Notes under the pieces: generated by a model
Database searches by the model: none
What the model saw: only the letters and a program-made list of their open reading frames with translations
Told to the model about the DNA's origin: nothing
In this document: piece by piece, positions 1-64,000 of the stretch
Position numbering within the stretch: the stretch's first letter is position 1
How the letters are laid out: the number at the start of each line of letters is the position of its first letter
Made by a program: the position numbers and the translations under genes
Source: Raja brachyura
Taxonomy: Eukaryota
Length of the DNA stretch: 64,000 nucleotides
Assembly (NCBI GenBank): GCA_963514005.1
Contig: OY740795.1
Location: 1 to 64,000, forward strand
Reading direction: 5' to 3'

Positions 1-1250
1 TGATTGTCTGTTAATTATGGAGTTATACGGCCATTAATTGGCACGATGAGCTTCCTCATTGAATTGGCTGTAGCAAACAAGACTCGCTCTGTCGGGTCCA
101 TACCGGTTATCAAGGGGTAGGATATCTTCAACATGGTCCCAGGACCAGTACAATGCCATATGCGATGTTGATATTTGTGAACACTATTTGACCAGGAGGC
201 AGCAACTATATCCTTAAATGTGGCTGGAGTTTATTAGGTAGTTATCCTTCTGGCACTGGTTTAGTGCAGCAGGTTCAGTCGCTAAATAATTGTGATGATA
301 CAAGATGATAATGTCTGTAAATTATAATATATAATATTATGTTATAAATACTTGAGCAGACCAGAAGGGGGTCAGGTCTCAAAATAGTCACAGGCATACC
401 AGGGGACCTTTGATAAGGTAAGCACACATGTGTACAACAATATGTCAAGGTCATCAAGAGCCTTGGAGTTCTGGACTAGCAATGCTGTTAGTCACAAAGA
501 ATTTGGGAGAACGTATTGTTCATGGCATTCCAGATGAGGAAAACGGAGTTGTGTTATGTACTAATGGATTCTGTTTCCAGATCTCATTCCACCAGGGTTG
601 CTACAATATGAGCAGCAAGGGTATTTATGTTCCTCTGGGTCGCATTGTTGCGGCTGGAGCATGGTCCATCGAATGAATCTCCAAACATCTGTAATGACCC
701 ATTGGTGAACCAGGAGTATTTGTTAACTCTATTTATGATCTGGTTATATGTTCCATCTGGGTGAGAGATGGAAATATTATTGTTTCATTTAAACAGCATC
801 AGCATGTTTACATCTATGTTATGACTGTATGCATTAAGAATGTTTTCCCTTCATTTGTCAATTAAGCAGCTGTGGTTGTGTATACTCGTTTCACACGGCA
901 TGAAATCACAGCGCTTTGAAGTCTTCACGTAGTCACTCACGTGATTCCGAAGTAAAATAGTAAGATTAAACGAGAACTTACCAGTTTGAAGTTTGATCTT
1001 TATTTTATGAGGAGTCGAGTTGAGGGACTACGTGGCCTCCGCTCCCAGCCCTCATAAATTTCATCTGGTAGTTCTAGTCTTTATCTTACCATTATACTTC
1101 AGTTATTATTTGTGTGATTTCACACCGTTGCTTTGAAGATTTACGCACGAACGGCTGTACGGGGTTCTTCACGTAGTCCCTCAACTCGACTCCTCATAAA
1201 ATAAAGATCAAACTTCAAACTGGTAAGTTCTCGTTTAATCTTACTATTTT
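1..1250 (+). mobile_element. 3' part of a DIRS1-like retroelement: decayed tyrosine-recombinase remnant, ICR and right terminus
   Basis: 954-1034 and 1170-1250 form a perfect 81-bp inverted repeat. Its core (tagtaagattaaacgagaacttaccagtttgaagtttgatctttattttatgagga) is shared with the termini of the DIRS element at 51526-56863. 1-760 holds stop-ridden YR-like remnants. Confidence 0.8.
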
Positions 1251-1631
1251 GCATTACTGCTCAAATCAGCGGGACCTGTCATCCGTGGTTAGCCAGGGAG
1301 AACCACTCATTTTGCAGCTGACGCGAGAGTCCGTTTCGTTGCCAGGTGAGTGGAGAAGCAAGTATTTATTTTTAGTTTATTGGGGAAGGAGCCAAAGTTA
1401 AAAATGCTTGAAAAATTCATCGGCCCGGTCAACAGCTAAGGAATAATTTGACGTGCAATTGTAACTGGGAGTTTGCTTCCATCTGGTGGAATAGGTCGTG
1501 TGTTCGACCCGACAATATCTGGAAACAGCACCGAGGATGTTCACCATCAAGAACAAACATTCACACCCACTCAAACCAAAAACAAACGCACATGCTGAAT
1601 TAACTCAGTGGGTCAGACAGTAATTCTGAAA

Positions 1632-3360
1632 GAAAATAGACAATAGACAATAGGTGCAAGGGTAGGCCATTCGGCTCTTTGAGCAACGCACCGGCATTCA
1701 CTGTGGTCATGGCTGATCACCCACAATCAGCTCATTCTTTGCCTTCTCCCTATATCCCTTAACCCCGCTATCTTTAAGAGCGATATGTAACACTTTCTTG
1801 AAAGCATCCAGATAATCGTCCTCCACTGCATTCTGCGGCAGTGAATTCCACAGATTCACAACTCTCTGGGTGAAAAATGTACCCTCATCTTTCTAAATGG
1901 CCGACCTAATATTCTTAACTGTTGCCCCTGGTTCTGCACGCCCCGACATCTGGAACATGTCTCTAGCGTGTCGAATAGCTTATTAACCTTATGTGTTTCA
2001 ATAACATCCCATCTCATCCTTCTAAATTTCGATGTATGCAAGCCCAGTCGCTTTATTCTTTCAACATATGACAATCCAGCCATCCCGGGAATTAACGTCG
2101 TGAACCTACGCTAAACTCACGCAATGGCAAGAATGTCCTTCCTCAAATTTACAGACCAAAACTGCACACAATACTCCAGGTGCAGTCTTACCAGGGCCCT
2201 GCATAACTGCAGAAGGACCTCTTTGCTCCTATACTCAACACTTCTGGTTATGAAGGCCAACACGCCATTAGCTTTATTCACTGCGTGCTGCACCGGCATG
2301 CTTACTTTCAGTAACTGATGCACAAGGACACCGAGATGTAGTTGTACTTCCCCTTTTCCAGAATTGATGTAATTCAGATAATAATCTGCCTTCCTGTTCT
2401 TGCCAGCAAAGTGGATAACCCCAAATTTATGCACATGAAACTGCATCTACCATACATCTGCCCACTCACCCAACTTATCCCAGTTACCCTGCATCCTCAT
2501 AGCATCCTGCTCACAATTCACATTGCCACCCAACGTTGTGTCATTCGCAAATTTGCTCATGTTATTTTTAATCCCTTCATCTAAATCTTGAATGTATATT
2601 GTAAATACCTGCGATCCCAGCACCGAGCCTTGTGGTACCCCACTAGCGCATGCCATTTTGAAAGGGACCCGTTAATCCCTACTCATCGTTTCCTGTCTGT
2701 CAACCTTCTTTTTCTATCCATGTCAGTACCCTACCCTCAATACCATCTATGCTAATCGTGCCCACTAATCTCCCATGTGGGACCTTATCAAAGGTTTTCT
2801 GAAAGTCCAGATACACTACATCCACCGGCTCTCCCTTGTCCATTTTACTAGTTACACCCTCAAAAGAATCCATAAGATTATCCAAGCATGATTACCCCTT
2901 CGTAAATCCGTGCTGACTCGGACCGGTCCTGTTAGTGCTATCCAAATGTGCGGCTGTTCCATCTATTATAATTGACTCCCGCATCTTCCTCATCACCGGT
3001 GTCAGGCTAACTGGTCTATGATTCCATGTTTTCTCTCTCTCTGTCCTTTCTTTACAAAGTGGGATAACATGAGCTACCCTCCAATCCACAGGAACTGATC
3101 CTGAATCGAAAGAACATTGGAAATTGATGACCAATGCGTCCACGATTTCTGGAGCCACCTCCTTATGTACTCTGGGATGCAGACTGTCAGACCCTGGGAA
3201 TTTATTAGCCTTCAGTCCCATCACTCTACCCAACATAATTTCCTGCTTCATGTGAATTTCCCTCAGTTCATCCGTCAGCCTCGGTCCTCTGGCCACCAGT
3301 GCATCTGCGAGATTTTTTATGTCTTCCTTAGTGAAGACAGATCCATAGTACCTGTTCAAC
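1632..3360 (-). mobile_element. CR1-clade LINE, 5'-truncated and degenerate
   Basis: Broken RT ORFs (VPQGSVLG, SKFANDT, LYRALVR/LEYCVQFWS-like); (TAGACAA)n 3' tail near 1637-1652. Confidence 0.9.
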
Positions 3361-4003
3361 GTAGATAGGCAACCTTTACGATCCCGAGGAGAGTCCCGAC
3401 CAAAACGTCGCATATCCATGTACTCCAGAGAGGGCTTAATAAACCAACAATTGCAGTTCTCGTCTGTCTTCTCCCACCCACGAAATCGGCACGCAATCCT
3501 TTAATGAATATTATTGTCTGATAGAAACATATTCTCACTTTGCAGGAATGAACTGCAAATTATCGTGCGCCTGAATTAGTTTGATGGTGGTGCATGCCAA
3601 CATAAAATTACATTCCATAATTCGCTGACAGGGACGATTATCGCTTAGTTTCGATTCCAAAACGGAGGCTGGTATACGCAGGATCGGTGAGAACACCTCC
3701 TTCTTTTCCCGTCTTCCCTCAGCCAACCAGTTTGCCAACTTCCGTTCACCGCCGAGTGCCGCTACCTTCTACCTGACCTTGCACGCGCTCTCCGGTCGGC
3801 AGAGTGTTCACTATTGCGGCCATACCACCCATAGTTCACGTTTGGTTCTCTTGAGTTGCGCAAATCTAGTGATTGGAGAATTGTGGTCGTCAATTGCCGC
3901 TTGTGATCGGTTGACTCGGCGCGATGGTGGGGGTGGATGGCCGTATCACTTTTCCGATATAGTGTTCTCCGGCTGGAGAGACGCAGACACAGGACTCATC
4001 ACC

Positions 4004-4477
4004 ACGAAGGAATGCTTGGCTTCGCTCCTCATCATTATATCACTTATCGGTAAGACTTTCACATCCAGCAATATTCCAGACTTAACTAAATCTATGTAAT
4101 CCTGAAATTTACATTTATAGAATGACGGTGATTGGATTGATAGAGGTCACGCTGGTGACGGTCCTCTTAATTTCCGTAAGAATATAGCTGCCAAGACACA
4201 GTGCAGCAGCGAATCGTTGAGACGTTTTTCCAAGAGGAAAATACTATCAAATTAAACTGCACCTTGAAAACAAACACAACAATGTCTTCGGGTACAGACA
4301 GCGACCCAGCATATCTCCGCAGTATGTGCTTCGTATTATTGCAAGACAACTGAGCATAAATATTGACCTCTCCGATCGGGTTACTGCTACATACGATAAC
4401 ACGAAGAAGTACACCTAGCTGACGATCCACGAGGCCGCGATCTCCGACTCCGCTTTTTATCTCTGTGCCATGAATCC
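4004..4477 (+). pseudogene. TRAV: TCR alpha/delta-type V pseudogene (leader 4004-4049, V exon 4181-4477)
   Basis: Leader (ACG)KECLASLLIIISLI-G|GTAAG has lost its ATG. V exon reads YSCQDTVQQ..KLNCTLKT, then a frameshift, VFGYRQRP (W>G), an internal TAG and DSAFYLCAMNP. The RSS spacer is deleted (caccaaa directly followed by gcaaaaatc). Same family as the V at 29834-30310. Confidence 0.85.
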
Positions 4478-4589
4478 CACCAAAGCAAAAATCCCACCCT
4501 TCGAATTCCCGTTAACATTCGCCAGGGGGGAGATATCGCACTAGGGAGACTTTATAAAGAAGGGAGTTAAAGTTTATCGTTAAATTAAT

Positions 4590-5010
4590 CTCCACAATCT
4601 GCACTGATCCTTGTCCCGCCATTCCCTGCGTATCCAGGTGCCTATATAAAATCATTTTAGTTTATTATCATACCTGCCTCCAACACCAACCCTAGCAACG
4701 CGTTCCAGGCAGCCACATTTCCCCTTCCAAAACATTCCTTTACATTTTTTCTACTTACCTTAAAGTAATACATTCTTGTCTTTAATATTTCCATCCTGGA
4801 GAAAATGTTTCTGACTGTTGACCCTCTCTATTGCTCCCATAATTTTATATAATTCTATCGGATTTCGCCTCAGCCTCCGACACTTCCCGAGTTGCCATCC
4901 AAGGTATGTTCCATAGCCAATGGCCTCTAATGCAAGGAACATTCTTTTAAGCCTGATCTGCACCCTTATGAATCCAACACTTTTTTTTTCTTGTAACTGG
5001 ATAACAGATA
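4590..5010 (-). mobile_element. CR1 LINE 3' fragment
   Basis: RRLRRNPIELYKIMGAIERVN resembles the CR1 ORF2 C-terminus. Confidence 0.65.
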
Positions 5011-6386
5011 CTGCATACTACGTCTATCTACGGGAAATACTCATACATATGTGAGATTTTCAGCCGCTGTATTCCCTGCCAAAACGCTCTGCCTTAGTTT
5101 GCAGCTCTATCTATTTTAATTAAATAAGTAAATAAGTAAGTATGCAAGTAAGTAAGTTTATTGGCCAAGTATTCACATACAGGAATTTGCCTTGGTGCTC
5201 CGCCCACAAGTAACAGCGTGACGTCTAGTGACAGTTGCGAATGACTTAGAAAACACTAAACATTAATAATAATAAAACATTAATGATAAAACACCATTGA
5301 TCAAGCAAGTGGACCAATTTAAGTCAATATTCATCGTAAAAAAAAACGATGTTATTGTAATCAATTTGAATTACCCGAAACATCCGCAGGGTCAGGGAGG
5401 GATAGATATATAAAATGAGCGAAGGAAAGGACGCCAAGTAGTTTTCCCGTCGGTGCGGCAAACATCACGGAGGATTATAGATTCTGATGAGATTATTTAC
5501 AACTAATCACCACTGACGTTAAGATCAGTATCCGAGAAATCATAAATATAAATAATGATCGAATCGACGGCAGGGAGTAAATTATTTCCAAGTAGTTTAC
5601 TATCGAAAACTCAATTCCCGAAATAGCTCTATATATTTTTTTTCTTGAGGGAGCTGTATTTTTGGAAATAGGTCAGGAAAGGGCGACTTGGGAACGGGAA
5701 CCGACGGCATGAGCTTATTTTGTAGTTGTATTACCTGTAGTCAACATAGACTGTGGCCCATTTAAACGATGCGCCCGTTCGCTGCACGAAACTAAGAAGC
5801 CAACCAATGGAACAACTGGTAAAATACCAACACCCGACTCCGCCGTGCACTGCCGTGCGATGAACTCCAGGGTGCAGCGCAATATAATTGATACAAAGTA
5901 GACCAACAGATCGCGCTAGCCAGAATCTTTGAAACAAACCATTCCTTTTTCATAACTAATGGTTCACTCCCTCACTCTCCCGCACTATATCATACAACCG
6001 CCATCTCATTACAACCTTGCTTCGCCTTTACTCTATCTTTTTCGAAGCATTCTTATCATTCTACCATGATATTAAACTGAACCAATCAACGAGATATCCT
6101 CTCATGGGATGTAATTTGGAGAGCGCCCTTACATACCGAATGTCACCTCTGACTCTCCTATGCTGCAGCATTCTTCGCCCCACAAACTACTTGTGTCTAG
6201 TTGCCCTTGTCCCCTTGCGAATTGTGTCTTAAGTGTTTTACCTAACTGTAATGGTGGAAAAGAACACAGTGGAAGACATGGGTCGGACGCAGGTTTAACT
6301 ATTATCTGTCATTAATAACTGTGGGAGTTGTGGTAAATAAGTATAAATTGATTCGATACAATGTTCACCGCAGTGGAATCCTTTTG

Positions 6387-6414
6387 ATTGGTGTTCTGCA
6401 CGGAAATGACATCA
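6387..6414 (+). promoter_or_regulatory. V-gene promoter module: inverted CCAAT plus Ets/CRE
   Basis: ATTGGTGTTCTGCACGGAAATGACATCA about 120 bp upstream of the leader ATG at 6535; near-identical to 18671-18697. Confidence 0.7.
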
Positions 6415-6534
6415 GTCCAGCCTCAGACAATGTGCCCAGCTATTTGTACTTCTTATTGCATTAACAGTTGTGCATGCGAGATTATCTATTCGAATCTGAC
6501 GCTCAAACTATCACAGTATCCGCGAGCAGCTAAA

Positions 6535-9500
6535 ATGCAAGTATTTGCACCCGTTACATTGGTTGCAATGATTCTCGGTAAGAAAATTAAATATTTCTTT
6601 ATGAAGTAGGTTTATCGTCAAAAAGAAGACATTAAGATCTCAGATGCCCCGTTAATCATTTCTAGAACTATACTGTCCGCCTTTCAACCGCCATTTCTGC
6701 AACTTAAAAAGGGCTTGATTCGTTTTCCCTGTTCTGATGAAGCATTGTGAATCGGAAACATTAAACGTTTTTTTTTTGTCCACGGATGCTGGCTGACCTG
6801 GTCAGTGTTAGGGGATTTCCTGTTATTAGGTTAGATATTTGCCAGGGCAACGGAGCTATTGGAGGGTAGAATTAGGACTTCTAAAATACATTTGGTCAGA
6901 TATATGGATGAGAATTCTTTGGAGAACTATGAACTAAATACATGCAATTGAAAACATCTCAATTCGCCAAATGGATAAGAATTGACAAGAAGGCCGAATG
7001 GTCTGTTTCCGTTCCGCTCAGATCCATGACTCAATGATTTATGGTCCAAATTTGCAACTTTGGGACAAAGCCTAGTGCACGATTCGATACCACTAACCAA
7101 CGAGGAAATTAAATGTTTAACACATTAAGATTTTTTTGACAATAACCTAAGATGTATCCGAATACATTGTGGGAAACAAGGGAGGTGTTTTTTGTTTAGA
7201 TTTACGAGTCGTCTTCAAATGCTGGAGAGATTCCGGTAGACTGATGGGTGACAATTGTTGTGATTCTATTCATTAAGGGCTGCAGGGTATGTGCTGGCAA
7301 CTGTAGGACAGTGCGCTTAACATATTTAGTTGGAAAATTACTCGAGAGAATGATGATGGATAGGATATACAGGCATTTAGACGGATGAGGACTGATTAGG
7401 GATAGTCAGCATGGGTTTGTACGTGCGAAGTCGTGTTTCACAAATCTGTTTGTGTTTTATGGAAGACGTAATCAAAAAGGTCGATGAGCGCAAAGCTGCA
7501 GATATTGTATATATGACCTTCTGCTAAGCATTGGACAGGTAGGCTACTCTGGAAGATGAGATCGCATGGGATCCAAGGAGAGACAGCTGAATGGAAAGAA
7601 AAGTGGCTTCATGGAAGGCAGCAGAGGGTGATATCGCACGGAGGCTTCTCGGACTGGATGCCTGTGACTAGTGGTGTGCCTCAGGTTTCGGTGCTCGGCC
7701 CGTTACTGTTTCTCATCTATGTCAATGATTTGGATGAGAACATACACGGCATGATTCGCAGGTCTGCTGATAATACATAAATGGGTGGTTTTAGATACAG
7801 TGAAATCGGTATGCAAATTTGCAACAGGATCTTGAACGAATAGCCAGGTAGGCTGAGGAATGATTGATGGAATTTAGTAAGAGAAATGTGACGTGTTGCA
7901 TTTTGGGAAGTCGAACGTGCGGGTCCTGCTCAATGAATGCTAGGGATCCAGAGAATGGTTTGGAGCAGATGGGTCTTGGAGTACAGGTGCGTAGTTTATT
8001 GAATGTGGAGTCGCACAACGCGTGTGGCACATTGCCCTTCATCAGTCAGAGTATTGAGTATAGAAGTTGGGAGTTCGTGTTGCAGTTGTAAAATACGTTG
8101 TCGAGGCCGCACATAGAGTATTGAGTTCAGTGCTGAGCAACATGTTGTAGGAAAGATGTTGTCAAGCTGAAAGGGGTACAGAGAAGATTGACGAAGATGT
8201 TTCCAGGATAAAGTGTCTGAGCTCTCGGGGGAGATTGAGTATGCTGGGACTCCGTTGTTTGGAGCGCAATAGAATGAGGGCTGATATTATTGAGCTGCGT
8301 AAAATCATAAAAGGAATAGATAAGGTAGATACAGAGAGTCTCTTGCCCAGAGTAGGTGAATCGTGGGCCATGAGATTGTGCCACTAGAAAGAATGGGGTA
8401 TTATTCTCCAGTAAGCAAACAGCTAATCAAGGTGATGCACAGAGAAAAAAACATCCAGCTTAGTAACAATTTACCAGCATGCTGCATGGATTAACAATAA
8501 GGAGAAATTGAAAAAAAAAACTTGCAATGTTTTCTCGGGAATGTTGGAAGCTGGAGACCTGATACCAGCGCATCAAATTACGATGCGCATAGCCTGTCGG
8601 AACATGTTTCCCAGGGTGGAAATCTCGAGAATAAGAGGGGGTAGCTTTAAGGTCAGAGGGAGGAAGTTTAACGGAGTGGTGTAGGGCAGGTATTTTTTTA
8701 CACGGAGTGTGCTGTGTACATGAGACAGCCGTGGTCGAGCCGTATAAGATAGTGGCATTGAAAGATTTACGGAGAGGCACATGGCTAGGCAGGGAACGGT
8801 ACAAGCTGGTAAAGCAGATTTGCTTATCTACGTCATCCTTGGAATGGATATTGTGCGCTGAATGACCTATTTATGTGCTACACTCTTCTCTGTTCTGTGT
8901 TCTAATTACAGCTTATCGTTATACATGTCACATAATCCAGCGGGACATAGAGGAGAACAATATTACGTGGAATGCTTAGTTCTTTTGTAGTGTTACGAAC
9001 TCATGCAAATAGTGTAGCAGGGACAGTATGAATAGGTGGTCACTTCGCGCGAAATTTAGGGATGTAAGTTGTGTATGTCAAAGGGAGGTGTGGAGACATG
9101 TCCTGGGATTTATGCACGCGCAATCCTATTTACCCATGAATCACAATTCTCCTCTGTAATTTTTGTTGAATTTAGTTTTGAGACACAGCGCGGATACAGG
9201 CCATTCGGCCCAACGAGTTCGCACCGACTAACCATCCCCGCACATTAATACCATCCTACCCTAGGGACATTTTTATTTATGTTTTCTACCAAGACAATTA
9301 ACCTACAAATCTGTGCGTCTTAGAGTGTGGATGGAAACGGAAGTTCTCGGAGAAACTCCACGCAGGACACGGGAATATCGTACAAACTCCGGACAGACAA
9401 GCACCCGTAACCAGGATCGAACCCAGGTCTCTGGCGCTATAAGTGCTTTAAGGCAGCAACTCTACCGCTGCACCACTGTCCCGCCCAATATTTAACCCAC

Positions 9501-9888
9501 TGTTATTGCCCGCTTCAAATACTGCCAGCACTATTTAAGTTCAAACTAATGTTCCATGTCACGAATTATTTAACTGTGTTCCAGGTCAGAGCAATGGAAA
9601 CGTTGTGTCTCAGCGGGATCTCACACTGACAAGGGCAGAAGGAGAAACTGCAACTTTAGTCTGCACATACACCGGCGATATTTCTTACTTATTCTGGTAC
9701 CGCCAGTACCCAAGCAAGCAACCGGAAGCTGCGGTCGGCCGTTTCACCGAAGCCAATTTAGATTTCAAGGCAGAATTCGCTTGGACTCGCTTTTCTGATT
9801 CCGTTCAGCGTTCAAGCAAAATGCATCATTTGGCGATCTCGAATTTGCAGCTGTTTGACACGGCGGTATATCATTGTGCAGTGAGGCT
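6535..9888 (+). CDS. TRAV: TCR alpha/delta-type V gene, apparently intact (leader 6535-6577, V exon 9585-9888)
   Basis: Leader [15 protein letters not shown]|GTAAG (phase 1) splices in frame to ttccag|GT CAG AGC. V domain has LVCTY, WYRQYP and [11 protein letters not shown], followed by a 23-RSS. Confidence 0.88.
6840..8905 (+). mobile_element. CR1 LINE fragments inside the V leader intron
   Basis: [24 protein letters not shown] and SQSIEYRSW motifs, with many stops and frameshifts. Confidence 0.85.
9170..9485 (-). mobile_element. tRNA-derived SINE (elasmobranch HE1/V-SINE type)
   Basis: Reverse complement begins ggcgggacagtggtgcagcggtagagttgctgcc and contains gggttcgatcctg; CR1-like tail ending in (CTAAA). 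Confidence 0.75.
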
Positions 9889-9927
9889 CACAGTAATGGG
9901 AGTGGGCTGGGGGATCGTACAATAACT
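9889..9927 (+). promoter_or_regulatory. Recombination signal sequence, 23-bp spacer
   Basis: CACAGTA + 23 nt + ACAATAACT directly after the CAVRL codons. Confidence 0.9.
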
Positions 9928-11079
9928 TCCGGGGGTTTCCAATACAAGCAACATGTGCGCTGCTCACAACAGAGGCCTAGACACTCACGTAGGGACATTA
10001 CAATATTGTACTTGATAAGTGGAATAACGGAAACGGCCAAATAGTGTATTTGTCGCTATTGAGAAGGCTTCCATTATGGGCATGGAAATTAACATTATCA
10101 ACATTTAATGGCGGCCACATTCCGGATAAGGAAAGCGGCTGCTGAAAAGGAAACGACTGGCTGTGCTATTTCTGCACAAGACAGCGGAATTAGCACATCG
10201 GGAGATTTCAAAGAGCTAAAAGCGATTGTGTCGAAAAATAGAGATGATGGGGAAGGAAAGATGGATATACAACTTCCGTTGTAAACTAATAGAAACTAAT
10301 CATAAATGCACCTTGTTGGTTCGATGGTTTGCTATATTGATCCACCGGGTGGCGCCAGCCTGGCTGCCTCGCGCACAGTCTGTCTGTCCTTCCTTTCCTT
10401 TGTGTTTTATAGTATGTGTTTCTATGTTTTAGTGTTATTTAGCCTATTTTATGTGGGTGGTGCGTGGATGGGGGGGGGGGGGGGGGGAGGGGGTGGTTGG
10501 AGGAAACATCGGCTACCCCGACCGCGGGAGAATATGGAGCAAGAACTTTGGACTTTTTTGCCTTCCATCACAGTGAGAAATGTGGCGGGTCCGCTGTCGT
10601 GGACTTTTATGTTAACTTTTATGTAATTGTGTTTCCAATTGCTTTTCTTCGTATGGCTTTCTGGTAATTTGCATATTACTGTACCTTAATTGGTACATGC
10701 GACACTAAAAGACCTTTGAAATCTTTGAAACATTTGAATTAAACTTACAGGGCTGCACTGAATTATTCCATAAATATTAGACATAGGAACTGGTCTCGGT
10801 CCATGTTGCTCCGGGACACTACTGAACCGACATTCAATGCTGCTTGGGCCGTTATTGGTCCCACCTTCACTTTCCTGCCCATTACCTCTAAATGTTCAAT
10901 GACATTTAGTCGAAAAGTCTGGGTCAAAATGTGCCGTCAACAAGAAATTGCGAAGAATGGCTCAAAAACAACATAAAAACGCTGATAGTTCATATGTCTG
11001 AAACAAGTGGCAATGTCTCTCCCCACTGAAGCAGTCCATGCAGCCTAACATAAAATACTCCACGAGATGTGCCGTGAAG

Positions 11080-11365
11080 CCGGCACGGTGGCGCAGCGGT
11101 AGAGTTGCTGCCTTGCAGCGCAAGAGCCCTGACGAAGTATGCTGTCTGTACGGAATGTGGACGCTCACCCCGAGGCGTGCGTGGGTTTCCATTCGATCTC
11201 TTCAGTTTCGTCCCACACTTCAAAGACGTACAGGTTTGTAGTTTAATTTGCTTGCTATAAATCTAAGTTGTCCTTAGGATGTGTAGGATAGTTTTAATGT
11301 GCGAGGGACGCTGTTCGGTATGGACTCGTTGGGCCAAAAAGCCTGCTTCCTCAAAACTAAACTAA
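11080..11365 (+). mobile_element. tRNA-derived SINE (HE1/V-SINE type)
   Basis: Head ggcacggtggcgcagcggtagagttgctgcc; tail aaactaaactaa. Confidence 0.75.
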
Positions 11366-11869
11366 CGCGTCAGATCCCACGGCATTCTGCTTAATATTAT
11401 GATGATTACTACCATCACCCAGGTGCAGTGAAACCCAAATAATCCAGAAAATTCTGGGGGAGAGGGAAGTTAAATAACTTGCAGCACAATTGGGCGGCGG
11501 TCGAGTTTCTGCCCTAGAGCGCTCAAACCTCCAGTGACCGGGTTCGATCCCGACTACTGTAGGGAGTTTCTACGTCTGAACAATGGTGAACAAATTAAAT
11601 ATATTTATGAACAACCTCCTTCTCCTGTCAGCTTTGCTACCCGATTGCTAACCCCTGTTGAATAGATGGCCATTTCCAACCTCTGTTAAAGTGGGTGATC
11701 GTATCATTCGTACAAGAGTAGAGTGCCGAAGACAAGAGGTGAGAGATAATTGTGGAAAGGGAAATTTTGTAAAATGCACCAGAGGACAACCTTTGCAGCA
11801 GCGGACTATTCGTTCATGGAACCAGCTCACACTGGTTGCTGGGCGAACTAGAGCAACTACGACCTTTAA

Positions 11870-14800
11870 AAAACTTTAACAAAGAATACTTGGAGTTGAC
11901 TGGCGCATGTTATTTGAGGGATAGGAACATCAGTCAAGTGGGATGTTTTTAAAAGTGTGTGGACAAAAGCTCATGATATATACAAAGCATTTTAAAAGCA
12001 TACAAAAGCTCATGATATATACGTGCATTTTACAAAGTAGGACTAATGCACGTAAAGCTACTGACCCTGACGGCATCCCCGGGCGCGTGCTCAGGGTCTG
12101 TGCGGCGCAGCTGGCAGACGTCTGGACTGATATCTTCAACCTGTCACTTGCCCAGGCAGTTGTCCCCACGTGCCTTAAAACCACCTCCATCGTGCCAGTG
12201 CCAAAACACTCCACTGCGGTAAGCCTCAACGACTTCCGCCCAGTTGCACTTACCCCCATCATCACCAAGTGCTTCGAGAGGCTGGTCCTGGCACACCTCA
12301 AAAGCTGCCTACCCCCCACACTGGATCCCTATCAGTTTGCCTACCGCAAGAACAGGAGTAGGGAGGATGCCATCTCAACGGCACTTCACTCCGCCCTCTC
12401 CCACCTCGACAACAGAGACACTTACGTAAGAATGCTGTTCATCGATTACAGCTCAGCATTCAACACCATTATACCATCAAAATTGATCGCCAAACTCGGT
12501 AATCTGTGCATCGCTCCTTCCCTCTGCAACTGGATACTGGACTTTCTAACCAACAGACCCCAGTCTGTTAGGTTAGACAAGCACACCTCTTCAACCCTCA
12601 CCCTGAACACCGGCGTTCCACAGGGCTGTGTGCTGAGCCCCCTCCTCTACTCCCTCTTCACCTACGACTGCACACCTGTACATGGTACTAACACCATCAT
12701 CAAGTATGCAGATGATACAACGGTGATTGGCCTCATCAGCAACAACGATGAGTCGGCCTACAGGGAGGAGGTTCAGCACTTAGCAGCATGGTGCGCTGAC
12801 AACAACCTGGCCCTTAACTCCAAGAAGACCAAGGAGCTCATTGTAGACTTCAGGAAGTCCAGGGGCGGCACACACACACCCCCATCCACATTAACAGTAC
12901 GGAGGTGGAACGTGTTTCTAGCTTCAGGTTCCTGGGAGTCAACCTCTCCGACGACCTCTCTTGGACCCACAATACCTCAACTCTGATCAAGAAGGCTCAC
13001 CAGCGTCTCTTCTTCCTGAGGAGACTGAAGAAGGTCCATCTGTCTCCTCAGATCCTGGTGAACTTCTACCGCTGCACCATCGAGAGCATCCTTACCAACT
13101 GCATCACAGTTTGGTATGGCAACTGCTCTGTCTCCGACCGGAAGGCATTGCAGAGGGTGGTGAAAATTGCCCAACGCATCACCGGTTCCTCGCTCCCCTC
13201 CATTGAGTCTGTCCAAAGCAAGCGTTGTCTGCGGAGGGCGCTCAGCATCGCCAAGGACCTCTCTCATCCCAACCATGGACTGTTTACCCTCCTACCATCC
13301 GGGAGGCGCTACAGGTCTCTCCGTTGCCGAAGCAGCAGGTCCAGGAACAGCTTCTTTCCGGCGGCTGTCACGCTACTCAACAACGTACCTCGGCGACTGC
13401 CAATCACCCCCCCCCCCGGACACTTATTGTTATTTATTCAAATCATTTGCTGTGTCGCTCTTCCAGGGAGATGCTAAATGCATTTCGTTGTCTCTGTACC
13501 GTACACTGACAATGACAATTAAAATTGAATCTGAATCTGAATCTGAATATACGTCCCCGTTAGAGTGAAGGGTAAATCAGGAAAACGTAAGGAAGCATGG
13601 CTGATGAGGGAAATGTAGGCGTTGGTCAAGAACAATAATGATGCATGGCACAGGTATAGGCAGCAGTGATCAAGTGGGCCCATGAAGGACTTTCGGGAAC
13701 TAAGGATCAAACTGAAAAAAGAGATCAGTGGGGCAGAAATGGGCCAGCAGATATCTCTGGTGCGAAGTATTAAGGAAAATACCAAACTATTTTATAAACA
13801 CATACGGGGGGGGGGGGGGGGGGGGAGCTGTAACTAGAGAGAGAGTGGGACCTCTCAGAAATCAAAGCGGTGATCTCTGTGTGGAGCCACAGGATATGGA
13901 CAAAGTCCTCATGAGTATTTCCCCTCTGAATTTACTGAGGAGAAGTACAATAGGCGGAAGAACTTGGGGGCAGTCAATGGAAGTGTCTTGAGAGCAGTCA
14001 CTGTTACCGTCGAAGCGGTACTGAAGGTACTGCTTTGTATGAAGCTAGCCAAATCTCCAGGGCCTGATCAGACATATCCGTGGAAATTGCAGGAAACTAG
14101 AGCGGAAATTGAGGGAGCCCCGGTTGAAATTGACGAGTCATCCTTAAATACAAGAGAGGTGCCGGAAGACTGGAGGGTGGGAAATGTTGTGGTTCTTTTC
14201 AAGAAGGGCTGAAGGGGAAATGATCCGAGCTATAGGCCGGTGAGCTGAACGTCTGTAGTTGGAAATTTACGACGGAGAATTCTGATGGATAAGTTATATA
14301 GGCATTTGGATGCGTAAGGGCTGAGTAGGGATAGTTAACATGGTTTGTAAGTGGGAGGTCGTGTCTCACACATTTGATTGATGTTTTGAAGACGTTGACC
14401 AAAAAGGTAGACGAGGGTAGTGCTGTCGATGTTGTGTACATGGAATTCAGTAAAGCATTGGACAAGGGTCCCCATAATAGGCTGCTCTGAAAGGTTACAT
14501 CTAAGAAGAGCTAACTGAATGGACAATAAATTGGCTCTGTGGAAAGAAGCAGAGGGTGATGGTGGATGATTGCTTCTCGGACTGGAAGACTGTGATTAAT
14601 GGTGTGCCTGAAGGTTCGGTGCTGGGCCATTTACTGTTTGTTATCTCCATCAATGATTTGGATGAGAACATACAGGGAAATATTAGCAAGTTTGCCAATG
14701 ATACAAAAATGAGTTGTTTTGCAGATAGTGAAGATGGTTGAGAAATATTGCAGCAGCATCTGGATCAATTGGCCAGGTGGGCGGAGGAAAGGTTGATGGA

Positions 14801-15513
14801 ATTTAATAGAGAGATGTGTTGCATTTTGAGACGTCGAACATGAACATGACCTACACAGTAAATTGTGGGCCTCTGGGTAGTGTGTTAGAGCAGTGGGATC
14901 AAGGAGGACAAGTACATGGTTCCTTGAAGGTCAAGTGGCATGTAGATAAGGTGGTCAAGAAGAATTGTGGCACTTTAGCCTACATCAGTCAGAGTATTGA
15001 GTATGGAAGGTCGTAGGTCATGTTGCAGTTGTGTAAGACGTTGGTGATAACTTATTTAGAATATCGTGTTCAGATCTGGGCACCATGTTATAGCAAAGAT
15101 ATTGTCAAGCTTGAAACGATTCAGAAAAGATTTACGAGGATGTTGCCAAGACGAGAGGGTGCGAGCTATAGGGAGAGATTAAGCAGGCTAGGTCCCTATT
15201 CCATGGATATCAGGAGGATGAGAATAATCTCATTGATATTTACAAAATTATGACACCAATAAATCGGGTATATATGCAGAGTATCTCGCCAGACTGTGGG
15301 AATCGAGGACCCGAGGACAAAGGAGCAAGGTGAAGGGGAAAATAATTTCACACAGAGGGTGGTGGGTGTTTGGAACAAGCTACCAGAGGAGATAGTTGAG
15401 GTTGGGTCTACCCCATCATTAATAAAAAGTTGGACAGGTATATGGATAGGACAGACTTAAAGGGATATGAACCAAGCGGTGGCAAGTGGGACTAGTTTAG
15501 TTTGGGCATTGTT
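11870..15513 (+). mobile_element. CR1 LINE, degenerate, interrupted by a Rex1 insertion
   Basis: CR1 ORF2 motifs (KSPGPD, VPEDWRVGNVV, GVPEGSVLG, SKFANDTK) at 13550-15500. Colinear with 21635-23790. Confidence 0.88.
12025..13546 (+). mobile_element. Rex1/Babar-clade non-LTR retrotransposon, 5'-truncated and young
   Basis: RT ORF 11943-12986 ([37 protein letters not shown]) continues in 12905-13477 after one frameshift. (TGAATC)n tail; 8-bp TSD atatacgt at 12017-12024 and 13547-13554. Confidence 0.9.
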
Positions 15514-17239
15514 GCTTAATATTATGGCATTCTGCTTAATATTATGATAATTACTACCATCACTCAGGTGTAGTGAAACCCAAATAACCCAGCAAATTCT
15601 AGCTATCTGAAATAAAAGTAACGTATTGGAAGCACTCGACAGGAACCGGTCGCGCCATTTGGAAGACTAACATTTGAGGAAGAACACCTTCGTCAGAACT
15701 GGGAATATGACAAAACATTGTAAAGCTGCGGAGACGGAGTAGGGGGGTGGTGGCTGTGCCTTGGGTTTTACCCAATCAGTGACACACCGTTTGTAACACG
15801 CCCCAGCCTTGTCTGCTTTTCTGATACCTGTCACTGAATGATCGATTTGAGATTGGTAATAGCTGGGTACAATTAGTTGATATTGGTTGACCACTTGAAT
15901 CATTCCAGCCTTCTCCTTATTAATATCAGCGTCATCGCCCATGCGCCTTGATGGCGAGGGACAGTGCCCCCTTGCGGTTTATACTTCAGTAAGTAAAACA
16001 TATCACGTAATTTCACTCTGCAGCAAGTGTCGGTGTGGTTATTGGCGAAGCTGCCGTCATCACCGCCCCCACAACTTTCTTTGAACTAAATCACAAAGTG
16101 CTGGAGGGACTTCGTTGGTCATGCAGCATCTGTGGAAGGCATGGACATATTACTTTCATGGCCTGGACCGTTCTTCAGACCCTATCGTTTCTCTCCCCAG
16201 ATGATGTTTAGTCTGCTGATTTCCTCCAGCATTTTCAATTTTGGGCAAGATTCCGGAATCTGCAGTTTCTTATATCTTTACTCTTCTAGCCACCTTGCAG
16301 GTCAAGGAGCGTATTTATCCTTTCCTTTCCAGTTTGTACGGAGCACCTTTGACGTGAAAGTTTAACGTTGCCTTTCAGCACACCGATGCGGACATACCTG
16401 CTACGTATTTCCATCATTTTCTGTTTTACTATGATAGGGTACCGCTCATTGACGTAGGGATGGGAAAACATGTTAATTAAACTAAGGTTATATTACTGAG
16501 AAATTATGATTCATTCAACGGGTGGCAATGGCTTGCGAGGCAAAGTGGCTTTCTGCTATCATCCGTGCATGCACAAATGATTGTGTGTACGCGCACACAG
16601 ATATTGAGTAATTATATACGTTTGTGGGGACATGTTCAGCGATCGTGGAGTTCATTATCGACAGTCTCCTGGCGTCCGTTATTTAATGCGCTCTCAGACT
16701 CGCTTCAAATTTAACCCGCGGAAATCTGGCTGATCTTCAATTCAAGATATGTTTAACGGTTGGATCAGAGAGACATGTTTCCGTTTGCTGCATCTGTCAC
16801 TCTGCAGTCCAAAACAATTGCTGGCCGAGTAGAAACACAGATTTCCCAAAACCACTTGCCTACAGTTCCAACAAGTATCCATGGCAGCAAGCACTTGAAG
16901 TGGGTAAGGCGGTTCACAGCCACTGCAGAGGAAGGAAGTGACGGCGGAGCGGATTGGCGCTGGTGTCAACTGTCGGAAATATTTAGGTGCAGCTGGTGAT
17001 TGTGTGCGAGAGCTTGGAGACGGAAGTTGTGGATTCACAAGAATAGTTGAAGAAACATAGAAACATAGAAACATAGAAACATGGAAAATACATGCAGAAG
17101 GAGGCCATTCGGCACTTCGAGCCAGCACAGCCATTCATTGTGATCCAATTAATTGTGATCCAGTTGTGACCCAATTGTAGCAAACAGGCGACTGACAAAT
17201 GGCAGATGGGGGAGGGGGAAGTTAAATAACCTGCAGCAC

Positions 17240-17545
17240 ATTGGGGCGGCGGTCGAGTTCCTGCCCTAGATCGCTCAAACCTCCAGCGACCAGGGTTCGA
17301 TTCCGACAACAGGTGTTGCCTGTAGGAAGTTTATAAGTCGTCCCCGTGACAGCGTGCGTCTTTTCCGAGAAAGACGGCTTTCTTCCACATTCCATATGTG
17401 ACGTATAGGTTCGTATGTTAATAGGCATGGTATGAATTTAAATTTGTCCTTAGTCTGTGTAGGAAAATGTTAGTGTGCGAGGGTCCAAGGTCATCGCGGA
17501 CACGGTGGGCCAAAATACCTTTTCCGCGCTCTATCTCTAAACTAA
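17240..17545 (+). mobile_element. tRNA-derived SINE, degenerate
   Basis: gggttcgattccgac B-box and tatctctaaactaaa tail. Confidence 0.6.
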
Positions 17546-17984
17546 AAAATAACCCGAGCTAACAGCAAGAGTAGCGCCCGATGTCGCTCATCTCTACATA
17601 ACATGTATATCCCCACGATTACATGCAGCGCAGATAGACGTTGGCTGTGTTTCTACTCGGCCAGCAACGCAATGTGTTGGTACAGAAACCGAGACATCAT
17701 TATATCTCCCGTCTTCACGTATGTTTCGACATCGAGGCCTAATAGTGTCCGACTGAAGGATTTAAGAGTGCCATAAAGCATCGCTGCTCGTATACATTCC
17801 TATCGAATGGCAGCTGCTGCTCTGTCACGACCCTGGTTCTCCGAGGTTGTTCCAGATTTAAGAATACCGTCGATCACGAGAACTGCGAACATTTATTCTC
17901 CAAACATACCATCAAATGTGTTGGGAGATTTATCATCGCAACTGTCTATCTCTGGAACAATTGCAGCAGCCGTCCCGTTAACGG

Positions 17985-18178
17985 AAACATAGAAACATAG
18001 AACATAGAAACATGGAAAAATAGGTGCAGGAGTAGGCCATTCGGCCCTTCGAGCCTGCACCGCCATTCAATGTGATCATGGATGATCATCCAACTCAGTA
18101 TCCCGTACCTGCCTTCTCTCCATACCTGATCCCTATAGCCACAAGTGCCACATCTAACTCCCCCTTAAATATAGCCAC
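17985..18178 (-). mobile_element. CR1 3' end with (AGAAACAT)n tail
   Basis: aaacatagaaacatag...ggtgcaggagtaggccattcggcccttcgagcc. Confidence 0.75.
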
Positions 18179-18670
18179 GTCCTGACTTCGATCCAATGCA
18201 GCCGACGGCTACTCACGCATTTGCCCACAGAATAATTAACTGTCCACTGGCATCCTTCAAATGCAGTGGAAAGTTCAACACCTTGTCCGCACGGGCCCTG
18301 CATGATTGGCACAAACGATCTCCAAAGGAAATATGGCGGCTGCAGAGAAAGTGCTGGTTAACTAAAAGTGCAAGGATCGCAGCAACGCAGACTGGGAAGT
18401 CGGAAATAAATCCTTGGCTTACGCGAGGTCCACTCAAGAGTCTTATAATTGCATGTAAGAAGCTGTTCTTGAATCTAGTACTTTTGATTATTTGTTTCTT
18501 CTGTTGGAGAGGAGGAGGGAGGAGAGAAAATATCCAACGTATGAGGAAAGCCTTGATTGTGTCAGGTATTCTCCAGCTGCTGATGCCTCCTTGTAGATTT
18601 TCCTCTATCAGAGTGTTTCCACACATATGTCGTTTGCGTGAGAAGTGGATGACAATAAAGCCACCGTTTT

Positions 18671-18697
18671 ATTGGTGCTCTGCAGGAAGTGACGTCA
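18671..18697 (+). promoter_or_regulatory. V-gene promoter module: inverted CCAAT plus Ets/CRE (GGAAGTGACGTCA)
   Basis: ATTGGTGCTCTGCAGGAAGTGACGTCA about 100 bp upstream of the leader ATG at 18793. Confidence 0.72.
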
Positions 18698-18792
18698 GGT
18701 TAGCTCCCACCAGTGCTCTCAATTCTGCCTGACGGACGCGCTGAAGGTATTCAGGAGAGACAGCAAAGTTAGTGCCGCCACGGGAATCGAAG

Positions 18793-20291
18793 ATGCGCCT
18801 CATGGTACATACTGTCATGTGGGCGACATGCATTATCATTAAGAAAATTCATTTTAGTAAACAGTGGCGTTTTTGCAGAAAAATGGCGTCGTTCAACTTC
18901 TGTGGCTCATTTGTTGGACCAGACTAACGATCTAACACGTATTCTGTGTCTCTAGTAAGACAAATAAGTTTAAGAAACAGTTCAACCAGCAGTGCAATTA
19001 ACATTGGGAGAATTGCAGCTCCGTAGCATTGAAATTTCGTGTTCAAAATGTATCATGGGTGATTAAGCCGCATTTCATGCATTGTGTTCTGTTTGGGCAG
19101 AATGCTATGGGAAGGGTGTAATTCTGCTGGAATGCGTGTACAGATGGTTTACGCATTCTCTGAAAGCGTGTATGGATGGTTTCCAACGATATTACCCGGG
19201 TTCGGTCGCTTGAGATATATGGAGCGGTTGGACAGCGTGGGACTTTATTCCTTGAAGCGCATAGATGAACTTATGGAGGTGCATGAAATTATAAGGAAAA
19301 TAGATAGGATGAATGCACCGTTTTCCTTCACCAAGAGAAAGGGTTTCGATAGGATTTACATCTAGAGGATATAGATCTAAGCGGTATAATTTTCAAATAA
19401 TCTGAGGGGCATTTTATCACTCAAAGGGTGGTCACTTATTGAACTTGAGCTGCCGGGTAGTTGAGGCAAGTTCTATAATCGGCATCTGATAGACACTTGG
19501 ACAGGTACATAGAGAGGGGAAGACATAAAGAGATGCCCGCCTATCGCGGTAACTGGGGCTAACGCAGATGGGGCATCTTGGTAGTCCATGATGAGTTGGG
19601 TCGAAAGGTCTGTTTCATGTCGACCTCTTTCAAGGACTCTTTTATGTCTATTTGATTCCATGGACGCCGGTAAATCATGCAGGAAGGGACAGAATATTGT
19701 TTATTAAGGAAAGATGTAACGGCTCCACACACGGGACAATTGAGCTACATATTATAAATAAATCAAACAGATTCCAGAATAGAACACGAGGGGAGAGTGC
19801 TATGTGATCGACGGCGGTGGACTCAGACGAAAGGCGAAGTGAGCGTCACGATAAATTAGAACGTTTGTGAGATATGTAAGAACTGCCTATCTGCCGTAAA
19901 TACAATTATTGTTGTAACATATTCGTTCCGGTCTTTTGAGTTAAGTTTTGAAAATCTAAGTCAAATAAACGCTCCGCTCAACGCGTTCCAGGTCGGGTTG
20001 ATGCTGATTCCGTGACCCAAGAGAAGACCTCTCTTACACATACAGAGGGGGAAAACGCCATTTTAACCTGCACCTATGCCAAGGATGGTTACTACTTGAA
20101 CTGGTACCGCCAGTACCCCGACGGTCACCCGGAGTTTCTGGTCGGGAGATATACTGACGGAAGTAGTGAAGAAAAGGCGGATTTCGCTCGTGAGCGGTTT
20201 TCTGACGAAGTTCAGCAGTCAACGAAAACATATCAGATGACTATTTCGAAGCTACGGCTGTCTGACATGGCGATATATTACTGTGCAGTCA
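18793..20291 (+). CDS. TRAV: TCR alpha/delta-type V gene: intact V exon (19992-20291); leader 18793-18838 has a TT donor
   Basis: V exon RVDADSVTQ..LTCTY..WYRQYP..DMAIYYCAVT. Leader MRLMVHTVMWATCII-A is followed by TTAAG instead of GTAAG. Confidence 0.85.
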
Positions 20292-20330
20292 CACAGTGTT
20301 GGGAACTGTGTGCAGACTCGTACAATAACT
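20292..20330 (+). promoter_or_regulatory. Recombination signal sequence, 23-bp spacer
   Basis: CACAGTG + 23 nt + ACAATAACT. Confidence 0.93.
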
Positions 20331-20559
20331 GCTGCAGGTTTCTGAGGCACATCTGCTGCAGATGTTCAGCTATGTAGATCATTGTGGCGCAGGCAGTGGC
20401 GCCGGAAACCATTTGCTGCAAGCGGCAACGGCACTGCGTCCACAGGATATCTCCACTCCGTCAAATGATTGCACTAACAGCACACTTTAACATGTGTACC
20501 ACGAAATTCCACGACTCAATTGCAAAAAGCAACGTTATACGCAGTTGTTGATTTAACAG

Positions 20560-21300
20560 AGCGGCGCTGCTTTCGAAATACCTCACGCCCATTGAGACTT
20601 TAAGAGAGTTCCCACTCCCCTCACCCCACTCACCATCAACAGCACCGCAGTCATATATGTGAAGTATTTTAAGTCCCTGTGAACCATCATCTCCAACGAC
20701 TTTAAATGGGGCTACCATCGACTCCACAGCCAAAAATACACAGCACAGGATGTACTTCCTGCGGCAGCAGACGAAGCACAATCTGCCATAGGCAATGATG
20801 GTCCAATTCTATACGGCCATCGTAGAGTCTGTCTTCGCCTTCTCCATCATGGTCTGGTTTGTATCAGCCGCCAAGCACGACATCCGGAAGCCGCAGGGAA
20901 TCGTCCGAGCAGCTGAGAACCGTCCCTCCATTGGCAGTAACCGTCCCTCCATTTATGAACTGCACACTGCAAGGGCAGTGGAACGAGCGGGTGAGATCAT
21001 ATCTGACCCCTCTCACCCTGTCCACAACCTCTTGGAATCACCTCTCTATGGAAGGCGACTCCAGACTTTCAAAGCTGCCACAACAAGACATAAAAACAGC
21101 TGTTTTCTACGAGTAGCAGCTCACCTCAATAACCAAAACTCCTTAGGCTCCTTTTGCTCAGGTATTTCATTTAATTAACATGTTTAATCAATAATGTTAT
21201 ATTATTAATGTATAATGTTTAATGTGTCATTCCTAACTGTCACTATATGTCGTTGTCACTTGCGGGCGGAGAACCAAGGCAAATCCCTTTTATGAATAAT
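20560..21300 (+). mobile_element. Rex1-like LINE 3' fragment
   Basis: FYTAIVESV..IMVWF..DPSHP..GRRL..KNSCF aligns with the C-terminal ORF of the Rex1 at 12905-13477. Confidence 0.75.
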
Positions 21301-21634
21301 TAATTCATACATAATGAAGATTTTATATTTTTATTTAAACAGAGCTATGGCAAACAAATTAAATATATTTATGAACAACCTCCTTGTCCTGTCACCTTTG
21401 CTACCCGATTGCTAACGCCTCTTGAATAGATGGCCATTTCCAAACCCAGTTAATGTGGGTGTTCGTATAATTTGTACAAGAGTAGAGTGCCGAAGTCAAG
21501 AGGTGAGAGATAATGGTGGAAAGGGAAATTTTGTAAAATACATCGGAGGGCACCTTTGCAAACAGCGGGCCATTGGTTCACGGAACCAGCTCACACTGGT
21601 TGCTGGGCGAACTAGAGCAACTACAACCTTTAAA

Positions 21635-23790
21635 AAACGTTAGCAAAGAATACTTGGAGTTGACTGGCGCATGTTATTTGAGGGATAGGAACATCAGCCA
21701 AGTGGGGTGTTCTTAAAAGTGTGCGGACAAAAGCTCATGATATATACGCCCCCGTTAGAGTGAACGGTAAATCAGGCAAACGTAAGGAAGCTTGGCTGAT
21801 GAGGGAGATGTAGGTGTTGGTCAAGAACAACAAGAATGCATGGCACAGGTATAGGAAGCAGTGATCGAGTGGGCCCACGAAGGACTTTCGGGAACAAAGG
21901 AGCAAACTGAAAGAAAAAAGATCAGTAGGGCAGAAATGGGCCAGGAAATAGCTCTGGTGGGAAGCATTAATGACAATACCAAAATATTTTATAAAAACAT
22001 ACGGGGGGGAATTGTAACTAGAGAGAGAGTGGGGTCTCTCATAAATCAAAGCGGTGATCTCTGTGTGGTGCCTGTGAGGATATGGACAAAGTCCTCAAAG
22101 AGTATTTCCCCTCTGAATTTACTGAGGAGAAATACGTTAGGCGGAGGAACTTGGGGTCCGTCAATGGAAGTGCCTTGAGAGCAATCAGTGTTACCGTCGA
22201 AGCAGTACTGAAGGTACTGCCGTTTATGAAGCTAGCCAAATCTCCAGGGCGTGATTAGATATATCCGTGGAAATTGCAGGAAACTAGAGCGTAAATTGAG
22301 GGAGCCCTGCTTGAAATTGACGAGTCATCCTTAAATACAGGAGAGGTGCCGGAAGACTGGAGGGTGGGAAATGTTATGGCTCTTTTCAAGAAGGGCTGGA
22401 GGGGAAATGCTCCGAACTATAGGCCGGTGAGCTGAACATCTGTAGTTGGAAAGTTACGAGGGAGTATTCTGATGGATATGTTATATAGGCATTGGGTAAA
22501 GGCTGAGCAGGGATAGTTAACATGGTTTGTTCGTGGGAGGTCGTATATCACACATTTGATTGATGTTTTAAAGACGTGACCAAAAAGGAAGACGAGGGTA
22601 GTGCTGTCGATGTTGTGTGCATGAAATTCAGCAAAGCATTGGACAAAGGTCCGCATAATAGGCTGCTCTGAAAGGTTACATCTGAGAAGAACTAACTGAA
22701 TAGACAATAAATTGGCTCCATGGAAAGAAGCAGAGGGTGATGGTGGATAATTGCTTATCGGATTGGAAGACGTTGATTAATGGTGTGCTTGGGGGTTCGG
22801 TGATGGGCCCCTTACTGTTTGCCATCTACATCAATGATTTGGATGAGAACATACAGGGAAATATTAGCAAGTTTGCCAATGATACAAAAGTGAGTGGTTT
22901 TGCAGATAGTGAAGATGGTTGTGAAATATTGCAGAGGCATCTGGATCAATTGGCCAGGTGGGCGGAGGAAAGGTTGATGGGATTTAATACAGAGAAGTGT
23001 GAAGTGATGCATTTTGAGACGTCCAACAGGGACAGGACCTACACAGTAAATTGTAGGCATCTTGGTAGTGTGGTAGAATAGTGGGATCAAGGAGGACAAG
23101 TACATGGTTCCTTGAAGGTCAAGTGGCATGTAGATAAGGTGGTCAAGAAGACATGTGGCACTTTAGCATATATCAGTCAGAGTATTGAGTATGGAAGTTG
23201 GGAGGTCATGTTGCAGTTGTATAAGCCGTTGGTGAAACCGCATTTAGAATTTCGTGTTCAGTTCTGGGCACCATGTTATAGCAAAGATATTGTCAAGCTT
23301 GAAACGATACCGAAAAAAATTACGAGGATGTTGCCAAGGCGACAAGGTGCGAGCTATAGGGAGAGGTTGAGCTGGCTAGGTCCCTATTCCATGGAGAGCA
23401 GGAGGATGAGAATAATCTTATTGACGTGTACAAAATGATGACAAGAATAAATCGGGTAGATGTACAGAGTATCTCGTCGAGACCTGGGGAATCGAGGACC
23501 AGAGGACATAGGACCAAGGTGAAGGGGAAAATATTTAATAGGAATCCGAGGGGTTGCTTTTTCACACATGGGAGGTGGTTGCAGGGAACAAGCTGCCATA
23601 GGAGATAGTTGCGGTTGGGACTACCCCATCGTTTAAGAAAGAGTTGGACAGGTACATGGATAGGACAGGATGGAAAGGATGGGGCCAAGCGGTGGCAAGT
23701 GGGACCAGTTGAGCAGTTGCATTGTTGGCCGGTGTGGGCAAGCTGTGACGAAGGGCCTGTTTCCACTCTATGTCACTCTATGACATTATG
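21635..23790 (+). mobile_element. CR1 LINE, degenerate; paralogue of 11870-15513
   Basis: GPLLFAIYINDLD, SKFANDTK and LQLYKPLVKPHLE motifs; (ctctatg) tail. Confidence 0.88.
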
Positions 23791-24305
23791 ACGGTGACTT
23801 GATCGTAATTGATGCGTTGGGCCGGCGGTCCCGTTTCCGTGTTGCTCGCTTTTATGACGTTTTATACCTTATATACCTTATATTTTATTTACATTGCATC
23901 TAAGCGTCGACATCCTTTCAACGCGGGGCTTGAATTCTCGTAGAATTAGGTGTATACAATTGCATTAATTAATCGTAAACATTGAGTCAAGGAAAGGGCG
24001 TTCACGTCGCGTCCCTGTTTTCACCAATCTTTCCACCACCACGCACAAGAAGCTCAAGACAGACACCATTGTATGCGGATGCCGAGAAGTGTGTTCAGCC
24101 CTGGCTGTAAAATTTCTAATCTTGTAATGTGTACTCGATAGGACGGAGTTCGTAGAAATGAATGTTTCGTCTTCAACCGGAATATTAAAAGAAGTAATGA
24201 CGATGATGCAATCTAATTGCTCCTCAGAGGATGGTATAAGACATAAATATCCGTGTGCCCGTGTTTATTTTAGCGGATGCAGCTCCGCAATCGAAATCAG
24301 GGAAA

Positions 24306-26095
24306 ATGCACGCGCCAGGAAACGGACCAATCTTCGCCACATATTATACAATCCTTGCTGTCTTCGGTGTGCCAGATAAAGCTTGGCAAGAGTTGATAAA
24401 TACGTAACAGTGTCCATGATAAACTGTCATGTTCCGCGCTGGCCGCCTTACTCTTCGGTTCTGCACCACAATTTTCCTTAATTGGTTCCTTATCGTTGCT
24501 CTTAAAACTGCGAATTTTACATGGAGCAGCTTTGGTACGGATGTTACTTATTAAATTCAGTCTTTAGATTATTACAATAATTTGTTTTATGGAATAACCT
24601 CTTTTCACAGTTGTTTCGAAGTTCCCCTTATGTCTTAGTAATGTTGCAAATATAATTTATTGGCGATTTCAGTTTCGTTCATGAAACTCCACATATCCTG
24701 TTCCAATATGTCTTCCTTGCCTTGCTTAAAATTGTCCTGTCAATGTTAATATGTAAGTACATTCGGTTATAAATTAACCTTGTCGTGTATGAAGATAGAC
24801 AAGTGAAGTCGATTTGTTTGCTGTTTGCATAAGTGTGACGAGATTGGTAAAATCGTTAAAAGCGTCCTTGCCAGAGCATAACAGGCTGCTCGCACAAATA
24901 TACATAACACGTAAATAATACCAGGCAGTGAAATTCTAAAGACTGCGCAAAACCATGCAGTCCAAAACACAATTCGAAAACATGTCCATCGTAGTGCACG
25001 CGATCGGCAGTACAGCTTGGTTTCGCGTGGCCATTTGATATCAGAAATAGATAACCAGCAAACCAATAACCGCTTCACGCTCTGTATTCGTTGCAACGAT
25101 ATGGGATTGCACGTCAGCTCCCAAAAGCCAGTTATGGAGCGGGCGCCGATAAATATTATATACATAATCCCACTCTTTTCCTTGCAGCTAACGTGCTGAC
25201 GATTGCGATTCTGTCGCAGGGAAAGTGCGGCCTCTCGAAATGCATCACTCGGTACCTGGTATTCATGGCGGTGACGGATTTCCTGGTCATCATCACTGCT
25301 GTGATATTCAGCCGTCTTCGGGCGATTTATTTCCCAGTTAGTATCTTGTCCACTACGCCGGGTTGCAGTCTGATCATTGCGCTCAGCTCCGCTTCTAAAG
25401 ATGCTTCCGTTTGGTTAACGGTCGCTTTCACCTTAGATCGGTTTGTAGCGATTTGCTGCCAACAATTGAAACTGAGGTATTGCACCGAGAAAACCGCGGC
25501 CGTTGTTATAGGAACCGTGTGCTCCCTCGCCTGTTTGAGAAACGTCCCATTTTATTTTGAATTTGAACCGATGTACATTATCGACACAGTGCCCTGGTTT
25601 TGCAGCATAAAAGATATATTTTATACCTCCGTCGCTTGGAGAGTGTATGAATGGTCGCACCGGATGTTAAACCCATGCGTTCCTTTCCTCCTGATTTTGA
25701 TACTCAATGTTCTGACGGTCAGATACATCCTTGCCGCCAGCAGAGCCCGCGGTAGACTTCGGAGCCAAAACAACGGAGAGAAACAGAGTGACCCAGAGAT
25801 GCAGAGCAGGAGAAAGTCCATAATTTTGCTCTTCGCCATCTCGGGCTGTTTTATTCTGCTCTGGGCGACCGACGTTGCAAATTTTCTATTTGTCCAAATT
25901 ACAGTGAATAACTATGTCAGCGCCTCTAATTCCAATGACCCGAAGTTCATCTTTCAAGAAGGCGGATATATGTTGCAGTTTCTCAGTTCCTGCACCAACA
26001 CATTTATCTATGCGGGGACTCAGACTAAATTCAGACAGCAGCTGAGAACAACTATTCAATACCCTTTCAACATAATTAGACAACGGTTCAAATAA
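24306..26095 (+). CDS. GPR139-like class A GPCR, copy 1 (exon 1 24306-24375, exon 2 25188-26095); exon-1 donor is AT
   Basis: Exon 1 MHAPGNGPIFATYYTILAVFGVP, then ttgcag|CT AAC into a 7TM exon with TDFL, TLDRFVAIC, PWFC and SSCTNTFIY. Exon 2 is open. The donor reads G|ATAAAG where paralogues have G|GTAAAG or G|GTGAAG. Confidence 0.88.
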
Positions 26096-26415
26096 TAGTC
26101 AAGACAAATACAATTTTGCGAAGGGTTCATAAAGGAAAGGATATTTTCAGTCCACATTAGAATTAACGATGATCGGGTCAATTGCGTGTCATTGTTTGTA
26201 ATATTATTATCACGTTGTTGGAAGTAACTGTTGAAACTTTGGGGAAACAGATAAGAGGTTATATCTTCGGGGAAGGAAGTTGCGAAATAAAATTCCGTCA
26301 ACTCGACTTTCTCTGTTGATAGTTTCGACAAATATGAGCGTGGTTGGTCAGAGGAGCATTTAATCAACGCCCTTATTTGGCTTTGAATAAAGGAGTTTCT
26401 AATTCATTTCGAATT

Positions 26416-26600
26416 NNNNNNNNNNNNNNNNNNNNNNNNNNNNNNNNNNNNNNNNNNNNNNNNNNNNNNNNNNNNNNNNNNNNNNNNNNNNNNNNNNNNN
26501 NNNNNNNNNNNNNNNNNNNNNNNNNNNNNNNNNNNNNNNNNNNNNNNNNNNNNNNNNNNNNNNNNNNNNNNNNNNNNNNNNNNNNNNNNNNNNNNNNNNN
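26416..26600. other. Assembly gap (185 N)
   Basis: Run of n. Confidence 1.
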
Positions 26601-27465
26601 ATTGCGTGAGCGCAGAAGTCATTGCGCAAATGCTGTCATTGGCCAATGCGATGGAAGTGGAATGCGATTGAGATGGAATCATTGGCCAATGCTTCCACCT
26701 CAATTTCTCATAAAATGCATCAAACTCTCCAGTTTCGACATAAAAATCGACAAAACGTACTTTGCCCGCGATCGTGGTCTCTTTAAATTTTGACAAAAAT
26801 AATTGTAATATCTATTTGGAAAAATCCAAACGAAAATTCAAATATACCCACTACCATAATACAAAAAAACCCACATATTAAATAGCTCTTTCCCCATCCT
26901 TAGTGAGGATACATTCCATCCCCCGCGGTGCCCAGCATTCCCGTTGATCATGTTCTCTTATGGATTGTCTTGAGGGCGTGAGCAGAAGCCGTCTGCCGTG
27001 TAATTGAGATAGAATTCTAGTGGATTGCGTTTGCTGCCGTCCTCAGTTCGCGATTGGTCTTATCCTTCAACGTTATTCCTGGCACAATATGTTGATCAAA
27101 ATACATTATTCATCTCACGATGTCCCTGCTTACTGTCGTACTTACTTCCACTCTTCATACAGACGGGTTTCGAAATAGACAAGAGTCCGTCGGAGACTAT
27201 AAAGATCTTTAGATAAATCAGCATGTCAATGCAAAAATATTTTTTTGTCAGTTAGTATAATTCCATAACGGAATATGAAGATGTTGAACATTGGGCACAA
27301 CAGCGTTCGCACAAATTCACATGTTGAAAGCAATCCCATTCACCCAACTCTTTGTCACACTTTATTCCAAGCGAACAAGAACCCTTTCCTTCCTATTTCT
27401 CCAAAATGTGTCCGTTTTGTCTAAGAGCGCTCGCTGGCGAACGCTCATGGGGATCACAGCGGGTA

Positions 27466-27504
27466 GGTTTTTTTTCGAGCCTGTTGCATTTCTGCAACAG
27501 TGTG
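27466..27504 (-). promoter_or_regulatory. Recombination signal sequence, 23-bp spacer
   Basis: CACACTG + 23 nt + AAAAAAACC on the minus strand. Confidence 0.8.
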
Positions 27505-27988
27505 GGTCTCATGGCGCAGATGTACATGGCGGAATCGGACATCACGGTGTCGCGTATCATGAACTCGGTCATCTTCGCAGCTTTATTAAAGTTAGCAGAG
27601 AGGCGATCGGTCACGTCCGTGTTCCTTAATATCTTATTTCCCAGAACCTGAAGCAGGTACTGTGGAGCTTGAGCTGGGCGCTGTTTGTACCAGAAAACAT
27701 ATGGCGTTGTATCACTGGTTTTCAGACCACAGGTTAGTGTGACATTCATTCCCACTTCAAACGACATTCTGCTTCGGATTGTTCCAATGTATTTTGATGG
27801 CTCGAATCTAAGAGAAAATATTGAACATGGCACAATTAACGTAATTGCGTGAAGCTGCATAGGCATTAACCTTCCACTATCAACAATTAGGTTACAACTT
27901 TCATTGCAAGATAGGATGTTTTACGTGCAAGAAATATCTTACTGAGAAGTGTCAAGATAATGAACAGCGGAAGGAAGTGCCCGACAAT
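27505..27988 (-). pseudogene. TRAV: TCR alpha/delta-type V, probable pseudogene (leader 27943-27988, V exon 27505-27807)
   Basis: VTLTCGLKT..WYKQRP..DSAMYICAMRP. A 1-nt deletion in FR1 relative to the 29834 paralogue puts the splice acceptor out of frame. The leader has ATT where the paralogue has ATG. Confidence 0.85.
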
Positions 27989-28434
27989 AATAGGTGCAAA
28001 TCTGTAACTGTTCATCATTTGCGTAACTGATATGTAACTGCGGCTGTCTCTCAAAGACAAAGGCACGACATGTTCACAGACCGACAGAACCAAAGGCGAG
28101 AGATGAGTGGGGCACTCATGAGATGACACTGATCGCATACTGCGTGACGCGGAACTTGCGGTTGCAGGACGGAAGTGAGTGAAGCGAAATTTCTATAACG
28201 GGCCAGCAGAGGGCGAGCATTCCTTATAATCCTAGCTTTGCGTTTCACCCGCGCACAGCTGAAGGAAATGACCTGATGTATATAGTTTCAATGGGGATTT
28301 CTGAGAAGGTATTTGAAATTCGTTTCTATGCAGAAAGAGAGAAACAGTGATTTGTCCGTGATCATGATCTCATACGGATACTCTCGAATGCGCCAGCAGA
28401 CAGCGACAGTTCCTATTATCGAGGGAGAACCATT

Positions 28435-28830
28435 TTTAGTTTAGTTTAGTTTGGTTTAGCTTGGTTTAGTTTAGTTTGGTTTAGTTTAGTTTGGTTTAGT
28501 TTAGTTGAGTTTAGTTGAGTTTAGCTGAGTTTAGTTGAGTTTAGTTGAGTTTAGAGATACAGCGTTTAGCGATAATTCAGTCTAGAGATACATGCCCTTC
28601 GATCCACCGAGTCCGCGTCCACCAGCGATCCAGCGATCTAGGGACAAGTTTACAATTATGCCAAGCCAATTAACCTAAAAATCTGTACATCTTTAGAGTG
28701 TGGGAGGAAACTACACCTCCCAGAGAAAACTCACGCAGGTCACGGAGAACGTACAAACTTCGTGCAACAGTATACATAGCCAGGATCGAACCCGGGTGTA
28801 TAGTAGCAACTCAACCGCTGCGCCACCGTA
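28435..28830 (-). mobile_element. SINE with expanded (GTTTA/GTTGA)n pentamer tail
   Basis: Pentamer array at 28435-28555 followed by HE1/V-SINE body ending ccgctgcgccaccgt. Confidence 0.75.
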
Positions 28831-29794
28831 TTGCCCAAGCACGCGTCCAACAACTTTCAATCGTTGTTCTTGTGTGGTCACAATTGATCGCATCTTCAAA
28901 ATGTATTCGTGAAGCACACTGTACATTATCCTTCTAATTATTGCTTCTTCGCTGCCGTACTTCCTTACAGTCCTTCGGGCAGACGGGTTTTTTAAAATAC
29001 TGGAGTCCGTGCTTGACAGTAAATAAGTTTAATAACTATGGCCAAGCGACTCCAGGTCGATGCGAATGGAATTATGAGACGGTTAGATTTTTGAAAAAAA
29101 ATGCATATCTCTGTGTTGGTCAGCAGACTAAACTGTTCGAACGTATTCAAATCCAAAAACAACCCGACGTTCACGATTGATTCTTGCACTTTACCATCAG
29201 TGGAATAAGGGGGCAGCAAAATAGCGCAGCGGTAGAGTTGCTGCCTTGGAGCTCCTGAGACCCGCGTTCGATCCTGACCACGGGTACTGTACGCGGTTTG
29301 TACTATATCCCTGTGATTGCGTGGATTTTCAGCGGATGCTCTGCTTACCTCCCACACACAAACAACGTAAAGGGTGGTAGATTAATTGACTTCGCTAAAC
29401 TTTGTAAATTCGTATGGTGTGGTATTTATTTGTTACATGTACCGAGGAGCAGTGAAATTCATTTTCATATGCAGTTCAATACACGTATCAATATACATAA
29501 ACACTTAGATACATATCAGATAACCATCTCAAATTTAGTCCAAGTGTAAAGCAGTCGTATAAGGAGCGCCATTGTTAAGTCGCAGTAGTTGTAATTGTAC
29601 CTGGTGTGTAGAATAGTGCTACTGTGTGGGATGATTGTTGGTCCGCCGGTAATCGGTGGTCTTATGGGCCCATTTCCGCGTAGTATCTCTAAGGTATAAA
29701 ATCTAAAATCTAAAAGTATCCTTTATTGGGTCAGCCTTCTGTTTTATGACTAAGAGCGCCCTCTGGCGATCGATTATGACGAACACCGAAGGTG

Positions 29795-29833
29795 GGATTT
29801 TGTTCGAACCCGCTGCACTTTTGCACCAGTGTG
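29795..29833 (-). promoter_or_regulatory. Recombination signal sequence, 23-bp spacer
   Basis: CACACTG + 23 nt + ACAAAATCC on the minus strand. Confidence 0.88.
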
Positions 29834-30310
29834 TATCGCATGGCACAGATGTACAGGGCGGAATCGGAGAACACGCCGTCACGTATAACGAACTCGCCCA
29901 TCTTTGCAGTTTTATTGAATGTAGCAGAGTATCGATCTGTGATGCCCTTCGCCCTGTATACGTTATTTCCTATAACCTGAATCAGGTACTGCGGAGCATG
30001 TCCAATGCACTGTTTGTACCAGTAAACATATGGGAGTGTATCGCTCGTTTTCAATAGGCACTTGAGTGTTACATCCGTTCCCTCTGCAAACGTGGTTTCT
30101 CCTTCGGTCTGTTCCACCGTATCTTGATGGCTCCAGTCTAAGAGAAAATAGAAATGGTCAGAATCATAACGATTGAAGCGGCATCGGCATTATCTTTACA
30201 TCAGCAGAAATCAGGTGACGACATTCGAGGGAAGACAGGATTTTTACTGGATGGAAATCCTTACTGATAAGCGCCACGATAACGAAGATCGGGAGGCGGT
30301 GTTTACACAT
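29834..30310 (-). CDS. TRAV: TCR alpha/delta-type V gene, apparently intact (leader 30265-30310, V exon 29834-30137)
   Basis: MCKHRLPIFVIVALI-A|GTAAG...ttag|AC gives NWSHQDTVEQ..VTLKC..WYKQ..DSALYICAMR, followed by a 23-RSS. Confidence 0.9.
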
Positions 30311-31560
30311 AATGGGCACGATTATGTAAGTAAACAGTCATTGAAACACTGTCTGATCAAATATGCTAACTGTAAAACCAGCTCACTCAACCAGCGACTG
30401 GCTGCAGCTGGCTCGCAAAGATGAATGCAAGCAATGTTGCTAATGCGAATGAACCAAACGTGAGGTGGGCGGGGCATCACAACATGAAACGGATTGGAGA
30501 AGAGCCACCCTACTGAGCTGCGTGGGCCGATGACTCGTAATTATGACATAGCTATTGAGTAATGTAGGAAACAAAACCTTCAATTACTAGTTTAAATCGA
30601 AGGTAGACATAAAATTCTTGAATAGCTCAGCGGGACAGGCAGCATCTCTGGAGATAAGGAGTGGGATTTGCTGTCTCGCAGCATCAGAGACCCATGTTAC
30701 AGCCTGATATCAGGCGCTGGCCGTATGGAGTTTGCACATTCTACCTGTAACCACGTGGTTTCCTTCGGGTTCACCGGTTTCTTCCTACATCTCAAAGACG
30801 TACGGGTTTGTAGGTTAATTGCCATCTGTAAATTGCTCGATATGCGCTGGAGAGGTCACCAAAGTAGAAGAGCATGGAACCAGTGTGAACGTGCATTCGG
30901 TGATCGGCATTGACTCGGTGGGCCGAAGTGCTCGTTTTTGCTGTATCTTCCAATCAATCAATCCCACTGAATCCTCAGTCTGATGCCATGATTCTTAGAC
31001 ATACGTTAAATGATACCGAAGAGCGAACGAGGCAATATAAATTGATGATATGAAAGTTGTGTTAACTAGTACACGGAGCGCTGTCGTAAATGGTAATGAT
31101 CAGCAATAAAATTTGTGAAGGTAATTCCTAAGGTCAGGGGACTAGATAAGGAATATTGTTCGACAACAACTCAAACATTATATCCATTATAACGCGTAAA
31201 TGGCAATTTAAAACATTCGGGGAGAGAATACGTCCGATATAAGATACTGTATGAAACGACAATGCTAAACCTTCTATAATAGCTCACAGTCAGGGCGTGC
31301 GAGGAACTCAGCGGGCCACAAAGCAAATGCGGAAGCAAAACATGTATTGCGATAGAGTGACAGAGTCATTGAGTCACAAAGTGAAACGGCGAGGAAAGAG
31401 GCCCTTATTGCACACAACGGCCAGCAGGTCCAAACATCTCCCAGCTACACGAGTACCACCTGCCCGCATTTGGTTTATATCGCAATCCCAATCTGTCCTG
31501 TCCATATGCCGGTCTAACTGTTTCTTAAACATTCGCATTGTCCCAGCCTCAACAACCTCC

Positions 31561-32030
31561 TGTTACAACGGAACAGGTTCAAGGATCTGACTAGGAGAAC
31601 AGAAAAAAGGCACATTCGCCGTTAAATTATAAATCGGTTTTATTCGCAAGAGAGAGAACAAAAACCGTCTTAGAGCAGCACACCTGTATCTCTATCTGCT
31701 TCCGTCCGCGGCGCTGATCGCAACCCAGCCCGTCGGTAAACCCTTCTCGTCAAGAACTACCTTATAGCTTACCGGCGCCTGCCTTTATACAGGCAGAAAT
31801 CAGACGTTGAAATAACCGCCGGTAGGTCCTAACCGATTGCGCTGCTACAAAATTTAAATTACACTCAATGACAGGGGACTACATCCGAGCAAGCTCCCCC
31901 TTTGGAAACAAATCGCTATCAGCCACAGACTTGGCGCGCCAAGGTAATACACACTGTGCTAGAGACTTGGTGTGCAAAGTTTTAAACAGAGCGCTGTCAG
32001 CTTAGCGCGTGAGACTTTAAACAAAGCGGT
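31561..32030 (-). mobile_element. Possible LTR fragment inserted in a CR1 3' remnant
   Basis: Starts TGTTAC; minus-strand AATAAA (~31640) and TATA-like (~31785). CR1 sequence resumes on both sides. No TSD found. Confidence 0.35.
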
Positions 32031-33138
32031 TAAACATATGCCCCCTGTTCCTCGATTCACCTAATCTGTGCAAGAGACTCAATGCATCTACCCGATCTTG
32101 CGTGTCATGATTTGATACACCCCGAAAAGATTACCCCTCGTCCTCCTGCACTCCAAGGATATTGGTCCAGCCTACTCAACATGCCCCGATAAGTTCCGAT
32201 TAAATATAGTGCAGTGGTCTCCTACTAGGCAGATGGGAGGTCAGAACCGTAGTCCAGCTGACAGAATTGTTCAGTTACCTAATAACAGCTGGGATGAATC
32301 TGTCCCTGAATCTGGAGGTATGCGTTTTTAAACTGCTATACTTCGTGCGTGATGAGAGTGGGGAAAAGGGAAGTGACCGGGGTGAGATTGGTCCTTGATT
32401 GTGTCCTTGGTCCTTGCCGTCGTATCCCGAAGTGTAGATGGTGTCAATGGAAGAGAGGCTGATTGAAGTGATGGTCTGCTTGATTGATGCTGCTCCCAAA
32501 CCAGGCTGCGATGCACCCCGATAAGATCCTTCCAGCGGCGCCGCCCTCTGGGTCATTTATGAATGCTTTCTTTCACACATAACCTAATGCAAAAATAACC
32601 AATCCATGAGCATCCCTTTTCAGCCGCTTTCTGCCTAACAACTCCAACTCGTTGTGAATGATTTTATTAGGCCTACTACTATTCTTGACAAAACCACACA
32701 TTTGGCATGTTTTCTGTGAGTCTATACATTGTGTTTCAGTCCTCTAAGTCTAAGACATTGATGTATTCGAAGAAAACCAGTCATTTCTACATGGATATCC
32801 GGAAAACAACTATTCTGTCCCTTTGCCAAATTTTCATACACGCCGGTTTCCAATTGAAACTCAATTTCTTCAGTTTTGCTCTTCATGAAATATATTTTGT
32901 GAATCTCCTTCGACAGTGCTCTATTTAGCAATTAGTTAACTTAATCTCTTATCTCACAAGGGACACTATTTCTACCTTATCCAAAACGAGATTTCCATCA
33001 CAAATGAGAGCCGCGTCACGTTTGTGCTGCTGGATTGAGTCACACGTGCGTGAAATTACTTAATTTGTTTATTCAGAAAATGTTAATTAATAATTCTGAT
33101 GATACAAGTTACCTACAGCCGTTGAGATTCGTGCCGGG

Positions 33139-33147
33139 TATAAATAG
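33139..33147 (+). promoter_or_regulatory. TATA box of GPCR copy 2
   Basis: TATAAATAG 41 bp before the ATG. The same 9-mer lies at 44302-44310 (minus) before copy 3, and CATAAATAT lies before copy 1. Confidence 0.55.
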
Positions 33148-33187
33148 AAGTCCAACATAAGTATTTCAGTACGTCTTTCCAAAGAAA

Positions 33188-35804
33188 ATGCACGCGCCTG
33201 GAAATGCACCATTCTTTGCCGTTTACTACACTACTCTTGCGGCGTTTGGCTTACCAGGTAAAGGAATAGCGGAAACCTAAGTTAAACCGTGTTACATCCA
33301 GTTACAGGTCCCTCGTTAGAACAGTTAGATACGTTTATTTATTGTCACGTACAGTGAAAAGGTTTGTTAATTTGAAAATTACTTTTCCTTTCACCTGTCT
33401 TACTTTTTAATAGAAGCCCATATTCTCCGATTTTTGCTCGCTTCGACAGTTTAATGGGTACAATCTAGTGTCTGAATACGGAGAATGCATTCAATTATAC
33501 TAGCAGTTTTCAGGTTGACATTCGTTCGATTTGTTCTGTTGGTAACAAAAGCAGGCATTGTAATCTGCACTTATTTGAATGGCATCATTGCCGCCAGCGC
33601 TGCATATGCAGTCTTCGTGCTTTAAACGAATTTTCTGTATCAGACTCCGCATGTCTGTGAAGGGAGGAACAGCAAATGCTGGTTTAAACCAAAGACTGGC
33701 ACAAAAAGCTGGAGTAAGTAAGCCTGCCAGAGAGCATCTCTGGAGAAAGGGAATGTGTGACGTTTCCGGTCGAGACCCTTATTCACATTTTTAAAATAAC
33801 TCCGTTTGTATTTTTTTTATATAAAGCAGCTTCCATATGTTCATTTTCCTGTAAGATGTGAAACTGATGCCGGCCCGCTTCTTTGCGTCCAGAATCCGAT
33901 GGGGTCATTATATGCCAAGCGGGATAATTATCTCCGGCAAAGTCAACCTCTCCCCACAAAAATCGGAAAGTAACTTAATCCGTATCTGTATTTGAGTTTA
34001 GTGCATTCTCCCGTGTACCGAGACACCGGGAAAACATTTACTGGTATTAATATATTATAGGCATTGATATATGATTGCCTTGTCCGGAGATACAGTGGAA
34101 GAATTTGTGATGCAAGATATGCAGGCAACTCATACCATTCAAAAGTGTGCTCATGAGAAAAAAAATAGCAGAGTGCAGAGTATTGTGTTGCAAAGACTGA
34201 GAGAGTGCAAATAGAAAAGTGTTTGGCAATGGAGAATGCTTTAATGTTCGGTGCCGTTTGGTGTCTGGGAGAACGCGCCGGAATTCCACCTCCACTCTTC
34301 GGTCTGGTTCAATTTTGTATCAGAACGTGTTTTTTTTTATAATCGGAATACTCATTGTATGAATGAAGTTTGCCTATATTTTTATCTTATGCCTCGATAG
34401 GTCATGGCAAATTTAGGCAGCTATTAGGTAGGCCTATTTATCATCAGATACATTTATTCATGTTTGTCTTTGGTTACCTGGGTAAGGTTCCACTGTTTGC
34501 TTTCAAATGTATGTATTTTCCCAATTTACTATTATTTACATGTTTTTTTATTCCATTTCTTCCATTCTAAACCATAGACATTTCAAATCAAAGAATACTA
34601 TGTTGAGGTACGTGGCAACGTTTGCATTCGTTGTGGTCATTTTAACTGATACACGCTTCAAGCAGCGTCTCTGAAGGACGTGGAGAGGCGAACGTTTCGC
34701 GACGGGACACTTTTTTTATCTGAGTGTAGGGATAAGAGGAAGCTGAAAAGGAGATTGGGAGAGCAGAAAACTCGCGAGTGTTATTTTCAACGACAGTAAA
34801 TTTCACCAGGACTGAATTTCGTTTCTACGTTCGTATAAACTGGCGACGCGGCCGGAATTATGATGAATAACTCCATCGTATTTCTCTTTGTTTCACAGCC
34901 AATATGGTGACGATCGCGATTCTCTCCCAGGGAAGATGCGGCCTTTCCAAATGCATCACACGCTACCTGGTGTTTATGGCGGTGTCGGATCTCCTGGTCA
35001 ATATCGCAGCCGTGATATTGAGCCGGCTCCGGCCTATTTATTTCCCTCTTAGTTTCTTGGCAACAAATCCGGCCTGTAGTGTCGTCATTGCAGTCAGCTG
35101 GGCTTGCAAAGACACGTCCGTCTGGTTAACTGTCGCGTTCACCTTCGATCGGTTCATCGTCATTTGCTGCCAGCGACTGAAACACGGTTATTGTACGGAG
35201 AAAACGGCGACTGCAGTTATTGGAGTAGTCTGCGCGCTTGTCTGTTTCAAAAACATACCGCTTTGCTTTGTTTATGAGCCCATGTATGTTATCGATAAGG
35301 TGCCCTGGTATTGCAGCATAAAATAAATATATTATACATCAACTTCCTGGCGAATGTATGACTGGCTGCATCGTATATTAAACCCATGTCTCCCTTTACT
35401 TCTGATTTTGCTACTAAACGCGCTGACAGTCAGGCATATCCTGGCGGCCAGTGGAGCCCGGAAGAGGCTCCGGGCCCAGGGCAATGGAGACAACCACAGA
35501 GACCCAGAGATGGAGAGCAGGAGGAAGTCCATCATTTTACTATTCGCCATCTCGGGTAGTTTCATGTTGCTGCGCCTGACGTTTGTTGTCAACTTTCTGT
35601 TTGTGCAGTTTTCAAGCAGTTTTCTATGCCAACAGTACCAATTCCACTGACCCGAGGTTTATTCTACAAGAAAGCGGATATATGCTGGAGCTTCTCAGTT
35701 CCTGCACCAACTCGTGTATTTATGCGGGTACGCAGACCAAATTCAGAGAGCAGTTGAAAAATGCGGTCACATACCCCTTCAAGCTGACTAACAAAATCAA
35801 GTAA
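33188..35804 (+). pseudogene. GPR139-like GPCR copy 2, pseudogene (exon 1 33188-33257, exon 2 34899-35804)
   Basis: Exon 1 MHAPGNAPFFAVYYTTLAAFGLP G|GT. Exon 2 has an in-frame TAA at 35324-35326 and a frameshift near 35620. Confidence 0.9.
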
Positions 35805-37526
35805 GGGGCAAGACCATCAATGTCCACCCTGCATCTCACGGTAATTGTAAAAATAAATGGTACAACTTTTAATTCCTATGCAGGCTGCTCATTCACATAC
35901 TGTATTTAGGTTAGGTCCGTTTTCGGTTCATGTGTGCTATCTGCAGTAAACCTGCCGATGATATAGCCTTGTGGCAATAATACCGGGTACGAAATAAGCG
36001 TTAGACTCTGACAGTACAAAGTTGCAAAATAAAGTCGTCCTAGATTTCAGATTTATCTGTGTGTTATTTGAGAATTATTCGTAAGAACCCATCTGCTGTC
36101 CATAATTAACTTCCCTGAATTGACTGGTTCCCTGACTCAGAGGGCAACTAAAATTCCGCCGAATTGCTCGCGCTTAAGTCGCGTGTTAAGATAAACGTAG
36201 CGAGGCAGTGGGTGTCCTCGTTGGCGAGGTTCATTGGTCCAGACTATGGTGACATGGATCCGAAGAACAGCATGGAGCTTGCGCTGGACATTTACATCAG
36301 CGCCACCGCAAAGGCTCGCTTAAGCCTGGAACCCAGCATTAAGTGAGAGGCATTGATAATCTTCTTTGTAAAACGGGCTGGATACATTCCATATCCTCTT
36401 CATCAGCGTGACTGGGTTAAGCAGAATTATGCTCGTCAAATCTAAGAAGTTAACTGCCTCATTTAAAATGTCTAACGATGTTGTGAAATAATGAACATCA
36501 ATGTAACTAATTTTCATCAAGTCGCCCTTCTAAAATGTTGACAAATTTATGGTGTTTATACTGAAAATATTTGTAAATGCAGTACACTGTTAGGACGTTG
36601 ATAGAATCGTATTTCCAAAAATAAACTGAACTCAGACTGAAACTCAATGTTGAAACTTTATGTAAAAACCTATATAACCTTGAGGAGAAATGGGTAATGA
36701 GACAATCAATTTCTTTCCGAGACTTAGACACGGTTAACCAATTAACCGTGGCATTGCATATGTTTTGCCTCTGGACAGCAGGGGCTATACATTTCCAACA
36801 CGATACAATGCAACAATTCGCATCCTTGTATCACACACACCCCAACCAAACAATGCGCCATTATGGCCTCCACCCTTCTGGAGTTCATTTGTTGTCGGCC
36901 TTGACTTTTTTCTGGCATTTTCTCCACGCCAAGTAATTTTCACTCCGCCTACTTTTACATTCAAACTCAAGAAGCGTTCAGACACGAAACGTCATGTCTT
37001 AATTTTCTCTAGAGATGCTGCACACCCACATTTTGTTTCTATCTTTAATATAAACCAGCATGATACAAATCTGGTATTCAGATAGCAGCGTTGTTACAAA
37101 ACCCTACAGTGGCGCTGCAGATTTTCCCACTGCCTGTGCGTGCGATTCCGGAGGCTGTTTGCGGGATGGGCGGATTAAAACGCGGGTTTGTATTGGTTGT
37201 CGCAGAAGAATTTGCTCAGACTTCAAGCTGATGAAGAAAAATCGATCTGCCTTCTCCGTCCCGTTTTTAAAAAAAAATATGCTGGTCGATTCAAGTTAAA
37301 CGCGACTTCTAACGCCTTCAACGCCTTCAACATCACGGATCGCAAGTGCAGGACAAAACAAATGGAATGTCGTTATTTAACATCTTTTCTTGCTTTTTGA
37401 TGCGGTCTCATTTTAATCTGATGATGCGAAAAATGTAATTTAGGCCCCGATACTATATCGGCCGTGTCTTGCCTGCCGATATGGGTCTTAAATCATACAT
37501 TTTGCGGTCATATTCCGATCGATCAC

Positions 37527-37818
37527 AATCCAGAAACAGCCACTCTCAAGATAATCACATTCATTATTTTTATTTGCACAATCATGCCATAAGAACATTT
37601 AATCAGCTATATTTTGTGTTATTGTCTATCCAAGATCAATATTTTCATAATAAATATCTGAAAACGTCCACATGAAAGTATTAGTGAGATGTTTAGTATG
37701 ACGATATTGATCGTGGATAGACAATAACATAATATATAGATAATTAGATGTTCTTATAACATGATTGTGCAAGAAAATAATTATTTTGATTATCTTGAGC
37801 GTGGATGTTTCTGGATTT
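37527..37818. repeat. Imperfect palindrome of about 290 bp in an AT-rich block
   Basis: aatccagaaac..ctcaagataatc..tgcacaatcatg..gttattgtctatcca is mirrored by tggatagacaataac..catgattgtgca..gattatcttgag..gtttctggatt. Confidence 0.85.
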
Positions 37819-39954
37819 TGAACAAATGCTTGTGTAAAACGGCCCTTGCCTGCTGCAGCGAGAAAGAGTAACATTAATGGGAATTACACATTAAATTCCT
37901 TCCATTTGGCTTATCAATTCATGACACCGTGCGATTTGAAAATCATGTTATATTGTGACGCCTTGTGTAAATGGGATCAGTTTGTTACTTGGATACTGTG
38001 GCTATTAATACAAAAATGTTGAGCCTTTTGTTAAGAATGGGATAGGTGCTTCGACCTAGTAATTTAATTTAGATGAATTTGATGACACGGATGAATATTT
38101 TTTTTTGTTGGGCATTTACTATTTGTTTCAACGTTACAATAAAATTAAAGTTCTGATCTTGAGAATTTCACATTTTTGAATTTTCAAGGCAGTTTGGGTG
38201 TTTATTATTATTTCCGTCACAACGGTTATTTTTGTAATTTAGCTACGTAATTAGGTAATTAAATAATTATATACTTTAATTTCTACCCATCCAAGTAGAT
38301 TTATCATATTTGCTTTAGAATGCTTCAATCTGTAATAAGTGAAAATTTCATTCAGCACTTAATTTTTAAGAAAGTCATTGGCTTTTATGTCAATTGACTG
38401 TCCTCTATCACAGCTTCTGTGTTCAGTTCATGGAAAGCAATAGGGTACAAGATGCTAATCTCCGAGTATGAAAATGGCCATTAAAGTGGATTGGGTATCA
38501 AATTAAAGTTATTTATTAGCTTATGGGATAAATTACAAGCTTCATTTTTAAGATCTGAAAATTTTGTAACATTCATACAGGTAGTCATTCACCATCACTC
38601 AGTAAAATAGTCTTAACCGTCCTCTTCGTTTCCAGTCTGCACATAAATACATTGTAGGAGCCATAAAGCCGAAGACACAATATTATAGGGATGTCTAACA
38701 TTTTTAATATTCGTTTTGATATGTCTGTATTTTGTAGGTGGGATTTGATATGTAGAAGGGGCGTGTCTATTTCCAGAAGAGACCAGAGCAGACTCATAGA
38801 TTAGGAGTAAGTTGGGTCTCGGAGGGATGGGTGAAAAACAGTTTTTACCACACACACGTGACATGATCACGACACGACATACATTTATAGGAAGACATTT
38901 CATATGATTTATGTGACATCAATAGAACAGCGATTAAGAACGGAAAGTGACGGATTATTAATTTGCTATATGCTACTTCAATAAAATACTAATTAATAAA
39001 GAAACAATGTTTCGAGGATTCGTTGTTACTATCTTAAGTGTGTCGTTATTGCGTAAAGTATACCACCCAACCATTGCCGAGGAGTAATGGCTATCGAAGT
39101 TGGACTTTGAAAATGTCGTAAAGACGGCTATTATATGCATTATTGTCGACCTCATGTGTTTACTCTTGCATAATAATATTCCGTGGCTAGCATGGTTAAA
39201 ACATTTTGAATGCGCATATGAATGATATGGCATGAGAGCACGTCGACAAAGATACCCCTTGTAAGATAGTCGCATTTCCCTGTTTTCCCCCATATCCTTT
39301 CCTCTGCATCCTATTGTCCAAATCCGTTTGAAACGTTGTTATAGTAGCTGCCTCCACGCCCTCCCATGGCTGCTAGGTTCATAAGACCACCACAATCTGG
39401 GTGCAAAAATGTAGCTCAAGTTCCTACTAAATCTCACCTTAAAACTATCCCACCTTGTTTTTGATTCCCGGACCCCGTGAAGCTTTGTTCATTCTCCCTG
39501 TCCCTTGCACTAGTAATTTTGGATCAACACTCAGCCGCCCGCGCTGCATCGTATAAAGTCGCAATCAATCTCTACCTACAGCTCATGCCCTCCATTCCTT
39601 GCAACATCCTCGTAATTCTATTTTACTCTCTTTCCATTCGGATAGATTCAAGCTGCACTTTCCCGTGTACTACACTGGCAATATTCTCAAAACAAAAGTT
39701 TTTTTTTTATCTCCAGAGATGCTGCATGTCCCGCTGAGCTACTCCAGCATTGTGTTTCTATCTTCGATTTAAACCAATATCTGCAGTTCTTTCCTACACA
39801 TCAAATCATTTTAAATGCAGCCTGAATTTCCCGGATGTTTGCAATGTTTTCAAAATGCTGCGCGGATAAATTTTCAACAAAGCTCTCTGACGTTTCTCCT
39901 GGGATCGTAGAACATGGTATTTACTTTTCCGTTCCTTTTATTTGAATTATACAT

Positions 39955-40003
39955 TCAATAAATCAATCAATCAATCAAACAATCAATCAACCAATCAATC
40001 AAT
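39955..40003 (+). repeat. (TCAA)n microsatellite
   Basis: aatcaatcaatcaatcaaacaatcaatcaaccaatcaatcaa. Confidence 0.85.
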
Positions 40004-41662
40004 TATTGTCACGTGCCAAGTCACGGTGAAAATCCTTGTCTGCATACCCAAGGTGTGCAATGGCCGCCACATAAGCAGTCGCAGACTAAGTTACAAAGTA
40101 TCCCGCGCCGGGTCCTCATTTATTCTCCTCCCAAACACCCCACCCACACGCCGGGTCCTCCATTGTTCTTCCCCCCTGCTTCACGGTGGTCCCGCCACGC
40201 CGGATCCTCCTTTGCCATCCCCCAAGCAGCATCGTCCTCATTCCCACGTGGTCCATCCTCGTGCACAGGTCGGCGCTCTCATCGAACGTCGCACCTACCT
40301 CTTGACAGTCGCCACCGGGTTCCTCCTGACGCCTCCGTAGCACCGACCCAGGCCCCGGCCGCGGGTTCCGTCGACCCAGGGTCCGGCCGCAGGTTCTGCC
40401 GGCCCATGCGGAGCAGGTTAGATATTGCCACTATTATTAAAATGACCCATTTTATCACTTACAATGTTATGTCATACGAGCGGTTACATGTCTTCCGTCC
40501 CACGCCCAGTCCTGTGGGCTACGTCTCGACATGTGTTATGTTGTACACTTCCAGTACACGTACACTTGTCCACTTACATTAAATTATGATTTGAAGGACA
40601 TTTTACAGGTGTAAATGCTGAGGTAAATGCGGACTGGTCTATCTCACTTTCTGCAGCAGCAGACGAGTGCATATTACACAGGGTAATGTCTCGCAAAATA
40701 CATACTGTCTCGTGCACTCTGCACAATTATTTTTCGCGATATAAAGCGAATAACCACAGATTCAGAAAATAACAACATCAAACAGGAAATCTGATATAAC
40801 CAGCAAGTCAATTTATGACTGTTAGAAGCAGAGCATGAATTCCTTCAACGGTCTGGGCAATGAGTATAACAACATTGCAAGTCATGTCTGAAGAAGGGTC
40901 TCGAAACTTCACCCAATCATTCTCTCCAGAGTTGCTTCCTGTCCGCTGAGTTACTCCCGCTTGGTGCGTCCATGTTGGGGTTTTGCGTGCAGTTCAGGTC
41001 GCCCCATTTCAGGAAAGAGATGGAGGCTTTAGTGTGGGTGCAGATGAGAATTGCCAGATTGGACCAGAGCGTATTAGCTACAAGAGTAGGTTGGACCAAT
41101 TTGGATTGGTATCTCTTGAACGTTGGTGACTCAGGGGAGATCTGATAGTGTGAAAGGCGTGGATAGGGCTGACAGTCAGAACACCTTTCCCCGGGTGGAA
41201 ATGTCAACGACTATACAGCACAGCTTGATGATTAGCGTGGCAATGTTTATCGGAGATGGGGATGTTTAACACTGAGGGCGGTGGGTGCCTGGACGCACTG
41301 CCAAGGGGGTGTTCGAGACAAATCGGAATGTGACGAACAAGATGGTTATAGATAGACACGCAAGGAAAGTAGGGATATGGATCACACGGAGAGAGAGTAG
41401 ATTGCTTCAACTTGGCATCTGAATACCCTCGTAACAGCATGAACACAAAATATACTTGGAATTTAATATACTTTTATTTCGGATGTTTTGACCCAGAGAT
41501 TTAAACTTGCATTTGCTATTCTATTGGTGTGCCCTCTAGGCCGGGGTACATATCATACATGACCAGCTCACATTAACAGTAAGGACGAAAAACAGAATAT
41601 ATCTCTCAAGCTCCGTTACAGTGACAATCCCCATTGTTGTTTTAGAGATAAATGTTTTCAGT

Positions 41663-44242
41663 CTATTTTAACCGCTTACGAATTAGATAGAAGGGATACT
41701 TAACCACTTCCTGCAACTGCTCTCTAAACTTAGTCTGTGTCCCCCCGTAAATACACGAGTTGGTGCAAGAACTGAGTATCTCCAGCATGTATCCACTTTC
41801 TTGGAGAATAAACTTGGGGTCATTGGAATTGGTACGGGTTGCATAACCACTGCTTGTAATTTGTACAAAGAGAAAGTTTGCGACGTATGTCAAGCGCAAC
41901 AGCATAAAACTGCCAGAGATCGCCATGAGTAAAATGATAGACTTCCGCCGACTCTCCATTTCGGGGTCACTCTGATTTCCACCTTTGGTCTGGGCCCGGA
42001 GCCTCTTGCGGGCTGCACTGACAGCTAGAATGTGTCTGACCGTCAGAACATTGAGCAACAGAATTAGTAGGAACGGGAGGCATGGGTTCAAAACGCGGTG
42101 TAGACAATCATATACTATCCATGCAATTGAAGTGTAGTACGAATCTTTTATGGTGCAAAACCAGGGTACATTATCAATTATGTAGACTGGGTCATATATA
42201 AAATAAAATGGGACATTCTTCAAACAGCCTAATGCGCAGACCATTGCAACAACACCCGCCGCGATTTTCTCGGTGCAATATATTAGTTTCAGTTTCTGAC
42301 AGCAAATGGCGATGAATCGATCAAAGGTGAAAGCGACCGTCAACCAGACGGAAGTGTCTTTTGAAATCCAGCTGAGGACAATAAGGACCTTGCAGGTCGG
42401 AATGGTAGAAAGGACTGTGGTCGGGAAATAAATTGCCCGAAGCCGGCTTAAGATCACGGCGGTGATGATGACCAAGAAATCCATCACCGCCATGGACACC
42501 AGGTAGCGAGTGATACATTTGGAGAGGCCGCATCTTCCTTTGGAGAGAATCGCAATCGTCACCAAATTCGCTGCAGGACAGAGGGAGAGACCGGGTTATT
42601 AATAATAATTAGCTTCGCCGCTGGAAAATGGAACGCATTCTAGCTTTGCTGGCTGATCCAGTCTATTCATTCATTGAATAGTGGCTGATATATCTTTACT
42701 TTCCAACCTCATTCACCTGCCTTCTCCTCATAACCATTGACACACATACTCTTCCGAAATGTGTCGACGTCCGCCTTAAATTTGCCCAATGACTTGAGCT
42801 CCACACAAAAGCGATAAAGTAATTCCAATTTCGCGCGTATAATGAACTGATTCTCTTCATGCGTGTGATATGAGACCCATTATCGCATAACAAATGGATC
42901 ATCTAATACACCAGCAAACAGTCCATGGAATGTAACCAGTTTACATGAAAACACACAATGGAGATAGATGTTTTATTGTAAAAAAAACTACCACAGCGAT
43001 TGAGAGTCACGGAGAAATCTGACAGAGCTTCATCTTAACGAATCCTTCCAAGCGTCATCGAAACGACTCCTTCGAAGAAGGGCATGGCAGTGGCCCAAGA
43101 GGTCTCGCAAACGTTGGCAAATGTTTCAAGATATTTTCCATCTCATGTTTTGTCCTTCAGCTGATATCAGAGCTACGTCGTGGAAAGAGGCCTTTCATCC
43201 TACCAACGACGTCAACCACCGATCACCCGTTCACAAATGCCGCATTTATGGTTAAGATTACAGTCACAATATCTGTAATAGTTATCATATTTTAATCAAA
43301 ATACAAAATAAAGAAAATACACTGGAAAACAAAGAGTGTTGGAGTAACACAGCGCGTCAGGCAGCATCTTTGGTGAGTAAGGGAGAATGAATCGGCGACA
43401 TTTTGGGTCGGGAACCATCTTCAGACCTTCCACCTACCTTGCAAAAATAGGAGTTCCTCCTATTTTTGCAAGAATGTCATCCCTTGTTCTCGAATACCGC
43501 CGCATCTGCTTCCACGCCGAGGCATTACACTCTAGATTATCCAGAATGTCCTTTATTCAGCGAACGTAGCTCCCCATGCTGTCGCGGGTGGATCCCTCGC
43601 CCATGTGTCATCTCTGTCCTTGTTTTGCTTTTCGCATCCCTGACGCCACCCCAGGCAGCTTAGTGGAAACATTATCTTGGTCGATGCAGAAGCCTGAACA
43701 AGGGTTCAGAACCTGACCCGATGCGTTGCCTATTCATTACCTCCACAGATGCTGCTGACTAGCTAAATCACTCCGGCACTTTAAGTTTTGCTGCATGATT
43801 CCAGTATTTACAGCCCCTTGTATCTCCAAAGAAAATATACAGGATAAAAGTAATTTAAGAATAAACATTAGACGTCAAAATGTTTGACTGTAACGCGACG
43901 TTGAACTAAAAGTGCCTGCCTTGCACCAAACGCTGTGTGCATCAGAGAATATATTTAAATCAGCCGCTCCGCCTTCAGAAACTGGCTAAGTAATATATAA
44001 TGAAATTAACATCGTGACATAAAATGGTTAAATCTAAGGAATACACTTTGTCGTCGTAATGCTCGGTAGGCAGCTGGAAAGGAATAATGAGAAATATATC
44101 GAAAAATCAAAATACTCAGCAACGAACGGTTACACGTTAATTTTCCACGTTTAGACTATCTTCACTCTTCACCTGGAACGCCGAAAGCAGCAAGGGCAGA
44201 ATAATAAATAGCGAAGACAGGTCCATTCCCAGGCGCGTGCAT
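41663..44242 (-). CDS. GPR139-like class A GPCR copy 3, intact, 325 aa (exon 1 44173-44242, exon 2 41663-42570)
   Basis: MHAPGNGPVFAIYYSALAAFGVP G|GTGAAG ... ctgcag|CG AAT TTG. Open 7TM exon with MDFL, TFDRFIAIC, PWFC and SSCTNSCIY. TM1 resembles GPR139 [22 protein letters not shown] (recalled from memory). Confidence 0.92.
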
Positions 44243-44415
44243 AATCCGTTAGAACGATGTCCTCGTAAAAGGCCGATTGTGAAATTAGTACTGCAGTACA
44301 TCTATTTATATTAGATCACAGCATCTAATCTAAAAATAGCTCAAACCATTAAAATTGTTAGTTACGTTTCGCGGAGAAAAACAAATTAGCTCACATATTT
44401 ACATGCCTCAATGAA

Positions 44416-44660
44416 TTGTTTAAGAAAGAACTGCAGATGCTGGAAACATCGAAGGTAGACCAAAATGCTGGAGAAACTCACCGGGTGAGGCAGCGTCTAT
44501 GGAGCGAAGGGATAGGTGACGTTTCGGGTCGAGACCCTTCTTCTGAAGAATTAATCTTTCTTCTGAAGAAGACCTTTCTGAAGAAGGGTATCGACCGAAA
44601 CGTCGCCTATTCCTTCGCTCCATATATGCTGCCTCGCCCGCTGAGTTTCTGCAGCATTCT
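44416..44660. mobile_element. Inverted pair of Penelope-type terminal repeat units with a hammerhead-like core
   Basis: 44464-44550 is inverted relative to 44578-44660; core CTGAAGA-AGGGTATCGACC-GAAA-CGTC. Confidence 0.65.
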
Positions 44661-45399
44661 TCCTTCAATGAATTGATCATATTGAAGGCCCCTGAAACGA
44701 GCGCTACGTCAGAACACTACTTCAAACCAAACTGTATCCTGCACGCTGTACATCTCTTCTGATATTGCAGCACCAGCCATAGCACCAGGTTCCATCTCTT
44801 CCTGTGTCACAGCCGTTGTATGTCTACAATAAGTTCACATTATTGAAGATCACGCTGTAATTGGCCAATGCACGATTCACACATCGCTGGCTGCTGCAAT
44901 ACCAAGAATAAAATGTTTGCATTACACTTGCTGAACATTTCGGTTAAAAGTGTTTCGGTGGAATTTTTTTTACACTGAGTGGTGGGGCCCTGGAACGCAC
45001 ATAGAAACATAGAAAATAGATGCTGAAAGGCGACATTTGGCCCTTTGCGCCAGCACCGCCATTCATTGTGATCATTGACAATAAAGGGGATGTCATTTAA
45101 GATTGAGCTGAGAAAAACAATTTTTACCCAGAGAGTTGTGAATTTATGGAGATGTTACCTCACCCTCTGAGTTCTCGAGCATTTCTGTCGACCTGCGCAA
45201 GTCAATCGTTTGTTGGGCCTTGTATGGACTCGCTGTATAAAGCATGAATGACTTAGATGAGATTCAGTGGAGTAGTATCGAAGACGAAACGTATGAACCT
45301 CGGCACGGTACGGATTAGAGCTGAACTACGCCCGTGTCCGCATCGCTTGAGGTCGGCACGTACATATTTTTGCGTCAGCACAGTAATTGGAAAAATTCA

Positions 45400-45640
45400 A
45401 ACTGAAGAATAATCTGGACCCGAAACGTCACCCCTCGTGAGAGCCTCATATATCCTAGAAGTGGGGAAACTCCGTTCCATGAAGAATGAGGACATTTCCG
45501 ATGCCCTGGTGTGGAACATCTCATCCTGGGTGCAGATGCGGCGCAGACGGAGGAATTGGGAGTAGGGGATGGAGTCTTACAGGGAGCAGGGTAGTAAGAA
45601 GTGTAGTCCAGATATCCATTGGAGTCATTGACTTGCGCAA
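45400..45640 (-). mobile_element. Penelope-like element RT/thumb fragment
   Basis: DSNGYLDYTSYYPAPCK.., resembling the YLDYTSSHP..CK..IPYSQFLRLRRIC motif, next to a CTGAAGA..GAAACGTC unit. Confidence 0.65.
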
Positions 45641-45746
45641 GCGTGCAGTGATGACCGGCGACAAAAGACCCTCTGCACCAGTCATTCTCTCTGGAAAAGG
45701 GATCAGGCGGCTCAACGTATAATATTAAAGGTACGTTACCGACTCC

Positions 45747-45818
45747 AGGCACGGAGAGGATTTGAACCAGCGATCTTCGGCTTACGAGACCGAAGCCTTG
45801 CCACTCAACCACCGCGCC
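45747..45818 (-). pseudogene. tRNA-Thr(CGT) pseudogene
   Basis: GGCGCGGTGGTTGAGTGGCAAGGCTTCGGTCTCGTAAGCCGAAGATCGCTGGTTCAAATCCTCTCCGTGCCT; acceptor and anticodon stems pair, but the T-stem has two mismatches. Confidence 0.8.
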
Positions 45819-46545
45819 TGTGATTTATTGGTGATGTTTGGATAATTTAGACATAGGTGGAGCTGGATAACGAGAAGTAAAACACACCAACGCTTATGAT
45901 CTGGATCGAGTTATACAGCGATACAGATTAAATCGCTCAGGTGGAGATGGCGAGGCCGAAGTCGAAGGAGAGGAAAGGGACCGAGAGTTGTTCATCCAGG
46001 ACTAGCTCCGGAATCGCAGTAAAGTTATTCTATTCCCAAAAGGGCAATCAAACCTGAAACAAGCGCTGAAACTCTGAATCCGGACCACTGGGCAATCGTA
46101 CACTGATAATAAATGCAGTCTCGTCGCTTAAAGATAATATCAAATGCACCTGTCGACATTTAGACGGCTGGTGTGTGGGTATATGCGGTCCTCTGGTTGT
46201 CTTATACAGAGGATCTGCCCGAGAGTGTTCCATCGATTCGATGCAAGATCCTTCACAGTTACTGTCAAAAACATTGGAAATGAATCCCGATACAAAATCA
46301 TGATTTTAGACAATGGACAATGGAGAACAGAGAACAGGTGCAGGAGTAGGCCATTCGGCCCTTCGGTTTTGTGAATAATTTCGTGGTTCAGTTTGGAGAA
46401 TCCATCAAATAAGTGACGTGCGTTAAAGCGTGGTGTTCAAAGCAGGATAAAAGGAGCGCGGGTGCACCCGAGCGACCGCTTTGTGCAGTTTGAAATCGGA
46501 ATCGGGCGCCACAATGCAGACTGCAAAAGTTAGCTATCCGTCTGC

Positions 46546-46617
46546 AGGCACGGACGGGATGTGAACCCGCGATCTTCGGTTTACGAGACCGACGCCTTCC
46601 CACTTGGCCACCGCGCC
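46546..46617 (-). tRNA. tRNA-Thr(CGT); T-loop/B-box variant, possibly non-functional
   Basis: GGCGCGGTGGCCAAGTGGGAAGGCGTCGGTCTCGTAAACCGAAGATCGCGGGTTCACATCCCGTCCGTGCCT folds into a full cloverleaf with anticodon CGT. TTTT terminator about 20 nt downstream. T-loop is TTCACAT. Confidence 0.8.
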
Positions 46618-47249
46618 TCTGTTCGAATAGCATTACCGCGAGACACAAAGGCATGGCAAGACTTTCAGAAAGAGCTCAGTAACTGGGCTGATGCTTGCCT
46701 GTAAATCTTACGAACTGTGTAGTGATGGGCGCTGACTGAATAAAGCTGTGCTGACCGTCCAGGTAACGGCGACGTTGGGATTTAAGTTGGGTACCCTGAC
46801 CGATAGGTGGTTAGTCCAAGACTAACTCCATAAACGGCGTAAACCTAAGGCTATTCTCACACCAGGAATCGAACCGAATCCACGTTACAGAATATTACCT
46901 ACTTCTGAAAATTTGACAATCAAATACGAAGGTGGTGAATATAGTCTACTCATCTGGCAAGTAAGATTTGGACCACCAGCGTGGCCATTCTAAGACGGCA
47001 AATATTCGCTTGGCAGCGGACAGTTGTTCTGCCCGGATGCTCTGCCCAGGGCAGAACATTCTCCGGATGTTCTGCCCTGGGCAGTTACATTCAATTCAAT
47101 GCCTCTTTATCGACAATTATTGTTTAAGACTGGGTAACAGCCCAGATCCGGACAGCAAAGGAGCACCAGAATAACTAAATTTGGGACACTGAGAGTACTT
47201 GAACTAAACCAAGGTTGCAAAGAGCATGAGCGCTTTAAACTCCCTCGGA

Positions 47250-49617
47250 AACCAGACCAGAGAAGGGGCAGTGCTGGACCTCCTGTTAGGAAATGAGGCA
47301 GGTCAGGTGACGGAGGTATGCGTTGGTGAGCACTTCGGGACCAGTGATCACAATACCATTAGTGTCAATATAATTATGGAGAGAGACAGAACTGGACCTA
47401 GGGTTGAGATTTTTGATTGGAGAACGGCTAACTTTGAGGGAATGCGTAATGATTTAAATTGAGTGAATTGGGACATTGTGTTTTATGGGAAGGATATAGA
47501 AGAGAAATGGAGGACATTTAAAGGGGAAATTGTAAGAGTACAGAATCTTTATGCCCCTGTTCGGTTGAAATCAAATAGTAAAAATCGGAAAGAGCCATGG
47601 TTTTCAAGGGAAATTGGACACTTGGTTCGAAAAAAGAGAGATATCTACAATAATTATAGGAGGCATGGAGTAAATGAGGTGCCAGATGAGTATAAGGAAT
47701 GTAAAAATAATCTTAAGAAAGAAATAAGAAAAGCTAAAAGAAGATATGGGGTTGCTTTGGCAAGAAAGGTGAAAGTAAATCCAAAGGGTTTCTACAGCTA
47801 TATTAATAGCAAAAGGATAACTAGGGATACAATTGGACCATTAGAGAGTCAGAATGGACTGCTATCTGCAGAGCCAAAAGAGATGGGGGAGATATTGAAC
47901 AATGTATTTCCTTCGGTATTCACCAAGGAGAAGGATATTGAACTCTGTGAGGAAAGGGAAGAAAAGTAGAGTAGCTATGGAAACTATGAGATTCAAAGAG
48001 GAGGAGGTACTGACACTTTTCAAAAATGTAAAAGTGGATAAGTCTCCAAGTCCAGACAGGATATTCCCTAACACATTGAGGGAAGTTAGTATAGAAATAG
48101 CAGGAGCTTTGACAGAAATATTTCAGATGTCATTTGAAAGGGGAATAGTGCCAGAGGACTGGCGTACAGCGCATGTTGTTCCATTGTTTAAAAAGGGTTC
48201 AAAGAATAAACCTAGCAATTATAGACCTGTTAGTTTGACGTCAGTGGTGGGCAAATTAATGGAAGGATACTTAGAGATAATATATATATATATAAGCATC
48301 TGGATCAACAGGGTCCGATCAAGAACAGTCAACATGGATTTGTGCCTGGAAGGTCATGTTTGACAAACCTTCTTGAATTTTTTGAAGAGGTTACTAGGGA
48401 AATTGATGAGGGTAAAGCAGTGGATGTTGTCTATATGGATTTCAGTAAGGCCTTTGACAAGGTTCCCCATGGAAGGTTGATTAAGATGGTTCAATCTTTG
48501 GGTTTTAATGGCGGTGTAGCAAGATGGATTCAACGGTGGCTGAATGGGAGATGCCAGAGAGTAATGGTGGATGGCTGTTTGTCAGGTTGGAAGCCGGTGA
48601 CCAGTGGGGTCCAACTGTGTTTGTCATGTACATCAATGATCTAGATGATGGGGTGGAAAATTGGATAAGTAAGTATGCAGATGATACTAAGATAGGGGGT
48701 GCTGTGGATAATGAAGTAGATTTTCAAAGTCTACAGAGAGATGTGGGCCATTTGGAAGAGTGGGCTTAAAGATCGCAGATGGAGTTTAATGCTGATTGTG
48801 TGAGGTGCTACATCTTGGCAGGACAAATCAAAATAGGACGTACATGGTAAATGGTAGGGAATTGAGGAATGCTATGGAACAGAGGGATCTAGGATTAATT
48901 GTGCATAGTTCCCTGAAGGTGGAATCGCATGTTGATAGGGTCGTAAAGCAAGCTTTTTGCGTGCTGGCATTTGTAAATCAGAGCATTGAATATAGGAGTA
49001 GGGAAGTAAAGTTTAAATTTTACAAGGCATTGGTGAGACCAATTCTGGACTATGGTGTACAATTTTGGTCGCCTAATTATAGGAAGGATGTCAACAAAAT
49101 AGAGAGAGTACAGAGGAGATTTACTAAAATGTTGCCTGGGTTCCAGCAACTAGGTTACAGAGAAAGGTTGAACAAGTTGGGTCTTTATTCTTTGGAACGC
49201 AGAAGGTTAAGGGGGGACTTGATTGAGGTCTTTAAAATGATGAAAGGGATAGAGAGAGTTAACGTGGATAAGCTTTTCTCATTGAGGTTAGGGAAGATTC
49301 AAACAAGAGGGTATGACATGAGAATTAAGGGGCAGACGTTTAGGGGTAACATGAGGGGGGACTTCTTTACTCAGAGAGTGGTGCCTGTGTGGAAAGATCT
49401 TCCAGCAGAAGTGGTGGAGGCAGGATCGATTTTAACATTTAAAAGTAAAGTGGATTGGTATATGGACGGGAAGGGAATGGAGGGGTATGGTCTGAGTGCA
49501 GGTAGATGGGACTAGGGGAAAATAAATGGTCAGCACGGACTGGAAGGGCTGTGAAGGCCTGTATCCGTGCTGTAATTGTGATATGGTTATATGGTTATAT
49601 GGTTATATGGTTATATG
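47250..49617 (+). mobile_element. CR1 LINE, 5'-truncated, with stops and frameshifts
   Basis: TREGAVLDLLLGN, SNYRPVSLTSVVGK, DFSKAFDKVPH and SKYADDTK motifs; (ATATGGTT)n tail at 49580-49616. Confidence 0.93.
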
Positions 49618-49986
49618 AAACCGTGTTTGGACAAACTGGCGGCAGTCTTTTTATCGTGTGCCACGCGGTCTCTTCAGGTTTCTCCCTCTCGGTTCCAAAA
49701 AAATTGATCGAGAAGCAGGGGCGAATTGCCCCGCTACTGAATCTTTCCCCGCTCTCTTACGCAGTTCGGAAACATTCCTCTAGTCAACATGTGAAACACG
49801 CACAGTTGCGAGCTGATTGTTGGAATCGAGAACAATCTCCACATGGACGCTTGGGTGTCACCTACCGCCTATGTCCGGATTTACCCAATCAGGGTCCGAC
49901 CGTTCCTCTTTCCCCGCACATCCGTAAGAAACCAAATACGACAGGCATCTCTGGCGGTTGAAATCCTCCAACAACTCTCGGCAAGC

Positions 49987-50113
49987 ATGTTGACATTTCA
50001 ATTGTGTTTGGTTTTCCTATCAGCCGCTTTCTTAATCGGTAAGTTCACGGGTTGCACGAGTCTGCACTTCGCATCCGCAGTTGATATTTTATTAAATCGG
50101 CCTTTATTCCTGA

Positions 50114-50144
<31 letters not shown>

Positions 50145-50159
50145 CGCACACGCACAGGC

Positions 50160-50203
<44 letters not shown>

Positions 50204-50782
50204 GCGGGCGTAGAAACGCCCTCAGTCTGATGAGAAGTCCCCATGTACTCTTTCATTCACATTAAGTGAGGATCAGGAGGTATTGTCTGGTGGCTGGTTC
50301 CAAGCTGGAATTCAGCTGATGTGGGACCTTGTTGTCCATTGATGTGGGCTCATACGCGGCTGTTATAATGCTCAGATATATTTTGAACGTAGACATATGA
50401 GAATGAGGATATTATTCAGTGTACGGGTGGCACAGCGATATTGTCTGGTTTAATGTCGTTCCGGCCTCTTGCAAGGTATTGTCAGGGGGGATTCCGTTTC
50501 ACAGACAACGGTTGCAACCGCAGTAAGCGAAGGTGGCGACGTTGAGGTGCGCTGCAACTACACGGCTACGAGCACACAAGTTGCGTATCTGTACTGGTAC
50601 CGTCAATATGTCGATGGACCCATGGAATTTATGCTCTGGATAAGCAAGTACAGTTCAAGCCCGGAAAATTCACCGGGTCGACACTTTTCAACCTCTCTTG
50701 ATGATTCGGGACGGATCGTCCTATTCACAGTGTCGGAAGCACAACTGGAAGACTCGGAAGTGTATTATTGTGCCCTGAGCCC
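49987..50782 (+). CDS. TRAV: TCR alpha/delta V gene, apparently intact (leader 49987-50038, V exon 50476-50782)
   Basis: [18 protein letters not shown]|GTAAG; [39 protein letters not shown] is TRAV/DV-like; 23-RSS follows. Confidence 0.93.
50115..50200 (+). repeat. (CA)n microsatellite in the V leader intron
   Basis: Interrupted acacacac.. array. Confidence 0.9.
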
Positions 50783-50821
50783 CACGGCGTCTCGTTGCGG
50801 TGCTGAGCCTGTACAAAAACA
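50783..50821 (+). promoter_or_regulatory. Recombination signal sequence, 23-bp spacer
   Basis: CACGGCG + 23 nt + ACAAAAACA. Confidence 0.85.
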
Positions 50822-52079
50822 CCACGTGATTTCACAGGCGGTTGCAGCTGTGAACAGGAGGAAGTTGAGTGGGCGTTTCCGATGCGCAGTTATATTTCGT
50901 TGGCTCTACGCTACCAAGCATCTCACTGGCTAATTGGACGGGACAATATCTAACTCGCCCTGCATTTGACATCCCCAGCCTTTCTCTACCTTCTTACCCC
51001 TTTCATATCCTGAAATTCTCTCCTACGTCGTGAATGAGGTTAAATCCGGTTGTGTCATAACACATTTATTTACACAGGTTTCCCAAGGACTGTTATGACA
51101 GAAGGAAATTGCGGCATCTGATCTGAAAGTCATTGACCTACAAACATATACGCGTGGTAAACATTCAAGAAGGCTTCTAAAGAAAAGCACGCGTTTCTCG
51201 GAATGACTCTTGCACCTGCTTTGACATCTCTTGTCGCGTGTCGTTGTTTCGACAATGTTATTGTTGTTTCTCAAGGTTCTCAAGCGAAGGCTCTATGTCT
51301 GTGGTATCTACGAATCGGTGCACCTGAAATTCACATCCGGACACAAAAACCGCGATCACGTAATTGTATTCATGCTTTCGTTTTCCAACTAGAAGAAGAC
51401 AGCTGACGTCACTAGACAACACATGATCGCTTATAGTGAAGGTGTAGATTCAATACTGAGGGTTTGGTTACAAATCAGACCGCGTATAACACAGTCTTCA
51501 ATCAAGGGAAGAAATTGTACCATGTATTAGTAAGATTAAACGAGAACTTACCAGTTTGAAGTTTGATCTTTATTTTATGAGGAATTGCGATGAGGGATTT
51601 CGTGAAGGACCCGCCAGCACGCATGCGCGACATTCTTCAAAGCAGCGGTGTGGAATCACAGAACCAACAACCAAAGAAATGACTTGTTATAGTTAGATTG
51701 AAGAGACTCTAGTTACCAGTTGACTTTATGATCGAGGGTTGGGAGCTGAGGGCACGAAATCCCTCATCGCAACTCCTCATAAAATAAAGATCAAACTTCA
51801 AACTGGTAAGTTCTCGTTTAATCTTACTATTTCATTTCGGAGTCACGTGAGTGACTTCGTGAAGACTTCAAAGCTCTGTGATTTCATGCCCTGGACAACG
51901 TCCATGCTGTCACACACGCCATTGTAAGGATGGACAGGAGTAATCAAATTTTCAGACTGCTTATTCTGAAAAATAATAATATTTATTAATAATAACAAAA
52001 AATAAAAAAACCCTCACTGGGGAGTAGTCGTATGTTCTCGGCCTGCATTCAGCACGGCTTCTGCGAACATTCCAGGAGC

Positions 52080-52986
52080 GGTAACAGGTTTATTATAAAA
52101 CCGCTGAAAGGTGGCTTCACTGGCCCATCCCGCTGTGGCAAGAATATGGTCCATGGGCACCTCCATGACCTTTGCCGGCGACGTTGATGCAGCCCTGGTG
52201 GAATGGGATTTAAAACATTAGTATCAAAACGATCCTGAGCCATCTGCAGATTGTCTGTACCGTCACTCTATGGTGAGTTTTTTTGTGGCTGATTAGCAGG
52301 TATTGCTCCATTCCCCTTAATTTCCGCGTCACTCTAATATAGTGGCGGATATGGGTGGCTAAACATAGCCTAGCATCAGCGGGGTATGCTGGAAACACCA
52401 GCTGCAGCCCTGTGAATCCAGGTCTATGCTGCTTAAGCAATTCATCAACGAAGAAAATAACCTTCTCTGGGGTAGAGATCATTCTGTCAATCTTGACCTT
52501 GTGAAGAGTCTGTATCCTTTGTGCCGAAGTAAGTGCCAATAACATCACCAGCTTCAGGGTGAGTTTGTTCAATTCAAGCCCAGCCATGGGCGACCACGTC
52601 CTGAGTAGGGTCAGTCCTTTCCCAATGTCCCAGGTGATGTTGTAACGGGGTCTTGGCGGGTTGGAATTAAATATTCCCCGCATCAGTTTGGACACCAGTT
52701 TATTGGATCCTACCTCAATATTGAGGTAGGATGATAGTGCACTCCTGGCGCTATTGATGGCACTGTAGCTGAGGTGTTCGTCATGGTGTAACCCCGCAAG
52801 GAATTCCAGCACATCTGTGATTGAAGCGGAGTCATATGCAATGTCCAAGCGGCCGCAGCAGGTTTCCCATTTTCTGATGTGCGATAAATATTGCCGTCTT
52901 GTGGACTCCCTGCATGACGCTCCCATTGTATCCATAGTCCTTGATGAGAGACCATACTGCAGTAATGGTCTGTTCAAATCCTGCAA
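52080..52986 (-). pseudogene. DIRS tyrosine recombinase, frameshifted near 52225
   Basis: LSYSAINSARSALS and LALTSAQR in ORF 52210-52986; the catalytic end (HSTRAAS..AGW..FQRFY) lies in another frame at 52080-52215. Confidence 0.85.
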
Positions 52987-54983
52987 GCCAATAAATTCAA
53001 GTGCCTATGGCAGGGATGTGGTTCCCCTGTAACAGGGTTCGTCACCAATTGTGGGCAACCCTCTAAGAGGACCCATGGTTGACTGATCATATCAAGGATC
53101 ACCGGATACCATGACTGAGTAGGCCAGTCGGGTATGATAAGAATGCCATTAGCAGCATCTAGCTGGATTTCACGCAATACCCGACTGATGAGGCAAAATG
53201 GCGGAAATGCATAGAAAAACCATTTCCCCCAATCTAGCGAGAAAGCGTCCATCGCCATTGCCCCAGGATCTGGTTCCCATGATACGTATGTTGGTACCTG
53301 ATGGTTCAACCGTGACGCAAAAAGGTCAATATCCGGTTTACCAAATTTGGCTGTAATTTTGGCGAATATTTGGGGATTCAACATCCACTCGATGTTGTCA
53401 TTAAATTTCCCTGACCTGGTGTTCGCCACTGTGTTGAGCTTACCTGGTAAATAGGTAGCTGAAATCCAAATATTCCGTTGTATGCACCAGAGCCAAATTG
53501 TATTAGCCAATTCATCACCTGAAATTGACCTGGTACCGCCCATATGATTTAGATATGCCACCGCAGTGGTGTTGTCTATTTGGAGACGGACATGAGTGTC
53601 AGTAATGTTTGAACAATAAGCTCTAAGTCCGTGGAATGCCCCTAGCATCTCCAAATAGTTTATCCCTTGTGCTAACAAAAGGGTAGATTCAAGTGAGTCC
53701 CATCTGCCCCCACAACTAGTGTTGTTGTCCGTAGCTCCCCAGCCATGGGAGCTTGCTTCTGTTTGTAAGTATACCACCGGACGAGGCACAATGATGGGTT
53801 TGAATGAGTTATGGATATTGTCAATCCACCATTGTAACTCAATTTTTGCCTTAAGTGGCAGCTGCATAGGTCTATCAAAATGTCCATCATTCAATATTAA
53901 CGCTGAAATCTTGGATCTTTGTAAATTTTGATAATGTAAAGGTCCGAATTGAGCAGCTGGAAAAACTGCTACGATTTTCCCCATTACCTTAGCAGTTTGT
54001 CTGATTGATGGTATACTGGCGCAGACCAGGTTCTTGAATGCTTGAAAGACATCCCCAACTTTGTTAGTTGGTATGGTGGCAATCATGCGATTGGAATCTA
54101 CCGTGAACGCCAGATAGTCCATGATCTGTGAAGGACAGAACTTTGATTTATCTGGATGGATAATAAATCCCATTTTTTGAAATATTTCCACAGTGGCTGA
54201 AACTGCCAATTTCGCTGACTCCGGTGTATGCCCAATAATTAGGATATCATCCAGAGAAGCCATGACCGTATGATTTTGCCTCCACAGTGTTACTAGCACT
54301 GGCTTGAGTAATTTAGTAAACAGTCTGGGGGCTGTGGTAAGCCCATTGGGCAAAGCTTTGTATTGCCAAAGTTGATCCATCCAGGTAAACTTCAAGAACT
54401 TCCTGTGATGTTTCTGAATGGATACTGAATAGTATGCATCTTTTAAATCAATGCATGCCATGAAGCAGCCCTCAGAAATCAAAGATTTGGCTGTTTCGAA
54501 CGTGTCCATTTTGAAATGGGTATATTTTACAAAAGTACTCAAATGGGTTAGATCTATAATGACCCGACATCCACCATCTTTTTGTTTTTTTATAAATATA
54601 TTAGATACAAATTCAATTGGTTCATGTGTAGTTCTTTCTATCACACCTTTCTCTTGTAGTCTCAATATTTCAGCATAGCCTACTGCTGTTTCCTTCCTGG
54701 AAAGTGCAAATTTGCGATTCGGCATATACCGAGGTGGAGGAATTTGGCCATTTATGAACTCAATCTCATAGCCCTGAATACTTTGTAAGATAAACTCATC
54801 TGAGGTGATGGTTTCCCATGCCTCCTTAAACCCCCGTAGTCTACCCCCAACATGTGAGGTTAGACATGCAAGTGCATGGAATCCAGACCGCCTTACCTTA
54901 ATGGTTATCGGTGGTCCCTGACGTGTTTGGTGGGACGTGGAGGTGCTGGCTTGCGCTGGTAATGTGGAAACCGCATTTTCCAT
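52974..54983 (-). CDS. DIRS pol: reverse transcriptase, RNase H and N6-adenine methyltransferase-like domain
   Basis: IDLKDAYY, LPNGLTTAPRLFTK, SLDD (normally YLDD), TEAS (normally TDAS), INYLEM, IDNTTAVAYLN, DLFAS and YAFPP. Confidence 0.9.
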   Translation of the reverse strand: MENAVSTLPAQASTSTSHQTRQGPPITIKVRRSGFHALACLTSHVGGRLRGFKEAWETITSDEFILQSIQGYEIEFINGQIPPPRYMPNRKFALSRKETAVGYAEILRLQEKGVIERTTHEPIEFVSNIFIKKQKDGGCRVIIDLTHLSTFVKYTHFKMDTFETAKSLISEGCFMACIDLKDAYYSVSIQKHHRKFLKFTWMDQLWQYKALPNGLTTAPRLFTKLLKPVLVTLWRQNHTVMASLDDILIIGHTPESAKLAVSATVEIFQKMGFIIHPDKSKFCPSQIMDYLAFTVDSNRMIATIPTNKVGDVFQAFKNLVCASIPSIRQTAKVMGKIVAVFPAAQFGPLHYQNLQRSKISALILNDGHFDRPMQLPLKAKIELQWWIDNIHNSFKPIIVPRPVVYLQTEASSHGWGATDNNTSCGGRWDSLESTLLLAQGINYLEMLGAFHGLRAYCSNITDTHVRLQIDNTTAVAYLNHMGGTRSISGDELANTIWLWCIQRNIWISATYLPGKLNTVANTRSGKFNDNIEWMLNPQIFAKITAKFGKPDIDLFASRLNHQVPTYVSWEPDPGAMAMDAFSLDWGKWFFYAFPPFCLISRVLREIQLDAANGILIIPDWPTQSWYPVILDMISQPWVLLEGCPQLVTNPVTGEPHPCHRHLNLLACRI

Positions 54984-56667
54984 GCTGGCCGTTGAAGGCC
55001 TAGCCCTAAAAAAGGCCTGGGCTGTTGAGGCTGTTGGTATAAAGGAGGTGCCGGAACGTAGGTCCTTGCTGGCCTTTCGGTTTGACCTCGTGGCCTGAAA
55101 AAAGGTGTTTTCTTGGCCGTTTGTCTGGTCAAGGTGTGTGACCTCATAAGACCCACTGTCTTGACATGGTCATCTAAATCTTTGACCTGCTTCGGGAGGT
55201 CTTCTCCGAATAGCTGTCTGGGTGGTGGTGTTGGAGGTGCTCTGCATAGCCCCGCAAATTTGGGGTTTAATGTAGGCTTGATGATGCTTTTCCTAAAAGC
55301 ATTGATCTCATATTGCGTATTGCAAAGTAGCGCCAGAGCATCCTCCTGTTCGGTGTTCAAGTCCACTCCATCCACCGACCTCGCAAACGCGGTAACCCCA
55401 GATGTGAGTAATTTCAGGATTCTTTGCAATTTTACTTCCTGAGCTCTAATGCCCGGGCTGATATTGCCCCAAATTGGCATGTTCACAATAGGCACATTGA
55501 GCGAGTTGCAATTACCCGGTGCCTTGTGTCTGTCCATGGCCTTCGCAAGGACCTCCTCCTGTAGCTGATGGTTGGTGGGAAATCTATGGTAGCAGCCAGC
55601 TTGGTATTGAGGGGTTGTCCCGATGATACGGGTAATCCAAACTTGGCTGCCACGTCCAGGAGCTCTTCCTGGGGAACCTCAGGTGCTACTGGAGCATGTA
55701 CCAAGATCTCCTCCTCTTCTGGCCTCATGCTATCCATGGATGATGGGGATATATCCATGAGTCCCCTGGAACTGTGTGTTTCCCGCCTTTGATTTTGCAG
55801 GACTTGTTCCAAAATCCCCTCCATCCGATCTATGCGCCCTTCATGGTGCGTGAATGGGCGGTCAGAGTCCTCATGCCCGAAGGAACTTCTGAGGCTCCTA
55901 TCATCGGCCCGTACCTCGTCGAGGTAATATCGGTGCCGTGACGATAAGTCGCTACCAACCGCCTCAGCGAAACTGAACGACTCCCGCGCGGATCTGCTCA
56001 TACGCCTTCTTTTGGCTGAGCTAAATCCGGCTGCCTCTGAGGGCATATGCGGTGAGAAGTCGGCACCCAACGCCGCAGCATCGTGACCCGACATCCGCGC
56101 GGGCTTGCCGACTGTCCTTTTTCTGGACCCAGACGGCGTACGGTCCCGTCCCGCCCCCAGCGGGGGAAGCGGTGACCGTGGCGAGATTCCACCTGTGTGA
56201 CTCCTCCTGGTCCAACTAGGTGGTGAGTCTCCACTGGCCCTTCCTGGCCTGCCAGTGGACTTGGGTCTCGCTGATTCACCAGGCCGCAATCTTGCGGCTC
56301 CTGGTGAAACCTCAGCCCGAAAAGGGCTAGGTTGTCGAGCTCTATCCCTGGCTCCTCCATGAGGGCTCAGGGAGAAGGGCCGTGCAGCAGCACGTGAACC
56401 CCGTTTGCTCGTCTCTGCCAACGATCCTGTTGGCGATAATGAAATGGAGTCAGGGTCTACCTGCTCCGGCGCTGTACCGACTTCTTGCTCTGCGGGAACA
56501 CCGCTAGTGCTCAGCTGTGTCGGTGATTCGGGTCCTGTGACTACAGGGCTCCCCGATTTGCGCGCCGTTTTCCCGGCCCGTCCAACGGGTGCTGTAGAAG
56601 GGAGCTCCGGGATAGGTGGCCGGCAACTCCTTCCGGATGTCCTGCGGCCCGTACTCCTCTTGTCCAT
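54905..56667 (-). pseudogene. DIRS gag-like ORF1, split by a frameshift near 55540
   Basis: ORFs 55483-56667 and 54905-55537 lie between the left ITR and pol, and overlap pol as in DIRS elements. Confidence 0.7.
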
Positions 56668-57670
56668 GTCCCTGTTGGAGAGAAAATATACTCAAAACAG
56701 GAACAACCAGCTCAAGGTTGTCTATACTTACCTGAGAGGCCCTTATGAAGGGCTGGTGGTGAGCCGCGCTCCACCTCCAGCCGTCGACTGCAAATGCGAG
56801 CGACGATATGTCGCGCATGCGTGCTGGCGGGTTCTTCACGAAGTCACTCACGTGACTCCGAAATTAAATGGACTGTTTTCACGACTGACTAGGCACAAGG
56901 GGTTGTTTCCTTCCTGTATGATTCTGCGACTGTCTCTCCTATAGCGATTGGGATCCGAATTTTACGACTGTGAGAAATGCGTGGTACCGGACGGCACAGT
57001 ATAATACCTGGCTCTATACCCTGCCGTGATAACATACCTGTATGAAGGCGTCAAGTACTGCGACTACCACAGGCCAAATAGCGATAAATGGCCTGCTCGA
57101 GACCACAGATGCTGAAAAGTGCTACTTACGGTGGGGATGCGTGACGGGTGTGGGAGTCTCATGTGTTGAGCTCTCTTGTCACATTAAATGAAAATGAAAG
57201 GACACCAAAATGCTGGAGCTCCGAAACAAAAATGAACTAATTGTGGAAAAGTAACAGCAATTCAGCCGGCAATTGCAATGAGAAAAACCGTCAGCTTCGC
57301 AGTCACCAGACACTTTATGAGAAGGGAGCAAGAGATCAATTATTCTTAAAGGGGGTCAACTGGCGATAGTGGTTCCTTTTCCTTTGCTCGAGATCCTACT
57401 GTCTGAAAGATATGCTTCATATGTAGTTTTCTTAAGATTGCCATTCACCACCGATGTTAATATCTGAATATTCTGAAATCAGCATGCACGTACAACTGGG
57501 GCAGCTCGGTAGGTCAAACAAGCTCCAGTCAGAATTACTCGCGCCTTCTGATTGGTGTTCCACGAGATGTAGTGTAGGTCCGATCCAGCTCATCGGGACT
57601 ACCCAATCCCTCTGACGGTTGCCGCTTCATCGCTGGAAACCCAAAGATCCGGCTATTAGGAAGGGTAAGC

Positions 57671-58700
57671 ATGCCACTCCTTGCACACGTTGCGCCGTGG
57701 CTGACAATGATCGTGAGTAGGAAGGCTGATATCTTAAACTAGTTCGCATTTTACTCTGGCTGATTCTGGCGCACTGCGAACACGCTAGAACCGGAACTGA
57801 GCGAGCGTGCGAAGCGCGGGGCAATTATAATCATTGTGAAATATTTACTGGGATACGATGTAATCCCACAAAGCGAGACGGACGATTTTCGAGAGAGGAG
57901 CACGAACAGAGCCCTTCCGACTGCGTGGATATTTGCATCAGTTGGGCAGTACTACGGCTGATTGCCGTTGAGGAACCGGTGTGAAGTTCCGCAAAAACAA
58001 TTTCATCGGTGTGCGAAGAATATGTGAATTCTTAGATGGAGTAAGTGAAGTGGATCACACATAGCTAATCAGTGGATCACTCATACCAAGAATGCGCTTG
58101 ATGGGATCAAGAAAGGAACGGCAGTCAAGCTGATCGAGTGGGGCATGGGAGGGTGTGGGGAAACGCGCATACATCGTCCTTTTGGAAGCAGTCTGAATAA
58201 GGGTCCCGACCTGAAACGTTGTATCTCATTTCCCTCCACATATACTTCATGACACACTCTGTGCATCCAGCACTTTGATATTTGCTCAAGATTCCAGCGT
58301 TTGCAGTTCCGTGTGCCGCGGTCCTTTCTGTTGTTTCGAATTCTGTTCTCTGTTCTGTCAACGTCAATGCGTTTAATCTACCCAATTATATTTAGTCCGA
58401 ACCTTTGAGATTAATTTCTTGTCTTTTGTTTACCCTTACTCCAGATCTGAGCACTGCCGATACATTGATACAGTGGGAGACCATCACAGCACGTCACTTT
58501 GCCAGCGGCTGCTTATTATATATTTTGGTATCGCCCGTACAGAGGCAGATGGCACAAACTGGAGATACCAGAGTGGCGGCTATATACGGCGAATTTCGCT
58601 AAAAGCAGATTTTCTGATGTGCTCCAACAATCGGTGTTGGAGTATCGATTGACTATTACACAACTGTCGTCTGACACGGAGATGTATTACGGTGCAGAGT
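57671..58700 (+). pseudogene. TRAV: TCR V pseudogene (leader 57671-57716, V exon from 58445)
   Basis: Leader MPLLAHVAPWLTMIV-A|GTAGG with ATTGGTGTTC at 57551. Exon has YIFWYRPY..FAKSRFSDVLQQS..SDTEMYYGA, with FR1 deletions, the second Cys changed to Gly and no clean RSS. Same family as the 9585 and 19992 V exons. Confidence 0.8.
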
Positions 58701-60204
58701 CTGACATTGACGTGAACGCACGGAATAAATGCCGTGGGTTACGGGGGCACAGATGTTGCGCGCTGCCGGCAGTTTACAACTGGCCACAGACACTGGCTCT
58801 GAAACGTTTTCTCTGAGTGAGCAGACACCGAGCTCAATCCACAATGACGTCAGCGGAAATAGCCCACAAAAAATATCTGGATGGCCGTATGCGGTTCAAA
58901 CTGCCTTTAACGTGAGACGGGAAAATTCCATTCAGAGTAAATTAAAACGCTGGAGCCTACAACTGATAGCCGGTGCCTGCAGGTTCTCCCTTCATCACCT
59001 GGCAGCAGCGCCGTGTTTCCTTCGCCGCTATCCAGGTTCGCTCCCTATCCAGTCCATTGATTCGCCTGGCGACCACTGCATTCAATCTTGAGAATTCCGC
59101 GGCAAACGGCCCACAAGTCTCTGGAAGATGTAACTGCAAAAATTCAGGTCAATTAATTTTAAATGGCGATTCTTTATCCAGAGGACATGACACCGTAATT
59201 AGCGAGTTTCAGCCACAACTTATCCAAGCGTACAATAAATGCAATGCGACTATCTGAATTCACGTTAAATATAGAACGGGATCTGGCCCATCGGCCCACA
59301 AATATCCGTGCCGAACTTGATTCCAAGATAAACTGATATCATGCACCTGCATCTGATCTATCTCCCTCTCTTCCCGACATATCCGAGTGCTTATCGAAAA
59401 GCCTCTTAAAACGCCATTACTGTAACAGAATCCACCACTATCCCGGGCAGCGCGTTCCCGACGCCCATCACCCTTGGTGTGGAAATTTCACCCTCACATC
59501 TCATTTATACTTTCCCCCTCTCATGTTAAACACGTGCCCCCTAATCATTCGCCCGAGCAAAAGTGTTCTGACTGTGTTCCTTATCGATGTCTCTCACAAT
59601 GTTATATTTAGCCAGGGTACACAAAAGGCTGGAGAAACTCAGCGGGTGCAGCATCATCGAAGGAGTGAAGGAGATAGGCAGCGTTTCGGGCCGAAACACT
59701 TCTTCAGATGGTTATATATAGCCATCTAGTTTCCCCGCAGTCTCCCGCGTTCCACGTGCAACAATCCAAATAAAAGCATTGTAATGGATCTACAACTAAT
59801 TATTTCCAGATGCACTGGACTGCCAACTTGATTGGGTGATAAGACCACCAATACCATTGAAAATCAAGGTCACGTTGATTTAACTCAATTGTCAGGAAGT
59901 CTCTTAGAATCGGGAAGTCTCCTTCTGCTGTGGATGCCTACAATTCGCAATGATTTGGGAAAGGCAAGAAGAGTGAAAGGTAAAAACAAGAAAGATTTGG
60001 CAAAGTCAAGAAAGAAGAGAGTGTGCAGAAACGTGTGAGAGAGAAACGGACAGACGGAGGTTAAGAAAGACACAGTGATTCGGGAGAGACGCAGAGAGGA
60101 GACGGACTGGAGGTGATTTGGTGCTATTGGTGAAGAACAAATTAACCTAGGATTTATTCGTCTATCCGCTTCTCTGCTCCCTCGTATATTTTACTGCGAC
60201 AGGT

Positions 60205-60572
60205 TATTGAATATGCTTTCCCCTTGCTCGTCTACAAAGCCCATTAAATCTCACCCCTCTCCTTTCAAAGGGCAACTTACTCCTGGTTTAAAATGCAGCC
60301 CTGCGCAGTTTTCATGTATGTTTTTTTGAAGAAGTTGCGCAACTCATTTTATATCTCGAGAATAGACACAACATGCTGTCAAAATCGCAGCGGGTCAGGC
60401 AGCCTCTCAGGAGAAAAAAAAATAGGTGACGTTTGGGGTCGAGACCCTTCTTCAGGCTGAGAGGGGCTCAGCATGAAGAAGCATTTTATACCAGGAGTAA
60501 GTTGCCGTTTGAAAGGACAGGGGTGAGATTTAATGGGCTTTATAGATGAGCAAGGGGAAAGCATATTTAATA
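60205..60572. repeat. 92-bp inverted repeat (60205-60296 and 60481-60572)
   Basis: tattgaatatgctttccccttgctc..cctggtttaaaatgc versus gcattttataccagg..gagcaaggggaaagcatatttaata. Confidence 0.88.
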
Positions 60573-60790
60573 CTTTGTACAGCCTGAAGAAGGTTTTCAA
60601 GCCGCAACACGTGGGTTTCCTGCAGAGTTACACTCAAGTTTGATCATACTACTTAGGTAATTCTGCTTCTTCTCAATCTGCCGCCAGGCCGCAGCTCTAG
60701 AGGGAAAGGAATGGCGAAGGGACTCGCCTTTAGACTGATTGCAGTAGGGTAACGGAAGATGGTGTTCAGGATAAAATGTTCCAGAGACGA

Positions 60791-60829
60791 GGTTTTTGTA
60801 CCGCGACCCCATTCATTGCGATCACTGTG
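60791..60829 (-). promoter_or_regulatory. Perfect-consensus RSS, 23-bp spacer
   Basis: CACAGTG + 23 nt + ACAAAAACC on the minus strand. Confidence 0.95.
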
Positions 60830-62008
60830 AACACCTGGATCGCACAATAGTGCAGCGCTGTGTCCCGCACTTTCGTCCTCCTTAGCGCCAAATAGCCTCG
60901 ATTTTCAGCAGAACTCAGCATGATCTCGTGTCGCCCTAGTACATTTGTATCGCTGAATGTCATGGTCAGGACGCGCTCCAGCCGCCCGTCACGACTCTCT
61001 ATAAACCAGTAGAATGCGGATATCACCGATGCATTGAAAACACAATTGAACTGCGCCGCATCTCCTGGATTGACCGTAAGCGAGGCGGGAGACTGAAGCA
61101 CCTCGTCCGCAAGGGCACCTGCTGAGGAAACAGTATTATGAACAGAGGTAGAAAGCTAACGAATGAACCTAACTTCACAAAAACAAATGTTAATCTATAA
61201 CGGTCGACAAACAGTCATAGAACACGTCCCGAAGAACCGTAAAGTGAATTAAACAATTAGAACAAATTCCACATCATGACTTCACCGATATTTTCCCTCG
61301 TGAATAGATGAATGTGTTTCTTGTAAGTCAAGTAAATGTTGCATTTCTATATATACCGCTGAATTCGTGACAAAAGAAAAAAATCACAAGTGTTCAATGG
61401 TCCAATGGATGTATTCGAATGGCAGAGCCCACAATGATCCATTGTTAGCTGTGGTCGAGGTCATACTAAAGGTGATACAAATAGTGAAGCTAGCAAGACG
61501 ACTAGAATGGGGGAGGAACGGAGAGAGAGGGAATGCAACGGTTACTTGGAATTAGATATATCAATATTCATACCACAGGGTGGTGAGCTGCCCAATCTGA
61601 TAAAGGAGATGCTGTTACTCGAGTTAGTTTCAGGCCACATTCTAACAGTAGAGGAGGCTCAGGACAGAAAGGTCAGTAAGTGATGGGAAGGCAGGTTAAA
61701 ATGTATGGCAACTGCGAGCTTAGGCAAAGGCGGACTGCTCTCTATCCCCGGCAATTCTGTGTGACTCCTCAAACAGCATCGTGAAAATCCACCACCTGTC
61801 AGAGCTGAAAGGTCAATGGCAACAAAAGCATTTCGAATACTACCAGCTGGCCGTTGCCCTCCAAGCCACACGCCATCTCGATTTTAAAACGGATTGCCAT
61901 TCCTTTGTCGCTGCGTCGGAGTGTTTGCTATCAGGCGCGAGTATTGTAATATAGAAAGCAATACTCACAGTGCATAGGCAGTAACAGCAACTGTATTATT
62001 ATCACCAT
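60830..62008 (-). CDS. TRAV: TCR V gene of a divergent family, apparently intact (leader 61969-62008, V exon 60830-61118)
   Basis: MVIIIQLLLLPMH-T|GTGAGT joins cag|GT to give CALADEVLQSPASLTVNPGDAAQFNC..FYWF..DTALHYCAIQV; perfect RSS. Confidence 0.88.
61370..61720 (-). mobile_element. Penelope-like GIY-YIG endonuclease C-terminal fragment in the V intron
   Basis: AVAIHFNLPSH.. followed by degenerate LE*QHL..G..L..GMNI-like sequence. Confidence 0.6.
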
Positions 62009-62769
62009 GGTTCTTCACCGCGTACTACGCGAATGCGACTGGGTACATTCCCCCAAGCAACCTATTGCATTTTGGGTCGGCAAACGCATGCGTGGAAAGG
62101 GCCACGGACTCACACAATGCAGAACGTCTTTGCGAACAGTAACGTGGAAGAGGAGAACGTCAACGCAAAGGAAGGCGACTCTGAAGACGTACCTCCATAA
62201 TCCATGACGCTCAATAATTCCTAATGGAATTAAATGGACAATTATCTGGTTTAATCTCCGGTTTAGTCTAGTGTAATTTCATGCTGGGTGACCTCACTTC
62301 CGCGACAATCCCGAGCAATCCTCAATGTAGCTAAGCGGAAAAGAATTGCAACCTTTGCTGTTGCCCAGACCTTATTAGCTACCAGAAAACACTCTGTAAT
62401 AGATTTTGTAATTAATGTTCCCTCCTTTCTTGAGGCCTCTGATACGCAACACATTGTTTCTCTCTCCAGCAATATTAACTGCACTTTCAAGTACTCCCAA
62501 CATTTTATATTCTGTTTTAGCTTAGCAGCTTCCGAGCAGTTTATTTGCACGCGCAGCATGTCCGCTCTGACTTACTGACGTTCTTATTTGTCTTCCTGCT
62601 CGTTAGTTTCCGGGTTCTTCTTTAACAGGCACTGATTCATTGGCGGTGAAAATATAGTGTGTCCTAGTTCCATTCCGCGAGCCACGTGTGCAGAGGATGA
62701 ACGTTTCAAACCTTAATGAAATATGCGCTATTACCCGATTAGCATCAAGCGATGGAGAGACAGACCGAA

Positions 62770-63230
62770 GCTGCCGGGCCTGACATATGAGGAAAGAATG
62801 GGTCGACTGGGCTTGTATTCACTGGAATTTATAAGTACGAGAAAGGATCATACAAAAAATTATAAAATTCCTCCGAGATTGGACATCCTAGATAAGTTAA
62901 AAAATGGTCCCCATGTACGGGAAGTCCACAACCAGGGGTCACAGTTTAAGAATAAGGGTTAGGCCATTTAGGACTGAGATGAAGAAATACAATTCACCCA
63001 TAGAGTTGTGAATCTGTGGAATTCTCTGCCACAGAAGGCAGTGGAGGCCAATTCACTGAGTGTTTTCACGAGAGAGTTAAATTTAGCTCTTAGGGCTAAC
63101 GGAATCAAGGAATACGGAGGGGGGATCAGAAATGGCGTATTAATTTTCAATGATCACATTGAATAGCGGTACTGGCTTGAAGGGCCGAATGGCCGAATCC
63201 TGCATCTATTTTCTATATTTTTCTGTTTCT
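62770..63230 (+). mobile_element. CR1 3' fragment
   Basis: LPGLTYEERMGRLGLYSLEF and the typical 3' UTR. Confidence 0.85.
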
Positions 63231-63450
63231 TTGACATCTAAGCATAAAAAATACTAGCAGCAGCATCGAACAACTCAACGGGTCGGGTAGCATCTGTGGA
63301 GGGTATGGACAATAGATATATAGAACTCTTCGTCGGCCTCTGTTTCCCTCAGTATTTAAATGTATGCATTTCATGCCAGGCTCTCGATGCTTTGGTATTA
63401 TCGGCGGTGGACAGTGTACTAACTATCAATTATCTTCTTCCCTCCTGCAA

Positions 63451-63960
63451 CTAACCTGGTTACAATTGCGGTTATCTCTAAAGGAAGGCGCAGCCTTGCG
63501 AAAGGTGTCACACTGTATTTGGTCTTAGTGCCGGTGGCGAATTTGTTTGGTCATTAACACCGCTGTGATATGAAGGCGGCTTCGGACGATTTATTTGCCA
63601 TTGTGTCTTGTCTACCACTCCATCCTGCAGTCTAGTTTTTAACCTGATGCTGGCTTTCCAAAGATACTTATGCATGGTTAACAGTTGAAATCACCTTAGA
63701 TCAGTTCATTGTCATTTGCTGCCAGAAGCTGAATAGTAGATATTGCACATAGAAGACGTCACCCATCGTTATAGGAAAAGTTTGAAAAATATTCCCTGGT
63801 ACTTTGAATACGAGCCCATGTAGCTCATTGATAACATGCCTTGGTTCTGCGGCTTGAAAGAAGCCAATGACACTCTAATTGCACGGAGAGTGGATGAATG
63901 GTCACACTGGATGTTGAACCCATGCGTTCCCTTGGTGATGCTTCTGATCCTAAACAGAAC
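63451..63960 (+). pseudogene. GPR139-like GPCR copy 4, decayed exon 2
   Basis: NLVTIAVISKGRRSLAKGVTLYLV..TLDQFIVICCQKLNSRYCT*..PWFC..EWSHWMLNPCVP. Acceptor reads tgcaa; several stops and frameshifts. Confidence 0.85.
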
Positions 63961-64000
63961 GACCTCTAGATAGAAAACTGGACAAAATCCGTTATTTTAC

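What the first reader, a model, noticed from the sequence alone, without database searches (positions are those of the whole stretch)
24306..63960. GPR139-like orphan GPCR family interleaved with TCR V segments
Seen in the sequence: four paralogous two-exon GPCR genes (24306 +, 33188 +, 44242 -, 63451 +) alternate with RSS-bearing TCR V genes. They show the same mix of intact and dead copies as the V genes. Established knowledge: passenger families are known in mammalian TCR loci (olfactory receptors at TRA/TRD, trypsinogens in TRB), and cartilaginous fish genomes carry many genes auto-annotated as 'probable GPR139'. I do not know of a description of this family inside a TCR V array. Inference: these receptors are physically subject to V(D)J deletion or inversion and to TCR enhancers, so they could be clonally variable, lymphocyte-expressed sensors. 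Alternatively they are a chemoreceptor-like array hitch-hiking with the V genes.
Basis: partly seen in the sequence, partly recalled or inferred. Interest (0 to 1): 0.8.

Follow-up and report, generated by a model that had tools for sequence, protein, structure and literature searches.

The report
Orphan receptor genes among skate TCR V genes
In a skate genome, four copies (one clearly intact, one doubtful, two dead) of a shark-and-ray-specific receptor family distantly related to GPR139 lie between T-cell-receptor V gene segments, much as smell-receptor genes lie among mammalian TRAV genes, and nothing yet links them to T cells.

Summary
Four GPR139-related class-A GPCR paralogues lie among seven V-set segments, five of them with good 23-RSS.

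- **Copy states:** c3 is intact. c1 has an intact reading frame, but its exon-1 splice donor reads AT, not GT. c2 and c4 are pseudogenes.
- **Assembly gap:** it lies 320 nt 3' of the c1 stop, outside every coding region. The interleaving does not depend on it.
- **Phylogeny:** all four copies fall in one fully supported subclade. It has shark and ray members, and in each chromosome-level assembly with several members they share one contig. The wider family is spread over several chromosomes.
- **Selection:** c1 versus c3 gives dN/dS 0.16 with dS about 1.2, so these are old, constrained duplicates.
- **Relation to GPR139:** human GPR139 is the nearest solved receptor, at only about 27% identity. 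Most GPR139 ligand-contact residues differ.
- **Expression:** no RNA run holds the gene, so lymphoid expression is untested.

Best reading: a passenger receptor family inside the TCR alpha/delta V array, like OR genes among mammalian TRAV. This scan had already noted the same arrangement on other DNA of this genome.

The parts
24306..24375 (+). c1 exon 1 (23 codons plus 1 nt). The donor reads AT at 24376-24377 where GT is expected.
25188..26095 (+). c1 exon 2, open frame to the stop. 95% identical to Leucoraja erinacea P0013.
26416..26600 (.). Assembly gap (N), 320 nt 3' of the c1 stop and outside all coding sequence.
33188..33257 (+). c2 exon 1, with a GT donor.
34899..35804 (+). c2 exon 2, a pseudogene. 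It has an in-frame stop near 35324 and a frameshift near 35615-35625. 90% identical to Amblyraja radiata P0002.
41663..42570 (-). c3 exon 2, intact.
44173..44242 (-). c3 exon 1, with a GT donor.
63447..63973 (+). c4, a decayed GPCR pseudogene with stops and a frameshift. No exon 1 was found. It ends near the window end.
9605..9927 (+). V-set segment with 23-RSS (CACAGTA / ACAATAACT).
20012..20330 (+). V-set segment with 23-RSS (CACAGTG / ACAATAACT). Its best PDB matches are antibody V domains.
27466..27866 (-). V-set segment with 23-RSS. Tandem pair with the V segment at 29795-30117.
29795..30117 (-). V-set segment with 23-RSS. Its best PDB matches are TCR alpha and V-delta-1.
50469..50821 (+). 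V-set segment with a weakened RSS (CACGGCG, 23-nt spacer, ACAAAAACA).
58499..58700 (+). Dead V relic: Cys replaced by Gly in the YYC motif, no RSS, no Pfam hit.
60791..61101 (-). V-set segment with a perfect 23-RSS. Its best PDB matches are antibody VH-type domains.

Best explanation
These are germline members of a very large receptor family specific to cartilaginous fish. The family is class A and its nearest known relatives are GPR139 and GPR142.

One old subfamily, marked by the N-terminus MHAPGNGP, sits inside the skate TCR alpha/delta V array as a passenger. It evolves by birth and death alongside the V segments. In this window c3 is intact, c1 is doubtful, and c2 and c4 are dead.

The intact copies most likely work as ordinary seven-helix sensors of small molecules or peptides, read out through G proteins in some non-T-cell tissue. 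A chemosensory or neuroendocrine role is my inference.

The only consequence of their position is collateral. In T cells that use a more distal V segment in the same orientation, the intervening receptor genes would be excised. With oppositely oriented V segments they would be inverted.

Shown here: gene structure, copy states, interleaving, purifying selection, subclade membership, and GPR139 as the nearest solved receptor.

Inferred: ligand type, tissue of expression, the absence of a T-cell role, and somatic deletion.
For: - Four paralogues and seven V segments are confirmed in the window.
- The two-exon model matches annotated N-termini.
- The word search found more than 2000 relatives, and all 118 named hits among the best 120 are from sharks and rays.
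- Outside the subclade, top hits lie on several different contigs per species, for example four in Heterodontus.
- All window copies fall in one subclade with 100/100 support. Its members share one contig in each of Amblyraja, Pristis and Heterodontus.
- c1 versus c3 gives dN/dS 0.156 and dS 1.2.
- The three exon-2 differences in a second individual are all synonymous.
- The class-A hallmarks N1.50, D2.50, the TM3-ECL2 cysteines, DR, P5.50 and N..Y are invariant across 25 family members.
- The paralogues share no flanking similarity with each other, so this window shows no recent V-GPCR co-duplication.
- Mammals offer a precedent: OR genes are interspersed with TRAV (PMC2275272).
- The catshark has very few OR, TAAR and ORA genes (PMC11979771). 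That leaves room for another chemoreceptor family.
Against: - There are no expression data at all. No RNA run holds c3.
- The catshark paper found no GPCR among the 50 genes most specific to its 'brain & olfactory epithelium' library. That does not help a chemosensory reading.
- A subclade confined to one locus in both sharks and rays could mean the position is retained for a reason.
- The tools did not show that this locus is TCR alpha/delta in other species.
- c1 has lost its canonical donor, and half the copies are dead.
Confidence: 0.6

Rival explanations
1. Lymphocyte sensors tied to the TCR locus. The receptors would be expressed in thymocytes or T cells under TCR-locus chromatin or enhancers. 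V(D)J deletion or inversion would make their gene dose clonally variable.
For: - They lie between RSS-bearing V segments of both orientations.
- The subclade is monophyletic and sits on one contig per species.
- Earlier scan notes report the same interleaving over about 1 Mb of this genome.
Against: - No RNA evidence exists.
- The wider family occurs on other chromosomes.
- The mammalian OR-TRAV and trypsinogen-TRB precedents are passengers.
- Orientation relative to the V segments is mixed, and no promoter or flanking sequence is shared.
Confidence: 0.07
2. A decaying relic array. The copies in the V array would be non-functional leftovers of a family whose working members lie elsewhere. On this view the open frames of c1 and c3 are not maintained.
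For: - c2 and c4 are dead.
- The c1 donor reads AT where GT is expected.
- W6.48 is replaced by R in c2 and c3.
Against: - dN/dS is 0.156 over a dS of 1.2.
- c1 is 95% identical to an annotated Leucoraja gene, and c3 is 95% identical to a Logan-derived protein.
- The R6.48 variant is kept in intact annotated genes of three batoid species.
- The exon differences within the species are all synonymous.
Confidence: 0.12
3. Assembly artefact. The interleaving would come from misjoined repeats or from the scaffold gap.
For: One N gap lies between c1 and the next V segment. Leucoraja relatives sit on small unplaced scaffolds, so the region is hard to assemble.
Against: - c2, c3 and c4 and four V segments lie on unbroken sequence to the right of the gap.
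- V 20012 and c1 lie on unbroken sequence to its left.
- Contigs from three DNA runs in two studies cover c3, including a single 1.8-kb contig across exon 2, the intron and almost up to exon 1.
Confidence: 0.02

Closest known systems
Human GPR139 (and its sister GPR142), aromatic-amino-acid-sensing class-A orphan receptors
   Same: - It is the best match among all solved structures.
- Both genes have two exons.
- The G-[LV]-P-A-N-x-[LV]-T motif of TM1 is shared, as read from the alignment.
- The His at 5x43 is kept in c1 and c3.
   Different: - Identity is only about 27% over TM1-TM5. True GPR139 is 70% identical between human and zebrafish.
- F109 (3x33) is S in c1 and W in c3.
- N271 (7x38) is Y.
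- W241 (6x48) is R in c2 and c3.
- The family has hundreds of copies, whereas GPR139 is a single conserved gene.
- The N-terminus is very short.
Olfactory receptor genes interspersed with TRAV at the 5' end of mammalian TRA/TRD; trypsinogen genes inside TRB
   Same: An unrelated multigene family lies between rearranging V segments and shows copy-number change and pseudogenes.
   Different: - The receptor family is different. The Pfam scan (E up to 0.01) listed 7tm_1 and no other receptor family for c1-c3.
- The interleaving runs deep inside the array, not only at its edge. The scan's unchecked earlier notes suggest it extends over about 1 Mb.
Vertebrate chemoreceptor multigene families (OR, TAAR, T2R, V1R/ORA)
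   Same: Lineage-specific expansion, tandem arrays, few introns, and birth-and-death evolution with many pseudogenes.
   Different: No evidence of expression in sensory neurons. The extracellular loop motifs VPW[FY]C and NDPKF are conserved across the family.

Membership tests
Class A (rhodopsin-type) GPCR, Pfam 7tm_1 | A Pfam 7tm_1 match above the gathering score. | tested here: met
   c1 scores 66.8 bits and c3 55.1 bits against a cut-off of 30.5. The c2 fragment scores 27.3 bits.
Class A (rhodopsin-type) GPCR, Pfam 7tm_1 | Microswitch residues: N1.50, D2.50, the TM3-ECL2 cysteine pair, D/ERY, CWxP, P5.50 and NPxxY. | tested here: inconclusive
   N, D, both cysteines, DR(F), P5.50 and N..Y are invariant in 25 sequences. 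CWxP is degenerate: W, R or Y at 6.48, and T at 6.50.
GPR139/GPR142 subfamily | GPR139 is the nearest characterised receptor. | tested here: met
   In the PDB profile search GPR139 scores E 4.3e-17 (65 bits). The next hit, TRH receptor, scores 2e-10. With the single sequence, GPR139 is the only hit at E below 1e-5.
GPR139/GPR142 subfamily | A two-exon gene. | tested here: met
   Exon 1 (70 nt) and exon 2 are separated by a phase-1 intron of 0.8-1.6 kb. GPR139 has two exons (PMC7318219). The exact intron position in human GPR139 was not checked.
GPR139 orthologue | High conservation; human and zebrafish GPR139 are 70% identical. | tested here: not met
   Identity to human GPR139 is about 27% over the 170 aligned residues (my count of the alignment).
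GPR139 orthologue | The agonist-contact residues F109 (3x33), H187 (5x43), W241 (6x48) and N271 (7x38) (PMC5430874). | tested here: not met
   Read from the alignment. At 3x33, c1 has S and c3 has W. At 5x43 both have H. At 6x48, c1 has W and c3 has R. At 7x38 both have Y.
Passenger gene family inside an antigen-receptor locus | Non-TCR genes lie between RSS-bearing V segments. | tested here: met
   V segments with 23-RSS flank c1, the c2-c3 pair and c4 on unbroken sequence.
Passenger gene family inside an antigen-receptor locus | The locus is TCR alpha/delta, with D-J-C in cis. | not testable with these tools
   The window holds no J or C. Only unchecked earlier notes place NAR-TCR cassettes and a delta D-J region 20-940 kb beyond the window end. 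One V pair matches TCR alpha/delta best.
Chemosensory receptor family | Expression in sensory neurons. | not testable with these tools
   No RNA run holds the gene.
Olfactory receptor family (Pfam 7tm_4) | A match to the OR family profile. | tested here: not met
   At E up to 0.01 the Pfam scan listed 7tm_1 for c1-c3 (plus a sub-threshold TMEM169 match for c1) and no OR-family profile.

The most novel reading that the evidence does not exclude
One GPR139-related subfamily has stayed inside the TCR alpha/delta V array since before sharks and rays split. It is kept there because the locus controls it. The receptors would be expressed in thymocytes or T cells under TCR-locus chromatin, and V(D)J recombination would delete or invert them clone by clone. 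T cells would then carry a second, somatically variable receptor set.
Probability: 0.07. Interest if true: 0.85.

Novelty: new member of a known kind. Interest (0 to 1): 0.42.

Why it matters
Passenger gene families inside antigen-receptor loci are known from mammals. This is a separate case in the oldest living lineage of jawed vertebrates, and it involves a different receptor family.

It flags a very large receptor expansion in cartilaginous fish that databases label only as "probable GPR139". I found no paper on it. These animals have very few classical smell receptors, so the family is a candidate for missing chemoreceptors.

If the subfamily proves to sit among TCR V genes in sharks as well as rays, it would be a useful marker for tracing the history of the TCR alpha/delta and IgH complex.

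Any link to T-cell biology remains speculative.

Tried and rejected
- **V-segment word search.** This was meant to link V genes to the same contigs in other species. It found no candidate, probably because V segments are not in protein sets.
- **Expression.** The one run search returned only DNA-like runs. Laying them showed contigs running through the intron. This shows presence, not expression.
- **Papers.** Searches for GPR139 with shark, skate, TCR or expansion terms found no description. The 2025 paper on the elasmobranch TCR alpha/delta and IgH complex does not mention GPCRs, and its tables are not held. The catshark paper's supplements are not held either.
- **Stopped step.** I stopped that step and the analysis was not done.
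- **Joined exons.** The joined exon 1 plus exon 2 protein was never built or searched.
- **Rejected: recent co-duplication of V-GPCR units in this window.** The paralogues are similar only across their exons.
- **Rejected: OR-family membership**.
- **Rejected: the gap interrupting a gene**.
- **First tree.** It used a wrong frame for c1. This was corrected.
Full report
**What is in the window**

tblastn with the two long GPCR ORFs finds four loci and no more.
- c1: exon 2 at 25188-26095 (+).
- c2: exon 2 at 34899-35804 (+).
- c3: exon 2 at 42570-41663 (-).
- c4: 63447-63973 (+).

Pfam places c1 and c3 in 7tm_1, well above the cut-off.

Nucleotide comparison of the upstream regions shows a second conserved block of 70 nt at 24306, 33188 and 44242. 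The block starts with ATG and ends CCAG followed by GT in c2 and c3. A polypyrimidine tract and AG precede exon 2. The intron is phase 1 and 0.8-1.6 kb long.

The exon-1 peptides (MHAPGNGP.FA.YY....FG.P) match the N-termini of annotated relatives in skates, rays and sharks. Those N-termini run straight on into the exon-2 sequence ANLVTI.ILS.G.CGLSKC. The two-exon model is therefore sound. By arithmetic c3 encodes 325 codons.

**State of the copies**

- c3 is intact.
- c1 has an open frame, but its donor reads CCAG|AT. The Leucoraja orthologue P0013 is 95% identical and is annotated with the normal junction. c1 may be a young pseudogene, may use a cryptic donor, or the base may be an error.
- c2 has one in-frame stop and one frameshift.
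- c4 has several stops and a frameshift, has no detectable exon 1, and ends near the window end.

**The V segments**

Seven V-type ORFs are present.
- Five have a 23-bp-spacer RSS directly 3' of the V exon.
- V 50469 has a weakened heptamer.
- V 58499 is dead.

One further RSS-like hit, at 61966 and away from any V segment, is at chance level.

Against solved structures, the 27393/29731 pair matches TCR alpha and V-delta-1 best. The 20012 family and V 60766 match antibody V domains best. That fits the Ig-like V segments known in elasmobranch TCR delta loci (PMC12227049). There is no J or C in the window, so these are translocon-type V segments. V segments lie on both strands.

**The gap**

The N run at 26416-26600 begins 320 nt after the c1 stop codon. 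No GPCR or V similarity abuts it. The ORFs that cross it are artefacts of translating N. I could not test continuity across it.

The interleaving does not depend on it. V 20012 and c1 lie on unbroken sequence to its left. Four V segments and c2, c3 and c4 lie on unbroken sequence to its right.

Contigs of three DNA runs from two studies cover c3. One is a single 1.8-kb contig running from exon 2 through the intron, ending about 40 nt short of exon 1.

**What the receptors are**

The word search found more than 2000 relatives. All 118 named hits among the best 120 are shark or ray proteins, nearly all auto-named "probable GPR139".

Against all solved structures, GPR139 is the only hit for c3 at E below 1e-5. 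With a 25-sequence profile it is the clear best hit: E 4e-17, against 2e-10 for the TRH receptor.

Identity to human GPR139 is only about 27% over TM1-TM5. True GPR139 is 70% identical between human and zebrafish (PMC7318219).

Mutagenesis showed four GPR139 residues to be highly important for activation (PMC5430874). Reading the alignment, their equivalents are:

| GPR139 residue | Position | c1 | c3 |
|---|---|---|---|
| F109 | 3x33 | S | W |
| H187 | 5x43 | H | H |
| W241 | 6x48 | W | R |
| N271 | 7x38 | Y | Y |

So this is a separate family related to GPR139, not GPR139 itself. Its ligands need not be aromatic amino acids.

Most class-A hallmarks are invariant across the family.

**History**

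The paralogues are about 75% identical at the DNA level, and only over their exons. No flanks are shared.

c1 versus c3 gives dS 1.2 and dN/dS 0.156. These are old duplicates under purifying selection.

The three exon-2 differences in a second individual's DNA are all synonymous.

In a tree of 124 rows, and in a careful tree of 57 rows, the window copies fall in one subclade with 100/100 support. c4 was placed only in the 124-row tree, on a long branch. The subclade also holds genes of Heterodontus, Stegostoma, Scyliorhinus, Amblyraja, Leucoraja, Pristis, Mobula and Hypanus.

c1 groups with a Leucoraja gene and a Pristis gene. The c1/c3 split therefore predates the divergence of skates and sawfishes.

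In each chromosome-level assembly with several subclade members, all of them share one contig: Amblyraja 59.9 Mb, Pristis 57.8 Mb, Heterodontus 59.5 Mb. The Leucoraja members sit on small unplaced scaffolds. Other subclades lie on further contigs, for example three more in Heterodontus.

The family is thus dispersed, but this subfamily looks bound to one locus. I could not show that this locus is TCR alpha/delta in the other species.

**Function**

No RNA run holds the gene, so expression is unknown.

My best reading is a passenger family of ordinary germline receptors, probably sensors of small ligands. They would be excised or inverted in T cells as a side effect of V(D)J joining.

The mammalian parallels are documented. 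OR genes are interspersed with TRAV, and trypsinogen genes lie within TRB.

A chemosensory role is attractive because catsharks have only a handful of OR, TAAR and ORA genes. The same paper, however, saw no GPCR among the 50 genes most specific to its 'brain & olfactory epithelium' library.

**Earlier notes of this scan**

The same arrangement was already noted on other DNA of this genome. It was seen up to about 900 kb beyond this window and on another piece. NAR-TCR cassettes and a delta D-J region were also noted nearby. Two follow-ups reached the same verdict as mine. I used these notes as leads only.

**Limits**

- The joined exon model was not searched.

Noticed in passing
window 24376-24377: The c1 exon-1 splice donor reads AT where c2 and c3 have GT. 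The 95%-identical Leucoraja gene P0013 is annotated with the normal junction. An in-frame GT lies 9 nt upstream.
   Followed up: partly
c2 and c3 TM6 (c3 about 41880-41895); proteins P0002, P0004-6, P0010, P0012, P0015, P0024: The toggle-switch tryptophan W6.48 is an arginine in c2, c3 and eight annotated batoid genes of three species. It is a lysine in P0009. It stays W in c1 and in all shark members of the subclade. A buried charge at this position is unusual.
   Followed up: partly
window 52210-56667 (-): A DIRS-like retrotransposon with long open frames. They include a 669-aa reverse transcriptase ORF, a 258-aa ORF with a tyrosine-recombinase SAM-like domain, and a 394-aa ORF with no family match.
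   Followed up: partly
window 20012-20330 (+) and 60791-61101 (-): These RSS-bearing V segments match antibody V domains better than TCR V domains in the PDB. This fits Ig-like V segments inside an elasmobranch TCR alpha/delta array.
   Followed up: partly
window 44464-44658; also 33733-33785, 60401-60455 and 37523-37821: A self-complementary stretch of about 195 bp lies 220-415 bp upstream of the c3 start codon. Related short repeats lie in the c2 intron and near V 60766. A second 300-bp palindrome lies at 37523-37821. These are probably MITE-like elements.
   Followed up: no
window 11943-13477 (+), 47463-49515 (+), 13547-15514 versus 21742-23727: LINE-type reverse-transcriptase fragments, plus a 2-kb repeat pair at 88% identity. 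The locus is rich in transposable elements.
   Followed up: no
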